Below are positions 1 through 64,000 of a DNA stretch of 64,000 nucleotides, in pieces. The DNA comes from a virus (taxonomy: Duplodnaviria; Caudoviricetes). The notes beneath the pieces were generated by a model, which searched no databases, was not told the DNA's origin, and saw only the letters and a list, made by a program, of their open reading frames with translations. Positions within the stretch are counted from its first letter, which is position 1. Every line of letters begins with the position of its first letter. The stretch lies in IMG/VR virus record IMGVR_UViG_3300008259_002957. One strand, given 5' to 3'. Made by a program: the position numbers and the translations under genes.

Positions 1-2
1 AC

Positions 3-3000
3 ACAGTTTATAGTACTAAAAAAATATACGATCCAGTTGCTGGCAGTTTTAGAACAAAGTATTACTATTGGGTTAAGAGCAAGCGTATTGTTCCGACAAA
101 TATCCTAAGAAGCATTTCTGCATTTGATGTTGAACAGTTGATTGCAGACCCAGCAGGGCAGGGTTATAGATTTGCCGCAATCATCGGCGAGGACAGTTTT
201 GCACTTTATAATCTAAAGAACTTTGTTGAAGGTACAAATACTGTACTTCACTTTACATTCTTAAAAGATGCAGAATTACAAACCAACATTCACAGCGAAT
301 ACCAACTTCTCACCGAAGGTCTTGGTACAAGTAAGATTAATTCAGAAATTGAACAAAAGTGGTTCGACAGTTTAATTGGTTACGATATAAACAATAAAAC
401 AGTACCGGATCCATTGCTTTCAGCAAAACAAAAGTATGGCATTTTTAATAGACCAAGACAGAGCATGTTTATAAACAGACTTGAAGCAGTCAAGCAGTTT
501 GTTGAAAGAGTCAACAGTGTATTAATTCAGTATCAAATTGTTGATAACTTTGATATATCAAACTTGTTAGCAGTTGACGAAAAGCCAAGTATCAATACTG
601 GAAAGTACGACATTGTTGTAGACACAGTATTGGAACTTGATTCTGTTGGCGTGGCCAAAGTTCAACAAGCAGTTTTAACACCGATTATAGTAAATGGAAA
701 AATCACAGGCGCTACTATCGTTGATCCAGGCCGAGGCTATCGTGTAGCACCTAACATTGAGATTGATGATAACAGCGGTACAGGAGCAATTCTCAAAGCA
801 ACAATCAACAATCTAGGTCAAATTACCAGTGTATTTGTAAGATCAAGTGGCAATAACTACACCGGTAGTACTAGACTTACAGTTCGTAAATTCAGTGCTT
901 TAGTAAACGTAGACAGTGAAATTGGCGGACGTTGGGCAATTTATGTTTGGGATAAGTTAACCAAGACTTGGAGCAGATCTGACAACCAAGCATTTGACAC
1001 CACAAGATATTGGGATTATGTTGACTGGTATGCAGATGGATATAATTCTTTAACAGCAGTTGACCACGTTGTTGATCAAAGTTATGAACTGTTTGGAACA
1101 GAAGCAGACATTGGTGAAATTGTAAAAATTAACACTATCGGAACAGGCGGCTGGCTACTACTTGAAAAAATAGATAATATTCCGACTGAAGACTACACTG
1201 TTAACTATAAAACCATTGGTAGACAAAACGGAACAATACAATTAAGTACAAGATTGTATGATTATGCTACAAAGACAAGTGGATACGATGCTAACGTATT
1301 TGACATTACGTTCTATGACAGAGAACCTGTATTTGAGTTAAGAAATATATTAACAGCACTACGTGATGACATCTTTATAGGCGAACTTGAAACAGAATAC
1401 AATAGATTATTCTTTGCAGGACTACGTTATGCATTTGCAGAACAACCAAACATTGATTGGGCATTTAAAACTAGTTTTGTAAGAGCAAAGCATAACCTCG
1501 GCAGTCTAGCACAAAAAGTTACATTCCAAAATGACAATCTTGAAAACTATGAAGATTACGTCAACGAAGTTAAACCATATCATACTAAAGTAAGAGAGTA
1601 TATTAGTTCTTACGATCGTATGGAACCTACACGTTCATTGACCACTGACTTTGATTTGCCTCCTAGTTATAACGATGTAACAAAAGAGATCGAAACAAGT
1701 TATGCTAAGTTACGCAACGGCGAAGTTGTAGATTTACTTCCAAAGTATGTCGACTATCCATTTAAGAGTTGGTTAGACAACAATGGCTACGATATTGTAA
1801 GAATTGAAGTAACTGAACCTGGCAGTGGCTACAAAGAAACACCTGTGGTTGAAATTATAAACAGCAACGGTACAACAGCCAAAGCATACCTAAGCAAAGG
1901 GTCAGTGTCAACAATTGAAATTACAAATACTGGAGACAAGTATTACGTATCTCCAGAAATTGTAATCAATGGATCGCTTGAGGAAAACGGTACACCTGCT
2001 AAAGCAGTTGCTATTTTAGGAAATAGCAAAGTTCGTTCTACACATATGGTAATTAAGTTTGACAGAGTTACTGGCTCGTATCTGTACACCGATTTATCAG
2101 AAATTGAAACATTTACTGGAACAGGTGCAAAAGAAAAGTTTGTGCTAAAATGGCCGATGGACCTAAGAACCAACAAGTATTCAGTTTACGTAAACGGAAT
2201 ATTACAACTAAGCAGTAAGTATACTGTTGGCAATGACAAAGACACTACAAAGACCTATAATAGATTAATAGGTTATGTAGAATTTGTTGATGCTCCTGCA
2301 ATAGGTGCAACTGTTGAAATTAGATACGAAAAGTCTGTAGCAATGTTAACTGCCGCAGACAGAATCAATTTCTTTTATAACCCAACAACCGGTATGGCAG
2401 GTAAAGATCTAGCACAGTTGATGGACGGTATTGAATACAGTGGTGTTAAAATTGACACCTACGGATTTGGTACTGAACAGGGCTTTGATTCTGCAGGATT
2501 TGCTTCTTTGCCATGGGATACATTTGACAATCAATACGAAGACGAGATTTTTGTATTAGACGGAAGCACAAATACGTTTGAACTTTCTCAACCACTTGAG
2601 AATGATGTTGAGTATAATCTATATCTAAACGGTGTAAGACTTGACGATCCAAACTTTGAAACAAGCGGTGTTGTTACAAATCCCAATGCAGTAATGCAAA
2701 CTATTGTAGGCGATGGTATTACAACCACAGTAATAATAAACGAAGAAGCGATTACTACAATAGCCAATGATGTGATTATTATTAGAAAAGTTACCAGCGA
2801 TGGTAGTTATCAACCATCTGACAATAGTTTTGACACATCGTTGATCGGCGGTAACTTTGCTGGAACAACAGCAACTGGTATTGCAGCAGAAGATATTGTA
2901 ATCGACGGTGACGGCTTTGTTACTGCTACAACCAGTAAAGGTCCTGAAGAATTAGTACCTGGACAAATGTATGACACACTAGACATTCGTGTTTATCATA

Positions 3001-5189
3001 GAACTTCTGACGGTACTGGAATTATAGGTGTGGCAAGTTATAATATTGATGGATCAACATATACATTTGACTTGCCGTCGATACCGCAGTCCGAGGATGC
3101 TGTTATTGTTAAGATAGACAATCAATTCTTAATGCCAACACAGTATGTTATAGATTATGCAAATCATACTTTAACTTTTGAAGACAGTACTCAGTTAGTA
3201 GGGTCAGCACTGTCGATTATGACCATCGGCACAAATGGTGCTAACTTATTAGATACTGATTATTTTGTATCTGATGGATCAACCACACAGTTGCTTACCG
3301 GCATTACTTGGACTGATGAACTATCGTCCTTTGTAACCATTAATGGCAAAGTCATGATTTTAGGTTCTGATTATAGTTTAGTAAAATCAACCACTGCTGA
3401 TGGCGCTGCAAATAGAATAAAGATTGTATTTGATTCATCAGTTTTAACCGAAGGTGCATTTGTACAATACAGTTTATATAATAGCACAGTAAAGTCCTAC
3501 AGTCAAGTTTCTATAGACAAAACATTTGCTTCGGACGGAGTTGAAAATTATCACGTATTAGAATCTGAGCCATTTAACTATGATCCGATATCTCATAATA
3601 TTGTTGTAAAAATCAACAATAGAATTTTACAGCCCGGATACAGTATCTCCTATACTACTACAAGCAATAGAGTATATGATATAGAAGCATGGCAATTTGA
3701 TGACACAACTGCAATTGATAGTGCAGATGTATTGGTCTTTGCGGATCGTGTTCAACTAACAGAAGAACAATTCACATACGATCCAGTAAACGGAAGAATT
3801 GTCCTTCTAAGAAATGATATTGCAACAGCAGGAAGTAGACTTGATATCTACATTGTTAAAAATGCTGCTTATTATTTCTTGGATACAAATATTGTATTCT
3901 CAAGCAACGTTTCGACGCTGATTAGTGTGGGTGATACAGTTGAATTGACATCGGTGTTTACTGGAGATACGTATACAGCAGTAGCAATTGCTGTTCAAGC
4001 AACTGAAGTTACATTTGCATCAAAGCAGCCGGAAATCAAAGATGCTTATATAGTAGATAACGAGTTTGTAGTTTCAGTAGGAAGCAGTAGTATTACAACA
4101 CAAATTGAAACAGTTGAATATGTACTAAGTAAAAATCTAACATTTGTAATTCCGCCTAGTTCTGGAGAAACAGTTGAAATATATCAATTCAGCAATCACG
4201 ATATAAACAATTTTGAAAGAATTACATATACCGTTGTGCCAGATGCAGTTATACCAATTGACTCTCCTGACTATATAAAGCGTAATTTGATAAGCAGTGG
4301 TTATATACCTTTAAGAGGAAATATTTCTAGTGCAAATTATGCTTGGGTAGCAGTAAACGAAGTATTGTTAACTCCTAACGTTGATTATGCTCTAGTAGAA
4401 TCTAAAAATGCAATACAACTGGTTAATAGCCTTTCAGCAAACGATGTAGTTGATGTAATACAATTTGGTAACACACCAATTACACAAAGATTTGGTTATA
4501 GAATTTTCAAAGATATGCTAAACAGAACACACTACAAGAGACTTAATCAAAAAAACAGTTATGTTCTTGCATCGCCGTTAAATTGGTATGATGTTAGAAT
4601 ATTACTAGATGACGTTACAGGAATGTTTGTTCCAAACAGAGCACAAAATATTCCAGGTGTTGTCTTTGTTGAAGGCGAAAGAATTGAATACTTTGAAATC
4701 AACGGAAATGCTCTTCTACAGTTACGTAGAGGTACACTAGGAACTGGTGTAAAAGACATTTATGCAACAGGGACAATAGCACAAGGTCAAGGACCCAACG
4801 AGACAGTTAACTATAATGACAACTTCTTGATTCAAACTATCAGAACCAACGACAGCACAACAACAACTGAATATTCTCTAAACTTTGTTCCACAAAGTGT
4901 AAATGAAATTGAGGTGTTTGTTGCTGGTAGAAGACTAAGAAAAACAACGTTGTCTGTGTATAATGCAGCATTAAACTTAGACAGTAACGAAGCAGATGTA
5001 GTATTGCCGGCAGAATACACTGTTAACAACGGTAATCTTATACTTGCAATTGCTCCTCCTAATGATGTTGATATTAGAATAGTTAGAAAACTAGGAAGAA
5101 CTTGGGTTGATTCTGGGGAGTCTTTGACAACGTCTGAGAACAGCATCGCAAGATTCTTGCGTGAAGCAACAATACAGTTACCTAAATAA
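3..5189 (+). CDS. Very large virion structural protein (baseplate/tail-associated), 5'-truncated by the window edge
   Basis: The frame of the 138..5189 ORF stays open back to base 3 (TVYSTKKIYDPVAGSF...), so the gene starts before the window. It has beta-rich repeats such as GATIVDPGRGYRVAPNIEI and IEVTEPGSGYKETPVVEI, as seen in myophage baseplate proteins, and it lies upstream of tail-fibre genes. Confidence 0.65.
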   Translation, partial: TVYSTKKIYDPVAGSFRTKYYYWVKSKRIVPTNILRSISAFDVEQLIADPAGQGYRFAAIIGEDSFALYNLKNFVEGTNTVLHFTFLKDAELQTNIHSEYQLLTEGLGTSKINSEIEQKWFDSLIGYDINNKTVPDPLLSAKQKYGIFNRPRQSMFINRLEAVKQFVERVNSVLIQYQIVDNFDISNLLAVDEKPSINTGKYDIVVDTVLELDSVGVAKVQQAVLTPIIVNGKITGATIVDPGRGYRVAPNIEIDDNSGTGAILKATINNLGQITSVFVRSSGNNYTGSTRLTVRKFSALVNVDSEIGGRWAIYVWDKLTKTWSRSDNQAFDTTRYWDYVDWYADGYNSLTAVDHVVDQSYELFGTEADIGEIVKINTIGTGGWLLLEKIDNIPTEDYTVNYKTIGRQNGTIQLSTRLYDYATKTSGYDANVFDITFYDREPVFELRNILTALRDDIFIGELETEYNRLFFAGLRYAFAEQPNIDWAFKTSFVRAKHNLGSLAQKVTFQNDNLENYEDYVNEVKPYHTKVREYISSYDRMEPTRSLTTDFDLPPSYNDVTKEIETSYAKLRNGEVVDLLPKYVDYPFKSWLDNNGYDIVRIEVTEPGSGYKETPVVEIINSNGTTAKAYLSKGSVSTIEITNTGDKYYVSPEIVINGSLEENGTPAKAVAILGNSKVRSTHMVIKFDRVTGSYLYTDLSEIETFTGTGAKEKFVLKWPMDLRTNKYSVYVNGILQLSSKYTVGNDKDTTKTYNRLIGYVEFVDAPAIGATVEIRYEKSVAMLTAADRINFFYNPTTGMAGKDLAQLMDGIEYSGVKIDTYGFGTEQGFDSAGFASLPWDTFDNQYEDEIFVLDGSTNTFELSQPLENDVEYNLYLNGVRLDDPNFETSGVVTNPNAVMQTIVGDGITTTVIINEEAITTIANDVIIIRKVTSDGSYQPSDNSFDTSLIGGNFAGTTATGIAAEDIVIDGDGFVTATTSKGPEELVPGQMYDTLDIRVYHRTSDGTGIIGVASYNIDGSTYTFDLPSIPQSEDAVIVKIDNQFLMPTQYVIDYANHTLTFEDSTQLVGSALSIMTIGTNGANLLDTDYFVSDGSTTQLLTGITWTDELSSFVTINGKVMILGSDYSLVKSTTADGAANRIKIVFDSSVLTEGAFVQYSLYNSTVKSYSQVSIDKTFASDGVENYHVLESEPFNYDPISHNIVVKINNRILQPGYSISYTTTSNRVYDIEAWQFDDTTAIDSADVLVFADRVQLTEEQFTYDPVNGRIVLLRNDIATAGSRLDIYIVKNAAYYFLDTNIVFSSNVSTLISVGDTVELTSVFTGDTYTAVAIAVQATEVTFASKQPEIKDAYIVDNEFVVSVGSSSITTQIETVEYVLSKNLTFVIPPSSGETVEIYQFSNHDINNFERITYTVVPDAVIPIDSPDYIKRNLISSGYIPLRGNISSANYAWVAVNEVLLTPNVDYALVESKNAIQLVNSLSANDVVDVIQFGNTPITQRFGYRIFKDMLNRTHYKRLNQKNSYVLASPLNWYDVRILLDDVTGMFVPNRAQNIPGVVFVEGERIEYFEINGNALLQLRRGTLGTGVKDIYATGTIAQGQGPNETVNYNDNFLIQTIRTNDSTTTTEYSLNFVPQSVNEIEVFVAGRRLRKTTLSVYNAALNLDSNEADVVLPAEYTVNNGNLILAIAPPNDVDIRIVRKLGRTWVDSGESLTTSENSIARFLREATIQLPK

Positions 5190-5192
5190 ATA
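5183..5192 (+). promoter_or_regulatory. T4-type late promoter-like element (TAAATAAATA)
   Basis: Two overlapping TAAATA hexamers at the stop of the large structural gene, followed by AGGTGG (SD-like) and ATG 5210. Confidence 0.6.
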
Positions 5193-5209
5193 CAGTATAG
5201 GTGGTAAGA

Positions 5210-5821
5210 ATGACAAATTTAAAAGATTTTAATGGAATACATGTTGAAGGTCATATTAAGATTTTTGATCCAATATCTGGTGAAACTTTCATTAATAAGA
5301 GAAATGCAATACATTACGAAAATATGAGTATTGCTCTAGCAGAGAGTTTATCAAATGCAGGGCAAGGATTTATATATGAAATGAGTTTTGGAAACGGTGG
5401 AACAAACGTCGATCCAACTGGTATTATTACATACCTAACTCCTAACACAACTGGCACAAATGCAAGTCTGTATAATCAAACATATAACAAAGTAGTTGAT
5501 GATAGAAGTGTTAACAACATTGATCCGTCTAGAAACAAAACAGAAATACGTCACGTATCTGGTACAAACTATACTGATATTCTTGTTAGTTGTTTGCTAG
5601 ATTATGGCGAACCAGATGGCCAAGATGCGTTTGATACTGCGGCAGATACCAATGGTTTATATGTTTTTGACGAATTAGGTTTACGTAGTTATAGTAGTTC
5701 GGGATCAGGAAGATTACTAACTCATGTTATTTTCCACCCTGTACAAAAAAGTTTGAATAGACTTATACAGATTGACTACACTGTAAGAGTACAAAGCCTT
5801 AGCGGATTTAACGAGGTATAA
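5210..5821 (+). CDS. Conserved-looking phage structural protein (tail/baseplate region), function unknown
   Basis: ORF of about 203 aa; ATG 5210 is preferred over GTG 5201 because of the SD spacing. It sits between the baseplate-like gene and the fibre genes. Confidence 0.55.
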   Translation: MTNLKDFNGIHVEGHIKIFDPISGETFINKRNAIHYENMSIALAESLSNAGQGFIYEMSFGNGGTNVDPTGIITYLTPNTTGTNASLYNQTYNKVVDDRSVNNIDPSRNKTEIRHVSGTNYTDILVSCLLDYGEPDGQDAFDTAADTNGLYVFDELGLRSYSSSGSGRLLTHVIFHPVQKSLNRLIQIDYTVRVQSLSGFNEV

Positions 5822-5823
5822 TA

Positions 5824-7824
5824 ATGGCCGAATATCAAGTAGATTTTACTGACAGTGTAAACAAGGGTAGTATAATAGTAGACGACGGAACTACTAATTC
5901 AACCGATACTAGTTTAGTATTTCCTGGAAGAAACTTTGCTAACTATGGCAAAATAGTTAACGAAAACTTTTTACATTTGTTAGAAAATTTTGCTAACAAT
6001 ACTGCTCCTGTAAATCCTATCGAAGGACAACTTTGGTACGACAATACCGATGGAATTGATCAGTTAAAAATTTACGATGGCACTCAATGGGTTAGTGCCG
6101 GCGGCCTTAAAAAAGCAAACTCCGAACCCGAAGCATCTAGTAGTATTCTAGGCGATCTTTGGGTTGATACTGCTAACAAACAACTTTACATTTACTCGGG
6201 CTCTGGGTGGATATTAGTTGGACCGGATTATTCAGAAGGCGCATCAACCGGTGCAAAATTTGTCAATGTAGTTTCAACTACTAATGTTGAAAATCCAGTG
6301 ATTATTAACTATGTAAACAATATTCCAGTTTCTATTATTAGCAATACTGAGTTTACACCTAAATTAACTATAAGCGGATTTGGCATAATAAGAATTGGTG
6401 TTAATTTAAGATCAAATGCAAAGTATTATGGTACAGCCGAAAAAGCCGAAACACTTTTAGTAAGTGGAACACCAACTGAAGGTGCGCTGTTTGCAAGATT
6501 AAATGCCAGTAACGTGTTTGACAGATCTATACGTATCAACAACAATGGCGGACTAATAATTGGCGAAAACCAAACACTTGCATTATCAATTGCCGGAAGT
6601 GTAGCAGAAATTAGAAATATTGCAAACGACGGCAGTATTGATTTTAAAGTCAACAGCAGCGGAACATCTCTAACTGCTATGAGAATTTTTAACAATACAA
6701 AAATTACCATTGGTAGTAATAAAATACCTACTGAGGCATTAGATGTAGTTGGAAATATTAAAACCAGTGGAACAGTAACAATATTAAATTCAGATGCAAT
6801 TGCAACAGCCTTATCCGTATCAGGCAGTGCAACAGTAAGCGAAAACTTGTCTGTTACTGGAACAATTACTGTAGGCGGCGACTTAACAACAGATGACATT
6901 TTGCCTTCGGTAACTGGAATAAAAAACATAGGTACCAATGCATTAAAATACAACAACATCTATGCTAACAGCGTTTACGGTTCGTTTGTAGGAAACGTTA
7001 CTGGTAATCTAACTGGAACTGCTACAACTGCGGGCAAATTAAGTAGCCCAACTACATTTCAAATGTCTGGGGACGTAATTGCATCATCGTTTACTTTTGA
7101 CGGGCAAGTTGGCGGAAGTACAAAAACATTCACAACAACACTGAACTCAACATTTTTAACAGATAAAACTCAAGTTACTACAGTTGAAACAACTGACGAA
7201 ATTTTAATTAACAGACCAGGAACAGGTCTGCGAAAAATAGAACAAGAAGATTTAGTTAGTAAAATTCCTAATACTGCTCAAGGTCCGATAATGCCAATTG
7301 GTACAATTTTACCATACGGTGGAACAGTAGCACCTCCAGGGTTCTTTATATGTGATGGTACAGAAAGACCGATATCAACCTATTCGGCATTACATGCAAT
7401 AATTGGTACAAACTTTGGAGTAGGTACGTCAATTACTTTTAAATTGCCAGATTTTAGAGGAAGAACATTGCTTGGTTGGTTGTATGATGCTGGTAATACT
7501 TTGCCTAACCCAACCGGTGCATTTGTTGATGTAACTGAAAATACTGTAGGTTTAGTAGGCGGATCTGAGTCAGCACTGATTACAGACTCACAACTGCCTA
7601 ACCACAGTCATAGTTTACAAAGTGACGCAGGTACACAATTCTATGCAACAACTAATTCATCGGTGTCTGAACCAAATACTGCATCGATTTCAATAGTAGG
7701 TGGCAACGCTGGTACAGGATTTACTAGAACTGCTGGCATTAGTGATTATACAACACAAGATGAGTTTTCAACAGTGTCGCCTTATGTAACTGTCAACTTT
7801 ATCATCTATCATGGAGTCTTTTAA
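5824..7824 (+). CDS. Tail fibre protein with C-terminal phage tail-collar domain
   Basis: C-terminal MPIGTILPYGGTVAPPGFFICDG...FKLPDFRGR...PYVTVNFII matches the tail-collar signature. The N-terminal module is shared with the next two genes. Confidence 0.8.
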   Translation: MAEYQVDFTDSVNKGSIIVDDGTTNSTDTSLVFPGRNFANYGKIVNENFLHLLENFANNTAPVNPIEGQLWYDNTDGIDQLKIYDGTQWVSAGGLKKANSEPEASSSILGDLWVDTANKQLYIYSGSGWILVGPDYSEGASTGAKFVNVVSTTNVENPVIINYVNNIPVSIISNTEFTPKLTISGFGIIRIGVNLRSNAKYYGTAEKAETLLVSGTPTEGALFARLNASNVFDRSIRINNNGGLIIGENQTLALSIAGSVAEIRNIANDGSIDFKVNSSGTSLTAMRIFNNTKITIGSNKIPTEALDVVGNIKTSGTVTILNSDAIATALSVSGSATVSENLSVTGTITVGGDLTTDDILPSVTGIKNIGTNALKYNNIYANSVYGSFVGNVTGNLTGTATTAGKLSSPTTFQMSGDVIASSFTFDGQVGGSTKTFTTTLNSTFLTDKTQVTTVETTDEILINRPGTGLRKIEQEDLVSKIPNTAQGPIMPIGTILPYGGTVAPPGFFICDGTERPISTYSALHAIIGTNFGVGTSITFKLPDFRGRTLLGWLYDAGNTLPNPTGAFVDVTENTVGLVGGSESALITDSQLPNHSHSLQSDAGTQFYATTNSSVSEPNTASISIVGGNAGTGFTRTAGISDYTTQDEFSTVSPYVTVNFIIYHGVF

Positions 7825-9623
7825 TGAGTTATAAAATTAATAAAACCGATGGCGCATTATTAGTTGATCTGGTTGATGGAAGAATAGACATTGACACAAC
7901 TGACTTAACTCTTGTAGGACGTAACTATACAGGGTATGGTGAAAGATTTAATGAAAATTTTATAAAACTACTTGAAAACTTTGCAAATACTGCCGCACCA
8001 GCAAATCCACTAGAAGGTCAACTTTGGTACGACACATCCGAAGGTAGACTAAAAATATTCAACGGTACTATTTTTAGATCAACAGATACTACAGTAGTTT
8101 CTGCAACCGAGCCTGAGTTGTTAGCAGGCGACATCTGGATTGATTCTGCAACTCAACAAATCAAGTTTAGTGATGGCAATAACGTTATCTTAGCAGGACC
8201 TATCTATACATTTGCTCAAGGCGTTACTGGATTTGACGTTCAGACAGTTGTAGATAGATTTGGAAATCCAAGAACAGTTGCAAGATTAATGATAGGCGGT
8301 GCACCGGTTGCACTAATCAGCAGTATAGATTTTATTGCTGCACAAAGTATAGCAAACTTTGGAACAAATATACAAGCCGGCGTTAACATAAGTTCTGTGT
8401 ATCCTGATTTTAGATTTATAGGAACAGCAGAGTTTGCAACATCACTGGTTGATAGTTTAGGCGATGAATTTACACCTGACGATTTTTTAAAGATTGCTGC
8501 AAATAATACTGCAACAGGATCATTGCATGTAAAAAATGATAATGGAATAATAATAGGTGACGACAGTGACTATGTTATCAAAGTTGAGGGTATAAGCACA
8601 GTTAACAGAGCACAACTAAACGGCTCTGATGTTAAGTTTCAAATAAATCAATCTTCGACAATTGTTGATTATTTTACAATTGACAACAGTACTTCTCGAA
8701 TTGGTGTATGGCAATCTAACCCTCAATTTGGATTTGATGTCAATACTAATGTTAGAATTACAGGAAACCTACAAGTTGACGGTACAACATCGTATTTTGA
8801 TGTTACAAATTTACGAGTAGAAGATAAAACAATCGAACTTGCAATTACATCAGATAGTACATTGTTACCAGAAAGTTCACTCGATGGTGCAGGTGTAATT
8901 GTAAAAGCAACAGGAAATGACAAGTCTATAACTTGGAACTTAACCTATGATACTTGGGATAGTTCTACACATTGGAACGTACCAACCGGATATGCATACA
9001 AAGTTGGCTATAATACTGTTTTAACAGAAACAGGATTAGGGTCATCTGTTGTTAACAGTAGTTTAACAAGTGTAGGAACACTAACCAGTTTAAATGTAGA
9101 CAACATCAATTTAAACAACGCAACTATTACAACTACTACAAATCCGTTGGTAATTGCAAGTGCTGGCGATATAAGCATTACTAGCAGCAGAAAAATATAC
9201 GGAGTAGGTTCTCCTGATATTTCTGATTCGCCTGATTATGTTGCTACAAAAGGCTATGTTGACGATAAAACCTTAGAAGCACCTGTTTATCTTTCGTTGG
9301 ACATTACAGGTTTAAGCAACAGTCAAATTGCATCGGTTATAAATGATTTGGCACCGTCGCTTACAAAAAACATTGGTGTGTATGCTTATGTACATTGTGT
9401 TCAATACAGCGGATCTATAGAATATAATGCAAGCGATGCAATTTCAAAGTCTTTTATAGCAGTAGACAAAAATGGTACAGAAAATCAGTCAGTACTTGCT
9501 GACGTAAGTTTTTCTAATGTAACGGAAACAGTATCACTATCTGTGTCAAGAAGTTTAAAGCGTTTTGTTGTTAATGGTTCAGGTAACTGGGCCTACGACA
9601 CAGATCTTGTTTCGAGTGTTTAA
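7824..9623 (+). CDS. Tail fibre-like protein
   Basis: Shared N-terminal module (LVGRNYTGYG..NENF..LLENFAN..AP..P.EGQLWYD); contains SSLTSVGTLTSL and YVATKGYVD, motifs common in fibres. Confidence 0.7.
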   Translation: MSYKINKTDGALLVDLVDGRIDIDTTDLTLVGRNYTGYGERFNENFIKLLENFANTAAPANPLEGQLWYDTSEGRLKIFNGTIFRSTDTTVVSATEPELLAGDIWIDSATQQIKFSDGNNVILAGPIYTFAQGVTGFDVQTVVDRFGNPRTVARLMIGGAPVALISSIDFIAAQSIANFGTNIQAGVNISSVYPDFRFIGTAEFATSLVDSLGDEFTPDDFLKIAANNTATGSLHVKNDNGIIIGDDSDYVIKVEGISTVNRAQLNGSDVKFQINQSSTIVDYFTIDNSTSRIGVWQSNPQFGFDVNTNVRITGNLQVDGTTSYFDVTNLRVEDKTIELAITSDSTLLPESSLDGAGVIVKATGNDKSITWNLTYDTWDSSTHWNVPTGYAYKVGYNTVLTETGLGSSVVNSSLTSVGTLTSLNVDNINLNNATITTTTNPLVIASAGDISITSSRKIYGVGSPDISDSPDYVATKGYVDDKTLEAPVYLSLDITGLSNSQIASVINDLAPSLTKNIGVYAYVHCVQYSGSIEYNASDAISKSFIAVDKNGTENQSVLADVSFSNVTETVSLSVSRSLKRFVVNGSGNWAYDTDLVSSV

Positions 9624-9627
9624 TAGG

Positions 9628-9633
9628 TAAATA
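9628..9633 (+). promoter_or_regulatory. Late promoter-like TAAATA
   Basis: Lies in the intergenic gap upstream of ATG 9662. Confidence 0.5.
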
Positions 9634-9661
9634 TTAGTGTTGCAAAGGGGTTGTTCCATAA

Positions 9662-11116
9662 ATGGCATATATTATTAACAGATACAACGGTACAGTTTTA
9701 ACTACAGTAGAAGACGGTACAATTAATCAAACTACTGAAGTGAAATTTGTCGGTAAGAATTTTGCCGGATATGGCGAATCACAAAATGAAAACTTTTTAT
9801 TCTTATTAGAAAACTTTGCTAACTCTGTAGCACCAACAAAGCCAATCAGCGGTATGCTATGGTATGATAGTGCAACAAGTAAAATAAAAGTATATGACGG
9901 ATCAAAGTGGAAAACCACAGGCGGCTCAGAAGTTAGTAGTACTGCACCAACTGGATTAGTCGAAGGCGACCTTTGGTGGAACAGTTCTACAAATCAACTT
10001 TATGCTAGAAATTCATCAAACGAGTGGGTGTTAGTAGGACCGCAAAGTGCAGGTACCGGTGTAACTCAAATGAGAAGTTTAACAGTTACAGATACACTCG
10101 GGGTGCAACATGCAATTATCCTAGCAACAGTCGATGATGAGGTTGTTTACATTATCAGCAAAGACGAATTTACTATATCACTAGCAGATACAATCGAAGG
10201 ATTTGACTCGGTTAAAAAAGGTCTTACCTTAATTAATACAAAAGCATCAACCAATGGTGTAACAACATCTGATCATAGATATTGGGGCACTGCTTCAAAT
10301 GCGTTGAGATTAGCAGGACGTCCTGCGTCGGATTATTTAACAACCGACAATGTTATATTTACTGGGATTGTTAAGTTTGGCGACGTAGGATATACATTAG
10401 GCAACGACGATGATTTAATTGTTAACATCGACTCGGATACTTCAACTCCGCAAATAAAATTAGTTAGAAATGCATTACGTTTTAGATCTAGCACTGATGT
10501 GCTAGTATCTACAATTACCAACACTGGAATAGCACCGGGCGCAAATAATACATTTAATTTAGGTGCTTCGGGTAATGCATGGGCAAATGTATATGCTACT
10601 AACCTTGTAGGTACTGCAACTGAAGCAGGATTGTTAACAGTGGGTGGCACAGGAAGATCTGCATCAACCTCTGCAACTGCAAACACCGTTGCAGCAAGAG
10701 ACAGCAGCGGTAACTTGACAGCAGTTGTGTTTAATGGTACTGCAACTAAAGCCAGATACGCTGACCTTGCAGAAAAGTATACAACAGAACAAGAATGGCC
10801 AGTTGGAACAGCAATGGCAGTTTGCAAACACAGTGAACACGAAACTTGTCCGGCTACAGCAAGTGATTTAGCAATCGGTGTAATTTCCGAAAAGCCTGCA
10901 TACTTGATGAATAGCGAACTTGAGAACGGCCAAGCAATTGCACTTAAAGGTCGTGTACCGGTAAGAATAGTAGGCCCAGTTAAAAAAGGTCAAGCAGTTT
11001 ATGCTTGGGATGCAGGCGTTTGCACTACAATGGCAACAACTGCATTAATTGGAGTAGCATTAGAGACCAACGATTCAACTGACGAAAAGTTAGTCGAGTG
11101 TGTTCTTAAAGTATAA
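9662..11116 (+). CDS. Tail fibre/spike-like protein with C-terminal intramolecular-chaperone (peptidase G2-like) domain
   Basis: Shared N-terminal module; C-terminal ARYADLAEKY...IGVISEKPAYLMN...ALKGRVPVRIVGPVKKG. Confidence 0.7.
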   Translation: MAYIINRYNGTVLTTVEDGTINQTTEVKFVGKNFAGYGESQNENFLFLLENFANSVAPTKPISGMLWYDSATSKIKVYDGSKWKTTGGSEVSSTAPTGLVEGDLWWNSSTNQLYARNSSNEWVLVGPQSAGTGVTQMRSLTVTDTLGVQHAIILATVDDEVVYIISKDEFTISLADTIEGFDSVKKGLTLINTKASTNGVTTSDHRYWGTASNALRLAGRPASDYLTTDNVIFTGIVKFGDVGYTLGNDDDLIVNIDSDTSTPQIKLVRNALRFRSSTDVLVSTITNTGIAPGANNTFNLGASGNAWANVYATNLVGTATEAGLLTVGGTGRSASTSATANTVAARDSSGNLTAVVFNGTATKARYADLAEKYTTEQEWPVGTAMAVCKHSEHETCPATASDLAIGVISEKPAYLMNSELENGQAIALKGRVPVRIVGPVKKGQAVYAWDAGVCTTMATTALIGVALETNDSTDEKLVECVLKV

Positions 11117-11119
11117 ATA
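11112..11119 (+). promoter_or_regulatory. T4 late promoter consensus TATAAATA
   Basis: Exact octamer overlapping the stop of 9662..11116, followed by AGGA and ATG 11146. Confidence 0.7.
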
Positions 11120-11145
11120 AAACTAGCAGTTTATAGGAATAAGTA

Positions 11146-12075
11146 ATGGCAGTTGGAGAGATAATTACCGCAGCGCGATACAATAGTATGCAAGCAAAGG
11201 CAATTGCTGTTTTAGGCAACGGCAGCGGAAATTTAGGATATGGACAAAGACCAGTTAGCACAACAGTAGCAACAACAAATACTGTTAATGCTCTACACAT
11301 GCAAAATTTAAAATCTGATTTAGAAAAAGCATATGTACACCAAACAGGAAGTCTTCCTACCCTAACGAGTATTGTTGCTTCCGCAGACGAAATAACAGAT
11401 ACAGTTTATGCTCAATACGAAAATATTTCAACGTTTGTTTATGCAGAAATTAATAGATTTGCATTAGACTCGTCACAAGCAACAGTAGAAAATAAGTTAA
11501 GTAGTCAGCGTACATCAGCGTGGGGTGGCGCATCGCAACCTCAAACAGTGCGTCATGAATTTACTGTAACATTTACTGGTGGTTATACTGTTATAAATTC
11601 GGATGGAACATCGGGTACAGCCACTGCCGCAGATCACAGAAGACATTTCTTTAACAGCGGCGGCGAAATAAGAATTGTACCATCAATTTCCAGCCCTCCT
11701 TCGTCTACTTCAAAATTTATTGATTGGCAAAATCTATTACAGTCAATTGGAACTTTGAGATTTAACTATACAACTGTTACTGCAAGTTCTGGTATATCGT
11801 CTAGTTTAGGTAACTTTGACTTAACAAGTACGTATCAAACACTTTATACAAAATCTGGTACAAGTGTTTATACAGGTAACACATTTGTAGTTAAAGCCAA
11901 GGGCGATCAAACATCAGGAGTTGTTACATTCTTAGTTGAATTCACCGATGATCTAAGTAACAACGTTGACGAGCCAGTCGAAGGTACGTTGTTAAGTTCG
12001 ATATCTCAATACAGAGCAACTGGTTCTTATGTGTCAGTGCCTTCTCCTGCATATCAAACTATACAAAGTTTGTAA
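11146..12075 (+). CDS. Thr/Ser-rich virion structural protein (paralog of 12113..13141)
   Basis: Shares FFN.GGEIR...SK..DW..LL...GT..F and DEPV.GT with the next gene; late-promoter context. Confidence 0.55.
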   Translation: MAVGEIITAARYNSMQAKAIAVLGNGSGNLGYGQRPVSTTVATTNTVNALHMQNLKSDLEKAYVHQTGSLPTLTSIVASADEITDTVYAQYENISTFVYAEINRFALDSSQATVENKLSSQRTSAWGGASQPQTVRHEFTVTFTGGYTVINSDGTSGTATAADHRRHFFNSGGEIRIVPSISSPPSSTSKFIDWQNLLQSIGTLRFNYTTVTASSGISSSLGNFDLTSTYQTLYTKSGTSVYTGNTFVVKAKGDQTSGVVTFLVEFTDDLSNNVDEPVEGTLLSSISQYRATGSYVSVPSPAYQTIQSL

Positions 12076-12089
12076 TGACAGAAACTATA

Positions 12090-12097
12090 TATAAGTA
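12090..12097 (+). promoter_or_regulatory. Late promoter variant TATAAGTA
   Basis: One mismatch to TATAAATA; intergenic, upstream of AGGAG and ATG 12113. Confidence 0.5.
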
Positions 12098-12112
12098 CTA
12101 GGAGAAAAACTA

Positions 12113-13141
12113 ATGCCTGTATCAACCGGATCCTCTTTAACAGCTAGTTCTTATAATTCAATCAGAAGTACTTTGTCCAGTATCTATGCAACACAATATG
12201 GACAGACCATGAGGTCTACAACAGTTGCAGCCACAGTTGACTCGGTTACCTCTGAACAGATGCTAGATCTATTTCTCGATGCACAAGGAACGTATGTGCA
12301 TCAAGTTGGTAGTGTAAGCACCACTGTTGCAGTACCGCCAACAGGACAAACTGTTGGTGCAAATCAGTCTCAAACTTTTAACCAAACTACAGGTGCAAAA
12401 GCAACACCGGCTGACGGTACAATACAAGGTATTAATGATTACGAGTCGTTAATAAACACTGTGAGTAACTTTGATCCTAGTGTAACTGGGTTTTCAATAA
12501 CTAGTTTTAGCCCAGGAACACCGCTTAACAGTTCACGAAGTACTCAGTGGGGCGGCACAGGCCAGGTTGAAAGCATTTATCATGTAGTAACTGTAACATT
12601 TCCTACTGTTAACGCAATGAATTTTTATTTTAATGCAGGTGGTGAAATACGTTTTACTGCTAGTCTAACTGGCGGCAGTGGATCAAAAGACACAGACTGG
12701 CAAGGTTTGCTAAGTGCAATGGGTACTATTACATTTAATAAATTTAGAATAACAGCATCATCTGGTACCCCAACTCCGGCTGGTTCTGGAGGCAGCGGTT
12801 TTAGCAGTTTAACATCTAGTTACAGACAGTTGTTTATTAAAGCAGGATCTGGAGTATATGCAGACAACGATTATACTATATCTGGGTTACTTTCTGGATC
12901 AACATTGAGATTTAGAATTGAATTCAATGACGGTGATACTGGTACTAATGCAGGAAGTCCAGTTGGTGGAACTCCAATTGACGAACCAGTAACTGGTACA
13001 ACAACTAGCACAGTTAACACTGGTAGACCAAACAGTTCGTTTATATATAACTCAGCATCGTATACCGCAGTTAGTTTGGCAGCCCCGACACTAGCAACAG
13101 CAATTGCACTTACCAGTGACAATTTAACTCCTCCTGCTTAA
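12113..13141 (+). CDS. Thr/Ser-rich virion structural protein (paralog of 11146..12075)
   Basis: Same shared motifs as the preceding gene; last gene of the structural block. Confidence 0.55.
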   Translation: MPVSTGSSLTASSYNSIRSTLSSIYATQYGQTMRSTTVAATVDSVTSEQMLDLFLDAQGTYVHQVGSVSTTVAVPPTGQTVGANQSQTFNQTTGAKATPADGTIQGINDYESLINTVSNFDPSVTGFSITSFSPGTPLNSSRSTQWGGTGQVESIYHVVTVTFPTVNAMNFYFNAGGEIRFTASLTGGSGSKDTDWQGLLSAMGTITFNKFRITASSGTPTPAGSGGSGFSSLTSSYRQLFIKAGSGVYADNDYTISGLLSGSTLRFRIEFNDGDTGTNAGSPVGGTPIDEPVTGTTTSTVNTGRPNSSFIYNSASYTAVSLAAPTLATAIALTSDNLTPPA

Positions 13142-13147
13142 AATTAT

Positions 13148-13176
13148 TTGACAAATATTAAAAAATGTCGTATTAT
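13148..13176 (+). promoter_or_regulatory. Sigma70-type promoter
   Basis: TTGACA (13148-13153), 17-nt spacer, TATTAT (13171-13176); AGGAG at 13188-13192 and ATG 13199 follow. Confidence 0.8.
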
Positions 13177-13186
13177 ATCAATACGA
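13168..13186. repeat. Inverted repeat overlapping the -10 box (possible operator or hairpin)
   Basis: TCGTATT-atatc-AATACGA, with perfect 7-bp arms. Confidence 0.6.
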
Positions 13187-13198
13187 TAGGAGTAATCT

Positions 13199-13546
13199 AT
13201 GGACGAAAAACTAAAACAAGCACTTGATTTTAGTAATTATATGATCACACTAAACAATCAAAAACGTGTTTTAAAAGAACAATATCAAAATGATATTGTA
13301 TATTATTTCAACGGTGGCCAGTTTACAGTAAAACAAGAGTTAGTTAGTTTCTGTCAAGCACTTATTGCTTTAAAGCAAACTGAAACAATCCTAGTTGATG
13401 ATAACGGAATACCAGTAGAAATTGAAGAGTTGTTTGAATTTACCAAAAGTATCGTTGGTGTTTACTTTGCAGCAACCAACAAATATTTAATTGAATACAA
13501 CAAATTAAAAAGCAACAGAACAGTTGAAGGTATAATCGATTTATGA
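13199..13546 (+). CDS. Hypothetical protein, possibly a tail-fibre assembly chaperone
   Basis: 115 aa, predicted helical. The pattern NGGQF...ILVDDNGIPVEI..L loosely recalls DUF4376-type fibre-associated proteins (weak resemblance). Confidence 0.35.
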   Translation: MDEKLKQALDFSNYMITLNNQKRVLKEQYQNDIVYYFNGGQFTVKQELVSFCQALIALKQTETILVDDNGIPVEIEELFEFTKSIVGVYFAATNKYLIEYNKLKSNRTVEGIIDL

Positions 13547-14391
13547 GCAAAGGTGTTTTGCTTATCGCAAGAAATAACAGCGAAGTTGATTATGTAAAAC
13601 AAGCAGTATTTTCGGCAAAGCGTATTAAAAATTACTTAAACTTACCGGTTAGTATTATAACAGACAATGTACAATATCTTAATGAAAGATACACAGATTC
13701 AATGTCTGTGTTTGATAAAGTTATTGAACTAGAAAAAGAATCTTCATATACATATAAAAAATACTACGACGGATCTTGGACTAGAAAAAATCTTGAATTT
13801 AAAAATACAAGTAGAAGCAGTGTATTTGATTTAACTCCTTACAACGAAACACTCCTACTTGATACAGATTTTATAATTGCAAATAATTTATTGTCTAATT
13901 GTTTTACACAAGCACATGACTTTTTAATTTATCAAGATGCGTTTGATTTAGCCGGATGGAGAGATGTATCAGAATTTAACTCTATCAGCGAAGTTGGTCC
14001 AAATTTTTACTGGGCAACAGCAGTTTTTTTTAGAAAAACAGAAACTAATAAAGTTTTTTTTAACTTAATAAAACACATACAAGAAAATTGGTTACATTAT
14101 CGAAATCTTTATCAAATACGCACAAGTGTTTTTAGAAATGATCATGCTTTTAGTATAGCAATTCATATGATGAACGGATTTCAAGCAGGTGACTTTGCTA
14201 AACCAATGCCGGGTACAATGTATTATTCAATTGACAGAGACTTGTTAGTTGAAATCAACAATGAAAATTTTTTAATTTTATTAGAAAAAGAAAACGAAGC
14301 AGGAAAATACTTTCCTACAAAAATAAAAAACAGCAACGTTCATGTTATGAATAAGTTTAGTCTTGGTAGAGTAATAGACAATGACAGTTAA
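13543..14391 (+). CDS. GT-A fold glycosyltransferase (GT8-like)
   Basis: NLPVSIITD; TPYNETLLLDTD (DxD); FRNDHAFSIA; C-terminal HVMNK. Paralog of the next gene. Confidence 0.7.
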   Translation: MSKGVLLIARNNSEVDYVKQAVFSAKRIKNYLNLPVSIITDNVQYLNERYTDSMSVFDKVIELEKESSYTYKKYYDGSWTRKNLEFKNTSRSSVFDLTPYNETLLLDTDFIIANNLLSNCFTQAHDFLIYQDAFDLAGWRDVSEFNSISEVGPNFYWATAVFFRKTETNKVFFNLIKHIQENWLHYRNLYQIRTSVFRNDHAFSIAIHMMNGFQAGDFAKPMPGTMYYSIDRDLLVEINNENFLILLEKENEAGKYFPTKIKNSNVHVMNKFSLGRVIDNDS

Positions 14392-15220
14392 TTTTACAAT
14401 GCTTGCACAGAACAGCACACACAACTATGTAAAACAAGCATACTTGTGTGCATTAAGTATTCGTGCTACCAATCCTGACAGTAAAATTTGTCTTATTACC
14501 AACGACACACTTGACAAAAAACATTCAGCAGTGTTCGATGATATTGTTAGTATTCCTTGGGAAGATTCTGCACAGTCATCAGAATGGAAAGTAGAAAATC
14601 GGTGGAAAATTTATCATGCTACACCGTATGACCGTACAATTGTGATAGATACTGATATGTTAGTACTTGAAAATGTCGAGCATTGGTGGAATTTTCTAAA
14701 AAACTATAAGATATTTTTTACTACTAACGTAAAAACCTATAGAGGAACTCCTTTAACTAGCATCTATTATCGTAAAGCATTTAGAAATCATCAACTGCCC
14801 AATCTATACAGTGGATTTCATTACTTTGAAAAAAGCGACGAAGCACACAACTTTTATAAATGGCTTGAGTTAGTGATGAACAACTGGGAACTGTTTTATG
14901 GACAATATGCAGGTGGAAAGTATTTTCAAAAATTTGCCAGTGTAGATATTAGTGCTGCAATTGTAACTAAGATACTAGACTGTGAGGAGCGTGTTACAAG
15001 CAAAGCAACATATCCGCATTTTACTCATATGAAGATCCATACACAAGATTGGAAAATCTTAACCAGTGAACGGTGGCAAGACAAAGTAGGTGTATACTTA
15101 GATAATGATCTTGATCTAAAAATTGGAAATTACAAGCAAAACGGAATATTTCATTATACAGAAAAAGATTTTGTTACAGATGATGTTATAAAAATTTATG
15201 AAAGATATTTAAATGTTTGA
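14381..15220 (+). CDS. GT-A fold glycosyltransferase (GT8-like)
   Basis: KICLITND; TPYDRTIVIDTD (DxD); C-terminal IFHYTEK. Confidence 0.7.
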   Translation: MTVNFTMLAQNSTHNYVKQAYLCALSIRATNPDSKICLITNDTLDKKHSAVFDDIVSIPWEDSAQSSEWKVENRWKIYHATPYDRTIVIDTDMLVLENVEHWWNFLKNYKIFFTTNVKTYRGTPLTSIYYRKAFRNHQLPNLYSGFHYFEKSDEAHNFYKWLELVMNNWELFYGQYAGGKYFQKFASVDISAAIVTKILDCEERVTSKATYPHFTHMKIHTQDWKILTSERWQDKVGVYLDNDLDLKIGNYKQNGIFHYTEKDFVTDDVIKIYERYLNV

Positions 15221-15797
15221 AAGTATTCTTTATGTTTCAACTAAACGATATGTCTACTTCGACGAAGATGGTAATTTAACTGCGGTATCAAATGTTAATA
15301 CTGAGCCAGGTAACTATGTCGAAGTTGAATTTGCAGACATTGCAAATTTAATTACTGGTAAAGAACACTTTTTTCATTATTATGTAGCGTTTGATACTGT
15401 TTCTAAAAGTTATGTATTAAAACATAAACTTAACGAAGAAGATTTTACGTTTGATGTAAACAATCAAATATATAAAATTCCTAATAGTAGTGCAAGAACT
15501 GATATCAAAATCATACAAGACATCCCTAATAAAAAATGGACAATTGTGTTAGATGAAATCATTAGAGATAATTTTAAATCTAAAAAGATGATTTTTACAA
15601 AATCTCTTAACTTTAGTTTTACACGATACAACGACCCACATCAACTGGAAAAGTTTTTAACTATAGAATTGAATTCACTAATTGAACAAGATTTACATAT
15701 TGACTTTGAAAACCAAATAGAACTTGACCCAAACGCATTAAGTGTATATACTATAAAACGTCTAGAAACATATTCGCATGAGGTATTAAATGGGTAA
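15213..15797 (+). CDS. Hypothetical protein
   Basis: 194-aa ORF overlapping both neighbours; no motif recognised. Confidence 0.6.
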   Translation: MFESILYVSTKRYVYFDEDGNLTAVSNVNTEPGNYVEVEFADIANLITGKEHFFHYYVAFDTVSKSYVLKHKLNEEDFTFDVNNQIYKIPNSSARTDIKIIQDIPNKKWTIVLDEIIRDNFKSKKMIFTKSLNFSFTRYNDPHQLEKFLTIELNSLIEQDLHIDFENQIELDPNALSVYTIKRLETYSHEVLNG

Positions 15798-16719
15798 ATT
15801 TAGAGTGCTTGACTATGATATAATTTATTTGTCATATGACGAGCCAAACGCTGAAAAAAATTATGCAGACTTGTGTAAAAAAATTCCATGGGCAAAACGT
15901 GTACATGGTGTCAAAGGCAGTGATGCTGCACACAAAGCCTGTGCTAGACTAAGCGAAACTGACAGATTCATCACAGTCGACGGCGATAATGTTATCAGCC
16001 AAGAATTTCTTACAAAAGAATTTGATTTTGACGAAAACAGAGATCTAGAAAAGTGTGTTATTAGTTGGACTGCCCGTAATACAATTAATGGATTAATGTA
16101 TGGCAATGGCGGCCTAAAATGTTGGCCAAAAGAATATGTTTTGAACATGCGTACACACGAAAACGCAGATCCTAACAATCCACATGCACAGGTAGATTTT
16201 TGCTGGGATCTTGAATATATCCAAATGAACAGTTGTTATAGTGAAATCTACAACAACGCTACACCGCAACAAGCATGGCGTGCAGGATTTAGAGAAGGTG
16301 TTAAAATGGCACTGGACCGTGGTGTCAAGCCGACTGTAGAAGCATTTAAAAAGAATCATTGGAAAAATCTACACAGACTTTATATTTGGCTCATGGTTGG
16401 CGCAGATGTTGAGAACGGTATGTGGGGCATATACGGTGCTAGAGAAGGCCTTTATAAAACCATGCTTACTGACTGGGATTATGTAAATGTTCGTGACTTT
16501 GATTGGCTAAATGAGTATTGGGAAAACACTGTTACTAAAAAAGTAGACGAAGAAAATCTTGTTCGTAAGTGTGAAGACTTAGCAGACGTACTTATTCCAG
16601 TTCTAGATTTGCCGATTGCAGCATATCCACTAGAAGCAGATCAAAGTAAATTCTTTAAAACCGTTTATCAAAACCCAGCAAGAACTACTAATCAGCAGTT
16701 CATAGATAGAGAAGATTAA
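15790..16719 (+). CDS. GT-A-like glycosyltransferase (homolog of the C-terminal domain of 60750..62393)
   Basis: YDIIYLSYDEP.A...AKRVHGVKG...TDRFITVDGD (DxD)...NGL.YGNGGLK...AWRAGFRE.VK. Confidence 0.55.
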   Translation: MGKFRVLDYDIIYLSYDEPNAEKNYADLCKKIPWAKRVHGVKGSDAAHKACARLSETDRFITVDGDNVISQEFLTKEFDFDENRDLEKCVISWTARNTINGLMYGNGGLKCWPKEYVLNMRTHENADPNNPHAQVDFCWDLEYIQMNSCYSEIYNNATPQQAWRAGFREGVKMALDRGVKPTVEAFKKNHWKNLHRLYIWLMVGADVENGMWGIYGAREGLYKTMLTDWDYVNVRDFDWLNEYWENTVTKKVDEENLVRKCEDLADVLIPVLDLPIAAYPLEADQSKFFKTVYQNPARTTNQQFIDRED

Positions 16720-18101
16720 TGTCAAAAACACAGGATTACATTAAAAATGTAAACGACGTTACTACACGACATTTTAGCCCAACATTTTGTTTTGCTAAAT
16801 GGCATCATACAACAATTTATTTGCAAACTGGAGAAACACACAGTTGTTATCATCCTGCCCCTCACAAAATTTCAGTAGATGAATTGTTAACCAATCCTAG
16901 TGCATTACACAATACACAGCAAAAAAAGCAAGAGCGTAGAGAAATGCTCGAGGGCAAACAACCAAAAGGTTGTCAATATTGCTGGAACATTGAAAATATG
17001 GGCAAAGACTACGTAAGTGATAGACACATACGCAGTGCTAGTATCTATAACGAACAACGTCTACAAGAAATTAAATTTAATCCTTGGGACTTTAACGTAA
17101 ATCCTGAGTATATTGAAATTTCATTTGGTAACGAATGTAACTTCCGTTGTGGATATTGCCATCCTAAGGCCAGTAGCCGCTTTCACAATGAAATACGACA
17201 GCACGGTCCGTATGATATGGTAAACAATCATCGCTGTGACATTGACTGGTTTAAAGTCTATGATGAAGATAACAATCCTTATCTTCATGCTTGGTGGAAA
17301 TGGTGGCCGGAGGTTAGTAAAACTCTGAACATTTTACGTGTTACTGGCGGCGAACCAACAATTCAAAAAAGTACATACAAACTATTTGATTTACTAGAGC
17401 AAGATCCTAAGCCCAATCTCGAACTAAACGTCAACAGCAACCTTGGCGGCAAAGAACGTCAACTTGAAAAGTTTACTGATGCTGTAAACAGTTTGCTATC
17501 TCAAAATAAGATTAAACAATTTAAGTTATTTACAAGTGTTGACACTTGGAATGAACGTGCTGAATACATTCGTGATGGCCTTGACATAGAAGTATTTGAA
17601 AGAAACTTAGATTATTTTTTGCGTAATACAACTGCTCCAGTTACATTTATGATTACGTTTAATATTTTTAGTGTAACTACGTTTCAAACTCTGCTTGAAA
17701 AAATTCTCGAATGGCGTCGTAAATACAACGATGTTGAAAGCAGTCGTTGGCAGCGTATTCATTTTGATACACCTTATTTAAAAGAACCTCTACAATACGA
17801 CATCAATATTCTTCCTAAAGAACGATATATGCAGTATATGGAACAGCATCTACAGTTTATCAAAGACAACGTTCAAGAAGGTAGCAAAGTTCATTTTAGT
17901 GAACTTGAATATGAAAAGTTTAGACGTGTAGTTGATTACATGCGTAGCACAGAATATGCTCCTGAAAAAATACACGAAGGTAGAAAAGACTTTTGGAATT
18001 TCTTTAAAGAACAAGATCGTAGACGTAACATAGATTTTGAATCTACTTTTCCTGAAATGAACGATTTTTTCCAACTGTGTAAGCAAGCAGCAAATGGATA
18101 A
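16719..18101 (+). CDS. Radical SAM protein, N-terminal Cys-motif subfamily (type A)
   Basis: CNFRCGYC; VTGGEP; N-terminal FCFAKW...CYHP...CQYC. Confidence 0.85.
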   Translation: MSKTQDYIKNVNDVTTRHFSPTFCFAKWHHTTIYLQTGETHSCYHPAPHKISVDELLTNPSALHNTQQKKQERREMLEGKQPKGCQYCWNIENMGKDYVSDRHIRSASIYNEQRLQEIKFNPWDFNVNPEYIEISFGNECNFRCGYCHPKASSRFHNEIRQHGPYDMVNNHRCDIDWFKVYDEDNNPYLHAWWKWWPEVSKTLNILRVTGGEPTIQKSTYKLFDLLEQDPKPNLELNVNSNLGGKERQLEKFTDAVNSLLSQNKIKQFKLFTSVDTWNERAEYIRDGLDIEVFERNLDYFLRNTTAPVTFMITFNIFSVTTFQTLLEKILEWRRKYNDVESSRWQRIHFDTPYLKEPLQYDINILPKERYMQYMEQHLQFIKDNVQEGSKVHFSELEYEKFRRVVDYMRSTEYAPEKIHEGRKDFWNFFKEQDRRRNIDFESTFPEMNDFFQLCKQAANG

Positions 18102-19320
18102 AGATTACTTATTAAACAAGAGCAAAACGTTTTGCATGTTTCCGTGGATACATCTCAATGTTACTCCGCTAGGTAATGTTTATCCTTGCTGTAGTTCTGA
18201 TTATACAGATCCTTTTGCTAACGTTAAAGATGCTTCACTTGCTGAAATTTTTAATAATGACCGAATGAAGCAATTGCGTTTAGATATGTTGTCTGACAAA
18301 AATAATAAAATTTGTACATACTGCTACAAACACGAAGAAAGTTCGCCGTTTAGTTTTAGGAAATATAGTATAGAACACTTTGGCAAAGACTTTGATGAGT
18401 TAGTTACTTTAACAAACAGTGACGGAAGTATGCCACAATTTTCTATGAAATACTTTGATGTAAGATTTTCTAACATCTGTAACATGAAGTGTCGTACTTG
18501 TGGTGCAGAATTTTCCAGCCAATGGGCTCAAGAAATGAAGCAACACGAAGCAGTTAGCAAAGATTATAGAATTATAAATCACGCCGATAGTACAGGTCAA
18601 CTTTTAGAAGAAATTAAAAATCAAGTTGAAAATATTGATCTAGCATACTTTGCTGGCGGCGAGCCACTAATTACAGAAGAACATTATATAATTCTTGAAG
18701 AAATGATTCGCAAAGGTGTAAACAAAAATATTACACTTCGTTACAATACTAATATGAGTAATTTTAAATATAAAAAATACAACGTACTTGATCTTTGGAG
18801 TAGATTTAAGCGTGTAGAAATCTCAGCAAGTATTGATCACTACGGAGAACGTGCTGAATATATACGTCACGGAACAGACTGGGCTGTTGTAGAATCTAAT
18901 TTAAAGTCTATTAGAGACTTAGATTACATTGACTATCAGTACAACACAGTACTAAGTGTTTTTAATTATGCAACACTCGATCAATTTTATAACTATCTTA
19001 TTGAAAAAGATCTGTTGCGTAAAAAAGACATGATTAGCATCTATAGAGCGTTAACTCCTTCTTATTATGCTGCAACAATTTTACCAAAATCTATCAAGCA
19101 ATTTGGAACAGACAAATTAAATGATTTGCATGATTTTATGATTGCTGGAGATTGGTATCAAGCAATGCATATTCAAGATGCTATTAGATTTACAAATCAA
19201 ACAGACGAATGGGATAAAGAACGCGAACAGTTTACACATCATACACAAAGACGTGATAAAATTCGTGGAGAAAGTTTTACAAGTGTGTTTCCAGAATTGA
19301 GTGAAATGTTAAATGGATAA
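18094..19320 (+). CDS. Radical SAM protein (type A, N-terminal SPASM/twitch-like motif)
   Basis: FCMFPW...YPCC...CTYC, then CNMKCRTC and FAGGEP. Confidence 0.9.
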   Translation: MDKDYLLNKSKTFCMFPWIHLNVTPLGNVYPCCSSDYTDPFANVKDASLAEIFNNDRMKQLRLDMLSDKNNKICTYCYKHEESSPFSFRKYSIEHFGKDFDELVTLTNSDGSMPQFSMKYFDVRFSNICNMKCRTCGAEFSSQWAQEMKQHEAVSKDYRIINHADSTGQLLEEIKNQVENIDLAYFAGGEPLITEEHYIILEEMIRKGVNKNITLRYNTNMSNFKYKKYNVLDLWSRFKRVEISASIDHYGERAEYIRHGTDWAVVESNLKSIRDLDYIDYQYNTVLSVFNYATLDQFYNYLIEKDLLRKKDMISIYRALTPSYYAATILPKSIKQFGTDKLNDLHDFMIAGDWYQAMHIQDAIRFTNQTDEWDKEREQFTHHTQRRDKIRGESFTSVFPELSEMLNG

Positions 19321-20596
19321 AGAAGAATTATTAAAGAAGAATCGGGCATTTTGTATTTTACCTTGGATTCACATGCACGTATGGCCAAATGGCAACGCAA
19401 TGCCTTGCTGTATTTCCGATAGTACACAACCGTTTGGAAACTTAAAAGACAACAGTATTGAAGAAGTTTGGAACAGCGAAAAATACAAAGAATTGCGTTT
19501 GGCGATGCTGGAAGGCAAAAAACTTGATGTATGTAGCCGTTGTTATGAACTCGAAGATAGTACTTATATTTGGACGCTAAGAAAAAATCACAACCATTGG
19601 TTTGGTGAAAAACACTTTGACTTGGTAGAAAAAACAAAAGACGACGGCAGTATTGATGAATTTCGCATGGCATACTTAGACATACGTTTTTCAAATATCT
19701 GTAATATGAAGTGTCGCAGTTGTGGACCTGAACTAAGCAGTCAACATGCCAAAGAATTTAAAGATTTGTATGGAGAACACGAACTTGCTCGTATGCTAAA
19801 AAACGATGGCAAGATTGTAGTTAATATTGCTAAAGAAAATAACTTTTGGAATGACTTAACAAAGTATTTGCCTGACATTGAAGAAGTATATTTTGCAGGC
19901 GGAGAAGCACTTATCACAGACGAACATTATCAAATTCTTGACTATTGGCTAGAAAATAACAAGCGTGATGTTCGTCTAAGATATACAACTAACTTTAGTA
20001 ATTTTAGATACAAGCAAAAGTCTATTATAGACTATTGGCAAGAATTTTCAGACATTCAAGTCAGCGCAAGCCTTGACTGTAATGGTTATAGAGCAGAATA
20101 TTCTAGACACGGAACAGTATGGAATACAATTGAACGTAACAGACAAGAAATGTTAGAACGTGTACCTCACGTACATTTCGAACTAACACCCACAGTCAGT
20201 CTTTATAATGCCTGGAACTGGCCGGACTTTCACATGGATTGGGTTGAGCGTGGATTAGTTGATATTGAAAATTGCAGACTTAATATGCTTACTGGACCAG
20301 ACTTTATGAGAATTGACAACGTTCCGGAAAGTGTTAAAATCGAATTAAGAGCAAAATATCTTGATTATAAATCTTGGGCATTTGAAAAAATAAAAGATCG
20401 AGCAAAGAACAAGCCAGAAATAATTAAAGATGTAATTGGAAAGATTGATAGTGTAGTTCAGTTTATGAATACTGGAACAGAGAATAAAGAAAAGTTAAAG
20501 CAGTTTATTGAAAACAATAATAATCTTGATCGATATAGAAAAGAAAACTTTTGGGCAGTATTTCCTGAAATGTCATGGTTAAAACAATATGAGTGA
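19313..20596 (+). CDS. Radical SAM protein (type A)
   Basis: FCILPW...MPCC...CSRC, then CNMKCRSC and FAGGEA. Confidence 0.9.
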   Translation: MDKEELLKKNRAFCILPWIHMHVWPNGNAMPCCISDSTQPFGNLKDNSIEEVWNSEKYKELRLAMLEGKKLDVCSRCYELEDSTYIWTLRKNHNHWFGEKHFDLVEKTKDDGSIDEFRMAYLDIRFSNICNMKCRSCGPELSSQHAKEFKDLYGEHELARMLKNDGKIVVNIAKENNFWNDLTKYLPDIEEVYFAGGEALITDEHYQILDYWLENNKRDVRLRYTTNFSNFRYKQKSIIDYWQEFSDIQVSASLDCNGYRAEYSRHGTVWNTIERNRQEMLERVPHVHFELTPTVSLYNAWNWPDFHMDWVERGLVDIENCRLNMLTGPDFMRIDNVPESVKIELRAKYLDYKSWAFEKIKDRAKNKPEIIKDVIGKIDSVVQFMNTGTENKEKLKQFIENNNNLDRYRKENFWAVFPEMSWLKQYE

Positions 20597-21551
20597 ACTA
20601 TTTAAAATAACACCGATCGAAGACAAGTATATGAGTCTTACTTGGCAAGTAAACAATTTTTGTAACTATCAGTGTAGTTATTGTAACCCAGGTAATTGGA
20701 GTGGTACATCACGTAACAATGGTAATCTAGATTCTTATAAGCGTAATGTAAGAAATATCTTTCAACAATATCAAGACAGAGGTTACAGATATTTTAAAAT
20801 ATTTTACAGCGGCGGCGAGCCCACACATTGGGAAAACTTTATTCCTCTAACAGAATACTTAAAAGCGGAATTAGGTGATAATTTAACTGTTGCAGTTAAT
20901 ACAAATCTAAGTCGTCCTTTGAGATATTGGGAACAACACTATCATCTATTTGATGACATAGTTGCAAGTTTTCATATTGAATATGTTAAACCTGATAGGT
21001 ACATTGAAAACGCAGCATTTTTGTGTGACAAAGTAGATTATCTTTGCACAAAAATGCTAATGCATGAAGAACGCTTTTGGGAAGTTGTTGAATTTGGTAA
21101 TCGTGTAAGAAATGAAGTGCTGAACTATAATTTAGAGTGGACACCTTTATTTGACGAAATGAGTGTTAATGCAGGACCGTGGAAATACTCTGATCCTGCT
21201 AAAGAAAAGTTTTTAAGAGAAGCACAGTTTGAAACTGTAATGCGTAAAACCAAACCTTACAGAACAAATCGAGCAATTAGTTTAGCACATTATACAGATT
21301 CTGTAGAGCCAGTAAATAGTAATAAGATTATTTCAGCAAGACAAAACTTTTTTGCAGGCTGGCGCTGTTCGGTTGATGATGCACTGTTTATCAATCCAAT
21401 TGGACAAATTAGCAGTGCTAGTTGTGGAGTTGGAAACAACCACGGAAATATCTTAAATGAAAATTTAAAGTTTAATCTAAACCCTGTAATTTGTAGCAAG
21501 GAACACTGTCACTGTGGTACCGATATCATCATTCCTAAAGAAAAAATATAA
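20589..21551 (+). CDS. Radical SAM protein (type B, C-terminal Cys cluster)
   Basis: CNYQCSYC; YSGGEP; C-terminal FAGWRC...ASC...PVICSKEHCHC. Confidence 0.9.
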   Translation: MSELFKITPIEDKYMSLTWQVNNFCNYQCSYCNPGNWSGTSRNNGNLDSYKRNVRNIFQQYQDRGYRYFKIFYSGGEPTHWENFIPLTEYLKAELGDNLTVAVNTNLSRPLRYWEQHYHLFDDIVASFHIEYVKPDRYIENAAFLCDKVDYLCTKMLMHEERFWEVVEFGNRVRNEVLNYNLEWTPLFDEMSVNAGPWKYSDPAKEKFLREAQFETVMRKTKPYRTNRAISLAHYTDSVEPVNSNKIISARQNFFAGWRCSVDDALFINPIGQISSASCGVGNNHGNILNENLKFNLNPVICSKEHCHCGTDIIIPKEKI

Positions 21552-22281
21552 TTTTTCTCATCTTTTTGTTAACGGTTGCAGTCATAGTGCTGGCAGCGAA
21601 ATCGAGGGTAGCGGTATAGGTGAAGGCAACTATAACAGAGAAAACTGTTTTGGTGCTCAGTTGGCTTATAAACTTGGTGTTGATTATACTAATATTGCTT
21701 TACCCGGCGGCAGTAATGATTACATTAATAGATCTTCGACTCATTGGATTTTAGATAATTTAGAGTTGGCAAAGCAGTCACTATTTTTAATACACTGGAC
21801 TGGTAGTTCGAGATCTGAAATCTTTTTTAATAGTGCAAACACTGAACACTATTGGCATTTTGTTCCTTATGTACCTGATCGAAATGTAGGACATGTTCAT
21901 GCAGATCATTATGCTCCGACATTCCCGCAAGAACAAAAGCACGTACTTGATGCACTCTCTCGTTATATGTTTGTCAACGAAGAACACTGGGAAATAAACA
22001 GATACCTAAACATAATTAACTTGCAAACAATTTTGGAAGCACATCAAATACCTTACATTTTTAGAAATGGATTTCAAAGTTGTGCTGTTGGTAATAGATA
22101 CGCTTATTATCAAACAAAAGTTAATGCAAATAACTTTTATAAATTTGACGACGTTTCAGAATCATTTTTCGAACATTGCATCGCAGCAGGTTTTAGTGTT
22201 GAAGGACAACGGTATTGGCACCACAGAAAAGATGCTCATACTTATTGGGCTAGCCGTTTGTACGATCAGAATTTTCTATAA
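21514..22281 (+). CDS. SGNH/GDSL-fold hydrolase or acyltransferase-like protein
   Basis: LFVNGCSHSAG nucleophile block; NIALPGGSND; C-terminal His. The start is uncertain: GTG 21514 is the best candidate and there is no in-frame ATG before the motif. Confidence 0.6.
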   Translation: MVPISSFLKKKYNFSHLFVNGCSHSAGSEIEGSGIGEGNYNRENCFGAQLAYKLGVDYTNIALPGGSNDYINRSSTHWILDNLELAKQSLFLIHWTGSSRSEIFFNSANTEHYWHFVPYVPDRNVGHVHADHYAPTFPQEQKHVLDALSRYMFVNEEHWEINRYLNIINLQTILEAHQIPYIFRNGFQSCAVGNRYAYYQTKVNANNFYKFDDVSESFFEHCIAAGFSVEGQRYWHHRKDAHTYWASRLYDQNFL

Positions 22282-23599
22282 GTTGTGAATTTAATTCATT
22301 GTAAAATTTGTTTAAATTGTATAGATTTTCGTTATTATGTTTTAGTATAGGAATCATATCGGTATACATTTTTTGTAATTCTTCTATAGTAAATGTATCG
22401 ATATATTCAATAATTTCGCATATTCTTGCTAGCCTATCTTTGTTTGATTTAATATTATCGTAGTCTTCTGGCCAGTATGCATCAAAGGTTTTAAAACCCA
22501 TATCTTTTAACATTTGTAATGTTCCTGGTGCAGCACACATTAAAAATGGTCTATAATTTTTAATTGCATTGAGAGTTTTTTCACTAATATTTGGCCACGG
22601 TTGTGTAACTCGAGATTCCTGTACAATAGCACAAAAACTTTCATAATACGAGTCCACAGGGTCTTGACTTTTTCTAATGTTAAATCCTGGAGCATCATAT
22701 TCAGGATCGGTTCCGTTTTCGCCTATTGTTTTTGGATTTGCAATCTCTATAGATAATGGAACTATCTCTTGCAACAGTGTATTCCCGTTTAACAATGTTT
22801 TTGATAGTGTAGGATATTTTAAAGAAAATTCTTTCCAACTAAACCAAAAACGTGAAATCATGTCCTCGTTGCTTAATTTAAAATAAAAACTAACATTGTT
22901 GTTGTTTATTAAATTTTTTCCTGCTAAAAATGCAGTTATAAAATGTCTGCTTGGATCATACCTCCAAGCACCGCTCCAAAACTTTTTAGTTATTAAATTT
23001 GGTTTAATGTTTACATGTTTATATAAACAGAACATTCTAGTTCTGTTTTCTATTAAACCTAGACGTTGAGAATACCATACAACAAACAAGTCCATTGAAA
23101 GTAATGTTAGCGAAGGATATATTTTTTGATAATATTCCCAGCATTTATAATCTGTGCAATATACTTTTAAATTTTTAATATTATTTTTTCTTGCCCAATG
23201 TTCTATACTATCTAATTCTAAGCAACGAATTTTTTCTATTTCGTGATCTTCGTTGTCAATTTTTAAAATATGAGGTTCGTATAGTGGATTACGTTTGGGA
23301 TTATATATGTAATGAGTCAGCGGTTCAAAGAAATAAAAACTAACTTCTTCGTTGCTGATAATTTTTCTAAAATGGTCTTTTTCTAGTAATTTTTCTAACT
23401 GCGTTATATAGTGTGTACCGTTGTATATTATAAATGGATTTTTTTCAGTTTTTAAAAAAGATTCATTAAGTAAATGTCTTAATCCTTCACAATTTTTAAT
23501 TTCTAAAAAATTGTGTTTTGTGCCATTAGAATCTATAACAATTGGTAATATCTTTCCTCGTGCAGAAAAAACCAAAGATGAAAACCAATTTGTTAACAA
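22250..23599 (-). CDS. Glycosyltransferase-like protein (GT-B, GT10-like C-terminal motif), copy 1 of 5
   Basis: ESFCAIVQES...ISEKT...RPFL...GFKTF...DYD. The TTG start is supported by GGAG 7 nt upstream (23610-23607). Confidence 0.55.
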   Translation of the reverse strand: MLTNWFSSLVFSARGKILPIVIDSNGTKHNFLEIKNCEGLRHLLNESFLKTEKNPFIIYNGTHYITQLEKLLEKDHFRKIISNEEVSFYFFEPLTHYIYNPKRNPLYEPHILKIDNEDHEIEKIRCLELDSIEHWARKNNIKNLKVYCTDYKCWEYYQKIYPSLTLLSMDLFVVWYSQRLGLIENRTRMFCLYKHVNIKPNLITKKFWSGAWRYDPSRHFITAFLAGKNLINNNNVSFYFKLSNEDMISRFWFSWKEFSLKYPTLSKTLLNGNTLLQEIVPLSIEIANPKTIGENGTDPEYDAPGFNIRKSQDPVDSYYESFCAIVQESRVTQPWPNISEKTLNAIKNYRPFLMCAAPGTLQMLKDMGFKTFDAYWPEDYDNIKSNKDRLARICEIIEYIDTFTIEELQKMYTDMIPILKHNNENLYNLNKFYNELNSQLIENSDRTNG

Positions 23600-23616
23600 A
23601 ATTAAACTCCTTACAT

Positions 23617-23636
23617 TAAATAATTTAAATTATTTA
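23617..23636. promoter_or_regulatory. Face-to-face TAAATA pair at a divergent junction
   Basis: TAAATA on + at 23617-23622; TATTTA (TAAATA on -) at 23631-23636. Confidence 0.5.
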
Positions 23637-23648
23637 TGTAGGTATAAT

Positions 23649-24440
23649 ATGATAGAATTTTATAATGACAAACCTCTTTTATTTCGAAGTGAATTAGTTA
23701 ATAAAACACTAAATTGGTATTCTACAGATTCAAAAGACCTGTTTAAACAACAATCTAAAGATTTTAAAAAAAATCATGAACACGAAATTGTTTATAAATT
23801 TAACAGTCTGGGGCATAGAACAAAAGAAATCAGCGACCTAAATCGAGACTTTTTATTAACATTTGGGTGTAGTTATACCGAAGGTGTCGGACTAAACACT
23901 GATAAAATCTGGAATGATCGAGTTTCTAAAGATCTCAAATTAGATTTATACAATTGTGCTTTAGAAGCAAGCGGTATGGATGTGCAATATTATAATGCAA
24001 CATTATGGAAAAACAGTAAACTTCCTATTCCAAAATTGGTTATTGTACAATGGCCTCAAAAAGCTAGAAAACAATTTGGCCTTCACAGACATGACCATAT
24101 TGAATTGCGAGACATGACGTCGCCATCGACCAAAGATGGAGTATGGTGGGGGCGTAGATATCTGCTTGATGTAGGTGAAATGTACTTAAACAACTTTATG
24201 TGGTTTGAAAATTTTAATAATATATGGCAATCCATGAACGTTCCAGTACTAAACTTTACCTGGGACGACGATGATTTAGAAGTTATATTAAAGAGAAGTA
24301 AATATAAAATATGGGCTATCGTACCAGATACGCTTGACAAGGCCAGAGACAACGGACACGACGGTCCGGAATTTCATAGAGGTACAGCAGAACAGTTATT
24401 AGAAATAATGAAATTACCCAACTTCACGTACAAGATCTAA
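23649..24440 (+). CDS. SGNH/GDSL-fold protein
   Basis: LLTFGCSYTEGVG; C-terminal RDNGHDGPEFH. ATG 23649 (AGGT upstream) is preferred over the longer ORF that overlaps the opposite-strand gene. Confidence 0.6.
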   Translation: MIEFYNDKPLLFRSELVNKTLNWYSTDSKDLFKQQSKDFKKNHEHEIVYKFNSLGHRTKEISDLNRDFLLTFGCSYTEGVGLNTDKIWNDRVSKDLKLDLYNCALEASGMDVQYYNATLWKNSKLPIPKLVIVQWPQKARKQFGLHRHDHIELRDMTSPSTKDGVWWGRRYLLDVGEMYLNNFMWFENFNNIWQSMNVPVLNFTWDDDDLEVILKRSKYKIWAIVPDTLDKARDNGHDGPEFHRGTAEQLLEIMKLPNFTYKI

Positions 24441-25394
24441 CGTGCAACAATGGAAACAACCTCCGAGCGTTCTAGCATGACGTAACGGTAGCATAGCACA
24501 TTCTATACCGTGTGCTTCTAATGCTTTGCGTGTGGGTTCTTGATGTTTTTCTAATACTACTAGATTGGGATTTACACTAAACAGATTAACATTCCAAGTC
24601 CAAATACTGCTATTGCACAATCCTGGATAATGACCTACATCAACAGGTTCTGGTGCCCATACGATGTCCCATTTATTAAACGGCGCAGGTAACATATCAC
24701 GATTTTTAATTCTACTGGGATTTGCAAGTAAAAGTCCTTCTCTTAAAAATGCAACAGTGCTATCAATATGCATATAAGAATAAACTTTTTCTAATGTATG
24801 AACTTTAACATCGTTTCCTACAAATTCTTGTAAGTATTTTGCACCTGCTTTATTTCCACTATTACTTACTAAGTAAAGCAACTGGTCGTTTGCACGTATG
24901 ACATTTGCAGCATCAAACTTAGGAGCAATTTCAGTTAATGCAAGTTGATCAGGATCGCCGATGCAATCTTCGTTATACATGTCGTCTTTTTGATAATTTT
25001 CTGCTATTGTAAAATTGTTACCAAGATGTTCAACAATATGTAAAAATTCTTGTTCTCTAGCACGTAAACTCATTGGAGTTGCTAGTGCAGTGTTTTTATA
25101 AACAAACACACTGTCTCTAGGACAATAATTGTAGTATCCTGTTGGAACTCTGTTTGGGCGTTTAACTTCTACCCCTTCGCCTTTTAAAAAATTGACAAAC
25201 GTGTCTAAATCTTCGTTGCTTTCTTCTACAACTTGTTTTGGATAAGGCCTGGATTTTACAGTATCAACAGATTTTTTATCTGCATAATTTACTACCCGTA
25301 AGCTTTTATCCATTGTAGGAATTTGTGCATATTCGGGAACTCCGACAATTACTTTTTTGAGTGGATCCCACTCGTTGGTGCTATAAATACTCAT
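24414..25394 (-). CDS. Amidinotransferase (glycine / scyllo-inosamine-phosphate amidinotransferase family), copy 1
   Basis: NEWDPLKKVIVG; YCPRD; FDAAN; HIDST; GGCFHCCT (catalytic His and Cys present). Confidence 0.9.
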   Translation of the reverse strand: MSIYSTNEWDPLKKVIVGVPEYAQIPTMDKSLRVVNYADKKSVDTVKSRPYPKQVVEESNEDLDTFVNFLKGEGVEVKRPNRVPTGYYNYCPRDSVFVYKNTALATPMSLRAREQEFLHIVEHLGNNFTIAENYQKDDMYNEDCIGDPDQLALTEIAPKFDAANVIRANDQLLYLVSNSGNKAGAKYLQEFVGNDVKVHTLEKVYSYMHIDSTVAFLREGLLLANPSRIKNRDMLPAPFNKWDIVWAPEPVDVGHYPGLCNSSIWTWNVNLFSVNPNLVVLEKHQEPTRKALEAHGIECAMLPLRHARTLGGCFHCCTLDLVREVG

Positions 25395-25404
25395 ACAATA
25401 TTTA
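25382..25404. promoter_or_regulatory. Late promoter pair: TATAAATA (+) and TAAATA (-) 4 nt before ATG 25394
   Basis: + octamer at 25382-25389 upstream of AAGGAG/ATG 25415; the - strand reads TAAATA-TTGT-ATG. Confidence 0.65.
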
Positions 25405-25414
25405 AGGAGTTTTT

Positions 25415-26194
25415 ATGTCTCGTCTTTTCACATTTGGTTGTAGTTTCACACAATATGGTTGGCCAACATGGGCAGATATAATTGCATACGACAAAGATGT
25501 AGAATACTACAATTATGCGATTGCAGGGTTAGGAAATGTTGGTATTGCTCACAGAATTTTAGAGGCAGATCTAAAACACAAATTTCAAGACGGTGACGAA
25601 ATTTTTATTTTATGGTCAAGTTGGAGTAGAGAAGATAGAGTTAAAGATGCGGCATGGATTGGCCGTGGATCGGTATTAACTTATAACAGTCATCATTATG
25701 ATAAATCGTTTCTTAAAAAATATTGGGATTTTGATAACGATGTTGTTAAAAACTCTACTGCTATAATAACAACAAATCGTTTATTTAAAAATTTTATCAC
25801 ATGGCAAGCAAGTGCATTTGAATTTTTTACTACCGAAGGACTCAATTTAACTAAACACAGGAATGGCAATATTATTAATCTTTATAAAAACGAATTACCC
25901 AACTTAACAGTTATTCCTTGTGAAACTAAAAAAAATTCGTTTAAAATAGTACGAGATTCGCATCCTGATGTTTTAGGACATCTAAATTTAGCAACTCGAA
26001 TATACAAAGACTTAGATTTAACAATTAAAGATAAAACAAAAAATACATTTATACGTCTACAGCACGACATAGAAAATTCAATAAAAGAAACTGATAATTT
26101 TCAACAAGTACTTGACAAAATTACTGTCTTAATGAAATTAAATTACAAAAAACTTTTTTCTATAAGAAATTATCCTTCATTGAACGAAGATTGA
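25415..26194 (+). CDS. SGNH/GDSL-fold protein
   Basis: RLFTFGCSFT; NYAIAGLGN; C-terminal RDSHPDVLGH. Confidence 0.6.
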   Translation: MSRLFTFGCSFTQYGWPTWADIIAYDKDVEYYNYAIAGLGNVGIAHRILEADLKHKFQDGDEIFILWSSWSREDRVKDAAWIGRGSVLTYNSHHYDKSFLKKYWDFDNDVVKNSTAIITTNRLFKNFITWQASAFEFFTTEGLNLTKHRNGNIINLYKNELPNLTVIPCETKKNSFKIVRDSHPDVLGHLNLATRIYKDLDLTIKDKTKNTFIRLQHDIENSIKETDNFQQVLDKITVLMKLNYKKLFSIRNYPSLNED

Positions 26195-26764
26195 CATATT
26201 TCTTAAATCAGGATAATCTTGCCAACTCCATGTTTTTGGAATTGTGTTTATTGCTGTATCTAATTTATCTAAGCCTAATTGAGCAGTTTCTGGAGTCATA
26301 TAATAATGATACCCAAAACTGTCGATGTCTTGTTCCGCCCAAGGTAGATCACGAGATCTACCATCATAACTTAGTTTTATTAAATCATGATATGCAGATT
26401 CGTTGTCAGTTAAAATCATTCCACCTCTCCCAAGACTTAAATGTTTTTTAAACTGAAAACTCAAACACATAAACGTATTAGGTATATAACTATTTTGTTT
26501 CCATAATACAGCAGCATCATAAATATTGTCTGATAGTTTATAATAATGTTCCCAAGGATTGTCTTGCCATTGCCACCTAATGTTTAATTTTTTTGCAGTC
26601 ATGGGCACTGATAAATAAGTACGATTTGGAATTGATATATTTTGAATTTTGTTATAAATTAAACACATCTCAATTGCGTGAGTACAGCAATCTGTTGAAA
26701 CAGCAAATTTTGAACCAAAGAATTTTGCAATTTTATTTTCAAATTTATTAATTATATCGAACAT
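26177..26764 (-). CDS. Compact DegT/DnrJ/EryC1/StrS-family PLP aminotransferase
   Basis: FAVSTDCCTHAI; YDAA; LSFQFKKHLSLGRGGMILTD; GYHYYM. Only 195 aa. Confidence 0.8.
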   Translation of the reverse strand: MFDIINKFENKIAKFFGSKFAVSTDCCTHAIEMCLIYNKIQNISIPNRTYLSVPMTAKKLNIRWQWQDNPWEHYYKLSDNIYDAAVLWKQNSYIPNTFMCLSFQFKKHLSLGRGGMILTDNESAYHDLIKLSYDGRSRDLPWAEQDIDSFGYHYYMTPETAQLGLDKLDTAINTIPKTWSWQDYPDLRNMSIFVQ

Positions 26765-26768
26765 AATA

Positions 26769-26776
26769 TATTTATA
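26769..26776 (-). promoter_or_regulatory. Late promoter TATAAATA 4 nt before ATG 26764
   Basis: The - strand reads TATAAATA-TATT-ATG. Confidence 0.7.
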
Positions 26777-26787
26777 GAAAGGTTTAT

Positions 26788-27831
26788 ATGTCTAAAACAT
26801 TTTATCATTTTGTCTGGGGCGAGTTTGGATTAGAAAACATAGTAAATGAACTTGAAAAAGATAACTCATATACAGACATTGTAATTTTTGGTCCTGAAGA
26901 ACACGAAATAGGATTTGCATTTCACGACACAGAATTTGTAATGTTTAAAAGATTTCTAGATTATCATAATGTTAACTTAAAAATGATTTTAGGTGCACCG
27001 ACTAACAGTATTTTAAATTACAGATACCAATTTAAAGATTTTAAAAATTTAAATCCATGGCATACGTTTTTTGCAAATTTTGTAATTCAACATATTTTAT
27101 ATCTTAAAGCATCCCCTTATGGACATAATAATGTAATTAATAAACATTTTACTTCAATGAATGGAAGAGCTCATCCGTGGAGATGCATGTTTATTGATTA
27201 TATGTACAAGTACAATTTGTTTGATAAAGGTTATATAAGTTGGCATAATTCTGAGAATTGGCAATACCCATACGATTTTAAATGGTGGGCACCTAAAAAA
27301 TTAAATTTTGATAAAAACTGGGTCAACCCATCTAATGGTTTTTATGACATGTATACAGTACCGATTGAATTTAAAGATAGTCTGTTTAGTATTATCTCAG
27401 AATCAAACTTACAAACTATTTTTGTAACAGAAAAAACTTATCTACCAATATATCATAAACGGCCGTTTATTATATTTGGCGCTCCTTATATACATCAATA
27501 TTTAAAATCTTTAGGATTTATGTTGTTCGATGAAATTATAGACTATTCCTTTGACTCAGTAGACGACGACGAAAAAAGATGTGATATGCTTATGAAAGAA
27601 GTTGCAAAACTTTGTAATACTAATATAGAAAAACTTAGAAAAAAATCAATTACAAAGGTTGAACATAACTTTAATAATTTACTAAAAATTGTAGAAAATA
27701 AAAAGTTAATACCAAAGGAAGTAAGACGTACAATTGAAAATGGCACTCACGAAAGATTTGATCTTTATAGAAATGTGTTAAATATCAGTAATACAAAAGA
27801 TTTTTTAAATTTAATCAATAAGGACACATAA
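26788..27831 (+). CDS. GT10-like glycosyltransferase-like protein, copy 2
   Basis: SLFSIISES...FVTEKT...KRPFIIFG...GF.LFDEIIDYSFD. Confidence 0.55.
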   Translation: MSKTFYHFVWGEFGLENIVNELEKDNSYTDIVIFGPEEHEIGFAFHDTEFVMFKRFLDYHNVNLKMILGAPTNSILNYRYQFKDFKNLNPWHTFFANFVIQHILYLKASPYGHNNVINKHFTSMNGRAHPWRCMFIDYMYKYNLFDKGYISWHNSENWQYPYDFKWWAPKKLNFDKNWVNPSNGFYDMYTVPIEFKDSLFSIISESNLQTIFVTEKTYLPIYHKRPFIIFGAPYIHQYLKSLGFMLFDEIIDYSFDSVDDDEKRCDMLMKEVAKLCNTNIEKLRKKSITKVEHNFNNLLKIVENKKLIPKEVRRTIENGTHERFDLYRNVLNISNTKDFLNLINKDT

Positions 27832-27835
27832 CAAT

Positions 27836-27880
27836 ATGAAAATATTTTTAACAGGTGCAAGCGGATTTATTGGTCAATAA
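27836..27880 (+). pseudogene. 14-codon duplicate of the epimerase 5' end (MKIFLTGASGFIGQ*)
   Basis: 38/42 nt identical to 29025-29066; preceded by AAGGA; its stop is 2 nt before ATG 27883. Confidence 0.85.
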
Positions 27881-27882
27881 TA

Positions 27883-28959
27883 ATGACAAAAAAATATCTA
27901 GTAGGATCTGACTATTATTATTTTGCTTGGGGACCCGAAGAAAAAGAAGATTTGATGTGTGCGGTTAATTCGATACCAGAAATAAAGAGAATTGTTTTTT
28001 TTGGTCCTGAAGAACATGAATTTGCTAATTTTTTTACTAATCTAGGTCAATACAAAGACCTTGCAACAGAATTAAAAAGATTAAACAAAGAACATATTAT
28101 TCTAACATCAGCTGTAGAAGATTCTAGATTAAATTCATTATGGCCATACAAAAATCAAAAAAATTTTGTTTTTTGGGATTCTTATTTTGCGTATCAAGTG
28201 CTACAGTACTACATGGAAAGAAACATAAAACCTTTTGAACACAACGAAAAAATCGATAAACATTTTATTTCATTGAACGCTAGAGCACACAATTGGAGAT
28301 GTATGTTTGTTGATACTATGTACAAGGAAGGACTATTTAATCACGGTTATGTAAGTTGGCACAACGCTGACAATTGGGACTACTCGTATAAGTTCAAATA
28401 CTGGAAACCTAAGATTATCAATTTTGATGAAAATTGGATTAATAGTACAGACGGAATTCTGGATATAATGCTACCTCCGGAGAAACAATTTAAATCAAGT
28501 TTGTTTAGTGTTATTTCTGAATCAAGCGATCAAATTCTAAAAACAACAGAAAAGATTTATATTCCAATTTATCACAAAAGACCATTTATAGTTTATGCTG
28601 CTCAATATTTTTATAAATTTTTACAAACACAGGGATTTGTACTGTTTGATGAAATATTTGATTATTCTTTTGATAATATTCCAAATGATGAGTATAATGA
28701 CGGGAAAGAACGATGCGAAGCAATGATGTATGAAACTAAAAAAATATTAAATTATGATCCTAACGATTTATATAAAATACTAAAACCAAAGATTGATCAC
28801 AACTACAAAGCATTATACAAATTAGTTAAACGCCAATCAGTTAGCGACTCAGTAAAATTACTAATTGAAAATGCTAATCTAGTGAAAAAGGATTTTAATT
28901 ATTTTACAACGTTTAATTTAAAAGACAATGATAAATTTAAAGAATTTTCAAAGAGATAA
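27883..28959 (+). CDS. GT10-like glycosyltransferase-like protein, copy 3 (close paralog of 26788..27831)
   Basis: Shares FGPEEHE, KHF.S.N.RAH.WRCMF.D.MYK and GY.SWHN with the preceding gene; TTEKI..PIYHKRPF. Confidence 0.55.
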   Translation: MTKKYLVGSDYYYFAWGPEEKEDLMCAVNSIPEIKRIVFFGPEEHEFANFFTNLGQYKDLATELKRLNKEHIILTSAVEDSRLNSLWPYKNQKNFVFWDSYFAYQVLQYYMERNIKPFEHNEKIDKHFISLNARAHNWRCMFVDTMYKEGLFNHGYVSWHNADNWDYSYKFKYWKPKIINFDENWINSTDGILDIMLPPEKQFKSSLFSVISESSDQILKTTEKIYIPIYHKRPFIVYAAQYFYKFLQTQGFVLFDEIFDYSFDNIPNDEYNDGKERCEAMMYETKKILNYDPNDLYKILKPKIDHNYKALYKLVKRQSVSDSVKLLIENANLVKKDFNYFTTFNLKDNDKFKEFSKR

Positions 28960-28987
28960 AATTGAATTCAAATGTATAATAATTCAC

Positions 28988-28993
28988 TAAATA
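28988..28993 (+). promoter_or_regulatory. Late promoter-like TAAATA upstream of the epimerase
   Basis: Intergenic, followed by AGGA and ATG 29025. Confidence 0.45.
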
Positions 28994-29024
28994 TCAATAA
29001 TAACACTTAATATAGGAAAAATAG

Positions 29025-29936
29025 ATGAAAATATTACTTACAGGTGCAAGCGGATTTATTGGTCAGCATCTTTTACCACGTTTAGAAAAATTAGGCGTAG
29101 TTCATGCTTTAACAAGTGATTTAACGGATCACAACTCAGTAAAAGAAGAAATAAAATCTGTAGCACCGGACATTGTTGTTCACCTTGCAGCAAGAACTGA
29201 AGTACAAAAAAGTTTTTATGAGCAAGTCAGTTTTAGCGAAGTAAACTACGTAGGAACTGTAAACTTAATTGAATCTTGCAGACAACTAGATCCGATGCCC
29301 TATTTTGTATTTGCTAGTACAATGGAAGTATATGGATGGCAACCTATATCAGATGAAGTAGAACGCACAGGAACATATGTTAAAAGTGTAGCATTTGACG
29401 AAAATACAATTCCGCATCCAAACGCTCCTTATGCAGTTGCAAAACTTGGATGTGAAAAGTATTTAGAATACGCAGAACGTGCCTATGGGTTACGTTGGAC
29501 TGCTATGCGTCAAACTAACTGCTATGGCAGAAAAGACAACGACTTCTTTGTCACTGAGCAAATTATCAGTCAAATGATCAAAGGTGACGTTTGTAATTTA
29601 GGTTATGCAGAGCCTTATAGAAACTTTATTTACATTGACGACTTGTTAAATGCTTGGATGACTCTAATTGAAAGTCCGGAATATTGCTCAGGACATTTGT
29701 TTACAATTGGCCCAGACGAACCACGCAAGATTAAAGATTGTGCCAATTATATTGCTGAAAAACTAAAATGGTCGGGACAAATTAATTGGAATACCAAAGA
29801 TCCTAGACATGGAGAAATTTGGTGGCTCAACAGTAATCATAACAAGTTAACTCAACTTACCAGTTGGGTACCAAAAGTTTCCTATGAAGAAGGTATTGAT
29901 AGAACAATACATCATTGGAAAAATATTTTAAAATAA
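29025..29936 (+). CDS. NAD-dependent NDP-sugar epimerase/dehydratase (extended SDR)
   Basis: TGASGFIG; VVHLAA; FASTMEVYG; YAVAK (YxxxK); RNFIYIDD. Confidence 0.9.
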   Translation: MKILLTGASGFIGQHLLPRLEKLGVVHALTSDLTDHNSVKEEIKSVAPDIVVHLAARTEVQKSFYEQVSFSEVNYVGTVNLIESCRQLDPMPYFVFASTMEVYGWQPISDEVERTGTYVKSVAFDENTIPHPNAPYAVAKLGCEKYLEYAERAYGLRWTAMRQTNCYGRKDNDFFVTEQIISQMIKGDVCNLGYAEPYRNFIYIDDLLNAWMTLIESPEYCSGHLFTIGPDEPRKIKDCANYIAEKLKWSGQINWNTKDPRHGEIWWLNSNHNKLTQLTSWVPKVSYEEGIDRTIHHWKNILK

Positions 29937-31063
29937 TGTATTTTACAAATATTCCACTTTATGAAAATCCAGAAATTTTTGGACTAACTCATAATAACTT
30001 GAATATTTGGAAAAATCAAAATATTGGAAAATATTTTTATAGAGTTAAATATAAAAATTTAAAATCAATTGATTATATTCCTGAAAAAATAATCAATTTA
30101 GCAAAAAAAAATAAAAATTTTTATATATTCTTAGACGACACGTTAGAAGGATATGCATATTTAAATTTTAATAAAGTATATGAATTTGTTTTTTCTAATA
30201 AGTTAGAAAAAAAAGTTATCTACGTTAGCGGCCATTTGGAATCAGAAAACGAATATAAAGCGTGGTTAAAAAATAAAAACAAAAATTCTGTTTTCTATGT
30301 TTGTTCAAATAACAACTGGTTTTGGAGCACACGTAGTTGGACTATAGATTCTAAGATCAAAATAGATATTGATAAAATACAATGGTATAATTGTCTAAAC
30401 AATCGTCCTAGAGAACATAGACTAGCAACAGTAACATACTTAGATTATCTAAATTTATTAGACAATGGATATGTATCGGCTAACGATAGATCTTACGAAG
30501 TGTTGGATAACTTTGAATTTAAAGATATACTTTTTACTCCAATTAGCAAATATAAAAAAGAATATGCTGAAATTTTAATTAATCATGCTGATAAAGTTCG
30601 ACCAAAACTTCCGTTAATTGTTGACGCTACTGATTTGGCAAACAAATGTCTTTTTCATGATCTATCTCCTAAAATTTATAATAATGCATTGATAAATCTT
30701 GTTACTGAAACATTTTATTTTACTAGTTACAATATAAAGTCTGAAATGTTTATAACAGAAAAAACCTGGAAAGTCTTTACAGCAAAACAAATACCTGTTA
30801 TAATAGGACCAAGAGGTATCCTTGAAAGACTTAGAAAATACGGGTTTGATGTGTTTGACGACTTGATCGATAATTCGTACGATAACGAATCAGATTCAAC
30901 AAGATTATTTTCGGCAATAAATTCTATGAATAAAATTATAAGCAAATACACAATTGATGAATTTTCTGAAATAACAAAAAGAAGAAGACTTAAAAATTAT
31001 AAAATTATAATGAAAGGTTTGCCACTTGATCTCCCTATATGGAAAGTTTTAGATGAAAGTTGA
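29936..31063 (+). CDS. GT10-like glycosyltransferase-like protein, copy 4
   Basis: LINLVTET...FITEKTWK...PVIIG...GFDVFDDLIDNSYD; start coupled through TAATG at 29934-29938. Confidence 0.55.
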   Translation: MYFTNIPLYENPEIFGLTHNNLNIWKNQNIGKYFYRVKYKNLKSIDYIPEKIINLAKKNKNFYIFLDDTLEGYAYLNFNKVYEFVFSNKLEKKVIYVSGHLESENEYKAWLKNKNKNSVFYVCSNNNWFWSTRSWTIDSKIKIDIDKIQWYNCLNNRPREHRLATVTYLDYLNLLDNGYVSANDRSYEVLDNFEFKDILFTPISKYKKEYAEILINHADKVRPKLPLIVDATDLANKCLFHDLSPKIYNNALINLVTETFYFTSYNIKSEMFITEKTWKVFTAKQIPVIIGPRGILERLRKYGFDVFDDLIDNSYDNESDSTRLFSAINSMNKIISKYTIDEFSEITKRRRLKNYKIIMKGLPLDLPIWKVLDES

Positions 31064-31658
31064 TTTAGATGATGTGGCGTTTTGGATGGATGCTATTAGA
31101 AATGCAGAAAATCAATACAGTGTTCTTGAAAGTTTTTGGAAAGGACAACTAAAAAGTAAGGTGTGGTTAATTGAAAATCTGTCTAAATTAGTTCAAACTC
31201 AAAACAATCGTGTTGTAATCCACGGTGGGTGGAATGGTGTCTTATCTGCACTGCTCTTTAATTCAACAATCGATATAAAACACATTACAAGTTTAGATAT
31301 AGATGTTTCCTGCGAAGAAGTTGCTGCAATGATTAATAAACGATACGAAATAGAAAATCGATTTTGTGCAGTAACAGCAGATATGTCTGTTTATCAGTAT
31401 CAAGAAATTCCGTCTATTGTAATTAACACTAGTACAGAACATATTACTCAAGAACAATATAATACTTGGTTAAGCAATGTTCCCAAAGACACATTAGTTG
31501 TAATACAAAACAACAACTATCATAGTTTACCCGAACATATAAGAACTTTTGATACTGTTGATGACTTTGCTGATTCATCACAGTTAAACAACATACTTTG
31601 TAAAGATGTATTAGAATTGCCTCTTTACAACAGATTTTTAATTATTGGCTACAAATGA
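31053..31658 (+). CDS. Class I SAM-dependent methyltransferase-fold protein (paralog of 62377..63294)
   Basis: VVIHGGWNG; SLDID; VINTSTEH; N-terminal FWKGQLKSKVWL. Confidence 0.6.
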   Translation: MKVDLDDVAFWMDAIRNAENQYSVLESFWKGQLKSKVWLIENLSKLVQTQNNRVVIHGGWNGVLSALLFNSTIDIKHITSLDIDVSCEEVAAMINKRYEIENRFCAVTADMSVYQYQEIPSIVINTSTEHITQEQYNTWLSNVPKDTLVVIQNNNYHSLPEHIRTFDTVDDFADSSQLNNILCKDVLELPLYNRFLIIGYK

Positions 31659-33049
31659 CGTGGTATGAATCAACAAATCCTGAAGTAAAAAAATGGCAAG
31701 ATTTTATCGAAGATCGTGCTACTAAAACTTTTTGTGTGTTGCCTTGGATACATCTTGCCACAAGACCAAATGGCGATATGAGATTGTGTTGTAGTGCAAA
31801 TGCAAGTGGTGCAGGTGTAGACCATACTCTTGGAATTGTAAAGACTGCTACAGGCGAACATTTGAATTTTTCTAACACTACTCCAACGGAGGCATGGAAC
31901 AGTGAATACATGCGCGGTGTTAGAAAAACCATGATGGATGAAAAAATACCAGTTAGTTGCTCTAAATGTTTTTCAGAAGAATCAAAGGGAGTTGCTAGTA
32001 AAAGAATATGGGAAACTGCTACGTGGTTAGAACGTGGTATTGATCCGGTAAATCTTTTAAACGAAACCAAATCAGATGGTCGTGTTCCTAACAAACTAGC
32101 ATATCTTGATTTGCGTTTAGGTCATACTTGCAACATCAAATGCGTGATGTGCAGTCCGCACGACAGTAGTCAATGGGTCAAAGATTGGAAACAATTATTT
32201 CCGCAAATAACTCACGACGTAGTAAAAAATCAACTACAATGGGATAAAGAAAGTTTTGATAACCGATGGCACGAAAATCCGGAGTTTTGGAAACAACTTT
32301 ACAAGCAAATTCCTAATTTAAAAGAAGTTTATTTTGCTGGTGGCGAACCACTTATGATTCGCGAACATAAAAAGTTTATAGAAGAAATAATACGTCAAGG
32401 CTATAACTATGATATCATCTTGCGTTATAACACAAACGGAATATTAGTCGACGAAGAATTAATTGAACTGTGGAAACACTTTAAACTTGTAAAAGTTGGT
32501 GTTAGCATTGATGCAGTAGGTAAACGTAATAACTATATTAGATTTCCTACTGACTGGAGTAAGGTTGAAAAAAATCTGCATATGTTAGATAATACTCCGG
32601 ATAATATTCAGCCATCGATTGCAACAGCCGTACAAATTTTTAATATTAAACATCTTCCAGATTTTATCTATTGGAAACTATCTAGCAATTTTAGAAAAGT
32701 TAATAAACAAGTCAACAACGACATTGAAGTAGGCGGCGGCCTTGTTAATATGCATCTATTATACATTCCTACTTTTTTAAGTATACAAATGTTACCCAAA
32801 GCGGACAAAGATGAGATAAAAGACAGTTTTATGCGGTTTAAAGGTTGGCTTGAAGTTAATCATAATAGCAGTGATTTTTGGCAGGGTAATCCGTACGGAT
32901 GGCGTCGTTGGGAAGGTATGTTAAATCATATGTATGCTGAAGATCAATCACATTTACTTCCGTCATTTAAGGAATACGTAAATAAACTAGATTCAATAAG
33001 AAAAATAAACGCTCGTGAAGTGTTTCCTGAATTAGCACATTTACTATGA
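31655..33049 (+). CDS. Radical SAM protein (type A)
   Basis: FCVLPWIHLATRPNG..RLCC...CSKC; CNIKCVMC; FAGGEP. Confidence 0.9.
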   Translation: MTWYESTNPEVKKWQDFIEDRATKTFCVLPWIHLATRPNGDMRLCCSANASGAGVDHTLGIVKTATGEHLNFSNTTPTEAWNSEYMRGVRKTMMDEKIPVSCSKCFSEESKGVASKRIWETATWLERGIDPVNLLNETKSDGRVPNKLAYLDLRLGHTCNIKCVMCSPHDSSQWVKDWKQLFPQITHDVVKNQLQWDKESFDNRWHENPEFWKQLYKQIPNLKEVYFAGGEPLMIREHKKFIEEIIRQGYNYDIILRYNTNGILVDEELIELWKHFKLVKVGVSIDAVGKRNNYIRFPTDWSKVEKNLHMLDNTPDNIQPSIATAVQIFNIKHLPDFIYWKLSSNFRKVNKQVNNDIEVGGGLVNMHLLYIPTFLSIQMLPKADKDEIKDSFMRFKGWLEVNHNSSDFWQGNPYGWRRWEGMLNHMYAEDQSHLLPSFKEYVNKLDSIRKINAREVFPELAHLL

Positions 33050-34026
33050 TTGTAAAAATAGAAAACAACCAGCAGCCCAACGTATTACGAATAGAGTATA
33101 TGTTAGGAAACACTTGTAATCAAAAATGTAATTATTGCTTTCCAGGCAGTAACGAAGGCGATCATCCGTGGCCCGACTTTGAAACTGTTAAGAAAAATCT
33201 ATCTCATCTATTAGATTATTACAAAAAAAATGGCAAAGAAGTTTTTAATATATTTTTTGTAGGCGGCGAACCAACACTCTGGGACGGTTTTTTGCCACTT
33301 TGCGAATATCTAAAATCAAAATATAAGTGTATACTTGAAATTAGCACCAACGGAACTCGCGGTGTAATATGGTGGACCAAGGCAGGCAGAGTTTTAGACC
33401 ATGTTAATATTAGTGTGCATCATGAATATGCAAGAATACAAAAGATAAAAACCCTAGCAGATTTTTTATATGAACTAGGAGTTTTTGTTAATGTTGATGT
33501 ATTGATGGATCCTGCCGCGTTTGAAAAATGTGTTAAACTAGTTGAAGACTTATCTGATAGTAAATGTGCATGGCCTGTTCTTGCTAAAGTTGTACATTAC
33601 AACGGCGAAAGTCGATATACATCAGAACAACAAAAATACTTTATTGAACCTATAAAAAGATATCCTAGCAAAGAATGGTTTGCTGCAACAGTTAAAAAAC
33701 CCAGGACAGAAGTTTATATTACAAACAACAGCAATACAGTTGTTACTACAACGTCTGACAGTTATCTAACCTTAAACAAACTAAATTATTTCAAAGATTG
33801 GAATTGTAATCTAGGTGTTGATTTGTTAAAAATCTTTTATGATGGCAGAATAACAGGAAACTGTCAACAAAAATTGTTTGGCTCGGATACTTATCACAAC
33901 TTGTACGAGCCAAATTTTGACAAAACATTTTTCCCTGACATTTTACCTGTTGTATGCACAAAGTCTATTTGCGGTTGCAACGGTGAAATAATTTTAAAAA
34001 AGTGGATAAGCAATGATAACCTTTGA
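33046..34026 (+). CDS. Radical SAM protein (type B)
   Basis: CNQKCNYC; FVGGEP; C-terminal FKDWNC...GNC...VCTKSICGC. Confidence 0.9.
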   Translation: MIVKIENNQQPNVLRIEYMLGNTCNQKCNYCFPGSNEGDHPWPDFETVKKNLSHLLDYYKKNGKEVFNIFFVGGEPTLWDGFLPLCEYLKSKYKCILEISTNGTRGVIWWTKAGRVLDHVNISVHHEYARIQKIKTLADFLYELGVFVNVDVLMDPAAFEKCVKLVEDLSDSKCAWPVLAKVVHYNGESRYTSEQQKYFIEPIKRYPSKEWFAATVKKPRTEVYITNNSNTVVTTTSDSYLTLNKLNYFKDWNCNLGVDLLKIFYDGRITGNCQQKLFGSDTYHNLYEPNFDKTFFPDILPVVCTKSICGCNGEIILKKWISNDNL

Positions 34027-35083
34027 AACATTAGAGCCTGTTACTGACGGAATATTTCAAATTGCTTGGGAATCCACTTTAAAATGCAACTTTGATTGTG
34101 CATACTGCGGCGACGGCCACGACAACAGTCAGTCGCATCCTAGCCTTAAAGACAGTTTAAAAACTGTAGATTTTATATTCGATTATGTAGATACTATAAT
34201 GTCTACTAAAACAGATCAATATCGAGAAGCAAATTTAAACATTCAAGGCGGCGAAAGTATTTTTCATCCAAACATTGTTGAAATATTAGAATACATAAAC
34301 AGCAAAAAAAGTCAATACAGTTGGACAATGCGTGTTGCACTAATAACAAACGGTTCTTGTTCAACTGCAAAGTGGATAAAAATTGTACAATACATTGATT
34401 ATGCTACAATGAGTTTTCATGCTTCTTCACACACAAAATTTCATTTGATGTTTAAGTATAATTGTCTTTATTTAAAATCAGTCGGCAAAAATTTTCAAAT
34501 CAATGTTATGATGGATCCTAACTATTGGGATAGATGTGTAAGACTAGTTGATTGGGCAAATCAAAGAACATTTACAGTGCATAAAAGACAAATCGACCAT
34601 CATTGGTTTGATACACGTTTTAACTACACTGACCAACAAGCAGAATATATTACAGGTAAAAAGCCTTCTACAACAACAGAAAAAATTAAAGCAGTTTTTA
34701 CTGGTGGATTTAATTTAGATGCCACAGGTCGTGCTTGTTGCGGCGGTAAAACTTTGTGCTCTAATAGTTGCGATACCACAACTTATGTTAAAGGCAACAA
34801 CTTTAAAGGATGGCATTGTTCAGTTGACCGATTCTTTTTATATATCAGACAAACAACCGGTGAAGTTTTTACAAATAAAGATTGTAGAATGAATTTTGAC
34901 GGGCAAGTTGGCCCTATTGGAAACTTAAAAAATACACAAGCAATCTTGGAAAAAATAAAAAAAGGCACAGATACAATAGTTTGCAAAAAATCTAAATGTT
35001 GGTGTGGACTTTGTGCTCCTAAAGCAGCAACAAAAGAACTGTTTGATGAAATTAATCGTAAGTATGCCAAGACGGTAAACTGA
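34013..35083 (+). CDS. Radical SAM protein (type B', extra Cys insert; paralog of 38045..39097)
   Basis: CNFDCAYC; QGGE; GRACCGGKTLC; FKGWHC...VCKKSKCWCGLCAPKA. Confidence 0.9.
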   Translation: MITFETLEPVTDGIFQIAWESTLKCNFDCAYCGDGHDNSQSHPSLKDSLKTVDFIFDYVDTIMSTKTDQYREANLNIQGGESIFHPNIVEILEYINSKKSQYSWTMRVALITNGSCSTAKWIKIVQYIDYATMSFHASSHTKFHLMFKYNCLYLKSVGKNFQINVMMDPNYWDRCVRLVDWANQRTFTVHKRQIDHHWFDTRFNYTDQQAEYITGKKPSTTTEKIKAVFTGGFNLDATGRACCGGKTLCSNSCDTTTYVKGNNFKGWHCSVDRFFLYIRQTTGEVFTNKDCRMNFDGQVGPIGNLKNTQAILEKIKKGTDTIVCKKSKCWCGLCAPKAATKELFDEINRKYAKTVN

Positions 35084-36263
35084 TAGCATTCCAATCAGTT
35101 AATACTAAATCTTTAGCCATTCCAGATTCCAAACGCCACGGAACAATACCTTCGGCAGCCCGTTGATCAAAATCTAGTACAGCATCAGGCATATTTTTTT
35201 GCATCCAAGATATTAGATAATTTTCTTTTTCTATACGATATTTTAATGGTAACAAAGACGCAGTACCTTCATATGCAAAAATATTACTCATATGAACAAC
35301 TGTTCCTTCTGGATCGGCAGTGTCTATAATTTTTACAAACTGCTCAACATCGTTAATTGCGTCAATGTGATGAAATTCAAAATGATGATAGGGCATGTCT
35401 TTTACACGTTCACGCATTTCATCTAACGCACGTAAATTGTAATCATAAAACTTAATCACAGTTTCGTCTTTGTAACCGTGCAGCATTAATTTGTGAAACC
35501 AGTCTATTCCAGCCGCAGGATGTACAAACTGTGTGATAGGTTTTTTATAAGGTCTTGGAAAATTTAAATTACCTGTATTTTCCTTAAATGTGTGATGTGT
35601 TAAACAATAGTTATATCTATGATAAATCCACGAACTGGTATCAACGTCTCGATATAGATAATGTTTACTGCTTCTTAATTTTTCATCAAACGCACATATT
35701 TCATGTCCGGCCTGTAAACCAGCAGCGATCAAATTCCATCCGCGGTACTTACTTTTGTATACCTGTGTTTTATTAAGTATGTGTTTACGCAATACTATGG
35801 GTAAATAGTCGTCGTGTACGTTTTCAGCAGATCTGTATGGTACTTCCTGCGTATGAGAATCCAGTAATTCAGTTTTACCTACACCGGGTTTACCCAGTTC
35901 TCTGTATTTTTTTAAATTTAAAACATAACATTGATAGTGTAGTCCGTAATAACTGTCGCCCATGTCTATGATATGCGCTAACAAGAAAAAGTCACTGGGT
36001 AAATTATCAAAAAAATCACTACCGTTTATAAATTCTGTTCCGGCACTTATTACTACAGCAACTTTATAGTTGTCAGCAACCTGTTGAAGCATACGGTCTT
36101 CGTTGACGTCAACATAAACATCATAGCCAAATCCTGTACAATTTGTAATTGTATAGTCAGCAGTGTTTTTAACTAGTTCTCGCATCCAAGGTTTGTATTC
36201 ATCAGTATCATCTATAATACAAATACAAATATTAGATTTTGAGTTTTTCCCTTTGTAAAGCAT
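35052..36263 (-). CDS. Hypothetical protein, 403 aa
   Basis: Long ORF in the same unit as the oxygenase upstream; no family recognised. Confidence 0.6.
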   Translation of the reverse strand: MLYKGKNSKSNICICIIDDTDEYKPWMRELVKNTADYTITNCTGFGYDVYVDVNEDRMLQQVADNYKVAVVISAGTEFINGSDFFDNLPSDFFLLAHIIDMGDSYYGLHYQCYVLNLKKYRELGKPGVGKTELLDSHTQEVPYRSAENVHDDYLPIVLRKHILNKTQVYKSKYRGWNLIAAGLQAGHEICAFDEKLRSSKHYLYRDVDTSSWIYHRYNYCLTHHTFKENTGNLNFPRPYKKPITQFVHPAAGIDWFHKLMLHGYKDETVIKFYDYNLRALDEMRERVKDMPYHHFEFHHIDAINDVEQFVKIIDTADPEGTVVHMSNIFAYEGTASLLPLKYRIEKENYLISWMQKNMPDAVLDFDQRAAEGIVPWRLESGMAKDLVLTDWNAISLPSWHTYD

Positions 36264-36990
36264 ATGCTTTCCTATAACTGTCTGCTAATAGTTTGCAATA
36301 ATCCTCTTTGCGATCGCCCACAATGCCGTGAACAATAAGATGTTTACGTTCGTCTGAACTAAAGTTTATAACAGAATGATTTTTCAAGATATTAACTAAA
36401 AATGCTCTGCCGTTGTTAAATGGTACCACACCAGAATCCTCAATAGTCATAAAACAGTTTGGTGGGTGATCTATAGCAATATTAATCGGCAGTGGGTGAT
36501 TCCAAATTTGTCCCCAGTCTATTCCGGACCCTTGATCGTTGTGTGGAGAAATGTATCCTTTGGGACCTAGTTTCATAAATCTTACTCTTGACAAATTTTC
36601 AAAAGGCAACGATTCACAAAACTTTTTTATTTTTGTAGTTTTTTTACCTAAGTAGGTCCATTGATATTCGGGTTCAGACTTATATCCGTATGTGGTCCAG
36701 TGATTGGTTTTTTCAACATCAATGCCGTGAAGTGTGCAACTTGACCATCCTTGATGTGTGCCTTCGCCGGTCTTTTCGTCTCGGTGTGACACGTAACTTG
36801 TTGCAGCATATCTTTCGTCAAACATAAAGTCTAGCGTATCAATATCAAGATCTAGTTGTAACCAGTCTCCGTGACTACCTTGCAACACCCATAATGCAAT
36901 GTCTTCGTCATTCATATTGTCGTTGGGTAACGAATTAAGTTTACAATTATAAATTCTATTTTTTTCAAAAAATAATTCTGCTTCGTTCAT
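36232..36990 (-). CDS. Fe(II)/2OG oxygenase, aspartyl/asparaginyl beta-hydroxylase-like
   Basis: RVRFMKLGPKGYISPHND (HxD)...HSVIN...RKHLIVHG. ATG 36990 chosen because TAAATA lies 4 nt upstream. Confidence 0.8.
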   Translation of the reverse strand: MNEAELFFEKNRIYNCKLNSLPNDNMNDEDIALWVLQGSHGDWLQLDLDIDTLDFMFDERYAATSYVSHRDEKTGEGTHQGWSSCTLHGIDVEKTNHWTTYGYKSEPEYQWTYLGKKTTKIKKFCESLPFENLSRVRFMKLGPKGYISPHNDQGSGIDWGQIWNHPLPINIAIDHPPNCFMTIEDSGVVPFNNGRAFLVNILKNHSVINFSSDERKHLIVHGIVGDRKEDYCKLLADSYRKAYALQREKLKI

Positions 36991-36994
36991 ACTA

Positions 36995-37014
36995 TATTTA
37001 CTGTACAATAAATA
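36995..37014. promoter_or_regulatory. Back-to-back TAAATA pair, each 4-5 nt before an ATG
   Basis: - strand: TAAATA-TAGT-ATG (36990); + strand: TAAATA-TCACT-ATG (37020). Confidence 0.7.
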
Positions 37015-37019
37015 TCACT

Positions 37020-38063
37020 ATGTTTAGATATGATGAACTACAAAGTATTCATTTAGAAATTACAAATAGATGCCAGGCCAGTTGTCCAATGTGCAGTCGA
37101 AATTATAGAGGAAGCATAGATAATCCTTTATTACAAATCTCAGATTGGACCATTGACGACTTTAAAGAAATATTAGATAGCAATACACTAAACATAATTA
37201 AAAAGATTGAATTTTGTGGTAACTTTGGCGATCCATTAATTAATCAAGATTTTCATTTAATGACAGATTATTTAAAAAACTTTAACGTATTTGCTGACAT
37301 ACATACAAACGGAAGTTTACGCAGTCAAGATTTTTGGAAAATCTTACCGCAGCATTTGCCTGATCATAGAGTAGTATTTGGAATTGACGGCTTAGAAGAC
37401 ACACATTCTGTTTATCGTAGAGGAACAGATTTTAGAAAAATTCTTGATAATGCAACTGCTTTTATCGATGCTGGCGGTATAGCAGAATGGAGTTTTATTA
37501 GATTTAAGCATAATGAACATCAAGTAGATCAAGCACGAGACCTTGCAGAAAAAATTGGTTTTGAAAAATTTTATACAAAAGACAGCAGTAGATTTGCCTT
37601 TGAAAAAGAATACATTGTGTTAGATAAAAATGAAAAAACAATTGATCGATTATATCCGCCAGCAATAACAAAAGTTAATTATTTTGATCCAACGGATATT
37701 GTAGCAGTTAGCGAAACAATTCAAAACACTGAAATCGTTTGTTATGCTAAACATAAAAAAGAAATTTATATTGATGCTCACAAGCGTATTATGCCTTGTT
37801 GTTTTTTAGCAGCCATACCATATGATTATGAGAGAACTACTGATAATTTATTTGCAGCAAAACAACACATAAAAAAACAATACAGTGATTTGATTTATGA
37901 CTTAGGTAATACCGACGCTAAACAAGGCATTCAAAAAGTAATTGAATCAAACTCGTTTCAAACTGTATGGCAAAAATATTGGAACATTAAAAAATTATGG
38001 ACCTGTGCTAGAGCATGTGGCAACACATTTAGTAAACCTGTGGATCAAGTTAACAACAAATAG
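37020..38063 (+). CDS. Radical SAM protein (type C, C-terminal twitch-like)
   Basis: HLEITNRCQASCPMC; CGNFGDP; IYIDA...PCC...CARAC. Confidence 0.9.
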   Translation: MFRYDELQSIHLEITNRCQASCPMCSRNYRGSIDNPLLQISDWTIDDFKEILDSNTLNIIKKIEFCGNFGDPLINQDFHLMTDYLKNFNVFADIHTNGSLRSQDFWKILPQHLPDHRVVFGIDGLEDTHSVYRRGTDFRKILDNATAFIDAGGIAEWSFIRFKHNEHQVDQARDLAEKIGFEKFYTKDSSRFAFEKEYIVLDKNEKTIDRLYPPAITKVNYFDPTDIVAVSETIQNTEIVCYAKHKKEIYIDAHKRIMPCCFLAAIPYDYERTTDNLFAAKQHIKKQYSDLIYDLGNTDAKQGIQKVIESNSFQTVWQKYWNIKKLWTCARACGNTFSKPVDQVNNK

Positions 38064-39097
38064 TCCGAATATTCTTTTGCTTTAGGAACACAAACACCAC
38101 AGCCACAACGCTCGTTTGGGCAAACAATTGGTTGAGGATTTTTTAAATAATTTTTAACCATTGATAATATAGCATCAGTATTATCTAAAGTACCGATAGG
38201 TCCTCTTCCTGTAAATTTTGCTTGACAGGTCTGATGATGATACACATTACCAGTATGTTCTTCGATATGAAGGAAGTAATAGTTTACTTTACAAAACCAA
38301 TCTTTAAAATGATTATCTACTATCGAAACTGATTTCCATGTATCTGTTTTACCTACTAGACATCTGCCTCCACAGCAACCTCTTCCTAAACTAGATCCTG
38401 CTAAAACAGCATCGCTGGTTTCTTTGGCAATTCCTTGAGTATTCCAATACCATGCATATTGTTCCGGTGTATATTGGTGCCCAGTTCTGCGTAATACACC
38501 TTCGCTATCTTCAAACCAATCGGTACGTTCTTTAACACCGTCACCGAGTGGAGTTGGTACAGCATTTACTCCTGCACTTTTTAAACGATTGTATGCATCT
38601 ACAGCAATATCCCAGTAGTCTGTGTGCAGCATTACATTGACAGACACCCATAACCCTGCATTGTGTAATGCAATGGCATTTTGTATTGCACGTTCACGTA
38701 ATTTTTCATCTGCTTCGGTGTGCCAACTTACAGTTACTCCGTTGCAATTTTTTAATATAAAATCTGTATGCTTTGGATGCCATGTTCCGTTTGTAGTAAT
38801 GCCTACACCGAAGTTACTGTTTGTTTTAATGTAAGAAATCAAGTCCCAGAAACGTGGATTTACTGTAGGTTCTCCTCCAGTAAAATTTATATTAACTTCT
38901 TTAAAGTCGTAAACCGAGACATATTCTTTTATAAATTCAAATGTCTTTATAAGTTGATTATAGTCTGTAGGCGGGCTATACGTATTGTGTCTAGTGCTTT
39001 CGCAATAACTACAATCAAAATTGCAACGTCTTCCGATATCCCATGTGACTAAAAACGGTTCGGGCTTTGTTAAATTTATAGCGTTTACTTTTTCCAT
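38045..39097 (-). CDS. Radical SAM protein (type B')
   Basis: CNFDCSYC; FTGGEP; GRGCCGGRC; FKDWFC...VCPNERCGCGVCVPKA. ATG 39097 preferred as the start. Confidence 0.9.
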   Translation of the reverse strand: MEKVNAINLTKPEPFLVTWDIGRRCNFDCSYCESTRHNTYSPPTDYNQLIKTFEFIKEYVSVYDFKEVNINFTGGEPTVNPRFWDLISYIKTNSNFGVGITTNGTWHPKHTDFILKNCNGVTVSWHTEADEKLRERAIQNAIALHNAGLWVSVNVMLHTDYWDIAVDAYNRLKSAGVNAVPTPLGDGVKERTDWFEDSEGVLRRTGHQYTPEQYAWYWNTQGIAKETSDAVLAGSSLGRGCCGGRCLVGKTDTWKSVSIVDNHFKDWFCKVNYYFLHIEEHTGNVYHHQTCQAKFTGRGPIGTLDNTDAILSMVKNYLKNPQPIVCPNERCGCGVCVPKAKEYSDYLLLT

Positions 39098-39981
39098 TTT
39101 GTAATGTTTATATCTGCGGCGCAAGTACACCATTCTCTAGTACACGTTATTTCTTCTGTTGGAACAGCAAACTCTTGTTTATAAATGTTACCTAAACTTC
39201 CACCTACTCTACAAGTTGCACGATGTATTTCGCCGTCCCAGTTAATCATTAAACTTTCTAAACCTGCACGACAAATCCAATCTTTAAACTGATTGTTTTT
39301 GTTTACTAACAGATCGTTAACATTGCACTCAATTGTTTTGTCTATTAATGTGTTTGCAGGCGGATTGTGATTTACTGTTTTTAAAAATTCACGTTCATCT
39401 AAACTATAACGACCGGTGTCGTCAAACACATCGTGGGTTTCTGTCCAACGTATAGGACGCAGTGCAAATTTTATTTCGTGCTTTGATAGATATTCGATTG
39501 CATGTTTTGCTTCGTTGAGTTTTCCCGGAAGCATCATAATATGCACAAGAACTTTGTTTTTATAAAACGGAACAGCAGTGCTTAGTATTGTTCCTAGTAC
39601 TCTCTCCCAGTTGTATTCAAAGTGTAAACTAAACACAAGATAGTCAATGTATTCACTACATATATCTCTATAAAAATCTACAGTTCGTGTTCCATTTGTT
39701 GTAACACTAATCCATTTTACACGTCTTTGTGCATAAGAAAGAATTTTTTTAAATTGTGGATGCACAGTAGGTTCACCGCCTGTAAAACTAATACGTGGAT
39801 TTTTCAGTTTTGCAATTTCGTCAATTGCACGTTCTAATACACGCAAGTCTGTGTGTGTTGAACTGTTGTCATGTATTTCGCTGGGACAATAACTACAATC
39901 GTAGTTGCAACGTTTGCCTAGGTTCCATTCTATTTTAATGCTATCTTTATAATGTGGGTATAGATTTTCTACACTGTGCAT
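39085..39981 (-). CDS. Radical SAM protein (type B)
   Basis: CNYDCSYC; FTGGEP; FKDWICRAG...ATC...TCTREWCTC. Confidence 0.9.
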   Translation of the reverse strand: MHSVENLYPHYKDSIKIEWNLGKRCNYDCSYCPSEIHDNSSTHTDLRVLERAIDEIAKLKNPRISFTGGEPTVHPQFKKILSYAQRRVKWISVTTNGTRTVDFYRDICSEYIDYLVFSLHFEYNWERVLGTILSTAVPFYKNKVLVHIMMLPGKLNEAKHAIEYLSKHEIKFALRPIRWTETHDVFDDTGRYSLDEREFLKTVNHNPPANTLIDKTIECNVNDLLVNKNNQFKDWICRAGLESLMINWDGEIHRATCRVGGSLGNIYKQEFAVPTEEITCTREWCTCAADINITKWKK

Positions 39982-40808
39982 TTTATTACCTTATTAAAAT
40001 CTTTTAATTTGTTAATGTCTATTTTTTCTACAATCTTAGCAACTGGAATCATTCCAAGTGCTGCTTTAGATGGATCAACATTTATATTTTTAGAGTTAGC
40101 CCAAATCCAAAATTTGTTCTCTTTATCTATAACAAACTGATCGGGTACATCAATTCCAAACTTTACCATAAAATCAGCACTATATGTACTCTGTGGTCTT
40201 ATAGCATCTTTGCCAACATTTTCGTCGTTGTCTTTAAAAACATCTAACAACGGTTTTCCTACTTCGCAATAGTTTATATAAACAGTTCCAAATTCCCATT
40301 TATGAGTAAAGTACTTATAATGTTCGTTTTTTAAATTATACGTGGGTCTATCTTTGAACGTACATACAATAGTAGGATTTAGATGTGTGCTGTCTTTTTC
40401 ATTTAAATAATTTTCGTATTCGTGAATTAATACATTTAATTTATCAACACTCTGTTGTACATTAACCGGAGCAGTTGCATACCAATCAGTACCGTAAACA
40501 ACATGACCTCTAAGATCTTCAAAATGTTTGTGTAAAATATTTAAAAACGTTTGTTGATTATATTTTTCTAGATCGATAATTTTATCATAACTGTTGATTA
40601 TATCTATGTGATGTTTTAAACTAGATTGATAGTAGTTTTCGTCTTTGTTAGATCCAGGCCATTGTGTAAAGCGATCATTTTCGTATAACAAATATTCTTT
40701 TTTTATTTCATTTGCCCATAGTTGTGCTATATCTGTTTCAAATATTTTAAAAAACAAACTTTTTTTACTTTGATCATTTCCTAAAACCAATTCAAACATA
40801 TGGTGCAT
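39969..40808 (-). CDS. Hypothetical protein, 279 aa
   Basis: ORF coupled between two radical SAM genes; no family recognised. Confidence 0.6.
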   Translation of the reverse strand: MHHMFELVLGNDQSKKSLFFKIFETDIAQLWANEIKKEYLLYENDRFTQWPGSNKDENYYQSSLKHHIDIINSYDKIIDLEKYNQQTFLNILHKHFEDLRGHVVYGTDWYATAPVNVQQSVDKLNVLIHEYENYLNEKDSTHLNPTIVCTFKDRPTYNLKNEHYKYFTHKWEFGTVYINYCEVGKPLLDVFKDNDENVGKDAIRPQSTYSADFMVKFGIDVPDQFVIDKENKFWIWANSKNINVDPSKAALGMIPVAKIVEKIDINKLKDFNKVIKCTV

Positions 40809-42057
40809 ATTCTGGAATTACCTTTTCAAATGGTCCTTGATTCCTATTTGAATCTAAACGTCTATTAAAGTCAACAGTTTTTGGCCACAAATGACTTAGG
40901 TCTTTGCCTTTTAAGAAATTTATGTTATCGTTGATTTGTTGTTTAGTAATTGAAAGTATAGTAGGATGCATATTCATTATTGGATATGCAGCAATTTCAT
41001 CTTTTAATATTTCTAATTTATTTATAACAACAGTTTTTAGTTCAACAGGTATGCATTGTGCAGACAACACATTGGGATAATTTACACGATGACTATAAAA
41101 CACAATACCCATTTCATTTAAAAAATAAGGTATTGCACTGTCTAGTTGCATTACATTGCCTGCCTGAACTGTAAATGCTCCAACAACATACGGAACGTTG
41201 GGCATACTTTTAATAATCTTAATATTTTCTTCTACTGTTTTAAAATCGCCGTTGCTTCTGATATAATCATATACATCATGTATACCGTCAATAGAAACGT
41301 TTACTTTTACACTTTTAAACCGAGGCCAATAATCGTGAATAGTTCTTCCGCCTTTGATTCCTAGTACAGTACCGTTGGTTGCATATTTTAATTCAATGTT
41401 TTCACCATACGGAGCAAGCATATCAAGTATACGATAATGGCTTGGGTCCATTAGTGGTTCGCCACCTGCAAATTCTACTCGTCTAAAATAAGGTAACAGT
41501 TTTTCTAAGTTAGCCCAAAAATCTTCACGCTCAACAAACAAATCAATATGCGGACGCTTATCTAATCCTAGTTTAGCAACAGCATCGACTAGGTAGTTGT
41601 TTTCTTCTCGATAAAACTCAACGACACTGCTCCAATCCTTCCACTGTGTGCTGTCGAGAGGATTGCACATTCTGCATTTTAAATTACAAAGATTGTTAAT
41701 TTTAATTTCGATAGTAGGAAGTTCAAAAGGCATTGAATAATCGTCATGCAAACTATCAAGTGCAGTTGGATAAAGATTAACTCTACTGTCTGGAAACGTA
41801 TTTTTAATGTGTCGCTGTCTTAGACTTTCTACACCCTGATCTTCTAAATCAAAACAAGGTACGCAAACAGTAGGACGTTCATTGTTTAGCACCTGGCGTC
41901 TTACTTCTCGCATTTGATCGTTGTTCCATATTTCTTCTAAACTTTCGTTTTGAATCCATCCAACTGGTTGACTGCGACAGCAAACTTTAACAGCACCGTC
42001 TTCTCTGGTGGCTAATCCTGTAAACGGATGCATACAAAATGTTTTACTTGAGTGCAT
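40792..42057 (-). CDS. Radical SAM protein (type A)
   Basis: FCMHPFTGLATREDG..KVCC...CVPC; CNLKCRMC; FAGGEP. Confidence 0.9.
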   Translation of the reverse strand: MHSSKTFCMHPFTGLATREDGAVKVCCRSQPVGWIQNESLEEIWNNDQMREVRRQVLNNERPTVCVPCFDLEDQGVESLRQRHIKNTFPDSRVNLYPTALDSLHDDYSMPFELPTIEIKINNLCNLKCRMCNPLDSTQWKDWSSVVEFYREENNYLVDAVAKLGLDKRPHIDLFVEREDFWANLEKLLPYFRRVEFAGGEPLMDPSHYRILDMLAPYGENIELKYATNGTVLGIKGGRTIHDYWPRFKSVKVNVSIDGIHDVYDYIRSNGDFKTVEENIKIIKSMPNVPYVVGAFTVQAGNVMQLDSAIPYFLNEMGIVFYSHRVNYPNVLSAQCIPVELKTVVINKLEILKDEIAAYPIMNMHPTILSITKQQINDNINFLKGKDLSHLWPKTVDFNRRLDSNRNQGPFEKVIPEYAPYV

Positions 42058-42739
42058 GTTTTAATCCCCAGGCTCTTTCTAAACACCAAAAACAATTACC
42101 GCAAATAGGAACAGATTGATAGGGTTTATAATTAGTATAATTTAAATCTTCAAACTCGCCTTCGCAACTTCTAGTTATATCAAATAAATCTACTATTCCG
42201 TTTTCTGCATATCTTCGAACTATCCAGTCTTTTTGAACATTTATAAATGGATGGTGTACAGGAATACCCATATGTATTAAAACGGGAGGTATGACTGGAA
42301 TATTTCTCTCTGGAAGAGCACCGTTGAATATTTCGCTAGGATTTAAATTAACACCAGCATACCATGCATCTAGTTTGTATTTGTGTGCTATGTATTCGTT
42401 ATATGCTCTAAGTATTATTCTGTTACCTGATTTTAATTTTCCATATTCGTCTGGAATTAATGGACTAACAGGTTCTTCTAATTCTGGTGGTACAAAGTTT
42501 GTTAAATGTTCAATACGATTGGTATAGCGGCGTTGAAACCAGTGTACTACGTCTCGTGCAATATATTCTTGCCACGGTCTAGTTTTCCACATTCGTATTT
42601 GTGTAGTAAAGTAAATATCAGCAGATGTATTTTCCATTATGAAATAAGCAAGTAGTGCGCTATCTGCACCACCGCTTAAACTAATACCAATCCTTTGCCA
42701 ATCTTTATTTAAAGGTATTTCCACACCATCTACGATCAT
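42044..42739 (-). CDS. QueC-like PP-loop ATPase (adenine nucleotide alpha-hydrolase superfamily)
   Basis: ISLSGGADSALL; C-terminal TRSCE...CGNCFWCLER (Zn-site pattern of QueC). Confidence 0.75.
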   Translation of the reverse strand: MIVDGVEIPLNKDWQRIGISLSGGADSALLAYFIMENTSADIYFTTQIRMWKTRPWQEYIARDVVHWFQRRYTNRIEHLTNFVPPELEEPVSPLIPDEYGKLKSGNRIILRAYNEYIAHKYKLDAWYAGVNLNPSEIFNGALPERNIPVIPPVLIHMGIPVHHPFINVQKDWIVRRYAENGIVDLFDITRSCEGEFEDLNYTNYKPYQSVPICGNCFWCLERAWGLKHALK

Positions 42740-42743
42740 ACTC

Positions 42744-42779
42744 TATTTAACCTTGCGCTAAAATAGTATACACTAAATA
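42744..42779. promoter_or_regulatory. Back-to-back TAAATA pair, each 4-5 nt before an ATG
   Basis: - strand: TAAATA-GAGT-ATG (42739); + strand: TAAATA-TCTTT-ATG (42785). Confidence 0.7.
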
Positions 42780-42784
42780 TCTTT

Positions 42785-43447
42785 ATGATACAACCAACAA
42801 ATTTAATTGTAAGACAAGAATTAATAGAAAAGATGGCAAGTTTCGACGGCGATGAAATGAAAGTGGTCATCAATGAGCCAACTGGAGATTTTTTTTACGA
42901 TCCTTGGCGTATTAAACCTGAATTTATTGGAACACCGTTTGAAGCGGCACTAAACTTGTTACCCGACGACATTGGAGAAGCACGTATTATTACACTTGAA
43001 AGTGGACGTTGCTACTTTTCGCATAGTGATATTGATGACAGGTATCATTTAAACTTAACAGGCGATTGTGCAGCATTAATTAACATCGAAACACAACAGT
43101 CATATTTTTTAAAACCAGACGGAATTTGGTATGACATGGACGCTGGATCTTTACATTCGGCAGTAAACTTTGGACAACATGATCGTAAGCAGTTGGTTGT
43201 AAGAAAGTTATTAACAAAAAATAAATTAAAAATACCTATAAATGTTTTTATTAGAGCAACAGGAAAAAATGCAAGATTTGTTTTTGACAATACAATTAGT
43301 CCTTGGCTTAACCGTGCAAATAAAAGAGGTATTATAACCGACTTTGAACATAGTCTATCAAAAGTCTATTTAAAAGTCGAAGAAGAATTTAGCAGCGAGT
43401 TAGAAAAAATAATTCCTGAAGAGTTTGAATATGACTTCGATTATTAA
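42785..43447 (+). CDS. Fe(II)/2OG oxygenase, AspH-like
   Basis: EARIITL...SHSDIDDRYH (HxD)...LHSAVNFG...RKQLVV. Confidence 0.75.
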   Translation: MIQPTNLIVRQELIEKMASFDGDEMKVVINEPTGDFFYDPWRIKPEFIGTPFEAALNLLPDDIGEARIITLESGRCYFSHSDIDDRYHLNLTGDCAALINIETQQSYFLKPDGIWYDMDAGSLHSAVNFGQHDRKQLVVRKLLTKNKLKIPINVFIRATGKNARFVFDNTISPWLNRANKRGIITDFEHSLSKVYLKVEEEFSSELEKIIPEEFEYDFDY

Positions 43448-44111
43448 TTGGAGACCGTTTTTAAAATATCACGACGGACAACTAGGAATGGCTCAACAAA
43501 CATACGAACCATTAATAAGTCCAGACGGTAAAACATTTTGTGCAAACTACGATTGGCGTAATCGATATCAACGTATGAATTCAGAAAGACCATTATATAC
43601 AAAAGAAGTGTGTGATTATTTTTTTGAACAAGAAGTAAAATATATAAATCTTTTTAGCAGTAAACCATACGCACCAGAGGTTGTAGACATTGATGAAAAA
43701 CATAAACGCATTTTTATAAAATGGTATAATAATAATTGTAATCATTCTATATACGGTGATATGCGTTTAGATTTACAATGGTATGATATGATAAAAGATA
43801 TTGTTACGGATCAATACAACACAGGTTATTATAAATTAACAATGTACCCTCACTGTCACTATATTGACAATCACGATAATATGAGAGCAATAGACTGGTA
43901 TGGAGTTGTTCCGATTGATCGTCCATACATAGAAGAACGATACATGCAAGCAATTATTCATGACTCTGCACGTTTTAGACTAGAGGAAACCGGGGAAACA
44001 AAAGATAATCTTATAGATTTATCTATAATGTTTAAACGCAGTTTAGAAACTCATGTACTTTGGGGTAAAAGCAACATGAGTTACATATACAAGGAAATTT
44101 TTAATGGCTAG
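43431..44111 (+). CDS. Kinase-like fold protein with non-canonical catalytic loop (paralog of 47888..48598)
   Basis: FEQEVKY...APEVVDID...GYYKLTMYPHC...AIDWYG; the layout is kinase-like but HxD..N is absent. Confidence 0.45.
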   Translation: MTSIINWRPFLKYHDGQLGMAQQTYEPLISPDGKTFCANYDWRNRYQRMNSERPLYTKEVCDYFFEQEVKYINLFSSKPYAPEVVDIDEKHKRIFIKWYNNNCNHSIYGDMRLDLQWYDMIKDIVTDQYNTGYYKLTMYPHCHYIDNHDNMRAIDWYGVVPIDRPYIEERYMQAIIHDSARFRLEETGETKDNLIDLSIMFKRSLETHVLWGKSNMSYIYKEIFNG

Positions 44112-44673
44112 TTATTTTGGAACAACAGAAGGCATTATCGATTGGGACAGTGTTGTTGAACTTTGTATAAACAGCAACGACGGTGACAGAAATACACCAA
44201 GTGCTGTTATTGCTAGAAGCGAGTCCGAAGCAGAAGGATTTTTACTAGACAACTATCACGAAGTATTAGGGGTGTGGATTAACGCTGGATACAATTTAGA
44301 TGAAATTGTTTGGAGTGATTATTATCCAGGACATCATTTTGATATCAGCGTTCAAGATAACTTTGCTGATTTAGTAAATGCAGATCCGCTTCGTGTTTTT
44401 GTAAGTGAGGTACTGCCAGGTCGCAATGTTCCGTATCATTGGGATGTAGAAGATCACGAGCAAGAATGGCTAGAGCAAGGTGCTATTGAACGTTGGGTCT
44501 GTTTTATAGACAAACCACGTTGGGGAAGTGTTCTAATTTTGGAAGATACTGCGTTTCACGATATTCCGCAACATAAAATTTATAAATGGGACCATTATAG
44601 AAGTTGGCATGCCGGAACTAACTGCGGAATACATCCACAATATCTATTTCATTTTGTAGGAAGACCGAGATGA
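44104..44673 (+). CDS. Fe(II)/2OG oxygenase-fold protein
   Basis: VPYHWD (HxD)...WHAGTNCG. Confidence 0.75.
   Translation: MASYFGTTEGIIDWDSVVELCINSNDGDRNTPSAVIARSESEAEGFLLDNYHEVLGVWINAGYNLDEIVWSDYYPGHHFDISVQDNFADLVNADPLRVFVSEVLPGRNVPYHWDVEDHEQEWLEQGAIERWVCFIDKPRWGSVLILEDTAFHDIPQHKIYKWDHYRSWHAGTNCGIHPQYLFHFVGRPR
44604..44631 (+). repeat. 28-nt direct repeat, copy 1 (copy 2 at 45149-45176)
   Basis: TTGGCATGCCGGAAC(T/C)AACTGCGGAATA, 27/28 identical. Confidence 0.9.
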
Positions 44674-45206
44674 CTGTAAATTACATAGGAAATTGTAAAC
44701 ATATCAATTGGGATGTGGTGATTGAAGATTGTGCAAATACAACTCCTGCATACGTAGGACCTAGCCATAAACGTGGTGACAATCTGCCTGACCTTGATGT
44801 AATATTAGATATGTGGGATGCAGCAGAGTATAAAACTGTAGCAGAAGGTGGTACTGTTGGGTGGGATATGTTTTTACCTGGGCAGCAATTTGATCAAAGT
44901 GTAATTGATAAGTTTGTTGAATTTTTTGAAATTCCAAATTACAAAACTGCGTGGATTAGCAGAATTAACATTGGAAGGTTTGCTCCGATACACTGGGATG
45001 TACATGACGACGAAGCAACATTAGGCGATACCTGTAGATATCACTGTCATATTGGTAAGCCGGAGTGGGGGCATGTGTTTATCGCCGACAAAAAGTGTTT
45101 TTATAATGAAGAACAAGGATCAACCTATCGTTGGGATAGCAGGAGATATTGGCATGCCGGAACCAACTGCGGAATAACTCCTAAGTATCTTTTAAATTTG
45201 TGGTGA
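44670..45206 (+). CDS. Fe(II)/2OG oxygenase-fold protein (tandem paralog of 44104..44673)
   Basis: APIHWD...WHAGTNCG. Confidence 0.75.
   Translation: MTVNYIGNCKHINWDVVIEDCANTTPAYVGPSHKRGDNLPDLDVILDMWDAAEYKTVAEGGTVGWDMFLPGQQFDQSVIDKFVEFFEIPNYKTAWISRINIGRFAPIHWDVHDDEATLGDTCRYHCHIGKPEWGHVFIADKKCFYNEEQGSTYRWDSRRYWHAGTNCGITPKYLLNLW
45149..45176 (+). repeat. 28-nt direct repeat, copy 2
   Basis: Matches 44604-44631 with one mismatch. Confidence 0.9.
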
Positions 45207-45210
45207 ACCG

Positions 45211-46086
45211 ATGGAAACAGGTGTAATTAAATGGTATAACGATGCAAAGCGTTATGGGTTTATTGTAGCAGACAATGACAACGCTTTAGTTATTGTTGAA
45301 CAAGATAGCATACAGCACGAACCGCAGGTGTTATTTGAAATGCAAACTGTTGAGTTCAATAGAGAGCAAGACGCCGAGTATGGTGCAATTGCTAAAGATG
45401 TTAAAGTTATTGGAAAAACAGACAGAAACCCAAAAGAGTTCCTTGAAGATTTAGGTACCGATGTAAATGTAGTAACATATCTTGATATTCCTAGTATTGT
45501 GGTTTTTGAAAATGCGTTGCCAGTTGAAATTTGCAATGCGATTATTGCAAAACATGAACGAGATAAAATGAATCCAAACAGTGGAGCAGAATCACGTCGT
45601 GAAAGTTTTGCACAAGTAACTGAATTAGTTGAGCAACGTGGAATTAGTTTAGGCATGGATCCTCGACATTATGATATAGTTGCAAGTACAATTGTAAAAT
45701 ATGCTGAAATACCTTTTAGCCATATTGAAGCCTGTGATATTTACAATTATGAAACTGGACAGTTTTTGGATCTTCATCACGATTATCCGTATGATCCAAG
45801 ACAGATTAATTATTACAAGCACGGCGGCGATAGAGTAGGATCCGGAGTATTTTATCTCAACGATAACTTTGTTGGCGGAGAAACAAACTTTCCTAAATTG
45901 GGTGTATCGGTAACACCAAAAGCAGGCTCGTTCTTATATTTTAAACAGTGTTACGATGAAGAAACCAATTGGAGCACAATACACGAAAGTAAAATTATCA
46001 CAGAAGGAACAAAGTGGGTGTCGGCATGTTTCTTTTCTGATCAGCCTAGAGTAGGTTATAATTCTCGTACGGAGTTAGAAAAATGA
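45211..46086 (+). CDS. Cold-shock domain fused to a prolyl-4-hydroxylase-like 2OG-Fe(II) oxygenase
   Basis: N-terminal GVIKWYNDAKRYGFI; C-terminal YETGQFLDLHHD...YLND...GGETNFP...IHES..I..GTKW. Confidence 0.85.
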   Translation: METGVIKWYNDAKRYGFIVADNDNALVIVEQDSIQHEPQVLFEMQTVEFNREQDAEYGAIAKDVKVIGKTDRNPKEFLEDLGTDVNVVTYLDIPSIVVFENALPVEICNAIIAKHERDKMNPNSGAESRRESFAQVTELVEQRGISLGMDPRHYDIVASTIVKYAEIPFSHIEACDIYNYETGQFLDLHHDYPYDPRQINYYKHGGDRVGSGVFYLNDNFVGGETNFPKLGVSVTPKAGSFLYFKQCYDEETNWSTIHESKIITEGTKWVSACFFSDQPRVGYNSRTELEK

Positions 46087-46262
46087 GCGAACCGGTTATT
46101 ACAGACGAGTTTTATTTAAAAAAGTTCATGCAGTTACAACAAGCAAATGTGGTGCTGTGGAGAAAATTACACAATATTAAAGAAAATGAAGATCTCAGAG
46201 CAACTATTGAAACTTATTTAGGCGACGACTTTTTTAATAACTTAGATGACTTAGTAGGATGA
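46083..46262 (+). CDS. Small hypothetical protein (59 aa, not in the ORF track)
   Basis: MSEPVITDEFYLKKFMQLQQ...DDLVG*; ATGA overlaps at both ends fill the gap exactly. Confidence 0.65.
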   Translation: MSEPVITDEFYLKKFMQLQQANVVLWRKLHNIKENEDLRATIETYLGDDFFNNLDDLVG

Positions 46263-46729
46263 CAGTACACGTTGTAGGACATAGTCGAGGCTTAGGTGAA
46301 TACCTCTATCGTGCATTTACAACAGATATGCACGATGTTAGAGGTTATAGTAGATCCAATGGTTATGATTTAGAAAAAGATATTGCTAAGATTTGTTTTC
46401 AAGTAGAAGTCGATGATATTGTTATCTTAAATGCATATGCAAACGGAACACAAATTGACTATTTAAAATCGTTAGAAAATTCTCATGCAAACATTGTAGT
46501 TATGGGCAGTATTGCATCTATATACCCCGACCCAGACGATTTAGTTTATAGTCAGCACAAAAACACATTAGAATTGTATTTTAATAAGATTTCTGCAGAA
46601 CCTAAACACCCTATGCTATATCTAAGACTCACAGGTACATCCTACAATGATTACAAACTTGTTTACGATAGTATAAAGATTTGGTTAGCAAATCCTAGAA
46701 TTACCACAATAGGTTACAGTGCATTATGA
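46259..46729 (+). CDS. Short SDR-like oxidoreductase
   Basis: VVGHSRGLG; ILNA; VVMGS; YSQHK (YxxxK); 156 aa. Confidence 0.7.
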   Translation: MTVHVVGHSRGLGEYLYRAFTTDMHDVRGYSRSNGYDLEKDIAKICFQVEVDDIVILNAYANGTQIDYLKSLENSHANIVVMGSIASIYPDPDDLVYSQHKNTLELYFNKISAEPKHPMLYLRLTGTSYNDYKLVYDSIKIWLANPRITTIGYSAL

Positions 46730-47337
46730 AAGTAGCAATTACTGGACACACCGCAGGCATTGGAAAAGAATTATACAATTATTTTAGTAGAAAAAATGCC
46801 GAAGTAATTGGCATGAGTCGCAGCAACGGCTACGACTTAGAAACGTCGGTTGACAGCATAATTGAAAACGCAAAAGACTGTGATATTTTCATTAACAATG
46901 CATATAGAGACGGGAAACAATTAGAACTGCTAAACGGCTTGTACAAGCATGTTCATAGAATAGTTGTTTGCGGATCTGTAAGTAGATTCTATCCTGAACT
47001 TATTTTAACAGATTATGTACATGACAAGCAAGCATTAGCAGAGCGTTGCAAGATGTTAAGTTTAGCACCAGACGGAGTTGCTAATATTTTACATCTTGAT
47101 TTAAGTTTTGTTGAATCAACAAATGTTAATCTAAACGATCCGTTAACTTTTACAAGCGACAACTTTATTAAGTATACGGAAATAGTTTCTGCCGTTGATT
47201 TTTGGTTGCATAATCCTAAAATTAGACAGATGGAATTTGTTTGGAAATTAACGCCATTTGTTTATGACCAATTAAAACGAGCAAATCCAGATCATACAGA
47301 ACTTGACAAACTTTATAGAGAAGTTTTAGATCTATAG
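46726..47337 (+). CDS. Short SDR-like oxidoreductase (tandem paralog)
   Basis: ITGHTAGIG; SRSNGYDL shared with the previous gene; FINNA; YVHDK. Confidence 0.75.
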   Translation: MKVAITGHTAGIGKELYNYFSRKNAEVIGMSRSNGYDLETSVDSIIENAKDCDIFINNAYRDGKQLELLNGLYKHVHRIVVCGSVSRFYPELILTDYVHDKQALAERCKMLSLAPDGVANILHLDLSFVESTNVNLNDPLTFTSDNFIKYTEIVSAVDFWLHNPKIRQMEFVWKLTPFVYDQLKRANPDHTELDKLYREVLDL

Positions 47338-47921
47338 TCGTCTAGTGCTGTTCTTGCTTCGGGCCACCAATGTTCGTCCATCTGACGATAAAATTCATCA
47401 ACATTCATACGCCAAAAACTTTGAATAGCACCTCTGTATTCTAAGTCAACGGGTTCTTCTAATACGCCCGCTTTTTTAAGCCCTGGGCAATACAGTCTAT
47501 GAACGTACTTTTGTGTTCCTGTATCGTTTTCGTTTGAACTTATGTATAGGTCTTTGTCTTTGCCTGCCCACTCGACGCACAATGGTAATAGCAACTGTGC
47601 TGTTAAATTTTGATGCCGTGCAATAATAGTATTTGCTGTTCTTAAAGTTTTACGTTGCCCAGTTAAATCGTCAAAGGTACAAGTTCTAGCAGCAATACGA
47701 TATGCATCACCTAGTACTCCTAGTTCTTCTAAACTGTGTGCAGCAATTGAGCCTACAACTTGATCGTTGTAGTAAAGGATCCATACTTGCCAACGGTCCA
47801 TATGTAACCAAGTGTCAACTAGTTTTTCTTTACTGTCGTTATTATAAAATCCTCTTTCGCGAGCAAGACTATAATAATCAGTTAAATCTAAATCGTTGTT
47901 GTATGTTTGTATATGGAACAT
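47313..47921 (-). CDS. Hypothetical protein, possible GNAT-fold acyltransferase
   Basis: WILYYNDQVVGSI...YRIAARTC layout suggests GNAT beta-strands (weak). Confidence 0.35.
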   Translation of the reverse strand: MFHIQTYNNDLDLTDYYSLARERGFYNNDSKEKLVDTWLHMDRWQVWILYYNDQVVGSIAAHSLEELGVLGDAYRIAARTCTFDDLTGQRKTLRTANTIIARHQNLTAQLLLPLCVEWAGKDKDLYISSNENDTGTQKYVHRLYCPGLKKAGVLEEPVDLEYRGAIQSFWRMNVDEFYRQMDEHWWPEARTALDDYRSKTSL

Positions 47922-48598
47922 GCTTCATCCATTGCATCGGCAGGAAAGTCTGTTTTAAAACTTTCAAATGCTAACATTTGTATATCAAAAAAAGAAGTAG
48001 GTTTGTCTACATCAATACCTAACCTAGTCATTTTTGGTAACAGGTCATTTCTTCTATTAATACTAATATGACTCATTACATCTGTCAAACTAATTGTTTT
48101 GTCATTTTTGTCATACGCAAAAAAATAATTAATGCTTTTTAGTTTTCCGTCTACAACAAAGTAACTGCTTGGGTGCATACTGTATTTGTAAATTCCGAGA
48201 CTGGCATGTGCTTGAATAATTTCCAACATTTGTTCTTGCCAGTTGGGTAAAACTTTATCATAATTATTTTGAGAACACTGTGCTTGTTCCCAAAAATCCG
48301 TCCCATCTATATCAAAGTATATTTTTTTGTTTATGTGATCTACAGTGTCGATTGTTGGAACATGCTGGGGATAATGTCTGGCCATAATAGTTAAAAATTT
48401 AATTTCTCTGTGCCACTTTTCTTCCATTAACCGTGGATCAACAACTTCATTGTGTCCGCTGTGATAATTCTCGTCGTTGTAATACCATTGACAAAAAGTT
48501 TTGCGATCTTTTGAAATTAGGCTAGTGTATATAAGATTGTTTCTGCACAATCCTTTTCCTGGTACATTATTATAATAGTACTCAAACTGTGTATTCAT
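47888..48598 (-). CDS. Kinase-like fold protein with non-canonical catalytic loop (paralog of 43431..44111)
   Basis: LISKDRKTFC; HREIKF; VPTIDTVD; GIYKYSMHPSS; KSINYF. Confidence 0.45.
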   Translation of the reverse strand: MNTQFEYYYNNVPGKGLCRNNLIYTSLISKDRKTFCQWYYNDENYHSGHNEVVDPRLMEEKWHREIKFLTIMARHYPQHVPTIDTVDHINKKIYFDIDGTDFWEQAQCSQNNYDKVLPNWQEQMLEIIQAHASLGIYKYSMHPSSYFVVDGKLKSINYFFAYDKNDKTISLTDVMSHISINRRNDLLPKMTRLGIDVDKPTSFFDIQMLAFESFKTDFPADAMDEACSIYKHTTTI

Positions 48599-48603
48599 AA
48601 CAA

Positions 48604-48619
48604 TAATTAGCGATAAGTA
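48604..48619. promoter_or_regulatory. Back-to-back variant late elements (TAATTA on -, TAAGTA on +), each 5 nt before an ATG
   Basis: - strand: TAATTA-TTGTT-ATG (48598); + strand: TAAGTA-TGTTT-ATG (48625). Confidence 0.55.
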
Positions 48620-48624
48620 TGTTT

Positions 48625-49440
48625 ATGATTAGAGGAATTGGCACAAAACCGTATATCGACTTGGATCCTTACTTGGATATAGAAGGATTTAAAAATCTGC
48701 ATCCAGAAATTGCCAAGGGTTTTGCACTAGCAAGAGACTATGCAAAAGAAGGCACATGGATGACTCCTGGGTTTGATTGGAAAGATGCAAGTTATATTGT
48801 CAACTGGAAACCAATTTATAGTGCAGTTGAAGAATATCTAGCACTACCAGAAACACATCCTATACGTGTCACAGGCGATCCTATGTATTTTACAGATTTA
48901 AAAGATTTTAGAAATCGCAACATTTTTACACGTTACTTAAAAACCACAATGGGTGCAAATGACCCTTACACTTATTATTTTTTATGGGATCAGGGTGATT
49001 GGAATGAACGCAATGCTGAACGCCAAAAAACTGTAGAGTCGAAGTACTTTCCGGGTGTTGTTAAATGGGTGGAAGAATTACAGCACACAGGAATCATCGA
49101 CAGAATCGGAAGAGTAATATTTTTTCATTGCGATCACAACGGCAGAGCATTTGAGCATAGAGACTTGGACGCACGTAACGGTGTGTTAGGCGATCATCAA
49201 TATACTCCACACAACAATGAATTTATTCACATTCGTTATAGAACAAAGCGTGGATTCTATATTTGGGATCCGGATACAGAAAACAAATATTATATAAACG
49301 CTAATGCTGCATTTTGGAATGATCAAGACTGGCACGGCGGAGAAGAAAGCAAAGAAATTGAGTATGGAATGAGAATTGACTGTAAGTTTAGCAATTCATT
49401 TCGCGAACAATTGGGTATTGATCATTTGGAGCACTATTGA
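48625..49440 (+). CDS. Fe(II)/2OG oxygenase-fold protein
   Basis: GRVIFF...FEHRD (HxD)...DWHGG...RID. Confidence 0.65.
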   Translation: MIRGIGTKPYIDLDPYLDIEGFKNLHPEIAKGFALARDYAKEGTWMTPGFDWKDASYIVNWKPIYSAVEEYLALPETHPIRVTGDPMYFTDLKDFRNRNIFTRYLKTTMGANDPYTYYFLWDQGDWNERNAERQKTVESKYFPGVVKWVEELQHTGIIDRIGRVIFFHCDHNGRAFEHRDLDARNGVLGDHQYTPHNNEFIHIRYRTKRGFYIWDPDTENKYYINANAAFWNDQDWHGGEESKEIEYGMRIDCKFSNSFREQLGIDHLEHY

Positions 49441-49931
49441 TTTATCGAGGTAATTTTGCAAACTGGATCAATCCTACGTGGAGAGAACTTGTCCTAAACA
49501 CAGTAGGACAAGCAAGACCCAGAGATTGGCCTCCGGAAACTGCCGTTGAAAGTGCTGAATATTGCAAGGCTCGAGATGCAGGATACGATTTAACAGCAAC
49601 GCACTGGTGGGTATACGAAGAACACGATTTAAATATTAAAATAAGTCCGCCTTGGTGTACTGGAAAAACTGAATGGTGGATCACAAAGTTAATGCCTGGT
49701 CAATTTATGCCGATGCACACAGACCCATTTACACATTATGAAACTTGTAAACGATATTGGGTGCCATTACAAGACTATCAACCCGGGCATTTGTTTGTAT
49801 ACGGAAATTTAGTATTAACAAAGTATTCTGCTGGCGACGTATATGAATACATTAACAGTCAAGATATTCATGGCGCCGCCAATATAGGACATATGCCAAG
49901 AGTAGTGTTGCAGGTCACTGAATATGAGTAA
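49437..49931 (+). CDS. Fe(II)/2OG oxygenase-fold protein (related to 44104 and 44670)
   Basis: LMPGQFMPMHTD...IHGAANIG..PRVVLQV. Confidence 0.8.
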   Translation: MIYRGNFANWINPTWRELVLNTVGQARPRDWPPETAVESAEYCKARDAGYDLTATHWWVYEEHDLNIKISPPWCTGKTEWWITKLMPGQFMPMHTDPFTHYETCKRYWVPLQDYQPGHLFVYGNLVLTKYSAGDVYEYINSQDIHGAANIGHMPRVVLQVTEYE

Positions 49932-51072
49932 AACATATTGTCCGTTGCCATGGGTACACTCGAGTTGGCAAAATGGAAATACTATACTTCCTTGTTGTGG
50001 ATTTATGGACGGCGGAAGGTTCAATAAAACATCCGTATTTGAAAAATTGTATTTTGACAACGAAATGGATCAACTTCGGGCAGATATGCTTGCTGGTAAA
50101 ACTATCAAAGGTTGCGAACAATGCTATGATCAAGAAAACAACAATTTAGATAGTATGCGTACTAGAGCGTTAGACAAATACGGAATTGTAACAACAATAG
50201 ATTTACAAGATTTGCATATTATGTTTGATAATCTATGCAATTTAAAATGTAGAATGTGTGCAAGTTCAAACAGTCATTTATGGCACGTAGAAGAAAAAGA
50301 GTTATACGGAGAGGCATTTTCTTCTAGCAAATATTTTCAAAATACATTTTATAAAGAAGTAAATTTAAAAAACATTAAAGAAATTAATCTTACAGGCGGG
50401 GAACCACTTTATAGTCCTCATTTTATTCCTTTCTTAAAAAAATTAAAAGAAGATGCAGATACAAGCCAAATTTATATTGATTTTTTTACTAATGGAACAA
50501 TACAGCCCACTGAAGAAATTCTTAGTATATTAAAAGAGTTTAAAAAAGTAACAATTACTATTAGCATAGATGCAATAGGAAAATTAAACGACTTTATTAG
50601 AAAAAACAGTAATTTTGATGAAATAAAAAATAATTTAGATTTTTATTATAGATTATTGTCAGATAAAATTTCAGTAAATGTTTTGACTACAGTTGGAATT
50701 TACAATGCTATCTATGTCGAAGATATTAAAAACTATTTTAGTTTAAATTATCCAAAGTTTAATTGGGGTTACGATGTAATACAGTATCCAGAATATTTAA
50801 GTATAAGACACATGCCAACTAACTTAAAAGATATCTACAAAGAGTATATCAAGGAAGAACCGTTGATATCTTATATGTACGACAGTGGCAAAGATTTATT
50901 TAAACATTTTTTATATTCTCATTATAAACTTAATAAAATAAGAAATGAAGATTTTACTGAGAACAACATTTTGTTAAATTATATTAAAAATAATAATACT
51001 GACATTTACGAAGAAGAAACCAAAAAGTATTACAAAAATATGATTAACGAAATTCGTGGATCAAGAGATTAA
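49924..51072 (+). CDS. Radical SAM protein (type A)
   Basis: YCPLPW...LPCC...CEQC; CNLKCRMC; LTGGEP. Confidence 0.9.
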   Translation: MSKTYCPLPWVHSSWQNGNTILPCCGFMDGGRFNKTSVFEKLYFDNEMDQLRADMLAGKTIKGCEQCYDQENNNLDSMRTRALDKYGIVTTIDLQDLHIMFDNLCNLKCRMCASSNSHLWHVEEKELYGEAFSSSKYFQNTFYKEVNLKNIKEINLTGGEPLYSPHFIPFLKKLKEDADTSQIYIDFFTNGTIQPTEEILSILKEFKKVTITISIDAIGKLNDFIRKNSNFDEIKNNLDFYYRLLSDKISVNVLTTVGIYNAIYVEDIKNYFSLNYPKFNWGYDVIQYPEYLSIRHMPTNLKDIYKEYIKEEPLISYMYDSGKDLFKHFLYSHYKLNKIRNEDFTENNILLNYIKNNNTDIYEEETKKYYKNMINEIRGSRD

Positions 51073-52049
51073 TTTGTATATTTTTTTAAAACATATTCTG
51101 GTGTTTTTAAAAAACTAGTGTCTTTGTCAGAACACATGTCGCATTCTCCTATTTCGCAGTATTTTGTTTCATCAAAAAAATCAATTTCGTCGTTGTTATA
51201 ATTTTCTAAATTTATAGGTTTATAATTTAAATATTTTTGCCAATCTGGGTCGTTTAATAAATTATGATGATTTAAAAATCTATTTAATGTACCCAAAGAA
51301 GAACACTTGTATAATTTTTTATCAATCAAAAAACTACACATATCACTGGTGCAGCCGTTTTGATAAGATTCGGCAGGATTGTTTGTTTTAAAGGGTTTAG
51401 GAATATTATCAATTAATTGATAATTTTGTTTAAATGTGCTTTGCTCTCTGTAATGAACAAACGTTTTATTATAAAATACCTGTTCAGTATCTTCAATGTA
51501 ATCATAAAAGTTTTGTCTTTTGTCTAACCACTCTTGATACAAGATATCGTTTTTTTTATTTTCTATATCGAATAGATTTTTATAAAAATCGGACACATTT
51601 CCACTGGGCAAATTCACAGCATCTGCTAAAAGTTTAAAATTTTGTTTAACTTTATTTGAAAGTGTTTTATCTTCAAATCCTGAAAAATGGTCACATACAA
51701 AAACACTAACATCAAACTGTTTTATTAACGCAACTAGTTCATTGAGTTTTTTATCAATAAGTGTTCCATTGGTTGGTAGTAAAAGTACAGCATCTGGATC
51801 TATGCTTTTTATAAATTTAAATATTTCTGTAATTCGATCTAAATACAGTAACGGTTCACCACCTGAAGTACCATAATAGATTATATCAAATTTTTCTTTG
51901 ACTAATTTAATGCCTGTTAATATGTCATCCAATGTTGGATCATAGTTTTTTGTTTGCAACACATGGCTTCTTGCATCACAATGATTGCAGGCTAAGTTAC
52001 AATAAGCACCGCAGTAAATATCTAAAAATCTCAGGTATGGTTGACTCAT
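51069..52049 (-). CDS. Radical SAM protein (distinct subtype, C-terminal Cys cluster)
   Basis: CNLACNHC; SGGEP; CTSDMC...YKC...CDMC. ATG 52049 chosen because TAAATA lies 5 nt upstream. Confidence 0.9.
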   Translation of the reverse strand: MSQPYLRFLDIYCGAYCNLACNHCDARSHVLQTKNYDPTLDDILTGIKLVKEKFDIIYYGTSGGEPLLYLDRITEIFKFIKSIDPDAVLLLPTNGTLIDKKLNELVALIKQFDVSVFVCDHFSGFEDKTLSNKVKQNFKLLADAVNLPSGNVSDFYKNLFDIENKKNDILYQEWLDKRQNFYDYIEDTEQVFYNKTFVHYREQSTFKQNYQLIDNIPKPFKTNNPAESYQNGCTSDMCSFLIDKKLYKCSSLGTLNRFLNHHNLLNDPDWQKYLNYKPINLENYNNDEIDFFDETKYCEIGECDMCSDKDTSFLKTPEYVLKKYTN

Positions 52050-52054
52050 TGTAA

Positions 52055-52104
52055 TATTTAGTAGTATCACAATTGAGTAACTATGTTTTTGTTTGCAGTA
52101 AATA
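52055..52104. promoter_or_regulatory. Back-to-back TAAATA pair
   Basis: - strand: TAAATA-TTACA-ATG (52049); + strand: TAAATA at 52099-52104, upstream of AGGAG/ATG 52131. Confidence 0.65.
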
Positions 52105-52130
52105 TTAGAAATAATACCACAGGAGATAAA

Positions 52131-53201
52131 ATGAAAGTATCAAAAATTCCCGGTTTAGGTTCATATGGACATTATATTGACGACTTAGACTTTGATAATA
52201 TCACAGATGAAGAATGGGCAGAAATTGGAAAATTTCATTTAACTGATTTAGTAACTATTCTAAGAAACGTTAAAATTACTAAAGATCAGTACTATAACAG
52301 AATTCGGCAATGGGGTCCTTTTATCGGTGCAACAATGTCTCGCAAGCACTTTCAAAAAAAATACGGTCAAGATTTTGATGGTAGAATTCAAGAACATTAC
52401 AAAAAATTTAATGTATCATCAGAAGACGAACGTTATATTAAAATGAAACAGTTTTATATTGAACATACTGAACATGGTAATACATTAACACGAGTTTGTG
52501 GCAAAAGAGATGAATACGGTAACCCAATGGGCAACTTTTCATCTGGCGAGTTATATTGGCACAGTAACGAATCGTCTGTAATTAACTTTACTCCCGGAGT
52601 TGCATTGATGGGCGGAGAGTATATGGTAGGTAGTTCTACAGGATTTCTACAAACTGCTGATTATTATCAGTCAATCTCTGAAAGTTTTAGAAGCGAACTT
52701 AACGAAATGATTTTAGTTCACGCATACATTCCTGGAGGGATTAATGAACTCGAAAAAGATGATCCAAGTTTTGGAGAAAACATAAGAAAAGAATTTGCAC
52801 CAGTTGACGGGGCTGAAGTACCCTTGGTAATTACAAGTCCGGGCGGAATCAAAGGACTGCATTATACACTTAATTCTGTTGTTGGAATTAAAGGTATGAG
52901 TAAATATGATAGCGATAAAGTTTTTGCAGAAATTGACCGAGAATTGTTAACTGAAAAATATATTTACGATCACATGTACTTACAAGACAATGAGATTTGT
53001 TTATTTGATAATTCGATAACATTACATAGAAGAAAGCATCCTGGAAATCCGAACAGACTTGCATTTAGATTGCAATATTATCCTGATAGTTTAATAAAAC
53101 AATCGTGGCATCCATATCATCAACAGCATTTTTACAACTATCATCAAGATGAAATGCTAGAGTTGATGAATATCCTAGAGTTAGATTTAAAATTTCCATA
53201 A
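52131..53201 (+). CDS. TauD/TfdA-family dioxygenase
   Basis: LYWHSNE; GSSTGF; HPxV-like PLVI; FDNSITLHRR. ATG 52131 has AGGAG upstream. Confidence 0.8.
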   Translation: MKVSKIPGLGSYGHYIDDLDFDNITDEEWAEIGKFHLTDLVTILRNVKITKDQYYNRIRQWGPFIGATMSRKHFQKKYGQDFDGRIQEHYKKFNVSSEDERYIKMKQFYIEHTEHGNTLTRVCGKRDEYGNPMGNFSSGELYWHSNESSVINFTPGVALMGGEYMVGSSTGFLQTADYYQSISESFRSELNEMILVHAYIPGGINELEKDDPSFGENIRKEFAPVDGAEVPLVITSPGGIKGLHYTLNSVVGIKGMSKYDSDKVFAEIDRELLTEKYIYDHMYLQDNEICLFDNSITLHRRKHPGNPNRLAFRLQYYPDSLIKQSWHPYHQQHFYNYHQDEMLELMNILELDLKFP

Positions 53202-53208
53202 TTTTAAA

Positions 53209-54351
53209 ATGTCTGATATAAAAACAAAGTTAATCAACATCGAATGGTTATTTGTTGATCAAGATCATTACGATTTGATAATGATCGAAATTGATCAAGC
53301 AGTGCGAGAAAAATGCAACGTAATTATTTTTCTTGCACTGATGGACGGATTTGTGGCGTGGGATCCTAAATATTGGATCCCACTGATTGACAAACTCGAC
53401 AATGCTTGTAAAAAATTAGGTATACAAGAGATAATTTTTATATCTGGTGCTGGAAAAACATATGAGTATGGTTTAAAACACACACACTACTTTTATGACT
53501 GGAATATGAGTGTTGTAAAAAATGCATACAAAGATTATGATAATCAAATCAAAGATTATAATAACGATGCTGACAAGTTTTTATTTTTAACAGGTCGTTC
53601 TGCTCGTCCAAATCGTATTGGACTAATGAGTAAATTTTACGACGAAAATATGTTAAAAAATAGCACTTGGTCATTTTTTCCTCCTTGGAACGAAATAGAT
53701 AACAAATGGTGCCGAAACTATTTGTCAAAATATACAGATAAAGAATATAACGAGTTTTTAAAAAACTGTAATAGATCTTTAGATAGCGATAACGAATACA
53801 ACTCTTGTAAAAGTTTTTTAGGAGTTTACGAAGGCGACAACTGGCACGATATTGTAAAAGAACCCTACATACACAATCCGTCATTTATAGATTTGCATCA
53901 CTATAACGATGTAAAGTTAACAGTAATAAGTGAAGGGCCGATATACTGGGAATGGAGTAACGACCGGTATTATCTTACTGATAAAACTTATAGAGAATTA
54001 TTAATGAAGAAGCCAGTAATTTTATCGGGCTATGTAGAACAATACAAAGAATTGAAAAATCTAGGATTTAAGACATTTGACGAGAATTTCTTAATCAAAG
54101 AGTACGGTTTAATCGAAGATGAAGAACAGCGTCTTGAAGCAATAGTACAAAATGTAAAATATTTTTTAAACAACAGCGATTATCAAAAAGTCAAACAAGA
54201 CGTTGACTTTAATACAAAGTTATTGTATTATTATTTTAAAAAGCAAGATGAATTTTTAAAGTATTTAGAAACAAAGTACAATGCTAGTAAAGAAGAAATT
54301 GAGTTTTTCTTTAATCGTAAAGGTCTTGAGCACCTAATAAGAAAACCCTAA
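53209..54351 (+). CDS. GT10-like glycosyltransferase-like protein, copy 5
   Basis: FLFLTGR..RPNR; LTVISEG...LTDKTY...KPVIL.G...GFKTFD. Confidence 0.5.
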   Translation: MSDIKTKLINIEWLFVDQDHYDLIMIEIDQAVREKCNVIIFLALMDGFVAWDPKYWIPLIDKLDNACKKLGIQEIIFISGAGKTYEYGLKHTHYFYDWNMSVVKNAYKDYDNQIKDYNNDADKFLFLTGRSARPNRIGLMSKFYDENMLKNSTWSFFPPWNEIDNKWCRNYLSKYTDKEYNEFLKNCNRSLDSDNEYNSCKSFLGVYEGDNWHDIVKEPYIHNPSFIDLHHYNDVKLTVISEGPIYWEWSNDRYYLTDKTYRELLMKKPVILSGYVEQYKELKNLGFKTFDENFLIKEYGLIEDEEQRLEAIVQNVKYFLNNSDYQKVKQDVDFNTKLLYYYFKKQDEFLKYLETKYNASKEEIEFFFNRKGLEHLIRKP

Positions 54352-55448
54352 TGTTTTATCAAAAAATTACTCAACTCGAACTTGAACTTACAACAAGATG
54401 CAACGCATCTTGTCCTCAGTGTGTACGTAATTTTTACGGTGGAAAAACATGGCCAACATTGCCCATGGTCGACATTGACTTGGAATTAATTAAAACAAAA
54501 ATACCAGATTCAATTTTAAAAGACTTGATAGAAATTCGTATTTGCGGAACTTATGGTGATCCCTGTATCTATCAAGATTTGATAGAGTTAGTCAAATATT
54601 TAAATTCAAAAACTTCTGCACAACTTACTATTAATACAAACGGTAGTTTACGTACAACAAAATGGTGGAAAGATCTTGCTAACGTTTTAAAAAAAGATGA
54701 TAGAGTTATTTTCGGAATAGATGGTTTAGATGACACAAACCATTTGTATAGAGTTAACACAAACTTTAAAAAAATAATCAATAATGCAAAAGCATTTATA
54801 TCTGCTGGCGGATCAGCAATATGGAGTTACATTGTTTTTAAACACAACGAACATCAAGTAGATGCTGCAAGACAATTAAGCAACAAACTCGGATTTGATG
54901 GGTTTTCTTGTAAGTTGACAACTAGATTTATCGATAAACAACATAATCTAGTTGATAAAACTCCAGTGTTTGACAAAAATAATAATCTTAATAGATATTT
55001 AGAAATGCCTGATGAAAAGAAATATCTAAACAATGGCTATAATAACTACGAAAAAATTATAAAAGAGTTCGGATCTTATGAAAACTATTTGCAAAAATCT
55101 AAAATATTTTGTACTGCACAACACAGTAATTTAATTTATATTTCAGCCGAAGGGTACGTTTTGCCTTGCGGATGGCTTGCTGATAGATTTTATGGGTTTG
55201 AAACCGAAAAGCACAAAGATAGAAAAAAATTATTTGAGTTGATTGACCTAAACGGCGGTCTAAACACTATTAGTTTGCATCATTTTTCATTGGACGAAAT
55301 TGCAAACAGTAAAGTGTTTCACGCTATACAACAAAACTGGATTAGCGAAAATAGAATAGAGCGTTGTGCAAATCAATGTAGTAAATACGGTATGCTTAAA
55401 CAAAATGCTACAAAAGAATTACAACCTTATGTAAAAGGAAATGTATAA
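54351..55448 (+). CDS. Radical SAM protein (type C)
   Basis: LELTTRCNASCPQC; CGTYGDP; IYISAEG..LPC...CANQC. Confidence 0.9.
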   Translation: MFYQKITQLELELTTRCNASCPQCVRNFYGGKTWPTLPMVDIDLELIKTKIPDSILKDLIEIRICGTYGDPCIYQDLIELVKYLNSKTSAQLTINTNGSLRTTKWWKDLANVLKKDDRVIFGIDGLDDTNHLYRVNTNFKKIINNAKAFISAGGSAIWSYIVFKHNEHQVDAARQLSNKLGFDGFSCKLTTRFIDKQHNLVDKTPVFDKNNNLNRYLEMPDEKKYLNNGYNNYEKIIKEFGSYENYLQKSKIFCTAQHSNLIYISAEGYVLPCGWLADRFYGFETEKHKDRKKLFELIDLNGGLNTISLHHFSLDEIANSKVFHAIQQNWISENRIERCANQCSKYGMLKQNATKELQPYVKGNV

Positions 55449-56354
55449 ATGCACAATATTTTTAAAAATTCTTATGCTATACAAGATCCTGAAATAGTAG
55501 ACTTTATAAAACACATTGATTTTTCAGAAGCATTATGGGATAATAGTGTTACTAAAAATTTTTGTAATGCTTACAAAAATTGGATTTTAAGTTCTGCCGA
55601 CAATAATTTTATAGGTTTAAATAACTTCACATATGCAATTTATAGCAACGGTGCGTCTCAAGCGTTTGATATGTTTTATATTAAAAATAAAAATAGACGT
55701 TTTAGATGTTTTAAGGGCGAATATGTTTATCACAAACTAGCCTGGAGAAATAATTGGAACGACTGGACATTTATAGAGGATTCACCTTTAGAATTTAATG
55801 ATGCAGTAGTAATTAGTTTACCGTTTAGTGACACCGGAAACAAGCATGTTGAGATGGACAGTGTTTTAGAGATATGCGATCGATTACAGATTCCAGTGTT
55901 AATTGATTGTATATATTTTGGAATTTGTAATAATATAAATTTTGATTTATCTTTTAATTGTATTACTGATGTTGTTTTTAGTTTAAGTAAAACATTTCCT
56001 GTTGCAAATGCAAGAATTGGAATAAGATTTACAAAAACAGATGACGACGACCTTATGTTTGTATATGATAAGATGAATTACAATAACAGACTTGGTTCTC
56101 ACTTAGGATTAAATCTTTTACAAAACTTTTCACCAGATTTTGTATACAATAAATATAAAAGTAAACAACTCGAGTGTTGTAGTGTTTTAAATATTACGCC
56201 AAGTAATACAGTTTTATTTGGCGTAGACAACTTTAAAAAATACAATCAATATAACAGAGGCACTAATACCAATAGACTAAGTCTTCAAGACTTGCTAATT
56301 TTAAACAATTTACAAATGAAAGAGATATTATATGCCAATTCAAACAAACAATGA
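55449..56354 (+). CDS. Fold-type I PLP-dependent enzyme (class I/II aminotransferase-like)
   Basis: SNGASQAF; VLIDCIY; FSLSKTFPVANARIG (Lys in the SxSK motif). Confidence 0.75.
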   Translation: MHNIFKNSYAIQDPEIVDFIKHIDFSEALWDNSVTKNFCNAYKNWILSSADNNFIGLNNFTYAIYSNGASQAFDMFYIKNKNRRFRCFKGEYVYHKLAWRNNWNDWTFIEDSPLEFNDAVVISLPFSDTGNKHVEMDSVLEICDRLQIPVLIDCIYFGICNNINFDLSFNCITDVVFSLSKTFPVANARIGIRFTKTDDDDLMFVYDKMNYNNRLGSHLGLNLLQNFSPDFVYNKYKSKQLECCSVLNITPSNTVLFGVDNFKKYNQYNRGTNTNRLSLQDLLILNNLQMKEILYANSNKQ

Positions 56355-57393
56355 TTGGGATCCTTTAGAAGAGATTGTAGTTGGTATAGCCGATCATGCA
56401 ATGCTTCCAACTCTTGATAAAAGTACTCATAGTTTTTCTTATGCAGCAAACACATATGACGAAATTAAACATCTTAACGGAATTTTACACAATCAACAAG
56501 TCATTGACGAAGCAAATGAAGACTTAGATGGATTGTCAGATACTTTAAAAAGTTTAGGTGTTAATGTATTAAGACCTGATGTAATTGATCATAGACAAAA
56601 ATTTAGTACGCCCGATTGGGAAACTACAGGGTGGCATACTTATTGTCCCAGAGACTTGTTGTTACCTTTGGACAACATGATTATCGAGTGTCCTAGTCCT
56701 ATGCGGTCTCGATACTTTGAAACTCGTGCATATTACAATCATTTATATAAATGGATGAAGGAAGGTTCGCAATGGATCTGTGCTCCAAAGCCGATACTAT
56801 TAGATGAAAGTTATCAACTAGATGATATAAAAGAAGCAACCTTACTAAATCACGAAATTGTATTTGATGCACCAAATATCGTTAGATTAGGAAGAGATTT
56901 ACTTTGCCAAGTAAGCAACAGTGGAAATCAACTTGGGTTTGAATGGCTAAAAACTATTCTCGAACCAAAAGGATACAGATTTCATATTGCAGAAAAGTAT
57001 TATAGTTTTTCGCATTTTGACAGCACAGTAATTCCTCTTCGTCCTGGATTGGTTTTGTTCAACGGTGACAGATTAAATGAAGACTGGTACCCGCCTATTT
57101 TTAAAAGTTGGGATAAGATTTTTTGGCCTGGCGAAAAAATTGGTAAAATACCTACAAATTTATCAAACGGTATCTCACCGTGCTCACCTTATATTGGACT
57201 AAACTTGTTAAGTGTAAATCCTGAACTCATTATTGTAGATGAAAATCAACAAGAACTGATGAAAGAATTAGACAAAACATGGGGAATTGAAAGTATTGGT
57301 TTGCCAATGAGACAAGCAAGAACATTAAGCGGTGGCTTTCATTGTGTTACATTAGATACAAAACGTAAAGGAACACTAGAGGACTATTTTTAA
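56332..57393 (+). CDS. Amidinotransferase, copy 2
   Basis: NDWDPLEEIVVG; YCPRD; FDAPN; HFDST; GGFHCVT. Confidence 0.9.
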   Translation: MPIQTNNDWDPLEEIVVGIADHAMLPTLDKSTHSFSYAANTYDEIKHLNGILHNQQVIDEANEDLDGLSDTLKSLGVNVLRPDVIDHRQKFSTPDWETTGWHTYCPRDLLLPLDNMIIECPSPMRSRYFETRAYYNHLYKWMKEGSQWICAPKPILLDESYQLDDIKEATLLNHEIVFDAPNIVRLGRDLLCQVSNSGNQLGFEWLKTILEPKGYRFHIAEKYYSFSHFDSTVIPLRPGLVLFNGDRLNEDWYPPIFKSWDKIFWPGEKIGKIPTNLSNGISPCSPYIGLNLLSVNPELIIVDENQQELMKELDKTWGIESIGLPMRQARTLSGGFHCVTLDTKRKGTLEDYF

Positions 57394-59240
57394 TGAAAAG
57401 TGTGTATTTGTTTCAAGTAAATTATCAAATGGGTTACGGAAACTTTTCTAGTCAAAGTTTACCATATAGTATTGCTGCGGTCTGGTCATATGCAGAACAG
57501 TTTGATATAGTAAAACAAAACTTTGATGTAAAGGATTGTTTTTTTAAACGTGAACCTGTTGATTTGGTTATCACTAAAATACATGATCCAGAAATTTGTC
57601 TCTTTAGTAACTATATTTGGAACGAACAATACAATTTTCAATTGGCAAAAAAAATAAAAGATAAATGGCCAAACTGTTTAATTGTGTTTGGCGGCCCGCA
57701 GGTTGGCGAAAAAGCAGGACACAAACTTTTACAAAAAAAGTTTATAGATAGTATTATAATTAACGAAGGCGAAAAGTCTTTGTATTCGTTATTAACTGAC
57801 TACATTACTACTGGAATAGTTAAAGAAACATATCAATTGCATCAACGTGTTGATGTTGAAGAAATGCCAAGTCCTTATATAAACAGCAACATTTTAAACA
57901 AGTTAGTCCAAGAAAATAAAAATGTAAAATTTTCAACAACCATAGAAACAAATAGAGGCTGTCCTTTTGCTTGTACATTCTGTGACTGGGGTAGTCTAAC
58001 TCAAAGTAAAATTAAAAAATTTAATTTAGAAAAAGTATTTGCTGAGTTAGATTGGGTTGCAAAAAATAAAATAGAATACATTTATATTGCTGATGCTAAC
58101 TTTGGTGTTTTTTATGAACGTGACAAACTTATTGTAGAATATCTAGCCAAGTTAAAAACAGAAACAGGCTATCCTCACGGAGTTACTGCTACTTGGTATA
58201 AAAACAGTGCTGAAAAAACTATTGAATTAGTTAAAATACTGCACAGTGTAGGACTTAATAGAGGTCTTACATTAAGTGTTCAAAGTATGAATGACGATAC
58301 GTTAACAAACATTAAACGTAAAAATATGGAAATATCTCAGTTATCACAGATGTACAAAGAATGTGACAAACAAGGTGTGACATATTATACAGAGTTTATT
58401 TTGGGTATGCCATACGAAACTAAACAAAGTTGGAGAGAAGGTCTTTGCGAAGCCATACAAGCAGGATGTCATTATTTCTTAGATGTGTTTCCCTTAGAAA
58501 TACTTAAAAACAGTGAGATGGCCACTGAAGTACTTGATCACGAAATGGCAGTGGAAACATATTACACAGTGTTTAATGGTCAGTTGACTAACATTCCAGA
58601 AATTCACAACTACGTAATTGCAACAAAATACATGAACAAATCGGATTACATTGATTCTTGGTTGTGGTATTGGTTAATAATGAACTTTCATAATTATAAC
58701 TGGACGCAAGTATTGGCTAAATTTGCAAACAAACATCTTGGTATTGATTATATTGACTTTTATGAAAACTTTTTTAATAATTGTATTTTAAAAGAAGATT
58801 TTTTTCTATCACTGTATAATAAACAAAAAACCGATTTAGAAGAATTCTTTTGGAATAAAAAAATTACAGACGTTTTTGTTAATGACAATGTTACAGTTAA
58901 TTACACTCAAATTGAATGGCATAAAAATAGAAACACGGTTCAAACTAAAATTGAACAGTGGGCTAAAAAATACTTTTCTACAGTTGACAACAATTTGTTA
59001 AACGACCTACTCAATTTTAATAAATCATACACAACAGACATTTCACGAAAACATGCTATAAGTGGTGAGTTTAATTATAATTTAAACGAGTTTTGTAATT
59101 TTAACGACAAGTTAATACAAAATAAAACAACATATAGATTTGATATATCTATACCTTGGGACACAGATATAGACTTTAAAGAAAAATTGTTCTATAAAAA
59201 CAGAAGTGGTTTTAGTGTAGCAAAAATAACAAAGTTATGA
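57393..59240 (+). CDS. Cobalamin-binding radical SAM protein (class B methyltransferase-like)
   Basis: N-terminal LPYSIA...FSNYIWN...IVFGGP; TNRGCPFACTFCDW; ADANFG; EFILGMP.ET. Confidence 0.9.
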   Translation: MKSVYLFQVNYQMGYGNFSSQSLPYSIAAVWSYAEQFDIVKQNFDVKDCFFKREPVDLVITKIHDPEICLFSNYIWNEQYNFQLAKKIKDKWPNCLIVFGGPQVGEKAGHKLLQKKFIDSIIINEGEKSLYSLLTDYITTGIVKETYQLHQRVDVEEMPSPYINSNILNKLVQENKNVKFSTTIETNRGCPFACTFCDWGSLTQSKIKKFNLEKVFAELDWVAKNKIEYIYIADANFGVFYERDKLIVEYLAKLKTETGYPHGVTATWYKNSAEKTIELVKILHSVGLNRGLTLSVQSMNDDTLTNIKRKNMEISQLSQMYKECDKQGVTYYTEFILGMPYETKQSWREGLCEAIQAGCHYFLDVFPLEILKNSEMATEVLDHEMAVETYYTVFNGQLTNIPEIHNYVIATKYMNKSDYIDSWLWYWLIMNFHNYNWTQVLAKFANKHLGIDYIDFYENFFNNCILKEDFFLSLYNKQKTDLEEFFWNKKITDVFVNDNVTVNYTQIEWHKNRNTVQTKIEQWAKKYFSTVDNNLLNDLLNFNKSYTTDISRKHAISGEFNYNLNEFCNFNDKLIQNKTTYRFDISIPWDTDIDFKEKLFYKNRSGFSVAKITKL

Positions 59241-60680
59241 ATACAGCGGAATAAATTTTGTTATTCCGTTGACATTTACTTCCAACCAACTGTCTGGGTT
59301 TGATGTATTAGCAGGAGATTTAGAAGTTTCTCCTACAACAGTAACATCTTTAATTACACTTTTTAAATGCCCATCTGAATTTATAGACAATGCTTCGGTT
59401 AATTCGCCTGCATTGTTAGAAACTTTTATTGAAAAATGACCCGGTACCTTTCCTGACGAAACAATTGCATTGCTAGAAACAGACGTTTCGATTAAAGCAA
59501 CTGGTACACACGAAATACTATAATTAGTGCCACTTTGAGCACCAAATATAATACTTTGTATTCCGTCTCCGGGTTGTACAGGCTCTGGGTTAGAAATAGA
59601 TCCTCTAGTTTTAATAAGAGCAAGAGTTCCTGGGAGATTACTGTCTTTTGACACACAAATAGTCAACGGGCCGTAATCGTCGTTGATGTCTTTGTCTGAA
59701 ACAAATAATGCAGTACCGCTACTTCCAACATCTTTATCACCTACTTGAAAGTTATTAAATCTTTGAATATCCGATACAACGTTTCCGAAAAAATTTCCAT
59801 AAAACGTATTAGTTTGATAATCGTAACTAATTCCGTTGGTTTCGGATAACAAGTTTGCTTTAATAATCTGTATATCAGTATCTAAAATAACTTCACCGAG
59901 ATTGTTATAAACATTTCCTGCAAACGTTCCTACAAACTCGCCGACGATAGAATCAGTTACTACAATATCTTCAGCATTGATTTTTTTAACAACTAGTTCG
60001 TTTAACTCTGCAGAGTTAGTAAAAGAATCGTACATAAGATTCCCATTTGCATTATAAACATTGCCTTTGACATTTCCGTAGATGAGGTTATTTACTTCGA
60101 GATCATCTAACCGTAAACTGTTGCTATTTGAATCATAAACAGTATCGCCTGCGTGATCAACAATATTGCCTAAAAAATTACCAATGAATATTTTGTTTTC
60201 CGAATCAAGTACCATGGTTCCGTTTTCGTCAGCAACATTTCCAAAAAATATTCTTTGATTTTTATCAACAATTATATTTCCAAATTCGTCAACTACGTTT
60301 CCAACAACATTACCATGGAATAATTTTTCATTCTTGTCGACAACCAAATTTCCAATATCATCAACAATATTTCCAAGAACATTACCGTAGAATATTTGTT
60401 GTGAGTTGTCGATGACTATATTTCCTGAGTCGTCAAGAACATTACCGGTAACATTACCGTAGAATGTTTTTTCTGAAATATTAAGAACTACATTTCCTAA
60501 GTCGTCGATTACATTTCCAACAAAATTTCCGTGGAAAGTTTTGTTTTCGTAGTCAACTATGATGTAATCGTCAACATCGACTATGTTGGCTTTGATAATA
60601 CCTCTAAAGCTATCTACTATAAGAGTACTGTCCATACCTTCAATATTAATTCTATATGACGCACCATCGTAAAGTTCCAT
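59235..60680 (-). CDS. Repeat-rich fibre-like protein
   Basis: About 24-aa GN-rich repeats (KTFYGNVTGNVLDDSGNIVIDNSQ); GGAGAG SD and a TAAATA element upstream. Confidence 0.6.
   Translation of the reverse strand: MELYDGASYRINIEGMDSTLIVDSFRGIIKANIVDVDDYIIVDYENKTFHGNFVGNVIDDLGNVVLNISEKTFYGNVTGNVLDDSGNIVIDNSQQIFYGNVLGNIVDDIGNLVVDKNEKLFHGNVVGNVVDEFGNIIVDKNQRIFFGNVADENGTMVLDSENKIFIGNFLGNIVDHAGDTVYDSNSNSLRLDDLEVNNLIYGNVKGNVYNANGNLMYDSFTNSAELNELVVKKINAEDIVVTDSIVGEFVGTFAGNVYNNLGEVILDTDIQIIKANLLSETNGISYDYQTNTFYGNFFGNVVSDIQRFNNFQVGDKDVGSSGTALFVSDKDINDDYGPLTICVSKDSNLPGTLALIKTRGSISNPEPVQPGDGIQSIIFGAQSGTNYSISCVPVALIETSVSSNAIVSSGKVPGHFSIKVSNNAGELTEALSINSDGHLKSVIKDVTVVGETSKSPANTSNPDSWLEVNVNGITKFIPLYS
60125..60545 (-). 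repeat. Six tandem coding repeats of about 72 nt (24 aa; one shortened), boundaries approximate
   Basis: Consensus K.F.GN(V/F).GN(V/I).D..GN.V.D; further degenerate copies continue toward the C-terminus. Confidence 0.75.
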
Positions 60681-60699
60681 GTTTCTCTCCTAGACACTT

Positions 60700-60705
60700 T
60701 ATTTA
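60700..60705 (-). promoter_or_regulatory. Late promoter-like TAAATA for the fibre-like gene
   Basis: TATTTA on + strand; SD at 60690-60685; ATG 60680. Confidence 0.5.
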
Positions 60706-60713
60706 TTTGATAT

Positions 60714-60742
60714 TTGACATCAATAGTTTTTTATGTTACTAT
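60714..60742 (+). promoter_or_regulatory. Sigma70-type promoter with extended -10
   Basis: TTGACA (60714-60719), 17-nt spacer, TACTAT (60737-60742) with TG at 60734-60735; ATG 60750 lies 7 nt downstream with no SD. Confidence 0.75.
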
Positions 60743-60749
60743 ATACAAT

Positions 60750-62393
60750 ATGTTTGATATATTCTATGTACAGTCTTCTGATAATCTTTCGAATTGGAAA
60801 AAACTAAAATCTAGATTTCCTATAGCCAAGCGTGTAACAAGTTTTGCAGATGCTAAAGAATTAGCATTAACAAAATTTTTTTGGATAGTGTGGGATGACT
60901 TAGTTATTTCGGAACAATTTAATTTTGACTACATTCCAGATCAGTGGAGCGAAAATTATGTCCATGTATTTAAAAATGCCGAACATCGTGATGGAATAAT
61001 TCTAGTCTCAAAGAATGTTAGTATTACCAACAACGAAATTAAACATAGATTTTTTATCAAGAAAAAAGAAATAGATTTACAAGCGTCTAGTCCTAAAAAC
61101 TTTGACTATTATGAAGTTGAAACATACAGTGATTACTTAACTGCATTAGAAAAATCCACTACAGAACTGTTTTGGGTCAGTTCTCCTAACATACTAGTAG
61201 ACAACAACTTAATCCACAATTTTTATATATCGCATCACGAACAAATCGATCGCAAACAAAATCATGCGTTTGTACATTTAGTTGATGATGTAAAATACTA
61301 TAATGGGTTATTTTTGTGCAGCAAATATGCCCCACTTACGCAAAAAGAAGTTGACTATAGACATGTAGTTAATAGAAAAGAATGGGATATTGTAGGAAGT
61401 GGTCCTATAAAGTACGATATTTTTAATGTTAAAAATTATGATGATTATCTAACAGCATTAAATACTTCGCATACTGAAATGTTTTGGATCGTACCAGACT
61501 ATGTAAATCCAACAGAAAGATTCAAGTACGATACGTATTTTACACACGATCAAGAATTCGAACGCAAGATAAATCATACATTTTTAAACGGAAAATATCA
61601 TGACGGTATTTTACTGTGCAGTAAATATGCAAAATTTAGCAAACGAGAGTTTGATTATAAGTTTATTGCAAATAAAAAAGAAATCAACATTATTATATCA
61701 ACACCTAAGCCTTATGATATTGTGTTTATCAGTTATCAAGAACCTAGTGCTGATGAATACTACCGGTATCTAGCGAATAGATTTCCACATGCAAAACGAG
61801 TTCACGGTGTAAAAGGAATTCATCAAGCACATATCGAGGCAGCAAAACTATGCGATACTGATATGTTTTGGATTGTGGACGGAGATGCTTTGATTGACTC
61901 GAATTTTAAATTCGACTATCAAGTTGCAAGATGGGACCGCGACACAGTGCATGTATGGAGGTCGGTTAACCCTATCAATGACCTAGTATACGGATACGGT
62001 GGTGTAAAACTGTTTCCAACAGAATTGACTTTAAATATGGATACAAGCAAGCCCGACATGACAACCAGTATTAGCAGTAAGTTTAAAGCAGTACAGGAAA
62101 TATCAAATGTTACCGGTTTTAATACAGATTCATTTAATACTTGGAAAAGTGCATTTAGAGAATGTGTTAAACTAAGTAGTAGAGTTATTGATCGTCAAAA
62201 GGACGACGAAACACAGACTAGATTACAGACGTGGTGTACAAAAGGTGCAGATCGTCCATTTGGCAAATATGCAATTGATGGTGCTAAGTTGGGTGCAGTA
62301 TTTGGTGCAAGAAATAAAGGCAATCTCGAAATGTTAAAAAATATCAACGATTTTGATTGGTTAAAGGAACAGTTTGATGCTAGAAATATATGA
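60750..62393 (+). CDS. Multi-repeat GT-A-like glycosyltransferase
   Basis: Four related units (YD...T..FW(I/V)V...H.F...GI.L.SK); only the last has a DxD (IVDGD) and matches 15790..16719. Confidence 0.6.
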   Translation: MFDIFYVQSSDNLSNWKKLKSRFPIAKRVTSFADAKELALTKFFWIVWDDLVISEQFNFDYIPDQWSENYVHVFKNAEHRDGIILVSKNVSITNNEIKHRFFIKKKEIDLQASSPKNFDYYEVETYSDYLTALEKSTTELFWVSSPNILVDNNLIHNFYISHHEQIDRKQNHAFVHLVDDVKYYNGLFLCSKYAPLTQKEVDYRHVVNRKEWDIVGSGPIKYDIFNVKNYDDYLTALNTSHTEMFWIVPDYVNPTERFKYDTYFTHDQEFERKINHTFLNGKYHDGILLCSKYAKFSKREFDYKFIANKKEINIIISTPKPYDIVFISYQEPSADEYYRYLANRFPHAKRVHGVKGIHQAHIEAAKLCDTDMFWIVDGDALIDSNFKFDYQVARWDRDTVHVWRSVNPINDLVYGYGGVKLFPTELTLNMDTSKPDMTTSISSKFKAVQEISNVTGFNTDSFNTWKSAFRECVKLSSRVIDRQKDDETQTRLQTWCTKGADRPFGKYAIDGAKLGAVFGARNKGNLEMLKNINDFDWLKEQFDARNI

Positions 62394-63294
62394 ATTACTA
62401 GATAGATTTGAATTACTGTATCCATATAATACAAAACTATCTGACTTACGTAGATCTTATATCGATCGTGATTTAACCAGTATTTTTAGATTATTGCCTA
62501 ATACAGTATCTGGTGATATCGACGATTTACGAAAAGCAGTGTTAGAAAAAAATCTACACAGTATCTTTAGACTTGTTGATGACGAAGATTTACGTAAATT
62601 AGTTATCGAAGACAATGTATGGAAACTATGGCCTATTCTTGAAAGATATGTTGATACACAGTTTGTTGCTGCATTTAAAAACTTTTTTGTTAACAATATA
62701 AAAATTGACCCCGATTGTTTTAGTAGAGGACAACTTCAAAGTAAATTATGGTTAGTTGAACAACTAAAAAAGTGTGACGTAGATTTAGGCACAGTATTTT
62801 TATGTGCAGGTTGGTATGGAACACTAGCAGTGATGCTATTTGAAAGCGGTATAAAAGTTGAAAAAATTCGTAGTTTTGACATAGATACTACAACTGTTGA
62901 TATAGCAGAAACATTTAACAAGCCGTGGTTCACAGATCAATGGTGTTATAAAGCCTTAATAAATAATATTCACGATATTGATTACAAAGAGCATACATGG
63001 CAATATTGGAGTAACACTAATAATAGAATGAGTTATCCTATAACTGATACGCCAAATACTATCATTAATACTAGTTGTGAACATATAGAAAATTATGCAG
63101 AATGGTATAATAAAATACCTCTAGGAAAACTAGTTGTGTTACAAGGAAATAATTATTTTGAAATCTTAGAACACGTTAATTGTTCAAGTAATCTCCAAGA
63201 ATTTAGTAATAAATCTCCTATGACAAAAACACTCTACGAAGGCGAATTAGAATTGCCTAAATATAAAAGGTTTATGAAAATTGGATTTAGATAA
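62377..63294 (+). CDS. Class I methyltransferase-fold protein with N-terminal extension (paralog of 31053..31658)
   Basis: FSRGQLQSKLWL; FLCAGWYG; SFDID; INTSCEH. Confidence 0.6.
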   Translation: MLEIYELLDRFELLYPYNTKLSDLRRSYIDRDLTSIFRLLPNTVSGDIDDLRKAVLEKNLHSIFRLVDDEDLRKLVIEDNVWKLWPILERYVDTQFVAAFKNFFVNNIKIDPDCFSRGQLQSKLWLVEQLKKCDVDLGTVFLCAGWYGTLAVMLFESGIKVEKIRSFDIDTTTVDIAETFNKPWFTDQWCYKALINNIHDIDYKEHTWQYWSNTNNRMSYPITDTPNTIINTSCEHIENYAEWYNKIPLGKLVVLQGNNYFEILEHVNCSSNLQEFSNKSPMTKTLYEGELELPKYKRFMKIGFR

Positions 63295-63505
63295 GTTAAG
63301 TTTACGAGAACTGCAAACAGAGTGTGCAAGAGCACTAAGTACAATGCAAGCAACAAATAACAATATAACTCAATTTAATAAAGTAGCACATCACGATAGT
63401 CAACGTTGGTATCGAGCAGTTATAACTTGGTATGTCGAACAATATGGCGATTTACCTAGTAAAACAGGACCTGGGAAGGACGTAACGTTAATACACGATG
63501 TATGA
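63281..63505 (+). CDS. Small hypothetical protein
   Basis: 74-aa ORF (TTG start, AAAGG upstream) coupled to both neighbours. Confidence 0.6.
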   Translation: MDLDKLSLRELQTECARALSTMQATNNNITQFNKVAHHDSQRWYRAVITWYVEQYGDLPSKTGPGKDVTLIHDV

Positions 63506-64000
63506 ATATAAAGATATAAGAACAATACACTTAGAAGTCACACAGAATTGTCAAGCAAGTTGTCCTATGTGCGATCGTAATCAAAACGGTGGCGCATTAA
63601 ATCCTCACATTAATTTAGATGAACTTACAATTGGTGATGTCAAACGTATATTTACACCCGAGTTTATTGCACAGTTAAATACTATGTATATGTGCGGCAA
63701 TCTAGGAGATCCTATTGTTGCTCGAGATACTTTAGAAATCTTTACATATTTTAGAGAACACAATCCTAATATGTGGTTGAGCATGAATACCAATGCTGGT
63801 GCAAAAACTCCTGCATGGTGGCATGCACTTGCTAAAACTCTAGGAACAAATGGTGCAGTTATATTCAGTGTTGACGGATTAAAAGATACAAATCATATAT
63901 ATCGTCAGGGAGTAAACTGGGACAATGTTTATCGTAGTATGAAAGCATTTATCGCTGCCGGCGGCAGAGCTCGTTGGGACTTCCTTATATTTGAGCACAA
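63498..64000 (+). CDS. Radical SAM protein (type C), 3'-truncated by the window edge; not in the ORF track
   Basis: MYEYKDIRTIHLEVTQNCQASCPMCDR...CGNLGDP...SVDGL; frame still open at 64000. Confidence 0.9.
   Translation, partial: MYEYKDIRTIHLEVTQNCQASCPMCDRNQNGGALNPHINLDELTIGDVKRIFTPEFIAQLNTMYMCGNLGDPIVARDTLEIFTYFREHNPNMWLSMNTNAGAKTPAWWHALAKTLGTNGAVIFSVDGLKDTNHIYRQGVNWDNVYRSMKAFIAAGGRARWDFLIFEH

Follow-up and report, generated by a model that had tools for sequence, protein, structure and literature searches.

The question at the locus studied here is what is made by a long run of enzyme genes placed directly behind tail-fiber genes, and where the product goes. The window is a stretch of 64,000 nt (IMG/VR record IMGVR_UViG_3300008259_002957) from an uncultured freshwater myovirus, a T4-related jumbo phage of the Atu_ph07/PA5oct/Rak2-like kind.

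Extent and Gene Content of the Island

As shown in Table 1, virion structural and tail-fiber genes precede the island. The two fiber-tip paralogs that adjoin it contain 26–30% Ser+Thr, vs. 10.9% in the island enzymes. Positions 13199–64000 hold 54 tightly packed, intact ORFs of at least 115 aa each and two small ORFs (46083–46262 and 63281–63505), in agreement with the first-pass annotation of an enzyme-rich island of more than 50 kb and about 55 genes after the tail genes. The island is in fact even larger: in identical metagenome contigs it extends past 64000 to ~81.4 kb, giving a total of ~68 kb and 28 radical SAM genes. A polyamine-type operon lies downstream of it. As first annotated, no replication genes are visible within the window. 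None of the 54 island proteins has a membrane-spanning hydrophobic segment, and no flippase, polymerase, ligase or polyprenyl-phosphate transferase was found among the 54 genes, which points to a cytoplasmic pathway.

Table 1. Features of the window and the evidence for their assignment.
Position	Strand	Feature	Basis or remark
3..13141	+	Virion structural and tail-fiber genes: giant structural protein, 206-aa protein, three Collar-domain fiber paralogs, two Ser/Thr-rich paralogs	Pfam Collar 3.7e-17; PHROG virion-structural and tail-fiber matches; paralogy
11146-12075, 12113-13141	+	Ser/Thr-rich fiber-tip paralogs
13148..13176	+	sigma70-type promoter, TTGACA, 17 nt, TATTAT	11/12 matches; in 58-nt spacer ahead of core operon
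13199..16719	+	Core, transferase part	115-aa protein, two GT8-like paralogs, 194-aa protein, GT-A enzyme
13543-14391, 14381-15220	+	GT8-like paralogs	Lead only (Atlas)
15790-16719	+	GT-A-fold enzyme, invariant D-G-D	AF2 pLDDT 85; Foldseek; VIA Z 9.5
16719..21551	+	Core, radical SAM part	Three N-terminal-twitch (NF033640) genes, one family B gene
21514-22281, 23421-24440, 25415-26194		SGNH-like genes	GCS motifs; first, DUF6071 1.3e-10
22250-23599	-	GT10-like, adjoins SGNH-like genes	Lead only
24414-25394	-	StrB1-type amidinotransferase	PDB 1bwd, full length, E 1e-64; CPRD, H-x-DST, FHC-x-TLD blocks kept
26177..26764	-	Short DegT/DnrJ/EryC1-type PLP protein, 195 aa	Pfam 5e-15; Lys-containing block kept
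26788-27831, 27883-28959	+	GT10-like tandem pair	Leads only; paralogy 1e-82
29025-29936	+	NDP-sugar extended SDR (epimerase)	Pfam 1.6e-39; PDB GalE, RmlB, GDP-6-deoxymannose reductase
29915-31063 (+), 53209		GT10-like	Leads only
31053-31658, 62374-63294		Methyltransferase-fold candidates
31655, 40792(-), 49924		Family A radical SAM outside core	Pfam, NCBIfam, family graph, Cys motifs
33046, 34013, 38045(-), 39085(-), 51069(-)		Family B radical SAM outside core	51069 B-like
35052(-), 39969(-), 47313(-)		Genes without family assignment
36232-37008(-), 45211, 52083		Fe/2OG oxygenases: Asp/Arg-hydroxylase-type (first), TauD-type (52083)	Pfam
37020, 54351, 63498 onward		Family C radical SAM	54351 with SPASM; first part only of the last inside window
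42044..49931		Middle cassette	QueC-like ATPase, cupin/2OG-like genes, kinase-fold pair, cold-shock/2OG fusion, SDR-like pair
42044	-	PP-loop QueC-like ATPase	Pfam
42785		Fe/2OG, weak	E 0.087
43425-44111, 47888(-)		Kinase-fold pair	Model and Foldseek, best match WbdD; 47888 its paralog
44104, 44670, 49437		Fe/2OG	Motif only
45211		Cold-shock-domain/2OG oxygenase fusion	Pfam
46259, 46726		SDR-like pair
48619		Fe/2OG	Atlas; Asp_Arg_Hydrox look-alikes
55449-56354		Aminotransferase-like gene	Weak hints, E 0.02 and 0.22
56332-57393		Second amidinotransferase	Paralog of 24414-25394, 1e-55
57393		B12-binding radical SAM, KedN5-like C-methyltransferase family	NCBIfam NF033712 1e-60, below cut-off
59235..60680	-	Lone 481-aa Gly/Asn/Val-rich repeat protein	72-nt tandem repeats, ~5 copies; own TAAATA box
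60714-60742	+	Second sigma70-type promoter, distal GT-A/MTase operon	Ends 7 nt ahead of ATG 60750
60750-62393	+	Multi-domain GT-A gene	Three degenerate half-domains, one full GT-A domain
63281-63505	+	Small ORF, 74 aa

The count of 16 radical SAM genes in the window held: all match PF04055 and/or SPASM or NF033640, and CX3CX2C is kept in 16/16. All-against-all phmmer comparison separated them into four groups, families A (n = 6), B (n = 6) and C (n = 3) and a single B12-type gene. Family A is of the N-terminal-twitch type (NF033640), and its twitch domain finds its closest counterpart in BtrN, an aminoglycoside enzyme. Its three core members score 311–384 bits against NF033640 (cut-off 170) and carry four conserved N-terminal Cys in addition to CX3CX2C; orthologs of the core radical SAM genes in viral contigs show 51–85% identity. 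In relatives, N-twitch genes stand in tandem, 3 to 8 in a row. Bacterial homologs occur in secondary-metabolite-like surroundings, either with ACP, KS, KR, GT2 and PPTase or with PEP mutase. The B12-type C-methyltransferase relatives include a weak match to AprD4 (NCBIfam). The family C gene at 63498 is the first of a series that continues with more radical SAM genes past 64000.

Of the about nine GT-like genes proposed, the GT-A enzymes at 15790 and 60714 were substantiated, and the two GT8-like and five GT10-like genes are leads only. The nearest solved folds to the core GT-A enzyme include PBCV-1 A64R, STIV A197, SunS/ThuS, ppGalNAc-T and COLGALT1, that is, viral and protein-/peptide-glycosylating enzymes. 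The C-terminal half of the distal gene (60714–62393), called at 547 aa in identical contigs, is a paralog of this enzyme. Members of the GT10-like family in other phages are fused to Epimerase or MTase domains, which links the island to sugars.

Both amidinotransferases, the NDP-sugar epimerase/dehydratase and the kinase-fold gene at 43425, of which 47888 is a paralog, were confirmed; the amidinotransferases lend support to the idea of a guanidino, hence cationic, product. Together, the NDP-sugar SDR, the DegT-type protein, three GT-like families and the WbdD-like kinase fold bear out the suggested logic of unusual-sugar tailoring and glycosyl transfer. Other assignments stood in part. For the eight Fe/2OG-fold genes, three are supported by Pfam and one by Atlas, with one weak match and three motif-only cases. 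The DegT-type member of the two PLP enzymes was recovered, though it is just 195 aa long, and the other gives weak aminotransferase hints. Among the three SGNH genes, one has a domain match and the others GCS motifs. Support is weak or at motif level for the QueC-like gene and for both the SDR pair and the MTase-fold pair.

Two Promoter Classes

TAAATA late-type boxes were found at 9/21 unit heads vs. a 2.8% background (p 2e-9) and at 0/33 internal genes. The same box stands ahead of the scaffold gene and other bona fide structural genes. The claim that the island has late promoters thus applies to these nine units, but not to the core and distal GT-A/MTase operons, whose promoters are sigma70-type. 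Seven related contigs keep this promoter in its position ahead of the core operon (10–12/12 matches), although their spacers have diverged. Promoters of the sigma70 type represent the early class, and expression early in infection would be no less fitting for receptor masking or DNA modification than for virion decoration.

Conservation and Related Islands

Synteny extends to relatives. Dozens of viral contigs, as well as the cultured Ralstonia phage RsoM2USA, have the core cassette (small protein, two GT8-like proteins, 194-aa protein, GT-A enzyme and N-terminal-twitch radical SAM array) beside fiber genes. Homologs of its transferase part keep their order across IMG/VR contigs and in RsoM2USA ORF350–354. 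In close IMG/VR relatives the core comes after fiber or structural genes, and in four contigs (L014, L015, L030, and L032) after a homolog of the structural-neighbor gene 5201. In RsoM2USA, mass spectrometry identified the products of the neighboring ORF356 and ORF361 as virion proteins, and ORF348/347 are the same GT-A and MTase pair as 60714–63294. Core enzymes share 73–85% identity with those of relatives, vs. 41–68% for the fibers. The middle cassette is present in 14 viral contigs at 40–90% identity.

The cultured cyanophage S-SCSM2R carries a small version of the island, with a 66% identical amidinotransferase adjoined by a DegT homolog (51% identity) of the same length, 195 aa, as 26177–26764. 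Its authors labeled this mini-module "antibiotic synthesis genes," reported kdsA/kdsB, and detected the amidinotransferase and a 2OG oxygenase in CsCl-purified virions, while allowing for contaminants (PMC12801897). In pelagi- and cyanomyophages, hypervariable "host recognition clusters" linked to tail fibers have been described that include GT8-type transferases along with LPS-type genes and radical SAM cassettes (PMC7029224). The novelty expected for the island therefore holds in part: fiber-linked clusters of GT and radical SAM genes, and the S-SCSM2R mini-version, are published, whereas the literature searched contained no biochemical characterization. The island stands out by its exceptional size, its kind being already known in aquatic T4-like phages.

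A Probable Sugar-Tailoring System and Its Possible Acceptor

We conclude that the island probably performs sugar tailoring and glycosyl transfer. Our leading reading, with a probability of about one in three, is that it supplies the enzymatic side of a host recognition cluster, whose rare sugars may be transferred to a phage-encoded acceptor, most likely the adjacent tail-fiber or virion proteins. Such a system would be wholly cytoplasmic, converting host nucleotide-sugars into rare sugars for stepwise transfer by the island's own glycosyltransferases. The extended SDR (29025) or twitch-type radical SAM dehydrogenases/epimerases (BtrN-like family A) would yield keto-sugars or epimers, to which the DegT-type (26177) or aminotransferase-like (55449) proteins could add amines; the StrB1-type amidinotransferases (24414 and 56332) would turn these into guanidines with arginine as the donor. 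C-methylation by B12-radical SAM enzymes and hydroxylation by Fe/2OG oxygenases may follow, capping groups being put on or off by the PP-loop enzyme and the kinase-fold, MTase-fold and SGNH-like proteins, and GT8-like, GT-A and GT10-like proteins would assemble the chain. The sequence of reactions and the idea that the radical SAM enzymes act on sugars are inferred, and the acceptor most of all.

Several observations argue for a virion acceptor: the linkage to fiber and structural genes in IMG/VR relatives and RsoM2USA; late-type boxes shared with structural genes; the two S-SCSM2R enzymes in purified virions, possible contaminants as they are (PMC12801897); and the resemblance of the core GT-A to viral and protein-/peptide-glycosylating enzymes, together with the adjoining Ser+Thr-rich fiber tips. 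A core that is more conserved than the fibers and common to phages of very different hosts is also easier to reconcile with an acceptor that the phage encodes than with one specific to the host. Against a virion acceptor stand the conserved sigma70-type promoter of the core operon, its counterpart at the distal operon, and the GT8, WbdD-like kinase, MTase and Asp/Arg-hydroxylase families, typical of LPS pathways. Moreover, the 113 kb searched contain neither a nucleotidyltransferase nor any other enzyme of sugar activation, and 28 radical SAM enzymes are more than the proposed pathway explains.

Alternative Explanations

The same early promoter and LPS-like families (the GT8 lead, the WbdD-like fold and the Asp/Arg-hydroxylase family, which takes in LpxO/KdoO) would suit remodeling of the host envelope, a possible though doubtful alternative in which LPS core, O-chain or capsule is modified at the cytoplasmic face and exported by host machinery. 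The receptor of the neighboring fibers would then be masked, with superinfection exclusion early and fewer progeny lost on debris later, and linked receptor-binding and receptor-modifying genes would be evolutionarily sensible. This is how the glycosyltransferases of host recognition clusters have been read, as modifying the host O-chain (PMC7029224), and kdsA/kdsB in S-SCSM2R agree with it (PMC12801897). The lack of membrane protein, lipid-carrier transferase, flippase and ligase in the 54 genes, the late-type boxes at nine units and a core shared with a Ralstonia phage and conserved above the fibers, odd for host-specific glycan targets, speak against it; we also know of no LPS modification that requires radical SAM enzymes at such scale. 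The "antibiotic" label given in S-SCSM2R (PMC12801897) would fit a guanidino natural product, aminoglycoside-like or of another kind, that stays free of any macromolecule and might block rival phages or neighboring bacteria or act on the host. StrB1-type enzymes, BtrN-like twitch domains, the weak AprD4 match, DegT, kinase-fold proteins, SDRs and 2OG oxygenases all mirror aminoglycoside tailoring, and the surroundings of the bacterial N-twitch homologs are in line with this. Still, we consider it improbable: an enzyme of cyclitol formation, be it DHQ-synthase-like or an inositol-phosphate synthase, is absent from the 113 kb searched, neither an exporter nor a self-resistance gene was recognizable, nine GT-like genes are far above the usual for such pathways, and the conserved tight linkage with fiber genes would be unexplained.

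T4-type phages glycosylate their DNA by early-expressed transferases, and Campylobacter phages, which have amidinotransferase homologs, are a group known for non-canonical guanine replacement. Hypermodification of DNA (or RNA) with modified sugars or cationic groups, evading restriction, would accord with the early-type promoters of the core and distal operons, the fusion of a cold-shock (nucleic-acid-binding) domain with a 2OG oxygenase, the QueC-like enzyme and the polyamine-type operon. We assign it a low probability. TGT/DpdA, thymidylate-synthase-family and hydroxymethylase-family genes are absent from the 113 kb searched, a weak argument since this is ~1/3 of the genome. Many units have late-type promoters, the island sits within a structural module beside fibers, and known DNA glycosylation relies on families other than NDP-sugar enzymes and GT8/GT10-like transferases. 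Finally, SPASM/twitch enzymes are chiefly known for maturing peptides, and the window's radical SAM genes weakly match many such maturases (NCBIfam). Proteins are also the substrates of the Asp/Arg-hydroxylase and prolyl-hydroxylase-type families of oxygenases. The radical SAM enzymes and oxygenases might act on a fiber or virion protein in RiPP style (cross-links, epimerizations, methylations, hydroxylations), glycosylation being secondary; the tandem paralogs could serve many distinct sites, and the repeat protein inside the island, which may be a fiber-like structural protein, would be one candidate. This is very unlikely in our view, as neither an RRE/PqqD-like recognition domain nor a precursor-like small Cys-rich ORF was detected, collagen-like repeats suited to hydroxylation-glycosylation were not found, and the sole specific twitch-domain similarity is to a sugar/cyclitol enzyme. 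The repeat protein, for which no phage homolog was found, is not conserved alongside the enzymes: contigs L017 and L018 keep its neighbors without it.

The tandem GT10-like genes are separated by an epimerase gene stub of 14 codons (27836–27880), recognized by comparing its translation with the epimerase N-terminus.

Extent of the island and its radical SAM genes

Searches against Pfam, NCBIfam and the PDB, together with fold searches, bore out well the gene inventory that the first-pass annotation had drawn from sequence. All 16 genes called there as radical SAM enzymes gave Pfam or NCBIfam matches to radical SAM, SPASM or NF033640 models, and each of the 16 carries one CX3CX2C motif. The annotation had also described a biosynthetic island of more than 50 kb, running from the tail genes to position 64000. 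The enzyme block does reach 64000, but this position is no end, as identical metagenome contigs continue it to about 81.4 kb window-equivalent, with 12 more CX3CX2C-bearing genes beyond the window. In total, the island comprises about 68 kb of enzyme genes, among them 28 radical SAM genes (13 of family A, 8 of family B, 5 of family C and 2 of the B12 type). As far as could be found, this number in one 68-kb viral island is unparalleled.

An all-against-all phmmer comparison sorted the 16 window genes into four groups, given in the table with the other main features. In family A, the N-terminal-twitch (N-twitch) group, four conserved N-terminal Cys residues stand ahead of CX3CX2C and are invariant in the paralogue alignment. 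The twitch domain shows its greatest similarity to that of BtrN (E 2e-6), and no characterised member of the NF033640 family was found among solved structures or in the searchable literature. An assignment of family B as viperin-like or MoaA-like was rejected, the similarity being to the generic radical SAM core and far below the cut-offs.

After the last radical SAM gene, an operon follows on the opposite strand that looks, from its gene content, like a polyamine-type module adjoining the island; its saccharopine-dehydrogenase-like protein is questionably of the homospermidine-synthase type.

Main features of the island and its flanks (window coordinates unless a contig is named; (-), reverse strand)
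Feature	Position	Genes in window	Description
Virion and tail-fibre genes	3-13141		Giant structural protein, three Collar-domain paralogues, two Ser/Thr-rich paralogues
Sigma70-type promoter of the core operon	13148-13176		TTGACA, 17 nt, TATTAT
Core cassette	13199-21551		Small protein, two GT8-like, one without assignment, GT-A, N-twitch radical SAM array, family-B radical SAM
Predicted amidinotransferase	24414-25394(-)		Full-length StrB1 homologue
DegT-type PLP protein	26177-26764(-)		195 aa
NDP-sugar extended SDR	29025-29936		
Protein-kinase-like protein	43425-44111		Best match WbdD
Predicted amidinotransferase, paralogue	56332-57393		
Second sigma70-type site	60714-60742		Ends 7 nt before ATG 60750
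Radical SAM family A		6	NF033640 'twitch domain N-terminal', 248-390 bits against a cut-off of 170
Radical SAM family B		6	About 300-360 aa, C-terminal Cys clusters
Radical SAM family C		3	Weak C-terminal SPASM
B12-binding radical SAM enzyme		1	Related to KedN5-type C-methyltransferases
Post-island operon, opposite strand	Contig L122, 13382-21191 (about 81.4-89.2 kb window-equivalent)		Nitroreductase, saccharopine-dehydrogenase-like, two without assignment, AMP-binding enzyme, one without assignment, ornithine/arginine decarboxylase; S8 peptidase next

The phage and its habitat

The window has a G+C content of 33% and contains no tRNA genes. Its parent IMG/VR virus record is 113 kb long with a CheckV completeness of 32%, which implies a genome of roughly 350 kb. 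The 49 kb upstream code for a T4-type portal, prohead protease, scaffold, major head protein, baseplate hub and a gp46/gp47-like nuclease. The portal shows 52% identity to its counterpart in Sinorhizobium phage Phosso, about 50% to that of Agrobacterium phage Atu_ph07 and about 48% to those of the PA5oct group. The structural genes and the portal matches thus indicate an uncultured jumbo myovirus of the T4-related Atu_ph07/PA5oct/Rak2-like lineage. Among 50,697 phage records the complete window had no megablast match, nor did tblastn find one for a 796-aa upstream protein; close relatives are either absent among isolates or lie outside the collection searched.

Identical proteins were found in 48-68 blocks of a public assembly collection, and the DNA is present in sequencing runs from 14 studies, mostly lake or freshwater metagenomes; none of the matching runs from these studies was an RNA run. 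The island makes up roughly a fifth of the estimated 350-kb genome. This share, together with its occurrence in lake metagenomes of more than 12 studies, argues for a costly, selected function of an abundant virus.

Predicted sugar, guanidino and other tailoring enzymes

Both amidinotransferases predicted earlier were recovered. StrB1 is the inosamine-phosphate amidinotransferase of streptomycin synthesis, and the protein encoded at 24414 matches its structure (PDB 1bwd) with E 1e-64 over residues 6-323; matches to AGAT, SxtG and HsvA range from E 1e-31 to 1e-37. The alignment takes in the CPRD, H-x-DST and FHC-x-TLD blocks, which the paralogue keeps too, so that both belong, by prediction, to the StrB1/AGAT family. 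The Pfam model PF02274 itself gave no match. In the phage collection, full-length amidinotransferase homologues (about 25% identity) also occur in Campylobacter phages of the CP220/CPt10 group, in whose DNA guanine is replaced.

The NDP-sugar enzyme and the DegT-type protein were likewise found, the former as an extended SDR. Among the predicted Fe/2OG oxygenases, 36232(-), 45211 (a cold-shock-domain fusion), 52083 and 48619 matched oxygenase types, and four further candidates gave weak or motif-level similarity. The kinase fold was confirmed in a protein whose best match, WbdD, is a kinase capping a polymannose O-antigen. Membrane-like segments were absent from all 54 island proteins, and the 113-kb record contains no sugar-nucleotidyltransferase gene. 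For ten unassigned proteins, Pfam searches at E values up to 10 returned two weak hints; the cupin-like trio 44104/44670/49437 and the genes 35052(-), 39969(-), 13199 and 15213 had no family match.

The gene at 59235-60680(-) stands alone on the opposite strand within the enzyme island, has its own TAAATA box and codes for a 481-aa protein with about five repeats of 24 aa (72-nt DNA repeats) of the type F(H/Y)GN-V-x-GN. No homologues were detected in cultured phages or beside the conserved neighbour genes of relatives. A role of this Gly/Asn/Val repeat protein as a proteusin-like substrate was therefore rejected: it is not conserved with the enzymes and lacks phage homologues. Hydroxylation and glycosylation of the collagen type were also dismissed, there being no G-x-y runs in any frame of the available genome sequence.

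Glycosyltransferase-like genes

As a profile of the core GT-A family gave chance matches only against PDB sequences, a fold search was required. The model of the protein encoded at 15790-16719 (pLDDT 85) has a GT-A fold in residues 2-190, with a Foldseek probability of 1.0 and VIA Z scores of 8-9.5, values near 8 being reached also with nucleotidyltransferases of the same fold. The best fold matches were WrtF, SunS/ThuS, PBCV-1 A64R (PDB 2p6w), TarP, B4GALNT1 and STIV A197. In its D-G-D motif, D64 and D66 are invariant in 12 homologues, and on the strength of the model a transferase chemistry is likely.

The pair 13543/14381 and the set 22250/26788/27883/53209 (with 29915) belong to large phage-only families whose nearest named neighbours are GT8 and GT10. 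In other phages, proteins of the GT10-like family occur as fusions with an NDP-sugar epimerase or methyltransferase domain. Between two GT10-like paralogues, at 27836-27880, lies a 14-codon ORF (MKIFLTGASGFIGQ, then stop) that copies the N-terminus of the epimerase encoded at 29025; this stub is what is left of a tandem duplication that comprised a GT10-like gene and the start of the epimerase gene. The 547-aa product of 60750-62393 contains three degenerate copies of the N-terminal half of the GT-A domain, all without D-x-D, and then one complete domain. Its AFDB relatives (436-710 aa) have a GT-A-like domain in the C-terminal part.

A conserved core in a mosaic island

Synteny across related phages, which the annotation had proposed as a check, revealed a core order that recurs while radical SAM copy number and cassette order vary. 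Scanning IMG/VR with one N-twitch enzyme as query identified 29 viral contigs. The recurrent order is small protein, GT8-like, GT8-like, a further protein of no assigned family in some cases, GT-A, N-twitch array and family-B radical SAM, with three to eight genes in the array. Closer relatives have the core cassette immediately behind their fibre genes; in the four more distant contigs L014, L015, L030 and L032, the gene ahead of it is a homologue of the 206-aa gene located after that of the giant structural protein. Identity of the core enzymes among relatives amounts to 73-85%, against 41-68% for the fibres. An identical arrangement of core genes is present, as ORF354-349, in the cultured Ralstonia jumbo phage RsoM2USA, where it comes after fibre-like genes and is succeeded by a second GT-A gene and an MTase-fold gene that mirror 60714-63294 of the window. 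Mass spectrometry identified the products of ORF356 and ORF361, near this core, as virion proteins (PMC8504454).

The middle cassette (40792-49931) is kept at 40-90% identity in 14 further viral contigs with varying neighbours, and contigs of the same strain differ by split or additional ORFs. Taken with the duplication stub, these features show the island to be a patchwork in which conserved cassettes are duplicated, reshuffled and lost to decay. In contigs with window-identical proteins, the sites L039:6225-7183, L040:7387-8304 and L035:14803-15390 are variants, either natural or due to assembly. In one such contig the family-C gene 63498 is split into 268 + 53 aa, in another the MTase-fold gene 62374 into 153 + 117 aa, and a third has an additional 195-aa ORF between two radical SAM genes. 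Given these ORFs, some island genes may be dispensable.

Genome contigs were scanned with a four-member N-twitch alignment, the six-paralogue alignment being too divergent. Bacterial N-twitch neighbourhoods vary (fatty-acid/polyketide-like genes with GT2; GT2 with PEP mutase; unrelated genes) and point to no single substrate. Island genes at 45-72% identity also turned up in several contigs assigned to bacterial or archaeal MAGs (L105, L109 and others), for instance a 3.5-kb 'Thermoplasmata' contig and a 'Gammaproteobacteria MED685' contig; such contigs, several of them short and at 60-72% identity, probably represent phage DNA placed in the wrong bin. Three loci of a Haliscomenobacter MAG contain N-twitch, GT8-like, GT-A-like and 55449-like genes (31-49% identity) and belong either to a related giant phage or to a bacterial counterpart.

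Transcription signals

The earlier suggestion of late promoters holds for part of the island. TAAATA, the core of the T4 late box, occurs within 45 nt upstream of 9 of the 21 island unit heads (background 2.8%, p 2e-9) and of none of the 33 internal genes; structural genes, that for the scaffold among them, have it upstream as well. Of the canonical T4 late box TATAAATA there are fewer copies than expected (4 found vs. 11.8). Divergent gene pairs lie 11-45 nt apart at the junctions 24414/25415, 26764/26788, 37008/37020 and 42739/42785, and TAAATA stands 10-11 nt before the ATG of 24414(-), 26177(-), 37020, 42044(-) and 42785. The spacing of these five boxes and the short divergent junctions suggest that late transcripts may be leaderless.

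The core operon, on the other hand, has a conserved sigma70-type promoter. This element matches at 10-12 of 12 positions in the same place in seven related contigs, while the rest of the spacer has diverged; in the more distant contig L016 and in RsoM2USA, boxes of the TATAAATA or GTAAATA type occupy the place instead. Sigma70-like sites overall showed no enrichment, and we took seriously only the two that stand at the start of an operon, of which one is conserved phylogenetically. The second precedes ATG 60750, the start in the gene calls for the multi-domain GT-A gene. By these motifs the island appears wired to both promoter classes, and 'late expression' alone consequently fails as an argument.

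Proposed product, acceptor and alternatives

At the level of chemistry, nucleotide-sugar tailoring with glycosyl transfer is the likely function, and the glycan chemistry inferred in the first-pass annotation was reasonable, its choice of acceptor plausible. The full account, in which tailored sugars are transferred onto a phage-encoded acceptor, most likely the neighbouring fibre or other virion proteins, has by our estimate a probability of about one in three. Since no sugar-activating enzyme is present, the input would be host NDP-sugars. These would be oxidised or epimerised by the SDR and possibly by the twitch radical SAM enzymes, whose twitch is BtrN-like, then transaminated, and would receive an arginine-derived amidino group. 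C-methylation, hydroxylation, capping by phosphorylation or methylation and acyl handling would come next, and three GT families would build the chain.

A phage-encoded acceptor is the best single guess because all enzymes are soluble and because the core is more conserved than the fibres, common to phages of unrelated hosts and always within the structural module. That the acceptor belongs to the virion is suggested by the resemblance of the core GT-A to viral and protein-glycosylating enzymes and by the proteome of purified virions of the cultured cyanophage S-SCSM2R, in which an amidinotransferase (a second one) and a 2OG oxygenase were detected (PMC12801897). For glycosylation of virion proteins as such, the indications are indirect, namely the synteny, the solubility of the enzymes and the late-type boxes. 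The published reading of such clusters is instead remodelling of the host envelope (PMC7029224), with which the early-type promoter and the LPS-like families agree; given that the enzymes include no membrane step and that the core is conserved across hosts, we regard it as rather unlikely here. A free aminoglycoside-like product is improbable: it fits the enzyme set, but the cyclitol synthase of an aminoglycoside-type cluster (DHQ-synthase or inositol-phosphate-synthase family) is absent from the 113-kb record, about 32% of the genome, the 54 island proteins include no membrane exporter, and the linkage to fibres would have no reason.

Modification of DNA or RNA would accord with the early promoters, with the QueC-like gene and with the oxygenase fused to a cold-shock domain. 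We give it little probability; no TGT/DpdA or thymidylate-synthase-family (hydroxymethylase) match occurs in the 113 kb scanned, which cover about 32% of the genome without its replication part. Least probable of all is that the radical SAM enzymes modify protein in the manner of RiPP synthesis, conceivably on a large protein substrate; the two small ORFs (59 and 74 aa) are without a Cys-rich or repetitive core, Pfam gave no PqqD/RRE match, and no conserved substrate was found. The need for so many radical SAM enzymes remains unexplained by glycosylation of the virion. Stated more broadly, and quite tentatively, freshwater and soil jumbo phages of a widespread lineage may use their own soluble enzymes to attach a radical-SAM-tailored guanidino glycan to their tail fibres. 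If true, a phage outside the actinobacteriophages would glycosylate its virion, and the N-terminal-twitch family would be the basis of a new branch of radical SAM carbohydrate chemistry.

Comparison with known systems

The annotation knew of no biochemically characterised phage pathway of this size and composition; as a claim of novelty this needs correction, as host recognition clusters (HRCs) and a mini-module in S-SCSM2R are already on record. HRCs, the hyperplastic regions of pelagi- and cyanomyophages, average 34-45 kb, are hypervariable and lie in the structural module of a T4-type backbone; they hold tail-fibre genes, many glycosyltransferases (most often GT8), LPS-type sugar enzymes and radical SAM cassettes, and their function is a reading from sequence (Zaragoza-Solas et al., 2020, PMC7029224). 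T4-type backbone, adjacency to fibres, GT, LPS-type and radical SAM genes and variable content all recur here. The island differs in belonging to a freshwater Atu_ph07/PA5oct/Rak2-like jumbo lineage, in an enzyme part that by itself spans about 68 kb and includes 28 radical SAM genes (13 N-twitch), in its two StrB1-type amidinotransferases and in a conserved core cassette that has a sigma70-type promoter of its own, likewise conserved. The island is real, intact and conserved, an extreme case of a kind already known from phages though biochemically uncharacterised.

In S-SCSM2R, ORF301-310 encode in order a 2OG oxygenase, GTs, a DegT/AHBA-synthase-like protein, radical SAM, GT, 2OG oxygenase, an inosamine-type amidinotransferase and GT2, described by the authors as 'antibiotic synthesis genes' with their purpose unexplained (PMC12801897). 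This module shares with the island the 195-aa DegT-like protein (51% identity) and the amidinotransferase (66%). With about ten genes it has one radical SAM gene vs. 28 here and, unlike the island, lies among auxiliary metabolic genes (psbA, psbD), away from fibres.

Virus-encoded glycosylation of the virion occurs in chlorovirus PBCV-1 (A64R and partners), in Megavirinae with their fibril glycan clusters and on the capsid or tail of mycobacteriophages. Soluble GT-A enzymes and rare-sugar pathways, which in these systems work on virion proteins in the cytoplasm, are shared with the island, the latter known from genes alone; to our knowledge, none of them has radical SAM arrays or amidinotransferases. 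Aminoglycoside and aminocyclitol pathways convert alcohol to ketone, amine and guanidine, with StrB1 (streptomycin), BtrN (butirosin) and GenK-type B12-radical SAM C-methyltransferases. The full-length StrB1 homologue, BtrN-like twitch domain and B12-radical SAM enzyme of the island resemble these, whereas its twitch domain is N-terminal (permuted) and its many more GTs and radical SAM genes lie in a phage structural module. The flagellin O-glycosylation island of Campylobacter has about 50 genes, with paralogous families, and places amidino-bearing rare sugars on a filamentous surface protein; its PseA-type PP-loop amidotransferase parallels the QueC-like gene of the phage island. It is bacterial rather than viral and includes a nonulosonic-acid synthase, not seen in the phage island, and we know of no radical SAM arrays in it.

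Knowledge of product and acceptor would establish which function host recognition clusters serve in aquatic myophages, could yield new oxygen-independent sugar chemistry and new cationic glycans, and may explain how large phages tune adsorption or evade exclusion. Because two cultured phages are available, RsoM2USA with the core and S-SCSM2R with a mini-version, the question is directly testable. Small radical SAM clusters also exist in KVP40-like vibriophages: the cultured Vibrio phage K566 (contig L123) has, at 161.5-167 kb and away from the fibres, three annotated radical SAM genes with hypothetical genes, at least one of them being an N-twitch relative (24% identity, 96% coverage).

Follow-up and report, generated by a model that had tools for sequence, protein, structure and literature searches.

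A TAAATA box placed four or five bases before start codons in an uncultured freshwater giant phage: candidate late promoters for leaderless mRNAs

The enzyme island and its divergent junctions

The contig studied here (113 kb) belongs to an uncultured freshwater giant T4-like phage. Within the window, the whole stretch of 64,000 nucleotides that was analysed, an enzyme island extends over 23.6-60.7 kb, and the divergent junctions between its genes measure 20-45 bp. Seven exact and two variant TAAATA boxes lie next to ATG codons in this island and head transcription units, often as back-to-back pairs; in front of the window's tail-fibre-like and virion genes, the box stands at N13-31 (N being the number of bases between box and start codon), with a leader and a Shine-Dalgarno sequence (SD). 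All nine ATG-proximal sites listed by the first-pass annotation are present, the two inexact ones being TAATTA-N5 at 48598(-) and TAAGTA-N5 at 48625(+). Its claim that every divergent junction holds the element is also confirmed (8/8), with an exact box at seven junctions and one-mismatch boxes only at J6 (48598/48625). The junction genes 26788(+) and 52083(+) have no box. The features are as follows.

23600..23651, both strands: junction 1, leadered on both sides
Junction 1, minus strand: TAAATA 23631-23636, AAGGAG 23607-23612, start TTG 23599
Junction 1, plus strand: TAAATA 23617-23622, 26-nt leader, ATG 23649
25392..25404, minus strand: TAAATA box 25399-25404, N4, ATG 25394; 326-aa gene without SD
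25382..25417, plus strand: leadered partner of 25394, with TATAAATA 25382-25389, AAGGAG 25404-25409, ATG 25415
26762..26776, minus strand: TATAAATA (full T4 consensus), N4, predicted start ATG 26764; 195-aa DegT-like ORF without SD
36988..37000, minus strand: TAAATA-N4-ATG 36990; 252-aa Asp/Asn-hydroxylase-like gene
37009..37022, plus strand: TAAATA-N5-ATG 37020; 347-aa radical SAM gene
42737..42749, minus strand: TAAATA-N4-ATG 42739; 231-aa gene with a weak QueC-like match
42774..42787, plus strand: TAAATA-N5-ATG 42785; 220-aa gene
48596..48609, minus strand: variant box TAATTA 48604-48609, N5, ATG 48598; 236-aa gene
48614..48627, plus strand: variant box TAAGTA 48614-48619, N5, ATG 48625; conserved start (MIR...)
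52047..52060, minus strand: TAAATA-N5-ATG 52049; 326-aa gene
60678..60705, minus strand: predicted leadered late-type promoter, with TAAATA 60700-60705, AGGAG 60687-60691, ATG 60680
60714..60752, plus strand: sigma70-like promoter abutting a start, with TTGACA 60714-60719, 17 nt, TACTAT 60737-60742, 7 nt, ATG 60750, which opens a 547-aa ORF in frame

The complete octamer TATAAATA occurs only at 25382 and 26769. The predicted transcription start (+1) of the leadered gene at 25415 is 25395, abutting the minus-strand ATG at 25394. At junction J4, the box of 37020(+) and the opposite box at 36995-37000 together form a 20-bp near-palindrome, TATTTAnTGTACAnTAAATA.

The starts were compared with those of orthologs, whose N-termini back 25394, 37020, 42785, 48625 and 52049. 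Homologs of the radical SAM gene start at the same ATG (37020), and 48625, the second ATG of its gene, is the conserved start in relatives. From the aligned ATG onwards, five homologs of the 52049 gene read Mx(K/Q)PY, and the true start of this gene is ATG 52049, not GTG 52070. The aligned ortholog starts are all ATG, which is weakly informative given that the search itself required an ATG. At the 42739 junction relatives read CAT-N4/5-TATTTA, mostly on a non-homologous partner gene, and the conserved CAT codons are only suggestive of the start at 42739 because the partner is homologous in just 1/55 loci. They back the start at 48598 more strongly, where a homologous partner is retained in at least 62/80 loci. 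The gene at 36990 has a possible alternative start, an in-frame TTG at 37008 six codons 5' of the ATG, and a search of IMG/VR gave no orthologs for it.

Placement of the box at gene starts

The first-pass annotation had proposed a comparison of spacer lengths with shuffled controls, and its expectation was borne out in part: a peak at N4/5 exists at gene starts, but the bare TAAATA-N4/5-ATG counts (5 and 4) fall within the shuffle range. What sets the pattern apart is where it lies. Of the 12 TAAATA-N4/5-ATG sites on the two strands of the 113-kb contig, 9 open a long ORF at its first ATG (Fisher p 8e-13, against a background of 93 long-ORF first-ATG starts among 3562 ATGs), and about a tenth of gene starts carry the box 4-5 nt from the ATG. 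The histogram of spacers at gene starts reads 0, 0, 0, 0, 4, 5, 0 and so on from N0, followed by a leadered class at N13-31; no gene start in the contig has a box at N0-3 or N6-12. In the contig and relatives together, a box at N8-12 is rare at starts, and such leaders would be too short for an SD.

The earlier suggestion that TAAATA is a position-specific upstream signal also holds. No hexamer is more enriched before starts (21 observed against 1.8 expected, p 6e-16), and genome-wide TAAATA is rarer than permutations of the same composition (108 vs 166-354); none of the 14 other hexamers of equal composition shows a comparable placement at gene starts. One-mismatch variants in the contig mark 0-1 gene starts each, none individually significant. 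The nTAAAT hexamer of sigma70 type would be preserved in TAAATC, TAAATG and TAAATT, yet none of their 18 sites is a first-ATG start. All six letters of the box matter. The variant boxes at J6 were accepted as putative elements on comparative data alone, because relatives show the same layout, and not from contig statistics.

Outside the window, at -12609 and -30167, the upstream gene ends on the TAA of the box, which serves as its stop codon. The complete relative G001 has a baseplate-wedge gene that is about as long (145 vs 147 aa, matched by length only) and in which the N4 box is separate.

Conservation in relatives and in control genomes

In G001 (358 kb), 23 of 30 TAAATA-N4/5-ATG sites are gene starts (p 9e-28), counts in relatives being drawn from related sequences that are not phylogenetically independent. 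The same method applied to two control genomes found a long-ORF start at 0/10 sites in T4 and at 1/20 in PA5oct. Genes with an N4/5 box in G001 include the large terminase and tail-tube-like, baseplate-wedge and virion proteins. The division drawn by the first-pass annotation, with leadered structural genes and leaderless enzyme genes, thus describes this window but does not extend to G001. In that genome the proximal box also occurs at co-directional gaps, beyond divergent junctions. Proximal boxes inside operons (gaps <30 nt) are a minority (2 cases in the contig, 8 in G001).

At orthologous junctions the box and its N4/5 spacing persist although the letters of the spacer vary, and a single family can have N4 in some members and N5 in others. 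Relatives of the 25394 gene (69-75% aa identity) retain CCTTAAATA-N4/5-ATG with varying spacer letters, and of the 34 distinct sequences orthologous to 42785 (45-58% aa identity), 33 carry the box without an SD, 15 of them at N4 and 18 at N5. The 48598 site carries mostly TAAGTA or TAAATA at N5 in relatives, with TAATTA in several; opposite it, the box of 48625 is again mostly TAAGTA or TAAATA at N5, and TAARTA stands at N4/5 in 43/54 distinct orthologs. Junction J6 is evolutionarily stable, and the partner gene at J5 turns over.

The same families elsewhere either have the box at N22-33 together with an SD or are operon-internal without a box, the latter in 35/48 sequences of the 25394 family, 34/53 of the radical SAM family of 37020 and 5/5 of the 52049 family. 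The box therefore goes with being first in a transcription unit and not with the gene itself, and the portable, invertible cassette of about 13 nt proposed by the first-pass annotation is speculative.

Features of the start sites

The proximal genes had been described as having no SD, and an SD-like 4-mer at -18 to -4 is indeed found at 0/86 proximal boxes. Many operon-internal genes also have no SD, so its absence alone proves little. The base at -1 is a pyrimidine in 141/152 proximal cases (93%) vs 54% of all starts. Base counts over the 20 positions upstream of the 86 proximal boxes revealed no strongly conserved block that could be a -35 element, and no TTGACA is paired with proximal boxes, save for one incidental weak match (TAGACA-N18) at 26764. 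Conservation is limited to the 6-bp TAAATA core and does not extend to the two leading bases of the T4 octamer. No RNA data set was listed as matching 35000-44900; metatranscriptome matches over 42044-43447 come from four runs and consist of contigs of about 150 nt inside genes (42486-42623, 42990-43147, 43326-43479), from which starts, strands and levels are unreadable.

A late sigma factor and a proposed mechanism

A gp55-like sigma, which the first reading had proposed to seek elsewhere in the genome, is encoded on the same contig (L005:1261-2085, 274 aa; phrog_12791 E 5e-77, phrog_234 E 5.6e-22). Its gene adjoins homologs of gp47/gp46 (SbcD/SbcC), and the protein is 47% identical to the late sigma of PA5oct. 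In T4, the late box TATAAATA spans -13 to -6 and is served by the gp55 sigma, the gp33 co-activator and the gp45 sliding clamp (PMC2988020).

Taken together, these sequence features make it probable that gp55-type late promoters are fused to start codons and yield leaderless mRNAs, with 5' ends predicted at the AUG. TAAATA would be the conserved late-promoter core, matching the last six bases of the T4 box at -11 to -6, and would be read late in infection by host RNA polymerase carrying the phage gp55-like sigma. A box 13-31 nt ahead of a gene would produce a normal leader that includes an SD; where it stands 4-5 nt before the ATG, transcription would start on the A of the ATG, the first purine past a pyrimidine-rich spacer, and the resulting leaderless mRNA, devoid of an SD, would have the AUG at its 5' terminus and presumably be translated as such. 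The first-pass placement of +1 on the A at N5 sites, given a T4 box at -13 to -6, agrees with the published coordinates (PMC2988020). With a rigid 5-nt gap, N4 sites would place +1 on the T of the ATG and miss the A, so the proposed reading needs one base of start-site flexibility. The pyrimidine at -1 fits start-site choice on the ATG.

Other readings of the box

It is unlikely, though conceivable, that the box is a promoter or operator with a reader other than gp55, be it host sigma70 on a -10-only promoter, another phage sigma or a dimeric regulator on inverted pairs. The near-palindrome of the J4 boxes would suit such a regulator, clear sigma70-type promoters also abut ATGs in the clade, and the divergence of the first two octamer bases points in the same direction. 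So does the lack of an identified gp33 or gp45 homolog (for gp45, PF02916 and the T4 gp45 protein gave no match in the contig or three complete relatives), although for gp45 the control genomes were likewise unmatched and the search is uninformative. Sigma70 needs T at -7; a sigma70 reading of nTAAAT was rejected because the final A is required, TAAATC, TAAATG and TAAATT failing to mark first ATGs. Against a dimer operator, the distance between paired boxes ranges from 4 to 26 nt depending on the junction and many boxes are single, and the position of the box before classic late genes argues against non-gp55 readers in general.

A/U-rich translation enhancers are established in bacteria, and the box could act at the RNA level as an SD-independent signal for ribosome loading on transcripts starting further upstream. 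This, too, seems rather improbable. Such a role would account for the fixed distance to the ATG, with the box taking the place of the SD, and for the few boxes inside operons. However, the identical hexamer lies at a variable N13-33 before SD-led genes, where it would be unable to act at the start codon; a single family swaps box-N4/5 without SD for box-N22-33 with SD; and the box is missing when a family is operon-internal. Its identity with the core of the gp55 box in a phage that encodes a gp55 homolog, and the -1 pyrimidine, also favour the promoter reading.

The unremarkable total counts and the TAA stop within TAAATA might suggest a chance pattern of AT-rich DNA or a by-product of the way ORFs are called. 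This is most improbable given the gene-start fractions in the contig and G001, the different behaviour of same-composition hexamers, the conservation of the layout among orthologs and its absence from T4 and PA5oct under the same method. An ORF-calling artefact was rejected, as at N4 and N5 the TAA falls outside the reading frame, and at N3 and N6, where it would be in frame, the contig has no gene start with the box.

Comparison with known systems

T4 late transcription is a textbook system. The arrangement proposed here resembles it in having an AT-rich box of the -10 type alone, identical in its six-base core and unaccompanied by a -35 element, in a gp55-family sigma next to gp47/gp46 homologs and in boxes before virion genes on either strand. 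It differs in that conservation does not reach beyond TAAATA, one junction accepting TAAGTA and TAATTA instead, and in that the box stands 4-5 nt from the ATG without SD at a sizeable share of starts, an arrangement absent from T4 starts. Cellular leaderless promoters likewise place a -10-type element a few bases before the start codon and dispense with an SD, and their mRNAs open with the AUG (inferred in the present case), but their reader is the housekeeping sigma, whereas the present box belongs to the phage gp55 type.

Judged by late sigma, the closest cultured relative is the Pseudomonas phage PA5oct, a T4-related jumbo myovirus that depends on host RNA polymerase and encodes a long gp55-like sigma beside SbcCD (PMC7318152). 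The layout of boxes at long-ORF starts is nevertheless all but missing from PA5oct, and the paper on this phage reports sigma70-like promoters and does not contain the word 'leaderless' (PMC7318152). A literature search found no paper pairing 'leaderless' with TATAAATA or describing this layout, and for leaderless late promoters in gp55/T4-like phages the matches were only one AR9 paper and one methylophage paper, neither relevant.

Implications for the phage and its clade

Sigma70-type promoters abutting ATGs are also present in G001 (TTGACA-N17-TAnnnT-N6-ATG), and such promoters lend some indirect support to a host proficient in leaderless translation. A broader and more doubtful possibility is that the whole freshwater jumbo T4-like clade runs a largely leaderless programme from sigma70-type (early) and gp55-type (late) promoters, which would imply a host or phage-remodelled translation apparatus efficient on 5'-AUG mRNAs, with the choice between fused box and leader plus SD as a built-in output setting.

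If the mechanism proposed for the box is correct, hosts or the ribosomes of infected cells must handle 5'-AUG mRNAs well, which would be a clue to host identity and to late translational control, and a promoter-plus-start signal of at most 13 bases would explain how two genes can be driven from divergent junctions of so few base pairs. If the fused late box is routine in widespread uncultured giant phages, software that relies on an SD to call genes or find promoters will mis-start or miss these genes. Should the leaderless reading hold across the clade, a six-base fused promoter would allow very dense bidirectional transcription units, which accessory islands could easily gain and lose.

Genomic setting

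A 113,432-bp IMG/VR contig, part of the genome of a giant T4-related phage (estimated completeness about 32%), covers positions 1-63797 of the window on its reverse strand. The first-pass annotation proposed a search for a gp55-like sigma factor, and one of 274 aa is encoded on the contig (phrog_12791, E 5e-77; phrog_234, E 5.6e-22), beside homologs of SbcD/SbcC (gp47/gp46); baseplate genes are also present. Judged by this late sigma, Pseudomonas phage PA5oct (47% identity) is the nearest cultured phage, followed by Agrobacterium phage Atu_ph07 (42%). Genes for tail-fibre-like and virion proteins lie to the left in the window; from about 23.6 kb, genes for radical SAM and sugar-modifying enzymes form an island, with radical SAM genes in a run at 31655-35083 and 37020-39133. 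One ORF of about 4622 aa occupies 1-5189 and continues upstream in the contig, and a second giant ORF (at least 2300 aa) lies at the contig end. The 3' ends of convergent island genes overlap by 4-32 nt (26177-26194, 35052-35083, 38045-38063, 47313-47337, 51069-51072 and 59235-59240), too tightly for a terminator to fit between them, with the result that late transcripts of both strands would collide as antisense RNA.

Divergent junctions

All sites named in the first-pass annotation, in which TAAATA (the box) or a one-mismatch variant precedes an ATG, are present in the sequence. Its claim that every divergent junction carries the element is borne out, with an exact box at seven of the eight (J1-J8) and variants only at J6. 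Spacers between box and ATG are written N4, N5 and so on; a proximal box lies at N4/5 without an SD, and a leadered one lies farther upstream.

Gene starts at the divergent junctions
23599, minus, J1: leadered; box, AAGGAG, TTG start
23649, plus, J1: box, leader of 26 nt
25394, minus, J2: box at N4, no SD
25415, plus, J2: TATAAATA, 25 nt, AAGGAG
26764, minus, J3: TATAAATA at N4
26788, plus, J3: no box
36990, minus, J4: box at N4
37020, plus, J4: box at N5
42739, minus, J5: box at N4
42785, plus, J5: box at N5
48598, minus, J6: TAATTA at N5
48625, plus, J6: TAAGTA at N5
52049, minus, J7: box at N5
52083, plus, J7: no box
60680, minus, J8: box, 19 nt, AGGAG
60750, plus, J8: sigma70-like promoter

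At J2 (25382-25417) two opposed late-type promoters interlock, the TATAAATA of the plus gene sitting within the first codons of the minus gene. The plus-strand +1 is predicted at 25395, immediately next to the minus-strand ATG (25394), an arrangement that would keep the two transcripts from overlapping. For the 195-aa minus-strand ORF at 26177-26764, the match to the DegT/DnrJ/EryC1 aminotransferase profile is confined to positions 165-236 of 360, and the ORF may encode a truncated aminotransferase or the remnant of one; it nonetheless has a perfect TATAAATA-N4-ATG.

Placement of the box

The signal is in the placement of the sites, not in their number. Bare counts (five TAAATA-N4-ATG, four TAAATA-N5-ATG) do not exceed those of dinucleotide shuffles, whereas 9 of the 12 TAAATA-N4/5-ATG sites on both strands of the contig coincide with the first ATG in a long ORF (Fisher p 8e-13; background, 93 such starts among 3562 ATGs in the whole contig). 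The spacer histogram at gene starts, from N0, reads 0,0,0,0,4,5,0,0,0,0,0,0,0, with scattered values at 13-31 thereafter. ORF calling is ruled out as the cause of this peak, since at N4 and N5 the TAA within the box is not in frame with the ATG, and the in-frame spacers N3 and N6 have no gene starts in the contig. An unbiased test over the 45-nt stretches preceding all starts also ranks TAAATA as the top hexamer (21 observed, 1.8 expected, p 6e-16), above the SD hexamers. Genome-wide it is the rarest of its composition (108 copies on both contig strands, against 166-354 for the 14 others, none of which is tied to gene starts at N4/5); this low count suggests that the hexamer is avoided away from promoters.

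The box-to-start histogram that had been proposed was run on a complete relative, G001 (357,559 bp, assembled from 18 fetched stretches), and showed a gene-start excess at N4/5, where 23 of 30 sites supply the first ATG in a called gene (p 9e-28; 426 starts among 11,565 ATGs). The box is tied to classic late genes there, as the proximal class includes the large terminase, a tail-tube-like protein, a baseplate wedge subunit, and virion and fibre proteins. The proposed contrast of leaderless enzymes with leadered structural genes thus holds within the window and fails in G001. Most of the 23 proximal sites lie at co-directional gaps rather than divergent junctions, 21 have a pyrimidine at -1, and a leadered class spans N13-30, with its peak at N18. 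The wedge gene (145 aa), likened by length alone to the 147-aa gene starting at 12609 on the minus strand of the window, has a box separate from the upstream stop codon, which makes the box overlapping the stop at 12609 more likely to be real. By the same method, with an ORF of 60 aa or more required, none of 10 sites in T4 (168.9 kb) and 1 of 20 in PA5oct (286.8 kb) is the first ATG of an ORF.

Conservation at orthologous junctions

Four junction genes used as queries retrieved hundreds of IMG/VR loci. Among their 1049 non-redundant starts, TAARTA (TAAATA or TAAGTA) stands at N4 in 53, N5 in 99, N6 in 10 and N7 in 6, with few at N8-21 and a broad hump at N22-32. The near-empty N8-12 zone is consistent with two functional layouts, one without a leader and one whose leader has room for an SD. 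One family (L008, L014, L020, L042, L066, L067, L079, L084) has TTAAATA about 10 nt from ATG, at N10 within this zone; either its annotated start is wrong or a leader of 4-5 nt is tolerated.

Across orthologous junctions the box and its distance are kept while the spacer letters drift. J2 orthologs (69-75% amino acid identity) retain CCTTAAATA-N4/5-ATG. J5 orthologs (45-58% identity) have the box in 33 of 34 distinct sequences (N4 15, N5 18) and a mirrored CAT-N4/5-TATTTA on the opposite side. On the plus side of J6, TAARTA occurs at N4/5 in 43 of 54 sequences, alignments placing the conserved start at the second ATG, 48625; the five sequences of the 52049 family likewise confirm ATG 52049. 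The J6 partner gene is the same in at least 62 of 80 loci. That of J5 is homologous to the 42044-42739 gene in only 1 of 55 (L166-L220), and the mirrored box is still there; at J5 (42740-42784) the partner turns over while the bidirectional box pair upstream of the 42785 homolog persists. As for the proposed portable, invertible cassette, a six-base AT-rich box can arise easily and so need not travel with the gene, and several families lack the box when operon-internal.

Predicted transcription starts and alternatives

RNA polymerase prefers a pyrimidine at -1 and a purine at +1. The pyrimidine excess before ATG (141 of 152 proximal-box starts, against 54% of all starts) agrees with this preference. 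T4-type late promoters are textbook knowledge. The T4 promoter TATAAATA is located at -13 to -6 (PMC2988020), which puts the TAAATA core at -11 to -6, five bases before +1, in agreement with the earlier placement of +1 on the A of ATG at N5. Transcription from an N5 box would thus begin on that A and yield a leaderless mRNA. An N4 box would require initiation one base nearer to it, which is plausible given that this A is, at N4 as at N5, the first preferred purine to follow a pyrimidine. TAAATA-N4/5-ATG is therefore read as probably a late promoter giving leaderless mRNA, with predicted 5' ends; public RNA runs yielded only 150-nt contigs inside genes. No gp45 match was found in the contig or three complete relatives, nor with the same queries in the control genomes.

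Recognition by another sigma or a regulator is unlikely. The J4 box pair forms a 20-bp near-palindrome, TATTTAnTGTACAnTAAATA (36995-37014), around a TGTACA centre, which could bind a dimeric regulator. Single-base box variants in the contig precede 0-1 gene starts each, and the final A is required (TAAATC, TAAATG and TAAATT, no first-ATG starts among 18 sites), which favours a gp55-type box over an nTAAAT hexamer read by sigma70. It is also rather improbable that the proximal box is an RNA-level translation signal. An SD-like 4-mer at -18 to -4 accompanies 0 of 86 proximal boxes, against about a quarter of all starts. The same junction-gene families, however, also occur with a box at N22-33 plus SD, or operon-internally with no box (p25394 family 35/48, radical SAM 37020 family 34/53, 52049 family 5/5), so the box tracks first position in the transcription unit, not the gene or its translation as such. 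Chance, with which the shuffle-level bare counts would agree, is highly improbable given the placement at gene starts.

Possible leaderless expression in the clade

In bacteria, -10 elements abutting ORFs are known to yield leaderless mRNAs (PMC12340547, PMC3160421); a literature search found no paper joining this design with T4-type late promoters. The fusion of a T4-type late box to start codons is well supported in silico, the 5' ends being predicted. On the plus side of J8, TTGACA-N17-TACTAT-N7-ATG (60714-60752) opens a 547-aa ORF at 60750, and 11 G001 gene starts have TTGACA-N16-18-TAnnnT at N5-7, peaking at N6, several being the textbook TTGACA-N17-TATAAT. Leaderless mRNAs may therefore come from early or host-type promoters as well, which points to leaderless expression as a probable general feature of the clade; the earlier hint of a host proficient in translating leaderless mRNA gains indirect support from these sigma70-type promoters abutting ATGs.

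What the first reader, a model, noticed from the sequence alone, without database searches (positions are those of the whole stretch)
24414..57393. Two aminotransferase + amidinotransferase modules: streptidine-like guanidino chemistry in a phage
Seen: amidinotransferase 24414 lies within 0.8 kb of DegT-like 26177; amidinotransferase 56332 is directly coupled to PLP enzyme 55449 and to B12 radical SAM 57393. Both keep CPRD, H.D and GG.(F)HC. Established: streptidine biosynthesis runs oxidation, transamination (StsC/StsA, DegT family), phosphorylation and amidino transfer (StrB1) twice. Inference: keto-to-amino-to-guanidino conversion at two positions or on two sugars, with the two SDRs or twitch radical SAMs as oxidases. 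Alternatives are guanidinoacetate/homoarginine synthesis or amidination of protein amines.
Basis: partly seen in the sequence, partly recalled or inferred. Interest (0 to 1): 0.8.

Follow-up and report, generated by a model that had tools for sequence, protein, structure and literature searches.

The report
Phage amidinotransferase–aminotransferase sugar-tailoring cassettes
A giant freshwater T4-like phage carries two genuine arginine-dependent amidinotransferases, each tied to its own vitamin-B6 enzyme inside a sugar-building gene island, and the same pairs recur in hundreds of aquatic phages, so these phages probably make guanidino-decorated sugars, a product nobody has yet detected.

Summary
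ORF 24414-25394(-) and ORF 56332-57393(+) are full-length members of the AGAT/StrB1 amidinotransferase family. StrB1 (1bwd) matches at E 1e-64 and 2e-86, and the Cys-His-Asp triad and arginine-binding residues are intact.

Each has a PLP partner, but of two different kinds. ORF 26177-26764 is a 195-aa "mini-DegT": only the PLP domain of a C4 sugar aminotransferase, with the lysine kept. ORF 55449-56354 is a compact class-I (HisC/AspAT-like) aminotransferase fold, not a DegT.

Both pairings are strongly conserved. The class-I partner occurs in 79 of 80 AmT-2 loci and the mini-DegT in 77 of 80 AmT-1 loci from IMG/VR. The cultured cyanophage S-SCSM2R also carries the AmT-1 pair.

The neighbours are GT10-like transferases, an NDP-sugar SDR, UDP-sugar dehydrogenases, SGNH-like proteins, small cupins and many radical SAM enzymes.

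Two complete relatives and S-SCSM2R encode no cyclitol synthase. I therefore read the island as nucleotide-sugar or glycan guanidinylation, not streptidine synthesis (confidence about 0.5).

Substrate, product and target are inferred, not shown. An earlier first-stage note on this genome had already flagged module 1. The genes have been noticed in phage papers, but their function is untested.

The parts
21514..22281 (+). DUF6071 (SGNH-like) protein, conserved flank of module 1
   Evidence: Pfam DUF6071 1.3e-10. Its homolog sits in the same position in AmT-1 loci L092-L117.
22250..23599 (-). GT10-like putative glycosyltransferase (paralog 1 of 5)
   Evidence: Paralogous to 26788 and 27883. Present next to AmT-1 in 38 of 80 loci. 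ATAAATA box 38 nt upstream.
23655..24440 (+). Conserved protein of about 260 aa, function unknown. The listed TTG start at 23421 is probably too early.
   Evidence: Homologs of 251-275 aa flank AmT-1 in window-like loci L092-L117, with one longer call of 342 aa in L106. No Pfam, PHROG or NCBIfam hit.
24414..25394 (-). AmT-1: StrB1-like L-arginine amidinotransferase (326 aa). Predicted catalytic residues D161/H209/C316; arginine-binding D94, D211, R218.
   Evidence: phmmer against PDB: StrB1 1e-64, HsvA 8e-37, AGAT 2e-33. These residues are invariant across 15 homologs. 66% identical to S-SCSM2R ORF309.
25415..26194 (+). SGNH/DUF6071-like esterase or acyltransferase
   Evidence: Atlas features 0.93-0.96 to viral DUF6071/Lipase_GDSL clusters. 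GCSFT motif at the N-terminus. Conserved between the mini-DegT and AmT-1. ATAAATA box 32 nt upstream.
26177..26764 (-). Mini-DegT: 195-aa PLP-domain-only relative of NDP-sugar C4 aminotransferases. K107 is the predicted Schiff-base lysine; D83 is also kept.
   Evidence: Pfam DegT 5e-15, matching profile positions of about 21-85 and 163-239 only. AF2 pLDDT 93.6. Foldseek top hits are GDP-perosamine synthase, ArnB, AtS13/CalS13 and PglE, TMq 0.67-0.76. K107 and D83 are invariant in 21 homologs. 51.5% identical to S-SCSM2R ORF305, of the same length.
26788..28959 (+). Two tandem GT10-like putative glycosyltransferases (26788-27831 and 27883-28959)
   Evidence: 41% identical to each other and related to 22250, 29915 and 53209. 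The 26788 type is conserved in 37 of 80 AmT-1 loci.
29025..29936 (+). Extended SDR of the NDP-sugar epimerase/dehydratase/reductase class (motifs STMEVYG and YAVAK)
   Evidence: Pfam Epimerase 1.6e-39 and GDP_Man_Dehyd 1.6e-36. PDB hits: GalE 3e-28, GDP-6-deoxy-mannose reductase, RmlB and UXS. Motifs read from the translation.
29915..31063 (+). GT10-like putative glycosyltransferase
   Evidence: Weak Pfam Glyco_transf_10 C-terminal hit, 3.7e-4. Paralog of 26788 and 53209.
49437..49931 (+). Small cupin (Asp/Arg-hydroxylase-like) of the family that usually sits beside phage amidinotransferases
   Evidence: Matches S-SCSM2R ORF308 and the L003 164-aa protein. The same family includes the L003_197, L003_168 and L007_160 proteins. 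Atlas 0.94-0.95 to Asp_Arg_Hydrox/cupin clusters.
52083..53201 (+). TauD/TfdA-family Fe(II)/2OG dioxygenase, first gene of the module 2 run
   Evidence: Pfam TauD 1.4e-14.
53209..54351 (+). GT10-like putative glycosyltransferase of module 2
   Evidence: Atlas features 0.79-0.80 to GT10 clusters, a lead only. 31% identical to the 395-aa protein downstream of AmT-2 in L003.
54351..55448 (+). Radical SAM enzyme with a C-terminal SPASM/twitch-like domain; candidate oxidant (inferred)
   Evidence: Pfam Radical_SAM 1.6e-11 and SPASM 1.7e-3. NCBIfam N_Twi_rSAM 6e-11, below its cut-off. No close solved relative. Related to rSAM genes beside the CP220 amidinotransferase.
55449..56354 (+). Compact class-I/II-fold PLP enzyme (301 aa), the fixed partner of AmT-2. 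K181 is the predicted PLP lysine.
   Evidence: AF2 pLDDT 91.4. Foldseek: AspAT 2gb3 7e-12, also HisC, CobD and DapL. Invariant SxSK, D153 and R189. Found in 79 of 80 AmT-2 loci, within 100 bp in 67.
56332..57393 (+). AmT-2: StrB1-like L-arginine amidinotransferase (353 aa). Triad D179/H228/C338.
   Evidence: phmmer against PDB: StrB1 1.6e-86, SxtG 4e-61, HsvA 3e-60, AGAT 1e-56. D179 and H228 align with StrB1 D179 and H227. 366 IMG/VR contigs encode relatives.
57393..59240 (+). Cobalamin-dependent radical SAM C-methyltransferase (TokK/KedN5/CysS type)
   Evidence: PDB TokK 1e-66 and CysS 2e-37. NCBIfam KedN5 subfamily 1e-60, 206 bits, below the 700-bit cut-off.

Best explanation
Both amidinotransferases are tailoring enzymes of phage-encoded carbohydrate pathways.

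Module 1 (about 21.5-31.1 kb). The extended SDR makes a keto nucleotide-sugar. The 195-aa mini-DegT aminates it, most likely at C4. AmT-1 takes the amidino group of L-arginine onto Cys316, releases ornithine and passes the group to the sugar amine, giving a guanidino sugar. The four GT10-like enzymes install the sugar, and the SGNH-like proteins acylate or de-acylate it.

Module 2 (about 49.4-59.2 kb). The same logic applies with different parts. A hydroxylase and/or a radical SAM enzyme prepares a carbonyl. The class-I PLP enzyme makes the amine, either on a sugar or on a small phosphorylated amino-alcohol-type substituent. AmT-2 converts it to a guanidine. The B12 radical SAM enzyme C-methylates, and a GT10-like enzyme transfers.

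The acceptor of the finished glycan is unknown: virion fibre proteins or the host envelope.

Shown: family membership, intact catalytic and cofactor residues, and conserved gene pairing and context.

Inferred: substrates, order of steps, product and target.
For: The triad and arginine-binding residues are intact, and StrB1 is the best match.

The mini-DegT fold matches C4 NDP-sugar aminotransferases, with the lysine kept. The partner of AmT-2 is a complete class-I PLP fold with AAT-like spacing of Asp, Ser-x-Ser-Lys and Arg.

The pairings are conserved: 79/80 and 77/80 loci, the cultured phage S-SCSM2R and MAG contigs.

The carbohydrate context recurs independently:
- S-SCSM2R has five glycosyltransferase genes around ORF305-310.
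- UDPGDH and/or SDR lie beside AmT-2 relatives (L003, L007, L012, L015, L041, L090).
- UDPGDH, or UDPGDH plus SDR, lies beside AmT-1 relatives (L121, L129, L135, L146).
- A third paralog in the 343-kb relative G001 sits in SDR + full-length DegT + two GT10-like genes + AmT, and a fourth sits behind GT10-like + UDPGDH + cupin.

No cyclitol synthase is present in complete relatives.

T4-late-type ATAAATA boxes precede 7 of 61 genes against 0.6% of random 70-mers. They include module 1 genes and fibre-like genes. In S-SCSM2R, another amidinotransferase paralog was detected in purified virions (PMC12801897).
Against: No enzyme here has been assayed, and no natural guanidino sugar in a glycan is known to me. 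A literature search for 'guanidino sugar' found nothing.

The mini-DegT lacks about 80 internal profile positions and the whole C-terminal domain, so it may not be a normal aminotransferase. The partner of AmT-2 belongs to the amino-acid/HisC class, not the sugar class. The GT10 assignment is weak. No nucleotidyltransferase or clear 4,6-dehydratase signature was shown.

The 16 radical SAM genes, many with SPASM domains, are as typical of peptide maturation as of sugar chemistry.
Confidence: 0.5

Rival explanations
1. The island makes a free, diffusible guanidino natural product, an aminoglycoside- or aminocyclitol-like antibiotic or signalling compound, rather than a conjugated glycan. This is the 'antibiotic synthesis genes' reading of the S-SCSM2R paper and the strict streptidine reading.
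For: StrB1 is the best match of both enzymes. The enzyme classes are those of aminoglycoside pathways: DegT, radical SAM, a B12 methylase, glycosyltransferases, and a TobZ/NodU-type carbamoyltransferase beside AmT-2 in marine relatives. PMC12801897 proposes this reading.
Against: No DHQS-like or inositol-phosphate synthase is present in two complete relatives or in S-SCSM2R. No kinase, exporter or resistance gene was recognised. The genes sit next to fibre genes and behind late-type promoter boxes. Five paralogous transferases suggest polymer or glycoconjugate assembly.
Confidence: 0.13
2. The amidinotransferases act on protein or peptide amines, for example Lys to homoarginine, Orn to Arg, or an amine made from an oxidised Ser. 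They would be part of a RiPP-like hypermodification of a phage structural protein by the many radical SAM/SPASM enzymes and hydroxylases.
For: The window has 16 radical SAM genes, most with SPASM-type domains, plus Asp/Arg-hydroxylase-like, TauD and 2OG enzymes and a B12 C-methylase. The island follows giant fibre genes. Campylobacter phages carry a cluster of five rSAM genes plus an amidinotransferase.
Against: No AGAT-family enzyme is known to act on proteins. The genes most tightly and repeatedly linked to the amidinotransferases are sugar-type: mini or full DegT, NDP-sugar SDR, UDPGDH and GT-like genes. No precursor-peptide-like gene was identified.
Confidence: 0.12
3. Module 2 amidinates a small phosphorylated amino alcohol or diamine (serinol-P, ethanolamine-P or a similar compound) made by the HisC/CobD-like PLP enzyme. 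That compound is then hung on a uronic acid or phosphate of a glycan. This is a sub-variant of the glycan reading, with a non-sugar acceptor.
For: The nearest folds to the PLP partner include HisC and CobD, which work on phosphorylated substrates. UDP-sugar dehydrogenase lies directly beside AmT-2 in several relatives. From my own knowledge, StrB1 itself uses a phosphorylated amine.
Against: No amide ligase or phosphotransferase was recognised nearby. The fold matches do not discriminate among class-I enzymes (TM 0.6-0.7 to many).
Confidence: 0.1
4. The genes are ordinary auxiliary metabolic genes of amino-acid metabolism (guanidinoacetate/creatine, homoarginine or arginine-ornithine balance), as KEGG-based virome surveys file them (K00613).
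For: Automatic annotations call relatives 'glycine amidinotransferase'. An ocean AMG survey discusses viral creatine-pathway genes.
Against: Both enzymes score far better against StrB1 than against AGAT (294 vs 195 bits and 222 vs 119 bits). The fixed pairing with PLP enzymes, transferases and rSAM genes in 79/80 and 77/80 loci is not expected for a stand-alone AMG. No guanidinoacetate methyltransferase was seen in the window.
Confidence: 0.06
5. The cassettes hypermodify phage DNA or nucleotides, giving an aminated and then guanidinylated sugar or side chain on a base.
For: In L007-type relatives the AmT-2 pair lies among nucleotide-metabolism genes (RNR, PhoH, dUTPase). T4-like phages are known to glycosylate DNA. 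There is a weak QueC-like hit at 42044-42739.
Against: No base-hydroxymethylase, DNA kinase, DpdA or DNA glycosyltransferase family was recognised next to either module. Five GT paralogs and SGNH-like genes fit glycan assembly better.
Confidence: 0.04

Closest known systems
StrB1, L-arginine:inosamine-phosphate amidinotransferase of Streptomyces griseus (PDB 1bwd)
   Same: Best sequence match of both phage enzymes, aligned over the whole length with almost no gaps for AmT-2. The Cys-His-Asp triad and CPRD / HxD / PLRPG residues are the same.
   Different: The phage genomes and their complete relatives have no cyclitol synthase. The context is glycosyltransferases and NDP-sugar enzymes, not an actinomycete aminoglycoside cluster. 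AmT-1 is 22 residues shorter, with two loop deletions before CPRD.
Streptidine logic: StsC (DegT-family aminotransferase) followed by StrB1
   Same: A PLP aminotransferase gene is genetically coupled to an amidinotransferase gene, in two copies in one genome.
   Different: Partner 1 is a 195-aa single-domain DegT relic. Partner 2 is a class-I (HisC/AspAT-like) fold. No kinase or phosphatase steps were recognised. The likely substrate is a nucleotide sugar or glycan substituent.
Ugd-ArnA-ArnB route to UDP-L-Ara4N, and perosamine/viosamine-type routes (dehydrogenase or SDR, then C4 DegT aminotransferase)
   Same: ArnB and GDP-perosamine synthase are top structural matches of the mini-DegT. UDPGDH + SDR + mini-DegT stand together beside AmT-1 relatives L129 and L146. 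SDR + full DegT stand beside a G001 paralog.
   Different: These known routes end with N-formylation, N-acetylation or a free amine. No known route ends with amidino transfer.
Radical-SAM + 'glycine amidinotransferase' module of Campylobacter phages CP220/CPt10 (Timms et al. 2010, PMC2853527)
   Same: A T4-like phage, several radical SAM genes, one AGAT-family gene and nucleotide-sugar transferase-like genes in one cluster. Its rSAM genes are related to window ORFs 54351 and 37020.
   Different: Only 25-29% identity. No homolog of either PLP partner is detectable there. Its function is equally unknown.
Synechococcus phage S-SCSM2R ORF305-ORF310 (PMC12801897)
   Same: Orthologs of AmT-1 (66% identity) and the mini-DegT (51.5% identity, same 195 aa), with the small cupin and glycosyltransferases alongside.
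   Different: All genes there are on one strand, and there is no AmT-2/class-I PLP pair. The paper labels them antibiotic-synthesis genes without experiments.

Membership tests
AGAT/StrB1 amidinotransferases (pentein superfamily) | Full-length sequence homology to solved members | tested here: met
   AmT-1: StrB1 1e-64, HsvA 8e-37, AGAT 2e-33, SxtG 1e-31. AmT-2: StrB1 2e-86, SxtG 4e-61, HsvA 3e-60, AGAT 1e-56. Coverage is about 98%.
AGAT/StrB1 amidinotransferases (pentein superfamily) | Catalytic Cys-His-Asp triad, plus the Asp/Asp/Arg residues that hold the arginine donor | tested here: met
   AmT-2 D179/H228/C338 align with StrB1 D179, H227 and the GGFHC cysteine. AmT-1 has D161/H209/C316. 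These residues are invariant, or in at least 90% of rows (AmT-2 D179), in alignments A1 and A3, as are D94/D108, D211/D230 and R218/R237. Assignment of the triad rests on the published StrB1 and AGAT structures, recalled from my own knowledge.
AGAT/StrB1 amidinotransferases (pentein superfamily) | Arginine-dependent amidino transfer with ornithine release | not testable with these tools
   Needs an enzyme assay.
Streptidine-type inosamine-phosphate pathway | A cyclitol source (inositol-phosphate synthase or a DHQS-like cyclase) in the same genome | tested here: not met
   PF01761 and PF07994 are absent from G000, G001 (99% complete), G002 (100% complete), G003 and S-SCSM2R, while the control genomes gave hits.
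Streptidine-type inosamine-phosphate pathway | Phosphotransferase and phosphatase steps around the amidino transfer | tested here: inconclusive
   No kinase family hit among the 61 window ORFs scanned, but about 25 ORFs have no assignment at all.
DegT/DnrJ/EryC1 sugar aminotransferases | Pfam PF01041 above its cut-off, with the PLP lysine and the pyridine-N aspartate | tested here: met
   56 bits against a cut-off of 19.8. K107 aligns with position 188 of ColD. K107 and D83 are invariant in 21 homologs.
DegT/DnrJ/EryC1 sugar aminotransferases | Two-domain architecture of about 360-400 residues | tested here: not met
   The protein is 195 aa. Only profile positions of about 21-85 and 163-239 are matched, in all five genomes checked. 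The model covers only the large domain of its targets (TMt 0.35-0.41). It should therefore be called DegT-derived, not a standard DegT.
Class I/II (fold-type I) aminotransferases | Fold and PLP-binding residues (Asp, Tyr, Ser-x-Ser-Lys, Arg eight residues after the Lys) | tested here: met
   Foldseek probability 1.00 to AspAT, HisC, CobD and DapL over residues 4-295. D153, S178, S180, K181 and R189 are invariant in 34 sequences.
Class I/II (fold-type I) aminotransferases | Recognition by the curated sequence model (Pfam Aminotran_1_2) | tested here: not met
   No Pfam hit at E 0.01. The best sequence hints are AspAT 2gb3 at E 0.22 and an NCBIfam valine-pyruvate transaminase at 19 bits. It is a very divergent, shortened member.
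GT10-like glycosyltransferases | Sequence or fold match to GT10 | tested here: inconclusive
   One paralog hits the Glyco_transf_10 C-terminal domain at 3.7e-4, below the cut-off. Atlas feature scores of 0.79-0.80 are leads only. No structure was compared.
Cobalamin-dependent radical SAM C-methyltransferases (TokK/KedN5/CysS) | B12-binding domain plus radical SAM core, homologous to solved members | tested here: met
   TokK 1e-66 over residues 23-469 and CysS 2e-37. The KedN5 subfamily model scores 206 bits, below its 700-bit cut-off, so the protein is not a member of that subfamily.

The most novel reading that the evidence does not exclude
Aquatic T4-like phages, including cultured cyanophages, synthesise guanidino-substituted sugars by arginine-dependent amidination of amino sugars. 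They build these sugars into a cationic glycan on their own fibres or on the host surface. This would be a type of glycan modification not described in any organism. It would use a previously unrecognised minimal single-domain DegT aminotransferase and a family of phage-specific StrB1-like enzymes that has expanded to as many as four paralogs per genome.
Probability: 0.35. Interest if true: 0.8.

Novelty: new variant of a known kind. Interest (0 to 1): 0.6.

Why it matters
Virome surveys currently file these genes as glycine amidinotransferase or creatine metabolism, and one phage paper calls them antibiotic genes. The conserved pairing with PLP enzymes, sugar-nucleotide enzymes and transferases points instead to a dedicated tailoring step in phage-made glycans. 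That step is present in hundreds of freshwater and marine phage genomes.

If the product is a guanidino sugar, it is new glycochemistry, with obvious consequences for adsorption, host range and recognition of phage particles.

The 195-aa mini-DegT would also define the smallest working unit of a large enzyme family.

A cultured phage, S-SCSM2R, carries module 1, so the idea can be tested directly.

Tried and rejected
- DNA-level search of module 2 against 50,697 phage records found no match.
- A single-sequence locus search in IMG/VR found nothing, so an alignment was needed.
- PHROGs gave nothing useful for ten unassigned neighbours.
- NCBIfam has no model for the amidinotransferases.
- Radical SAM 54351 has no close solved relative. 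BtrN and anSME did not appear, so the 'radical SAM dehydrogenase' idea stays a guess.
- TauD 52083 gave only weak, uninformative PDB hits.
- Neither PLP partner has a detectable homolog in Campylobacter phage CP220.
- The exact T4 late box TATAAATA occurs only 4 times, against 11.8 expected. The 7-mer ATAAATA proved to be the informative form.
- The genome-contig scan returned only 7 loci. Four complete matches at 55-63% identity lie on contigs filed under cellular genomes or MAGs, and three of them carry the same phage-type P0003 + AmT-2 pair. The two clear cellular relatives (37-38% identity) lie in high-GC DNA whose ORF calls were too noisy to analyse in the time left.
- A phylogeny against StrB1, AGAT, CyrA, SxtG, AmtA and HsvA was not run. 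No tool returns those reference sequences as files, and I did not type them. Bit scores against the PDB entries were used instead.
- Sequencing runs: no RNA holder was listed, so there is no expression evidence either way.
- Considered and rejected as main readings: strict streptidine/cyclitol synthesis, a stand-alone amino-acid AMG, and DNA hypermodification (see rivals).

Full report
WHAT THE WINDOW IS

The window lies on a 113-kb IMG/VR virus record that CheckV rates 32% complete. The record encodes a T4 gp23-type major capsid protein (E 2e-102). The first 15 kb of the window hold fibre-like genes: the C-terminal part of a 2,960-aa protein, a tail-collar-domain protein and their paralogs. 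The same DNA is found in lake, freshwater and estuary metagenomes from 13 studies. "In a phage" is therefore correct: this is a large freshwater T4-like phage. From about 16.7 kb onward the window is one large island of enzyme genes.

THE OBSERVATION

Both amidinotransferase calls are right.

- ORF 24414-25394(-), here AmT-1 (326 aa), matches the solved inosamine-phosphate amidinotransferase StrB1 at E 1e-64. It also matches HsvA, AGAT and SxtG, over about 98% of its length.
- ORF 56332-57393(+), here AmT-2 (353 aa), matches StrB1 at E 2e-86, and the same other enzymes over about 98% of its length.
- The two are 36% identical to each other.
They correspond to the catalytic Asp-His-Cys triad and the arginine-binding residues. 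AmT-2 D179 and H228 align with StrB1 D179 and H227, and the cysteine sits in GGFHC. These residues are invariant or near-invariant in the alignments of each family.
- Neither protein is caught by Pfam or NCBIfam. This explains the weak or misleading automatic names on relatives, such as "N-dimethylarginine dimethylaminohydrolase" and "glycine amidinotransferase".

THE TWO PLP PARTNERS ARE REAL BUT DIFFER IN KIND

Partner 1, ORF 26177-26764(-), passes the Pfam DegT cut-off but is only 195 aa. It matches profile positions of about 21-85 and 163-239 of 360, and the same truncated pattern is found in five genomes.

- With 21 homologs it folds with pLDDT 93.6.
- Its best structural matches are the large PLP domains of C4 sugar aminotransferases: GDP-perosamine synthase, ArnB, AtS13/CalS13, PglE and DesI.
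- Lys107 aligns with the Schiff-base position. Lys107 and Asp83 are invariant.
- It is 51.5% identical to a protein of exactly the same length in a cultured cyanophage.
- It is thus a conserved "mini-DegT" and not a gene fragment.

Partner 2, ORF 55449-56354(+), has no Pfam hit.

- With 34 homologs it folds with pLDDT 91.4.
- The fold is a complete, compact class-I/II aminotransferase. It matches AspAT, HisC, CobD and DapL at probability 1.00 over residues 4-295.
- D153, S178-x-S180-K181 and R189 are invariant, with the spacing of aspartate aminotransferase.

IS THE LINKAGE MORE THAN CHANCE?

Yes.

- A profile of AmT-2 finds 366 IMG/VR contigs. In the 80 best loci, the class-I PLP gene is present in 79. 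The 80th locus, L019, has only a 91-aa piece of it at its first ORF. The gene lies within 100 bp of AmT-2 in 67 loci, across 18 clusters at 90% identity.
- A profile of AmT-1 finds 260 contigs. The mini-DegT is present in 77 of the 80 best loci, within 3 kb in 74, across 27 clusters.
- The cultured Synechococcus phage S-SCSM2R has orthologs of AmT-1 (66% identity) and the mini-DegT in a run with glycosyltransferases, a radical SAM gene and a small cupin.
- Contigs binned into bacterial MAGs carry the same AmT-2 pair.

CONTEXT

Around AmT-1 in the window lie four GT10-like paralogs: 22250, 26788, 27883 and 29915. There are SGNH/DUF6071-like genes at 21514 and 25415. There is also an extended SDR of the NDP-sugar class at 29025, with motifs STMEVYG and YAVAK. 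This order is kept in the closest relatives.

AmT-2 sits in a translationally coupled run:

1. TauD-like dioxygenase
2. GT10-like enzyme
3. radical SAM/SPASM enzyme
4. class-I PLP enzyme
5. AmT-2
6. B12 radical SAM C-methylase of the TokK/KedN5 type

In relatives, UDP-sugar dehydrogenase and an NDP-sugar SDR follow AmT-2 directly, or the dehydrogenase precedes it. Some relatives have a full-length DegT 2-3 kb away.

The 343-kb, 99%-complete relative G001 carries four amidinotransferase paralogs. One follows SDR + full-length DegT + two GT10-like genes. Another follows GT10-like + UDPGDH + small cupin.

The small cupin is Asp/Arg-hydroxylase-like by language-model features. It is one family that recurs beside AmT-1, AmT-2 and the G001 paralog. 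The window copy is 49437-49931.

The recurring cassette is therefore: amidinotransferase + a PLP aminotransferase (one of three kinds) + GT10-like transferase + small cupin, with or without UDPGDH or SDR, and with or without radical SAM enzymes.

WHAT IT IS NOT

A streptidine-type route needs a cyclitol. No DHQS-like cyclase and no inositol-phosphate synthase is present in this record, in G001 (99% complete), in G002 (100% complete, a psbA-carrying cyanophage), in G003 or in S-SCSM2R. The control genomes gave hits in the same searches. No kinase was recognised in the window.

A stand-alone amino-acid AMG does not explain the fixed partners. Both enzymes also score much higher against StrB1 than against AGAT: 294 vs 195 bits and 222 vs 119 bits.

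MOST LIKELY MECHANISM (confidence about 0.5)

The steps below are inferred from family chemistry.

- Module 1: the SDR generates a keto nucleotide-sugar. In relatives with UDPGDH this may resemble the Ugd/ArnA/ArnB route. The mini-DegT transaminates it, probably at C4. AmT-1 runs the ping-pong reaction of its family: arginine amidinates Cys316, ornithine leaves, and the amidino group passes to the sugar amine to give a guanidino sugar. The GT10-like enzymes then transfer it, and the SGNH-like proteins tailor O-acyl groups.
- Module 2: the same amine-to-guanidine logic with a class-I PLP enzyme. The nearest folds of that enzyme (HisC, CobD) handle phosphorylated substrates. The acceptor could therefore be a sugar or a small amino-alcohol-phosphate-type substituent. 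The B12 enzyme would add C-methyl groups.

What is shown: family membership, intact catalytic and cofactor residues, conserved linkage, and a carbohydrate context repeated in four paralogous cassettes.

What is inferred: the substrates, the order of steps, the product and the target.

TIMING AND TARGET

The T4-late-type heptamer ATAAATA is strongly avoided in the window: it occurs in 0.6% of random 70-mers. Yet it lies within 70 nt upstream of 7 of 61 genes. These include fibre-like genes (5201, 11146) and module 1 genes (22250, 25415, 26177). The shorter TAAATA also precedes AmT-1 and the SDR.

In S-SCSM2R another amidinotransferase paralog (ORF266, next to KdsA/KdsB) was detected in purified virions (PMC12801897).

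This leans towards late expression and a virion- or surface-related glycan. It is circumstantial, and several of the boxes lie only 10-12 nt from the start codon, which is too close for a normal promoter.

COMPARISON WITH WHAT IS KNOWN

- Campylobacter phages CP220 and CPt10 were noted in 2010 to carry an "interchangeable module" of five radical SAM genes plus a putative glycine amidinotransferase (PMC2853527).
- In CP220 that module also holds two nucleotide-sugar-transferase-like genes. Its radical SAM genes are related to window ORFs 54351 and 37020. Neither PLP partner is detectable there.
- The S-SCSM2R paper lists the AmT-1 and mini-DegT orthologs as "antibiotic synthesis genes" without experiments.
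- Virome surveys file such genes under glycine/creatine metabolism.

The genes have therefore been noticed. The following appear not to have been described, as far as my searches reached: the two conserved PLP-amidinotransferase pairs, the mini-DegT, the class-I partner, the carbohydrate reading, and how widespread the families are (366 and 260 viral contigs).

An earlier first-stage note on this same genome had flagged module 1 as a possible guanidino-sugar route. My tests agree with it.

VERDICT

The enzymes are members of known families in a new, conserved arrangement, so I rate this a new variant of a known kind. The predicted product would be new chemistry if confirmed. Interest is 0.6.

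Noticed in passing
window 16719-63998: The window holds 16 radical SAM genes, in four paralog groups. Six have a SPASM-like Cys-rich domain at the N-terminus, before the radical SAM core (16719, 18094, 19313, 31655, 40792, 49924); this order is unusual. Six are short (20589, 33046, 34013, 38045, 39085, 51069). Three have a C-terminal SPASM/twitch domain (37020, 54351, 63498). One is B12-dependent (57393).
   Followed up: partly
window 45211-46086 (+): A single ORF fuses an N-terminal cold-shock DNA/RNA-binding domain (CSD, 4.7e-10) to a 2OG-Fe(II) oxygenase domain (6.8e-10). It could be a nucleic-acid-directed oxygenase.
   Followed up: no
window 24414-26790: AmT-1, the SGNH-like gene, the mini-DegT and the next GT-like gene alternate in strand. 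The divergent gaps are only about 20 nt, and one pair overlaps convergently (26177-26194). Any promoters must therefore lie inside the neighbouring coding sequences. The alternating pattern is kept in relatives L092-L117, whereas S-SCSM2R-type phages have all these genes on one strand.
   Followed up: partly
whole window: ATAAATA is depleted in the window: 0.6% of random 70-mers contain it, and TATAAATA occurs 4 times against 11.8 expected. It is enriched within 70 nt upstream of starts (7 of 61 genes). Two distance classes appear, about 26-38 nt and about 11-15 nt. The short class is too close for a normal T4-type late promoter and is unexplained.
   Followed up: partly
G001:C1:55837-56751, 62036-62980, 134813-135862, 228924-229946: A 343-kb, 99%-complete relative carries four amidinotransferase paralogs. 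S-SCSM2R, G002 and G004 carry two each. The family has expanded in large aquatic phages.
   Followed up: partly
L042:4101-5891 (and L043, L048, L057, L059, L076): Marine relatives place a NodU/TobZ-type O-carbamoyltransferase (Carbam_trans_C, 1e-58) and a 2OG oxygenase directly upstream of the cupin + PLP + AmT-2 run. Carbamoyl and guanidino tailoring may therefore be combined.
   Followed up: no
window 42044-42739 (-): A weak match covers only the C-terminal, zinc-binding part of QueC (E 2e-4, below the cut-off). This may be another ATP-pyrophosphatase-type enzyme in the island.
   Followed up: no
window 5824-11116 and 11146-13141: Three consecutive fibre-like proteins share their first 200-330 residues or so (33-40% identity) and then diverge. 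One carries a phage tail-collar domain. Two further paralogs follow (11146, 12113). This looks like a cassette of alternative receptor-binding tips directly upstream of the enzyme island.
   Followed up: no
window 63798-64000: The last 203 bases of the window are real sequence, but they lie beyond the end of the IMG/VR contig held as G000. The exact AmT-2 protein is on record on a 297-kb contig, so a longer assembly of this phage exists.
   Followed up: no
Atlas structural neighbours of window 53209-54351: In other phages the GT10-like fold occurs fused to an NDP-sugar epimerase/dehydratase domain (705 aa) or to a methyltransferase domain (571 aa). This supports a sugar-related role for the paralog family.
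   Followed up: no
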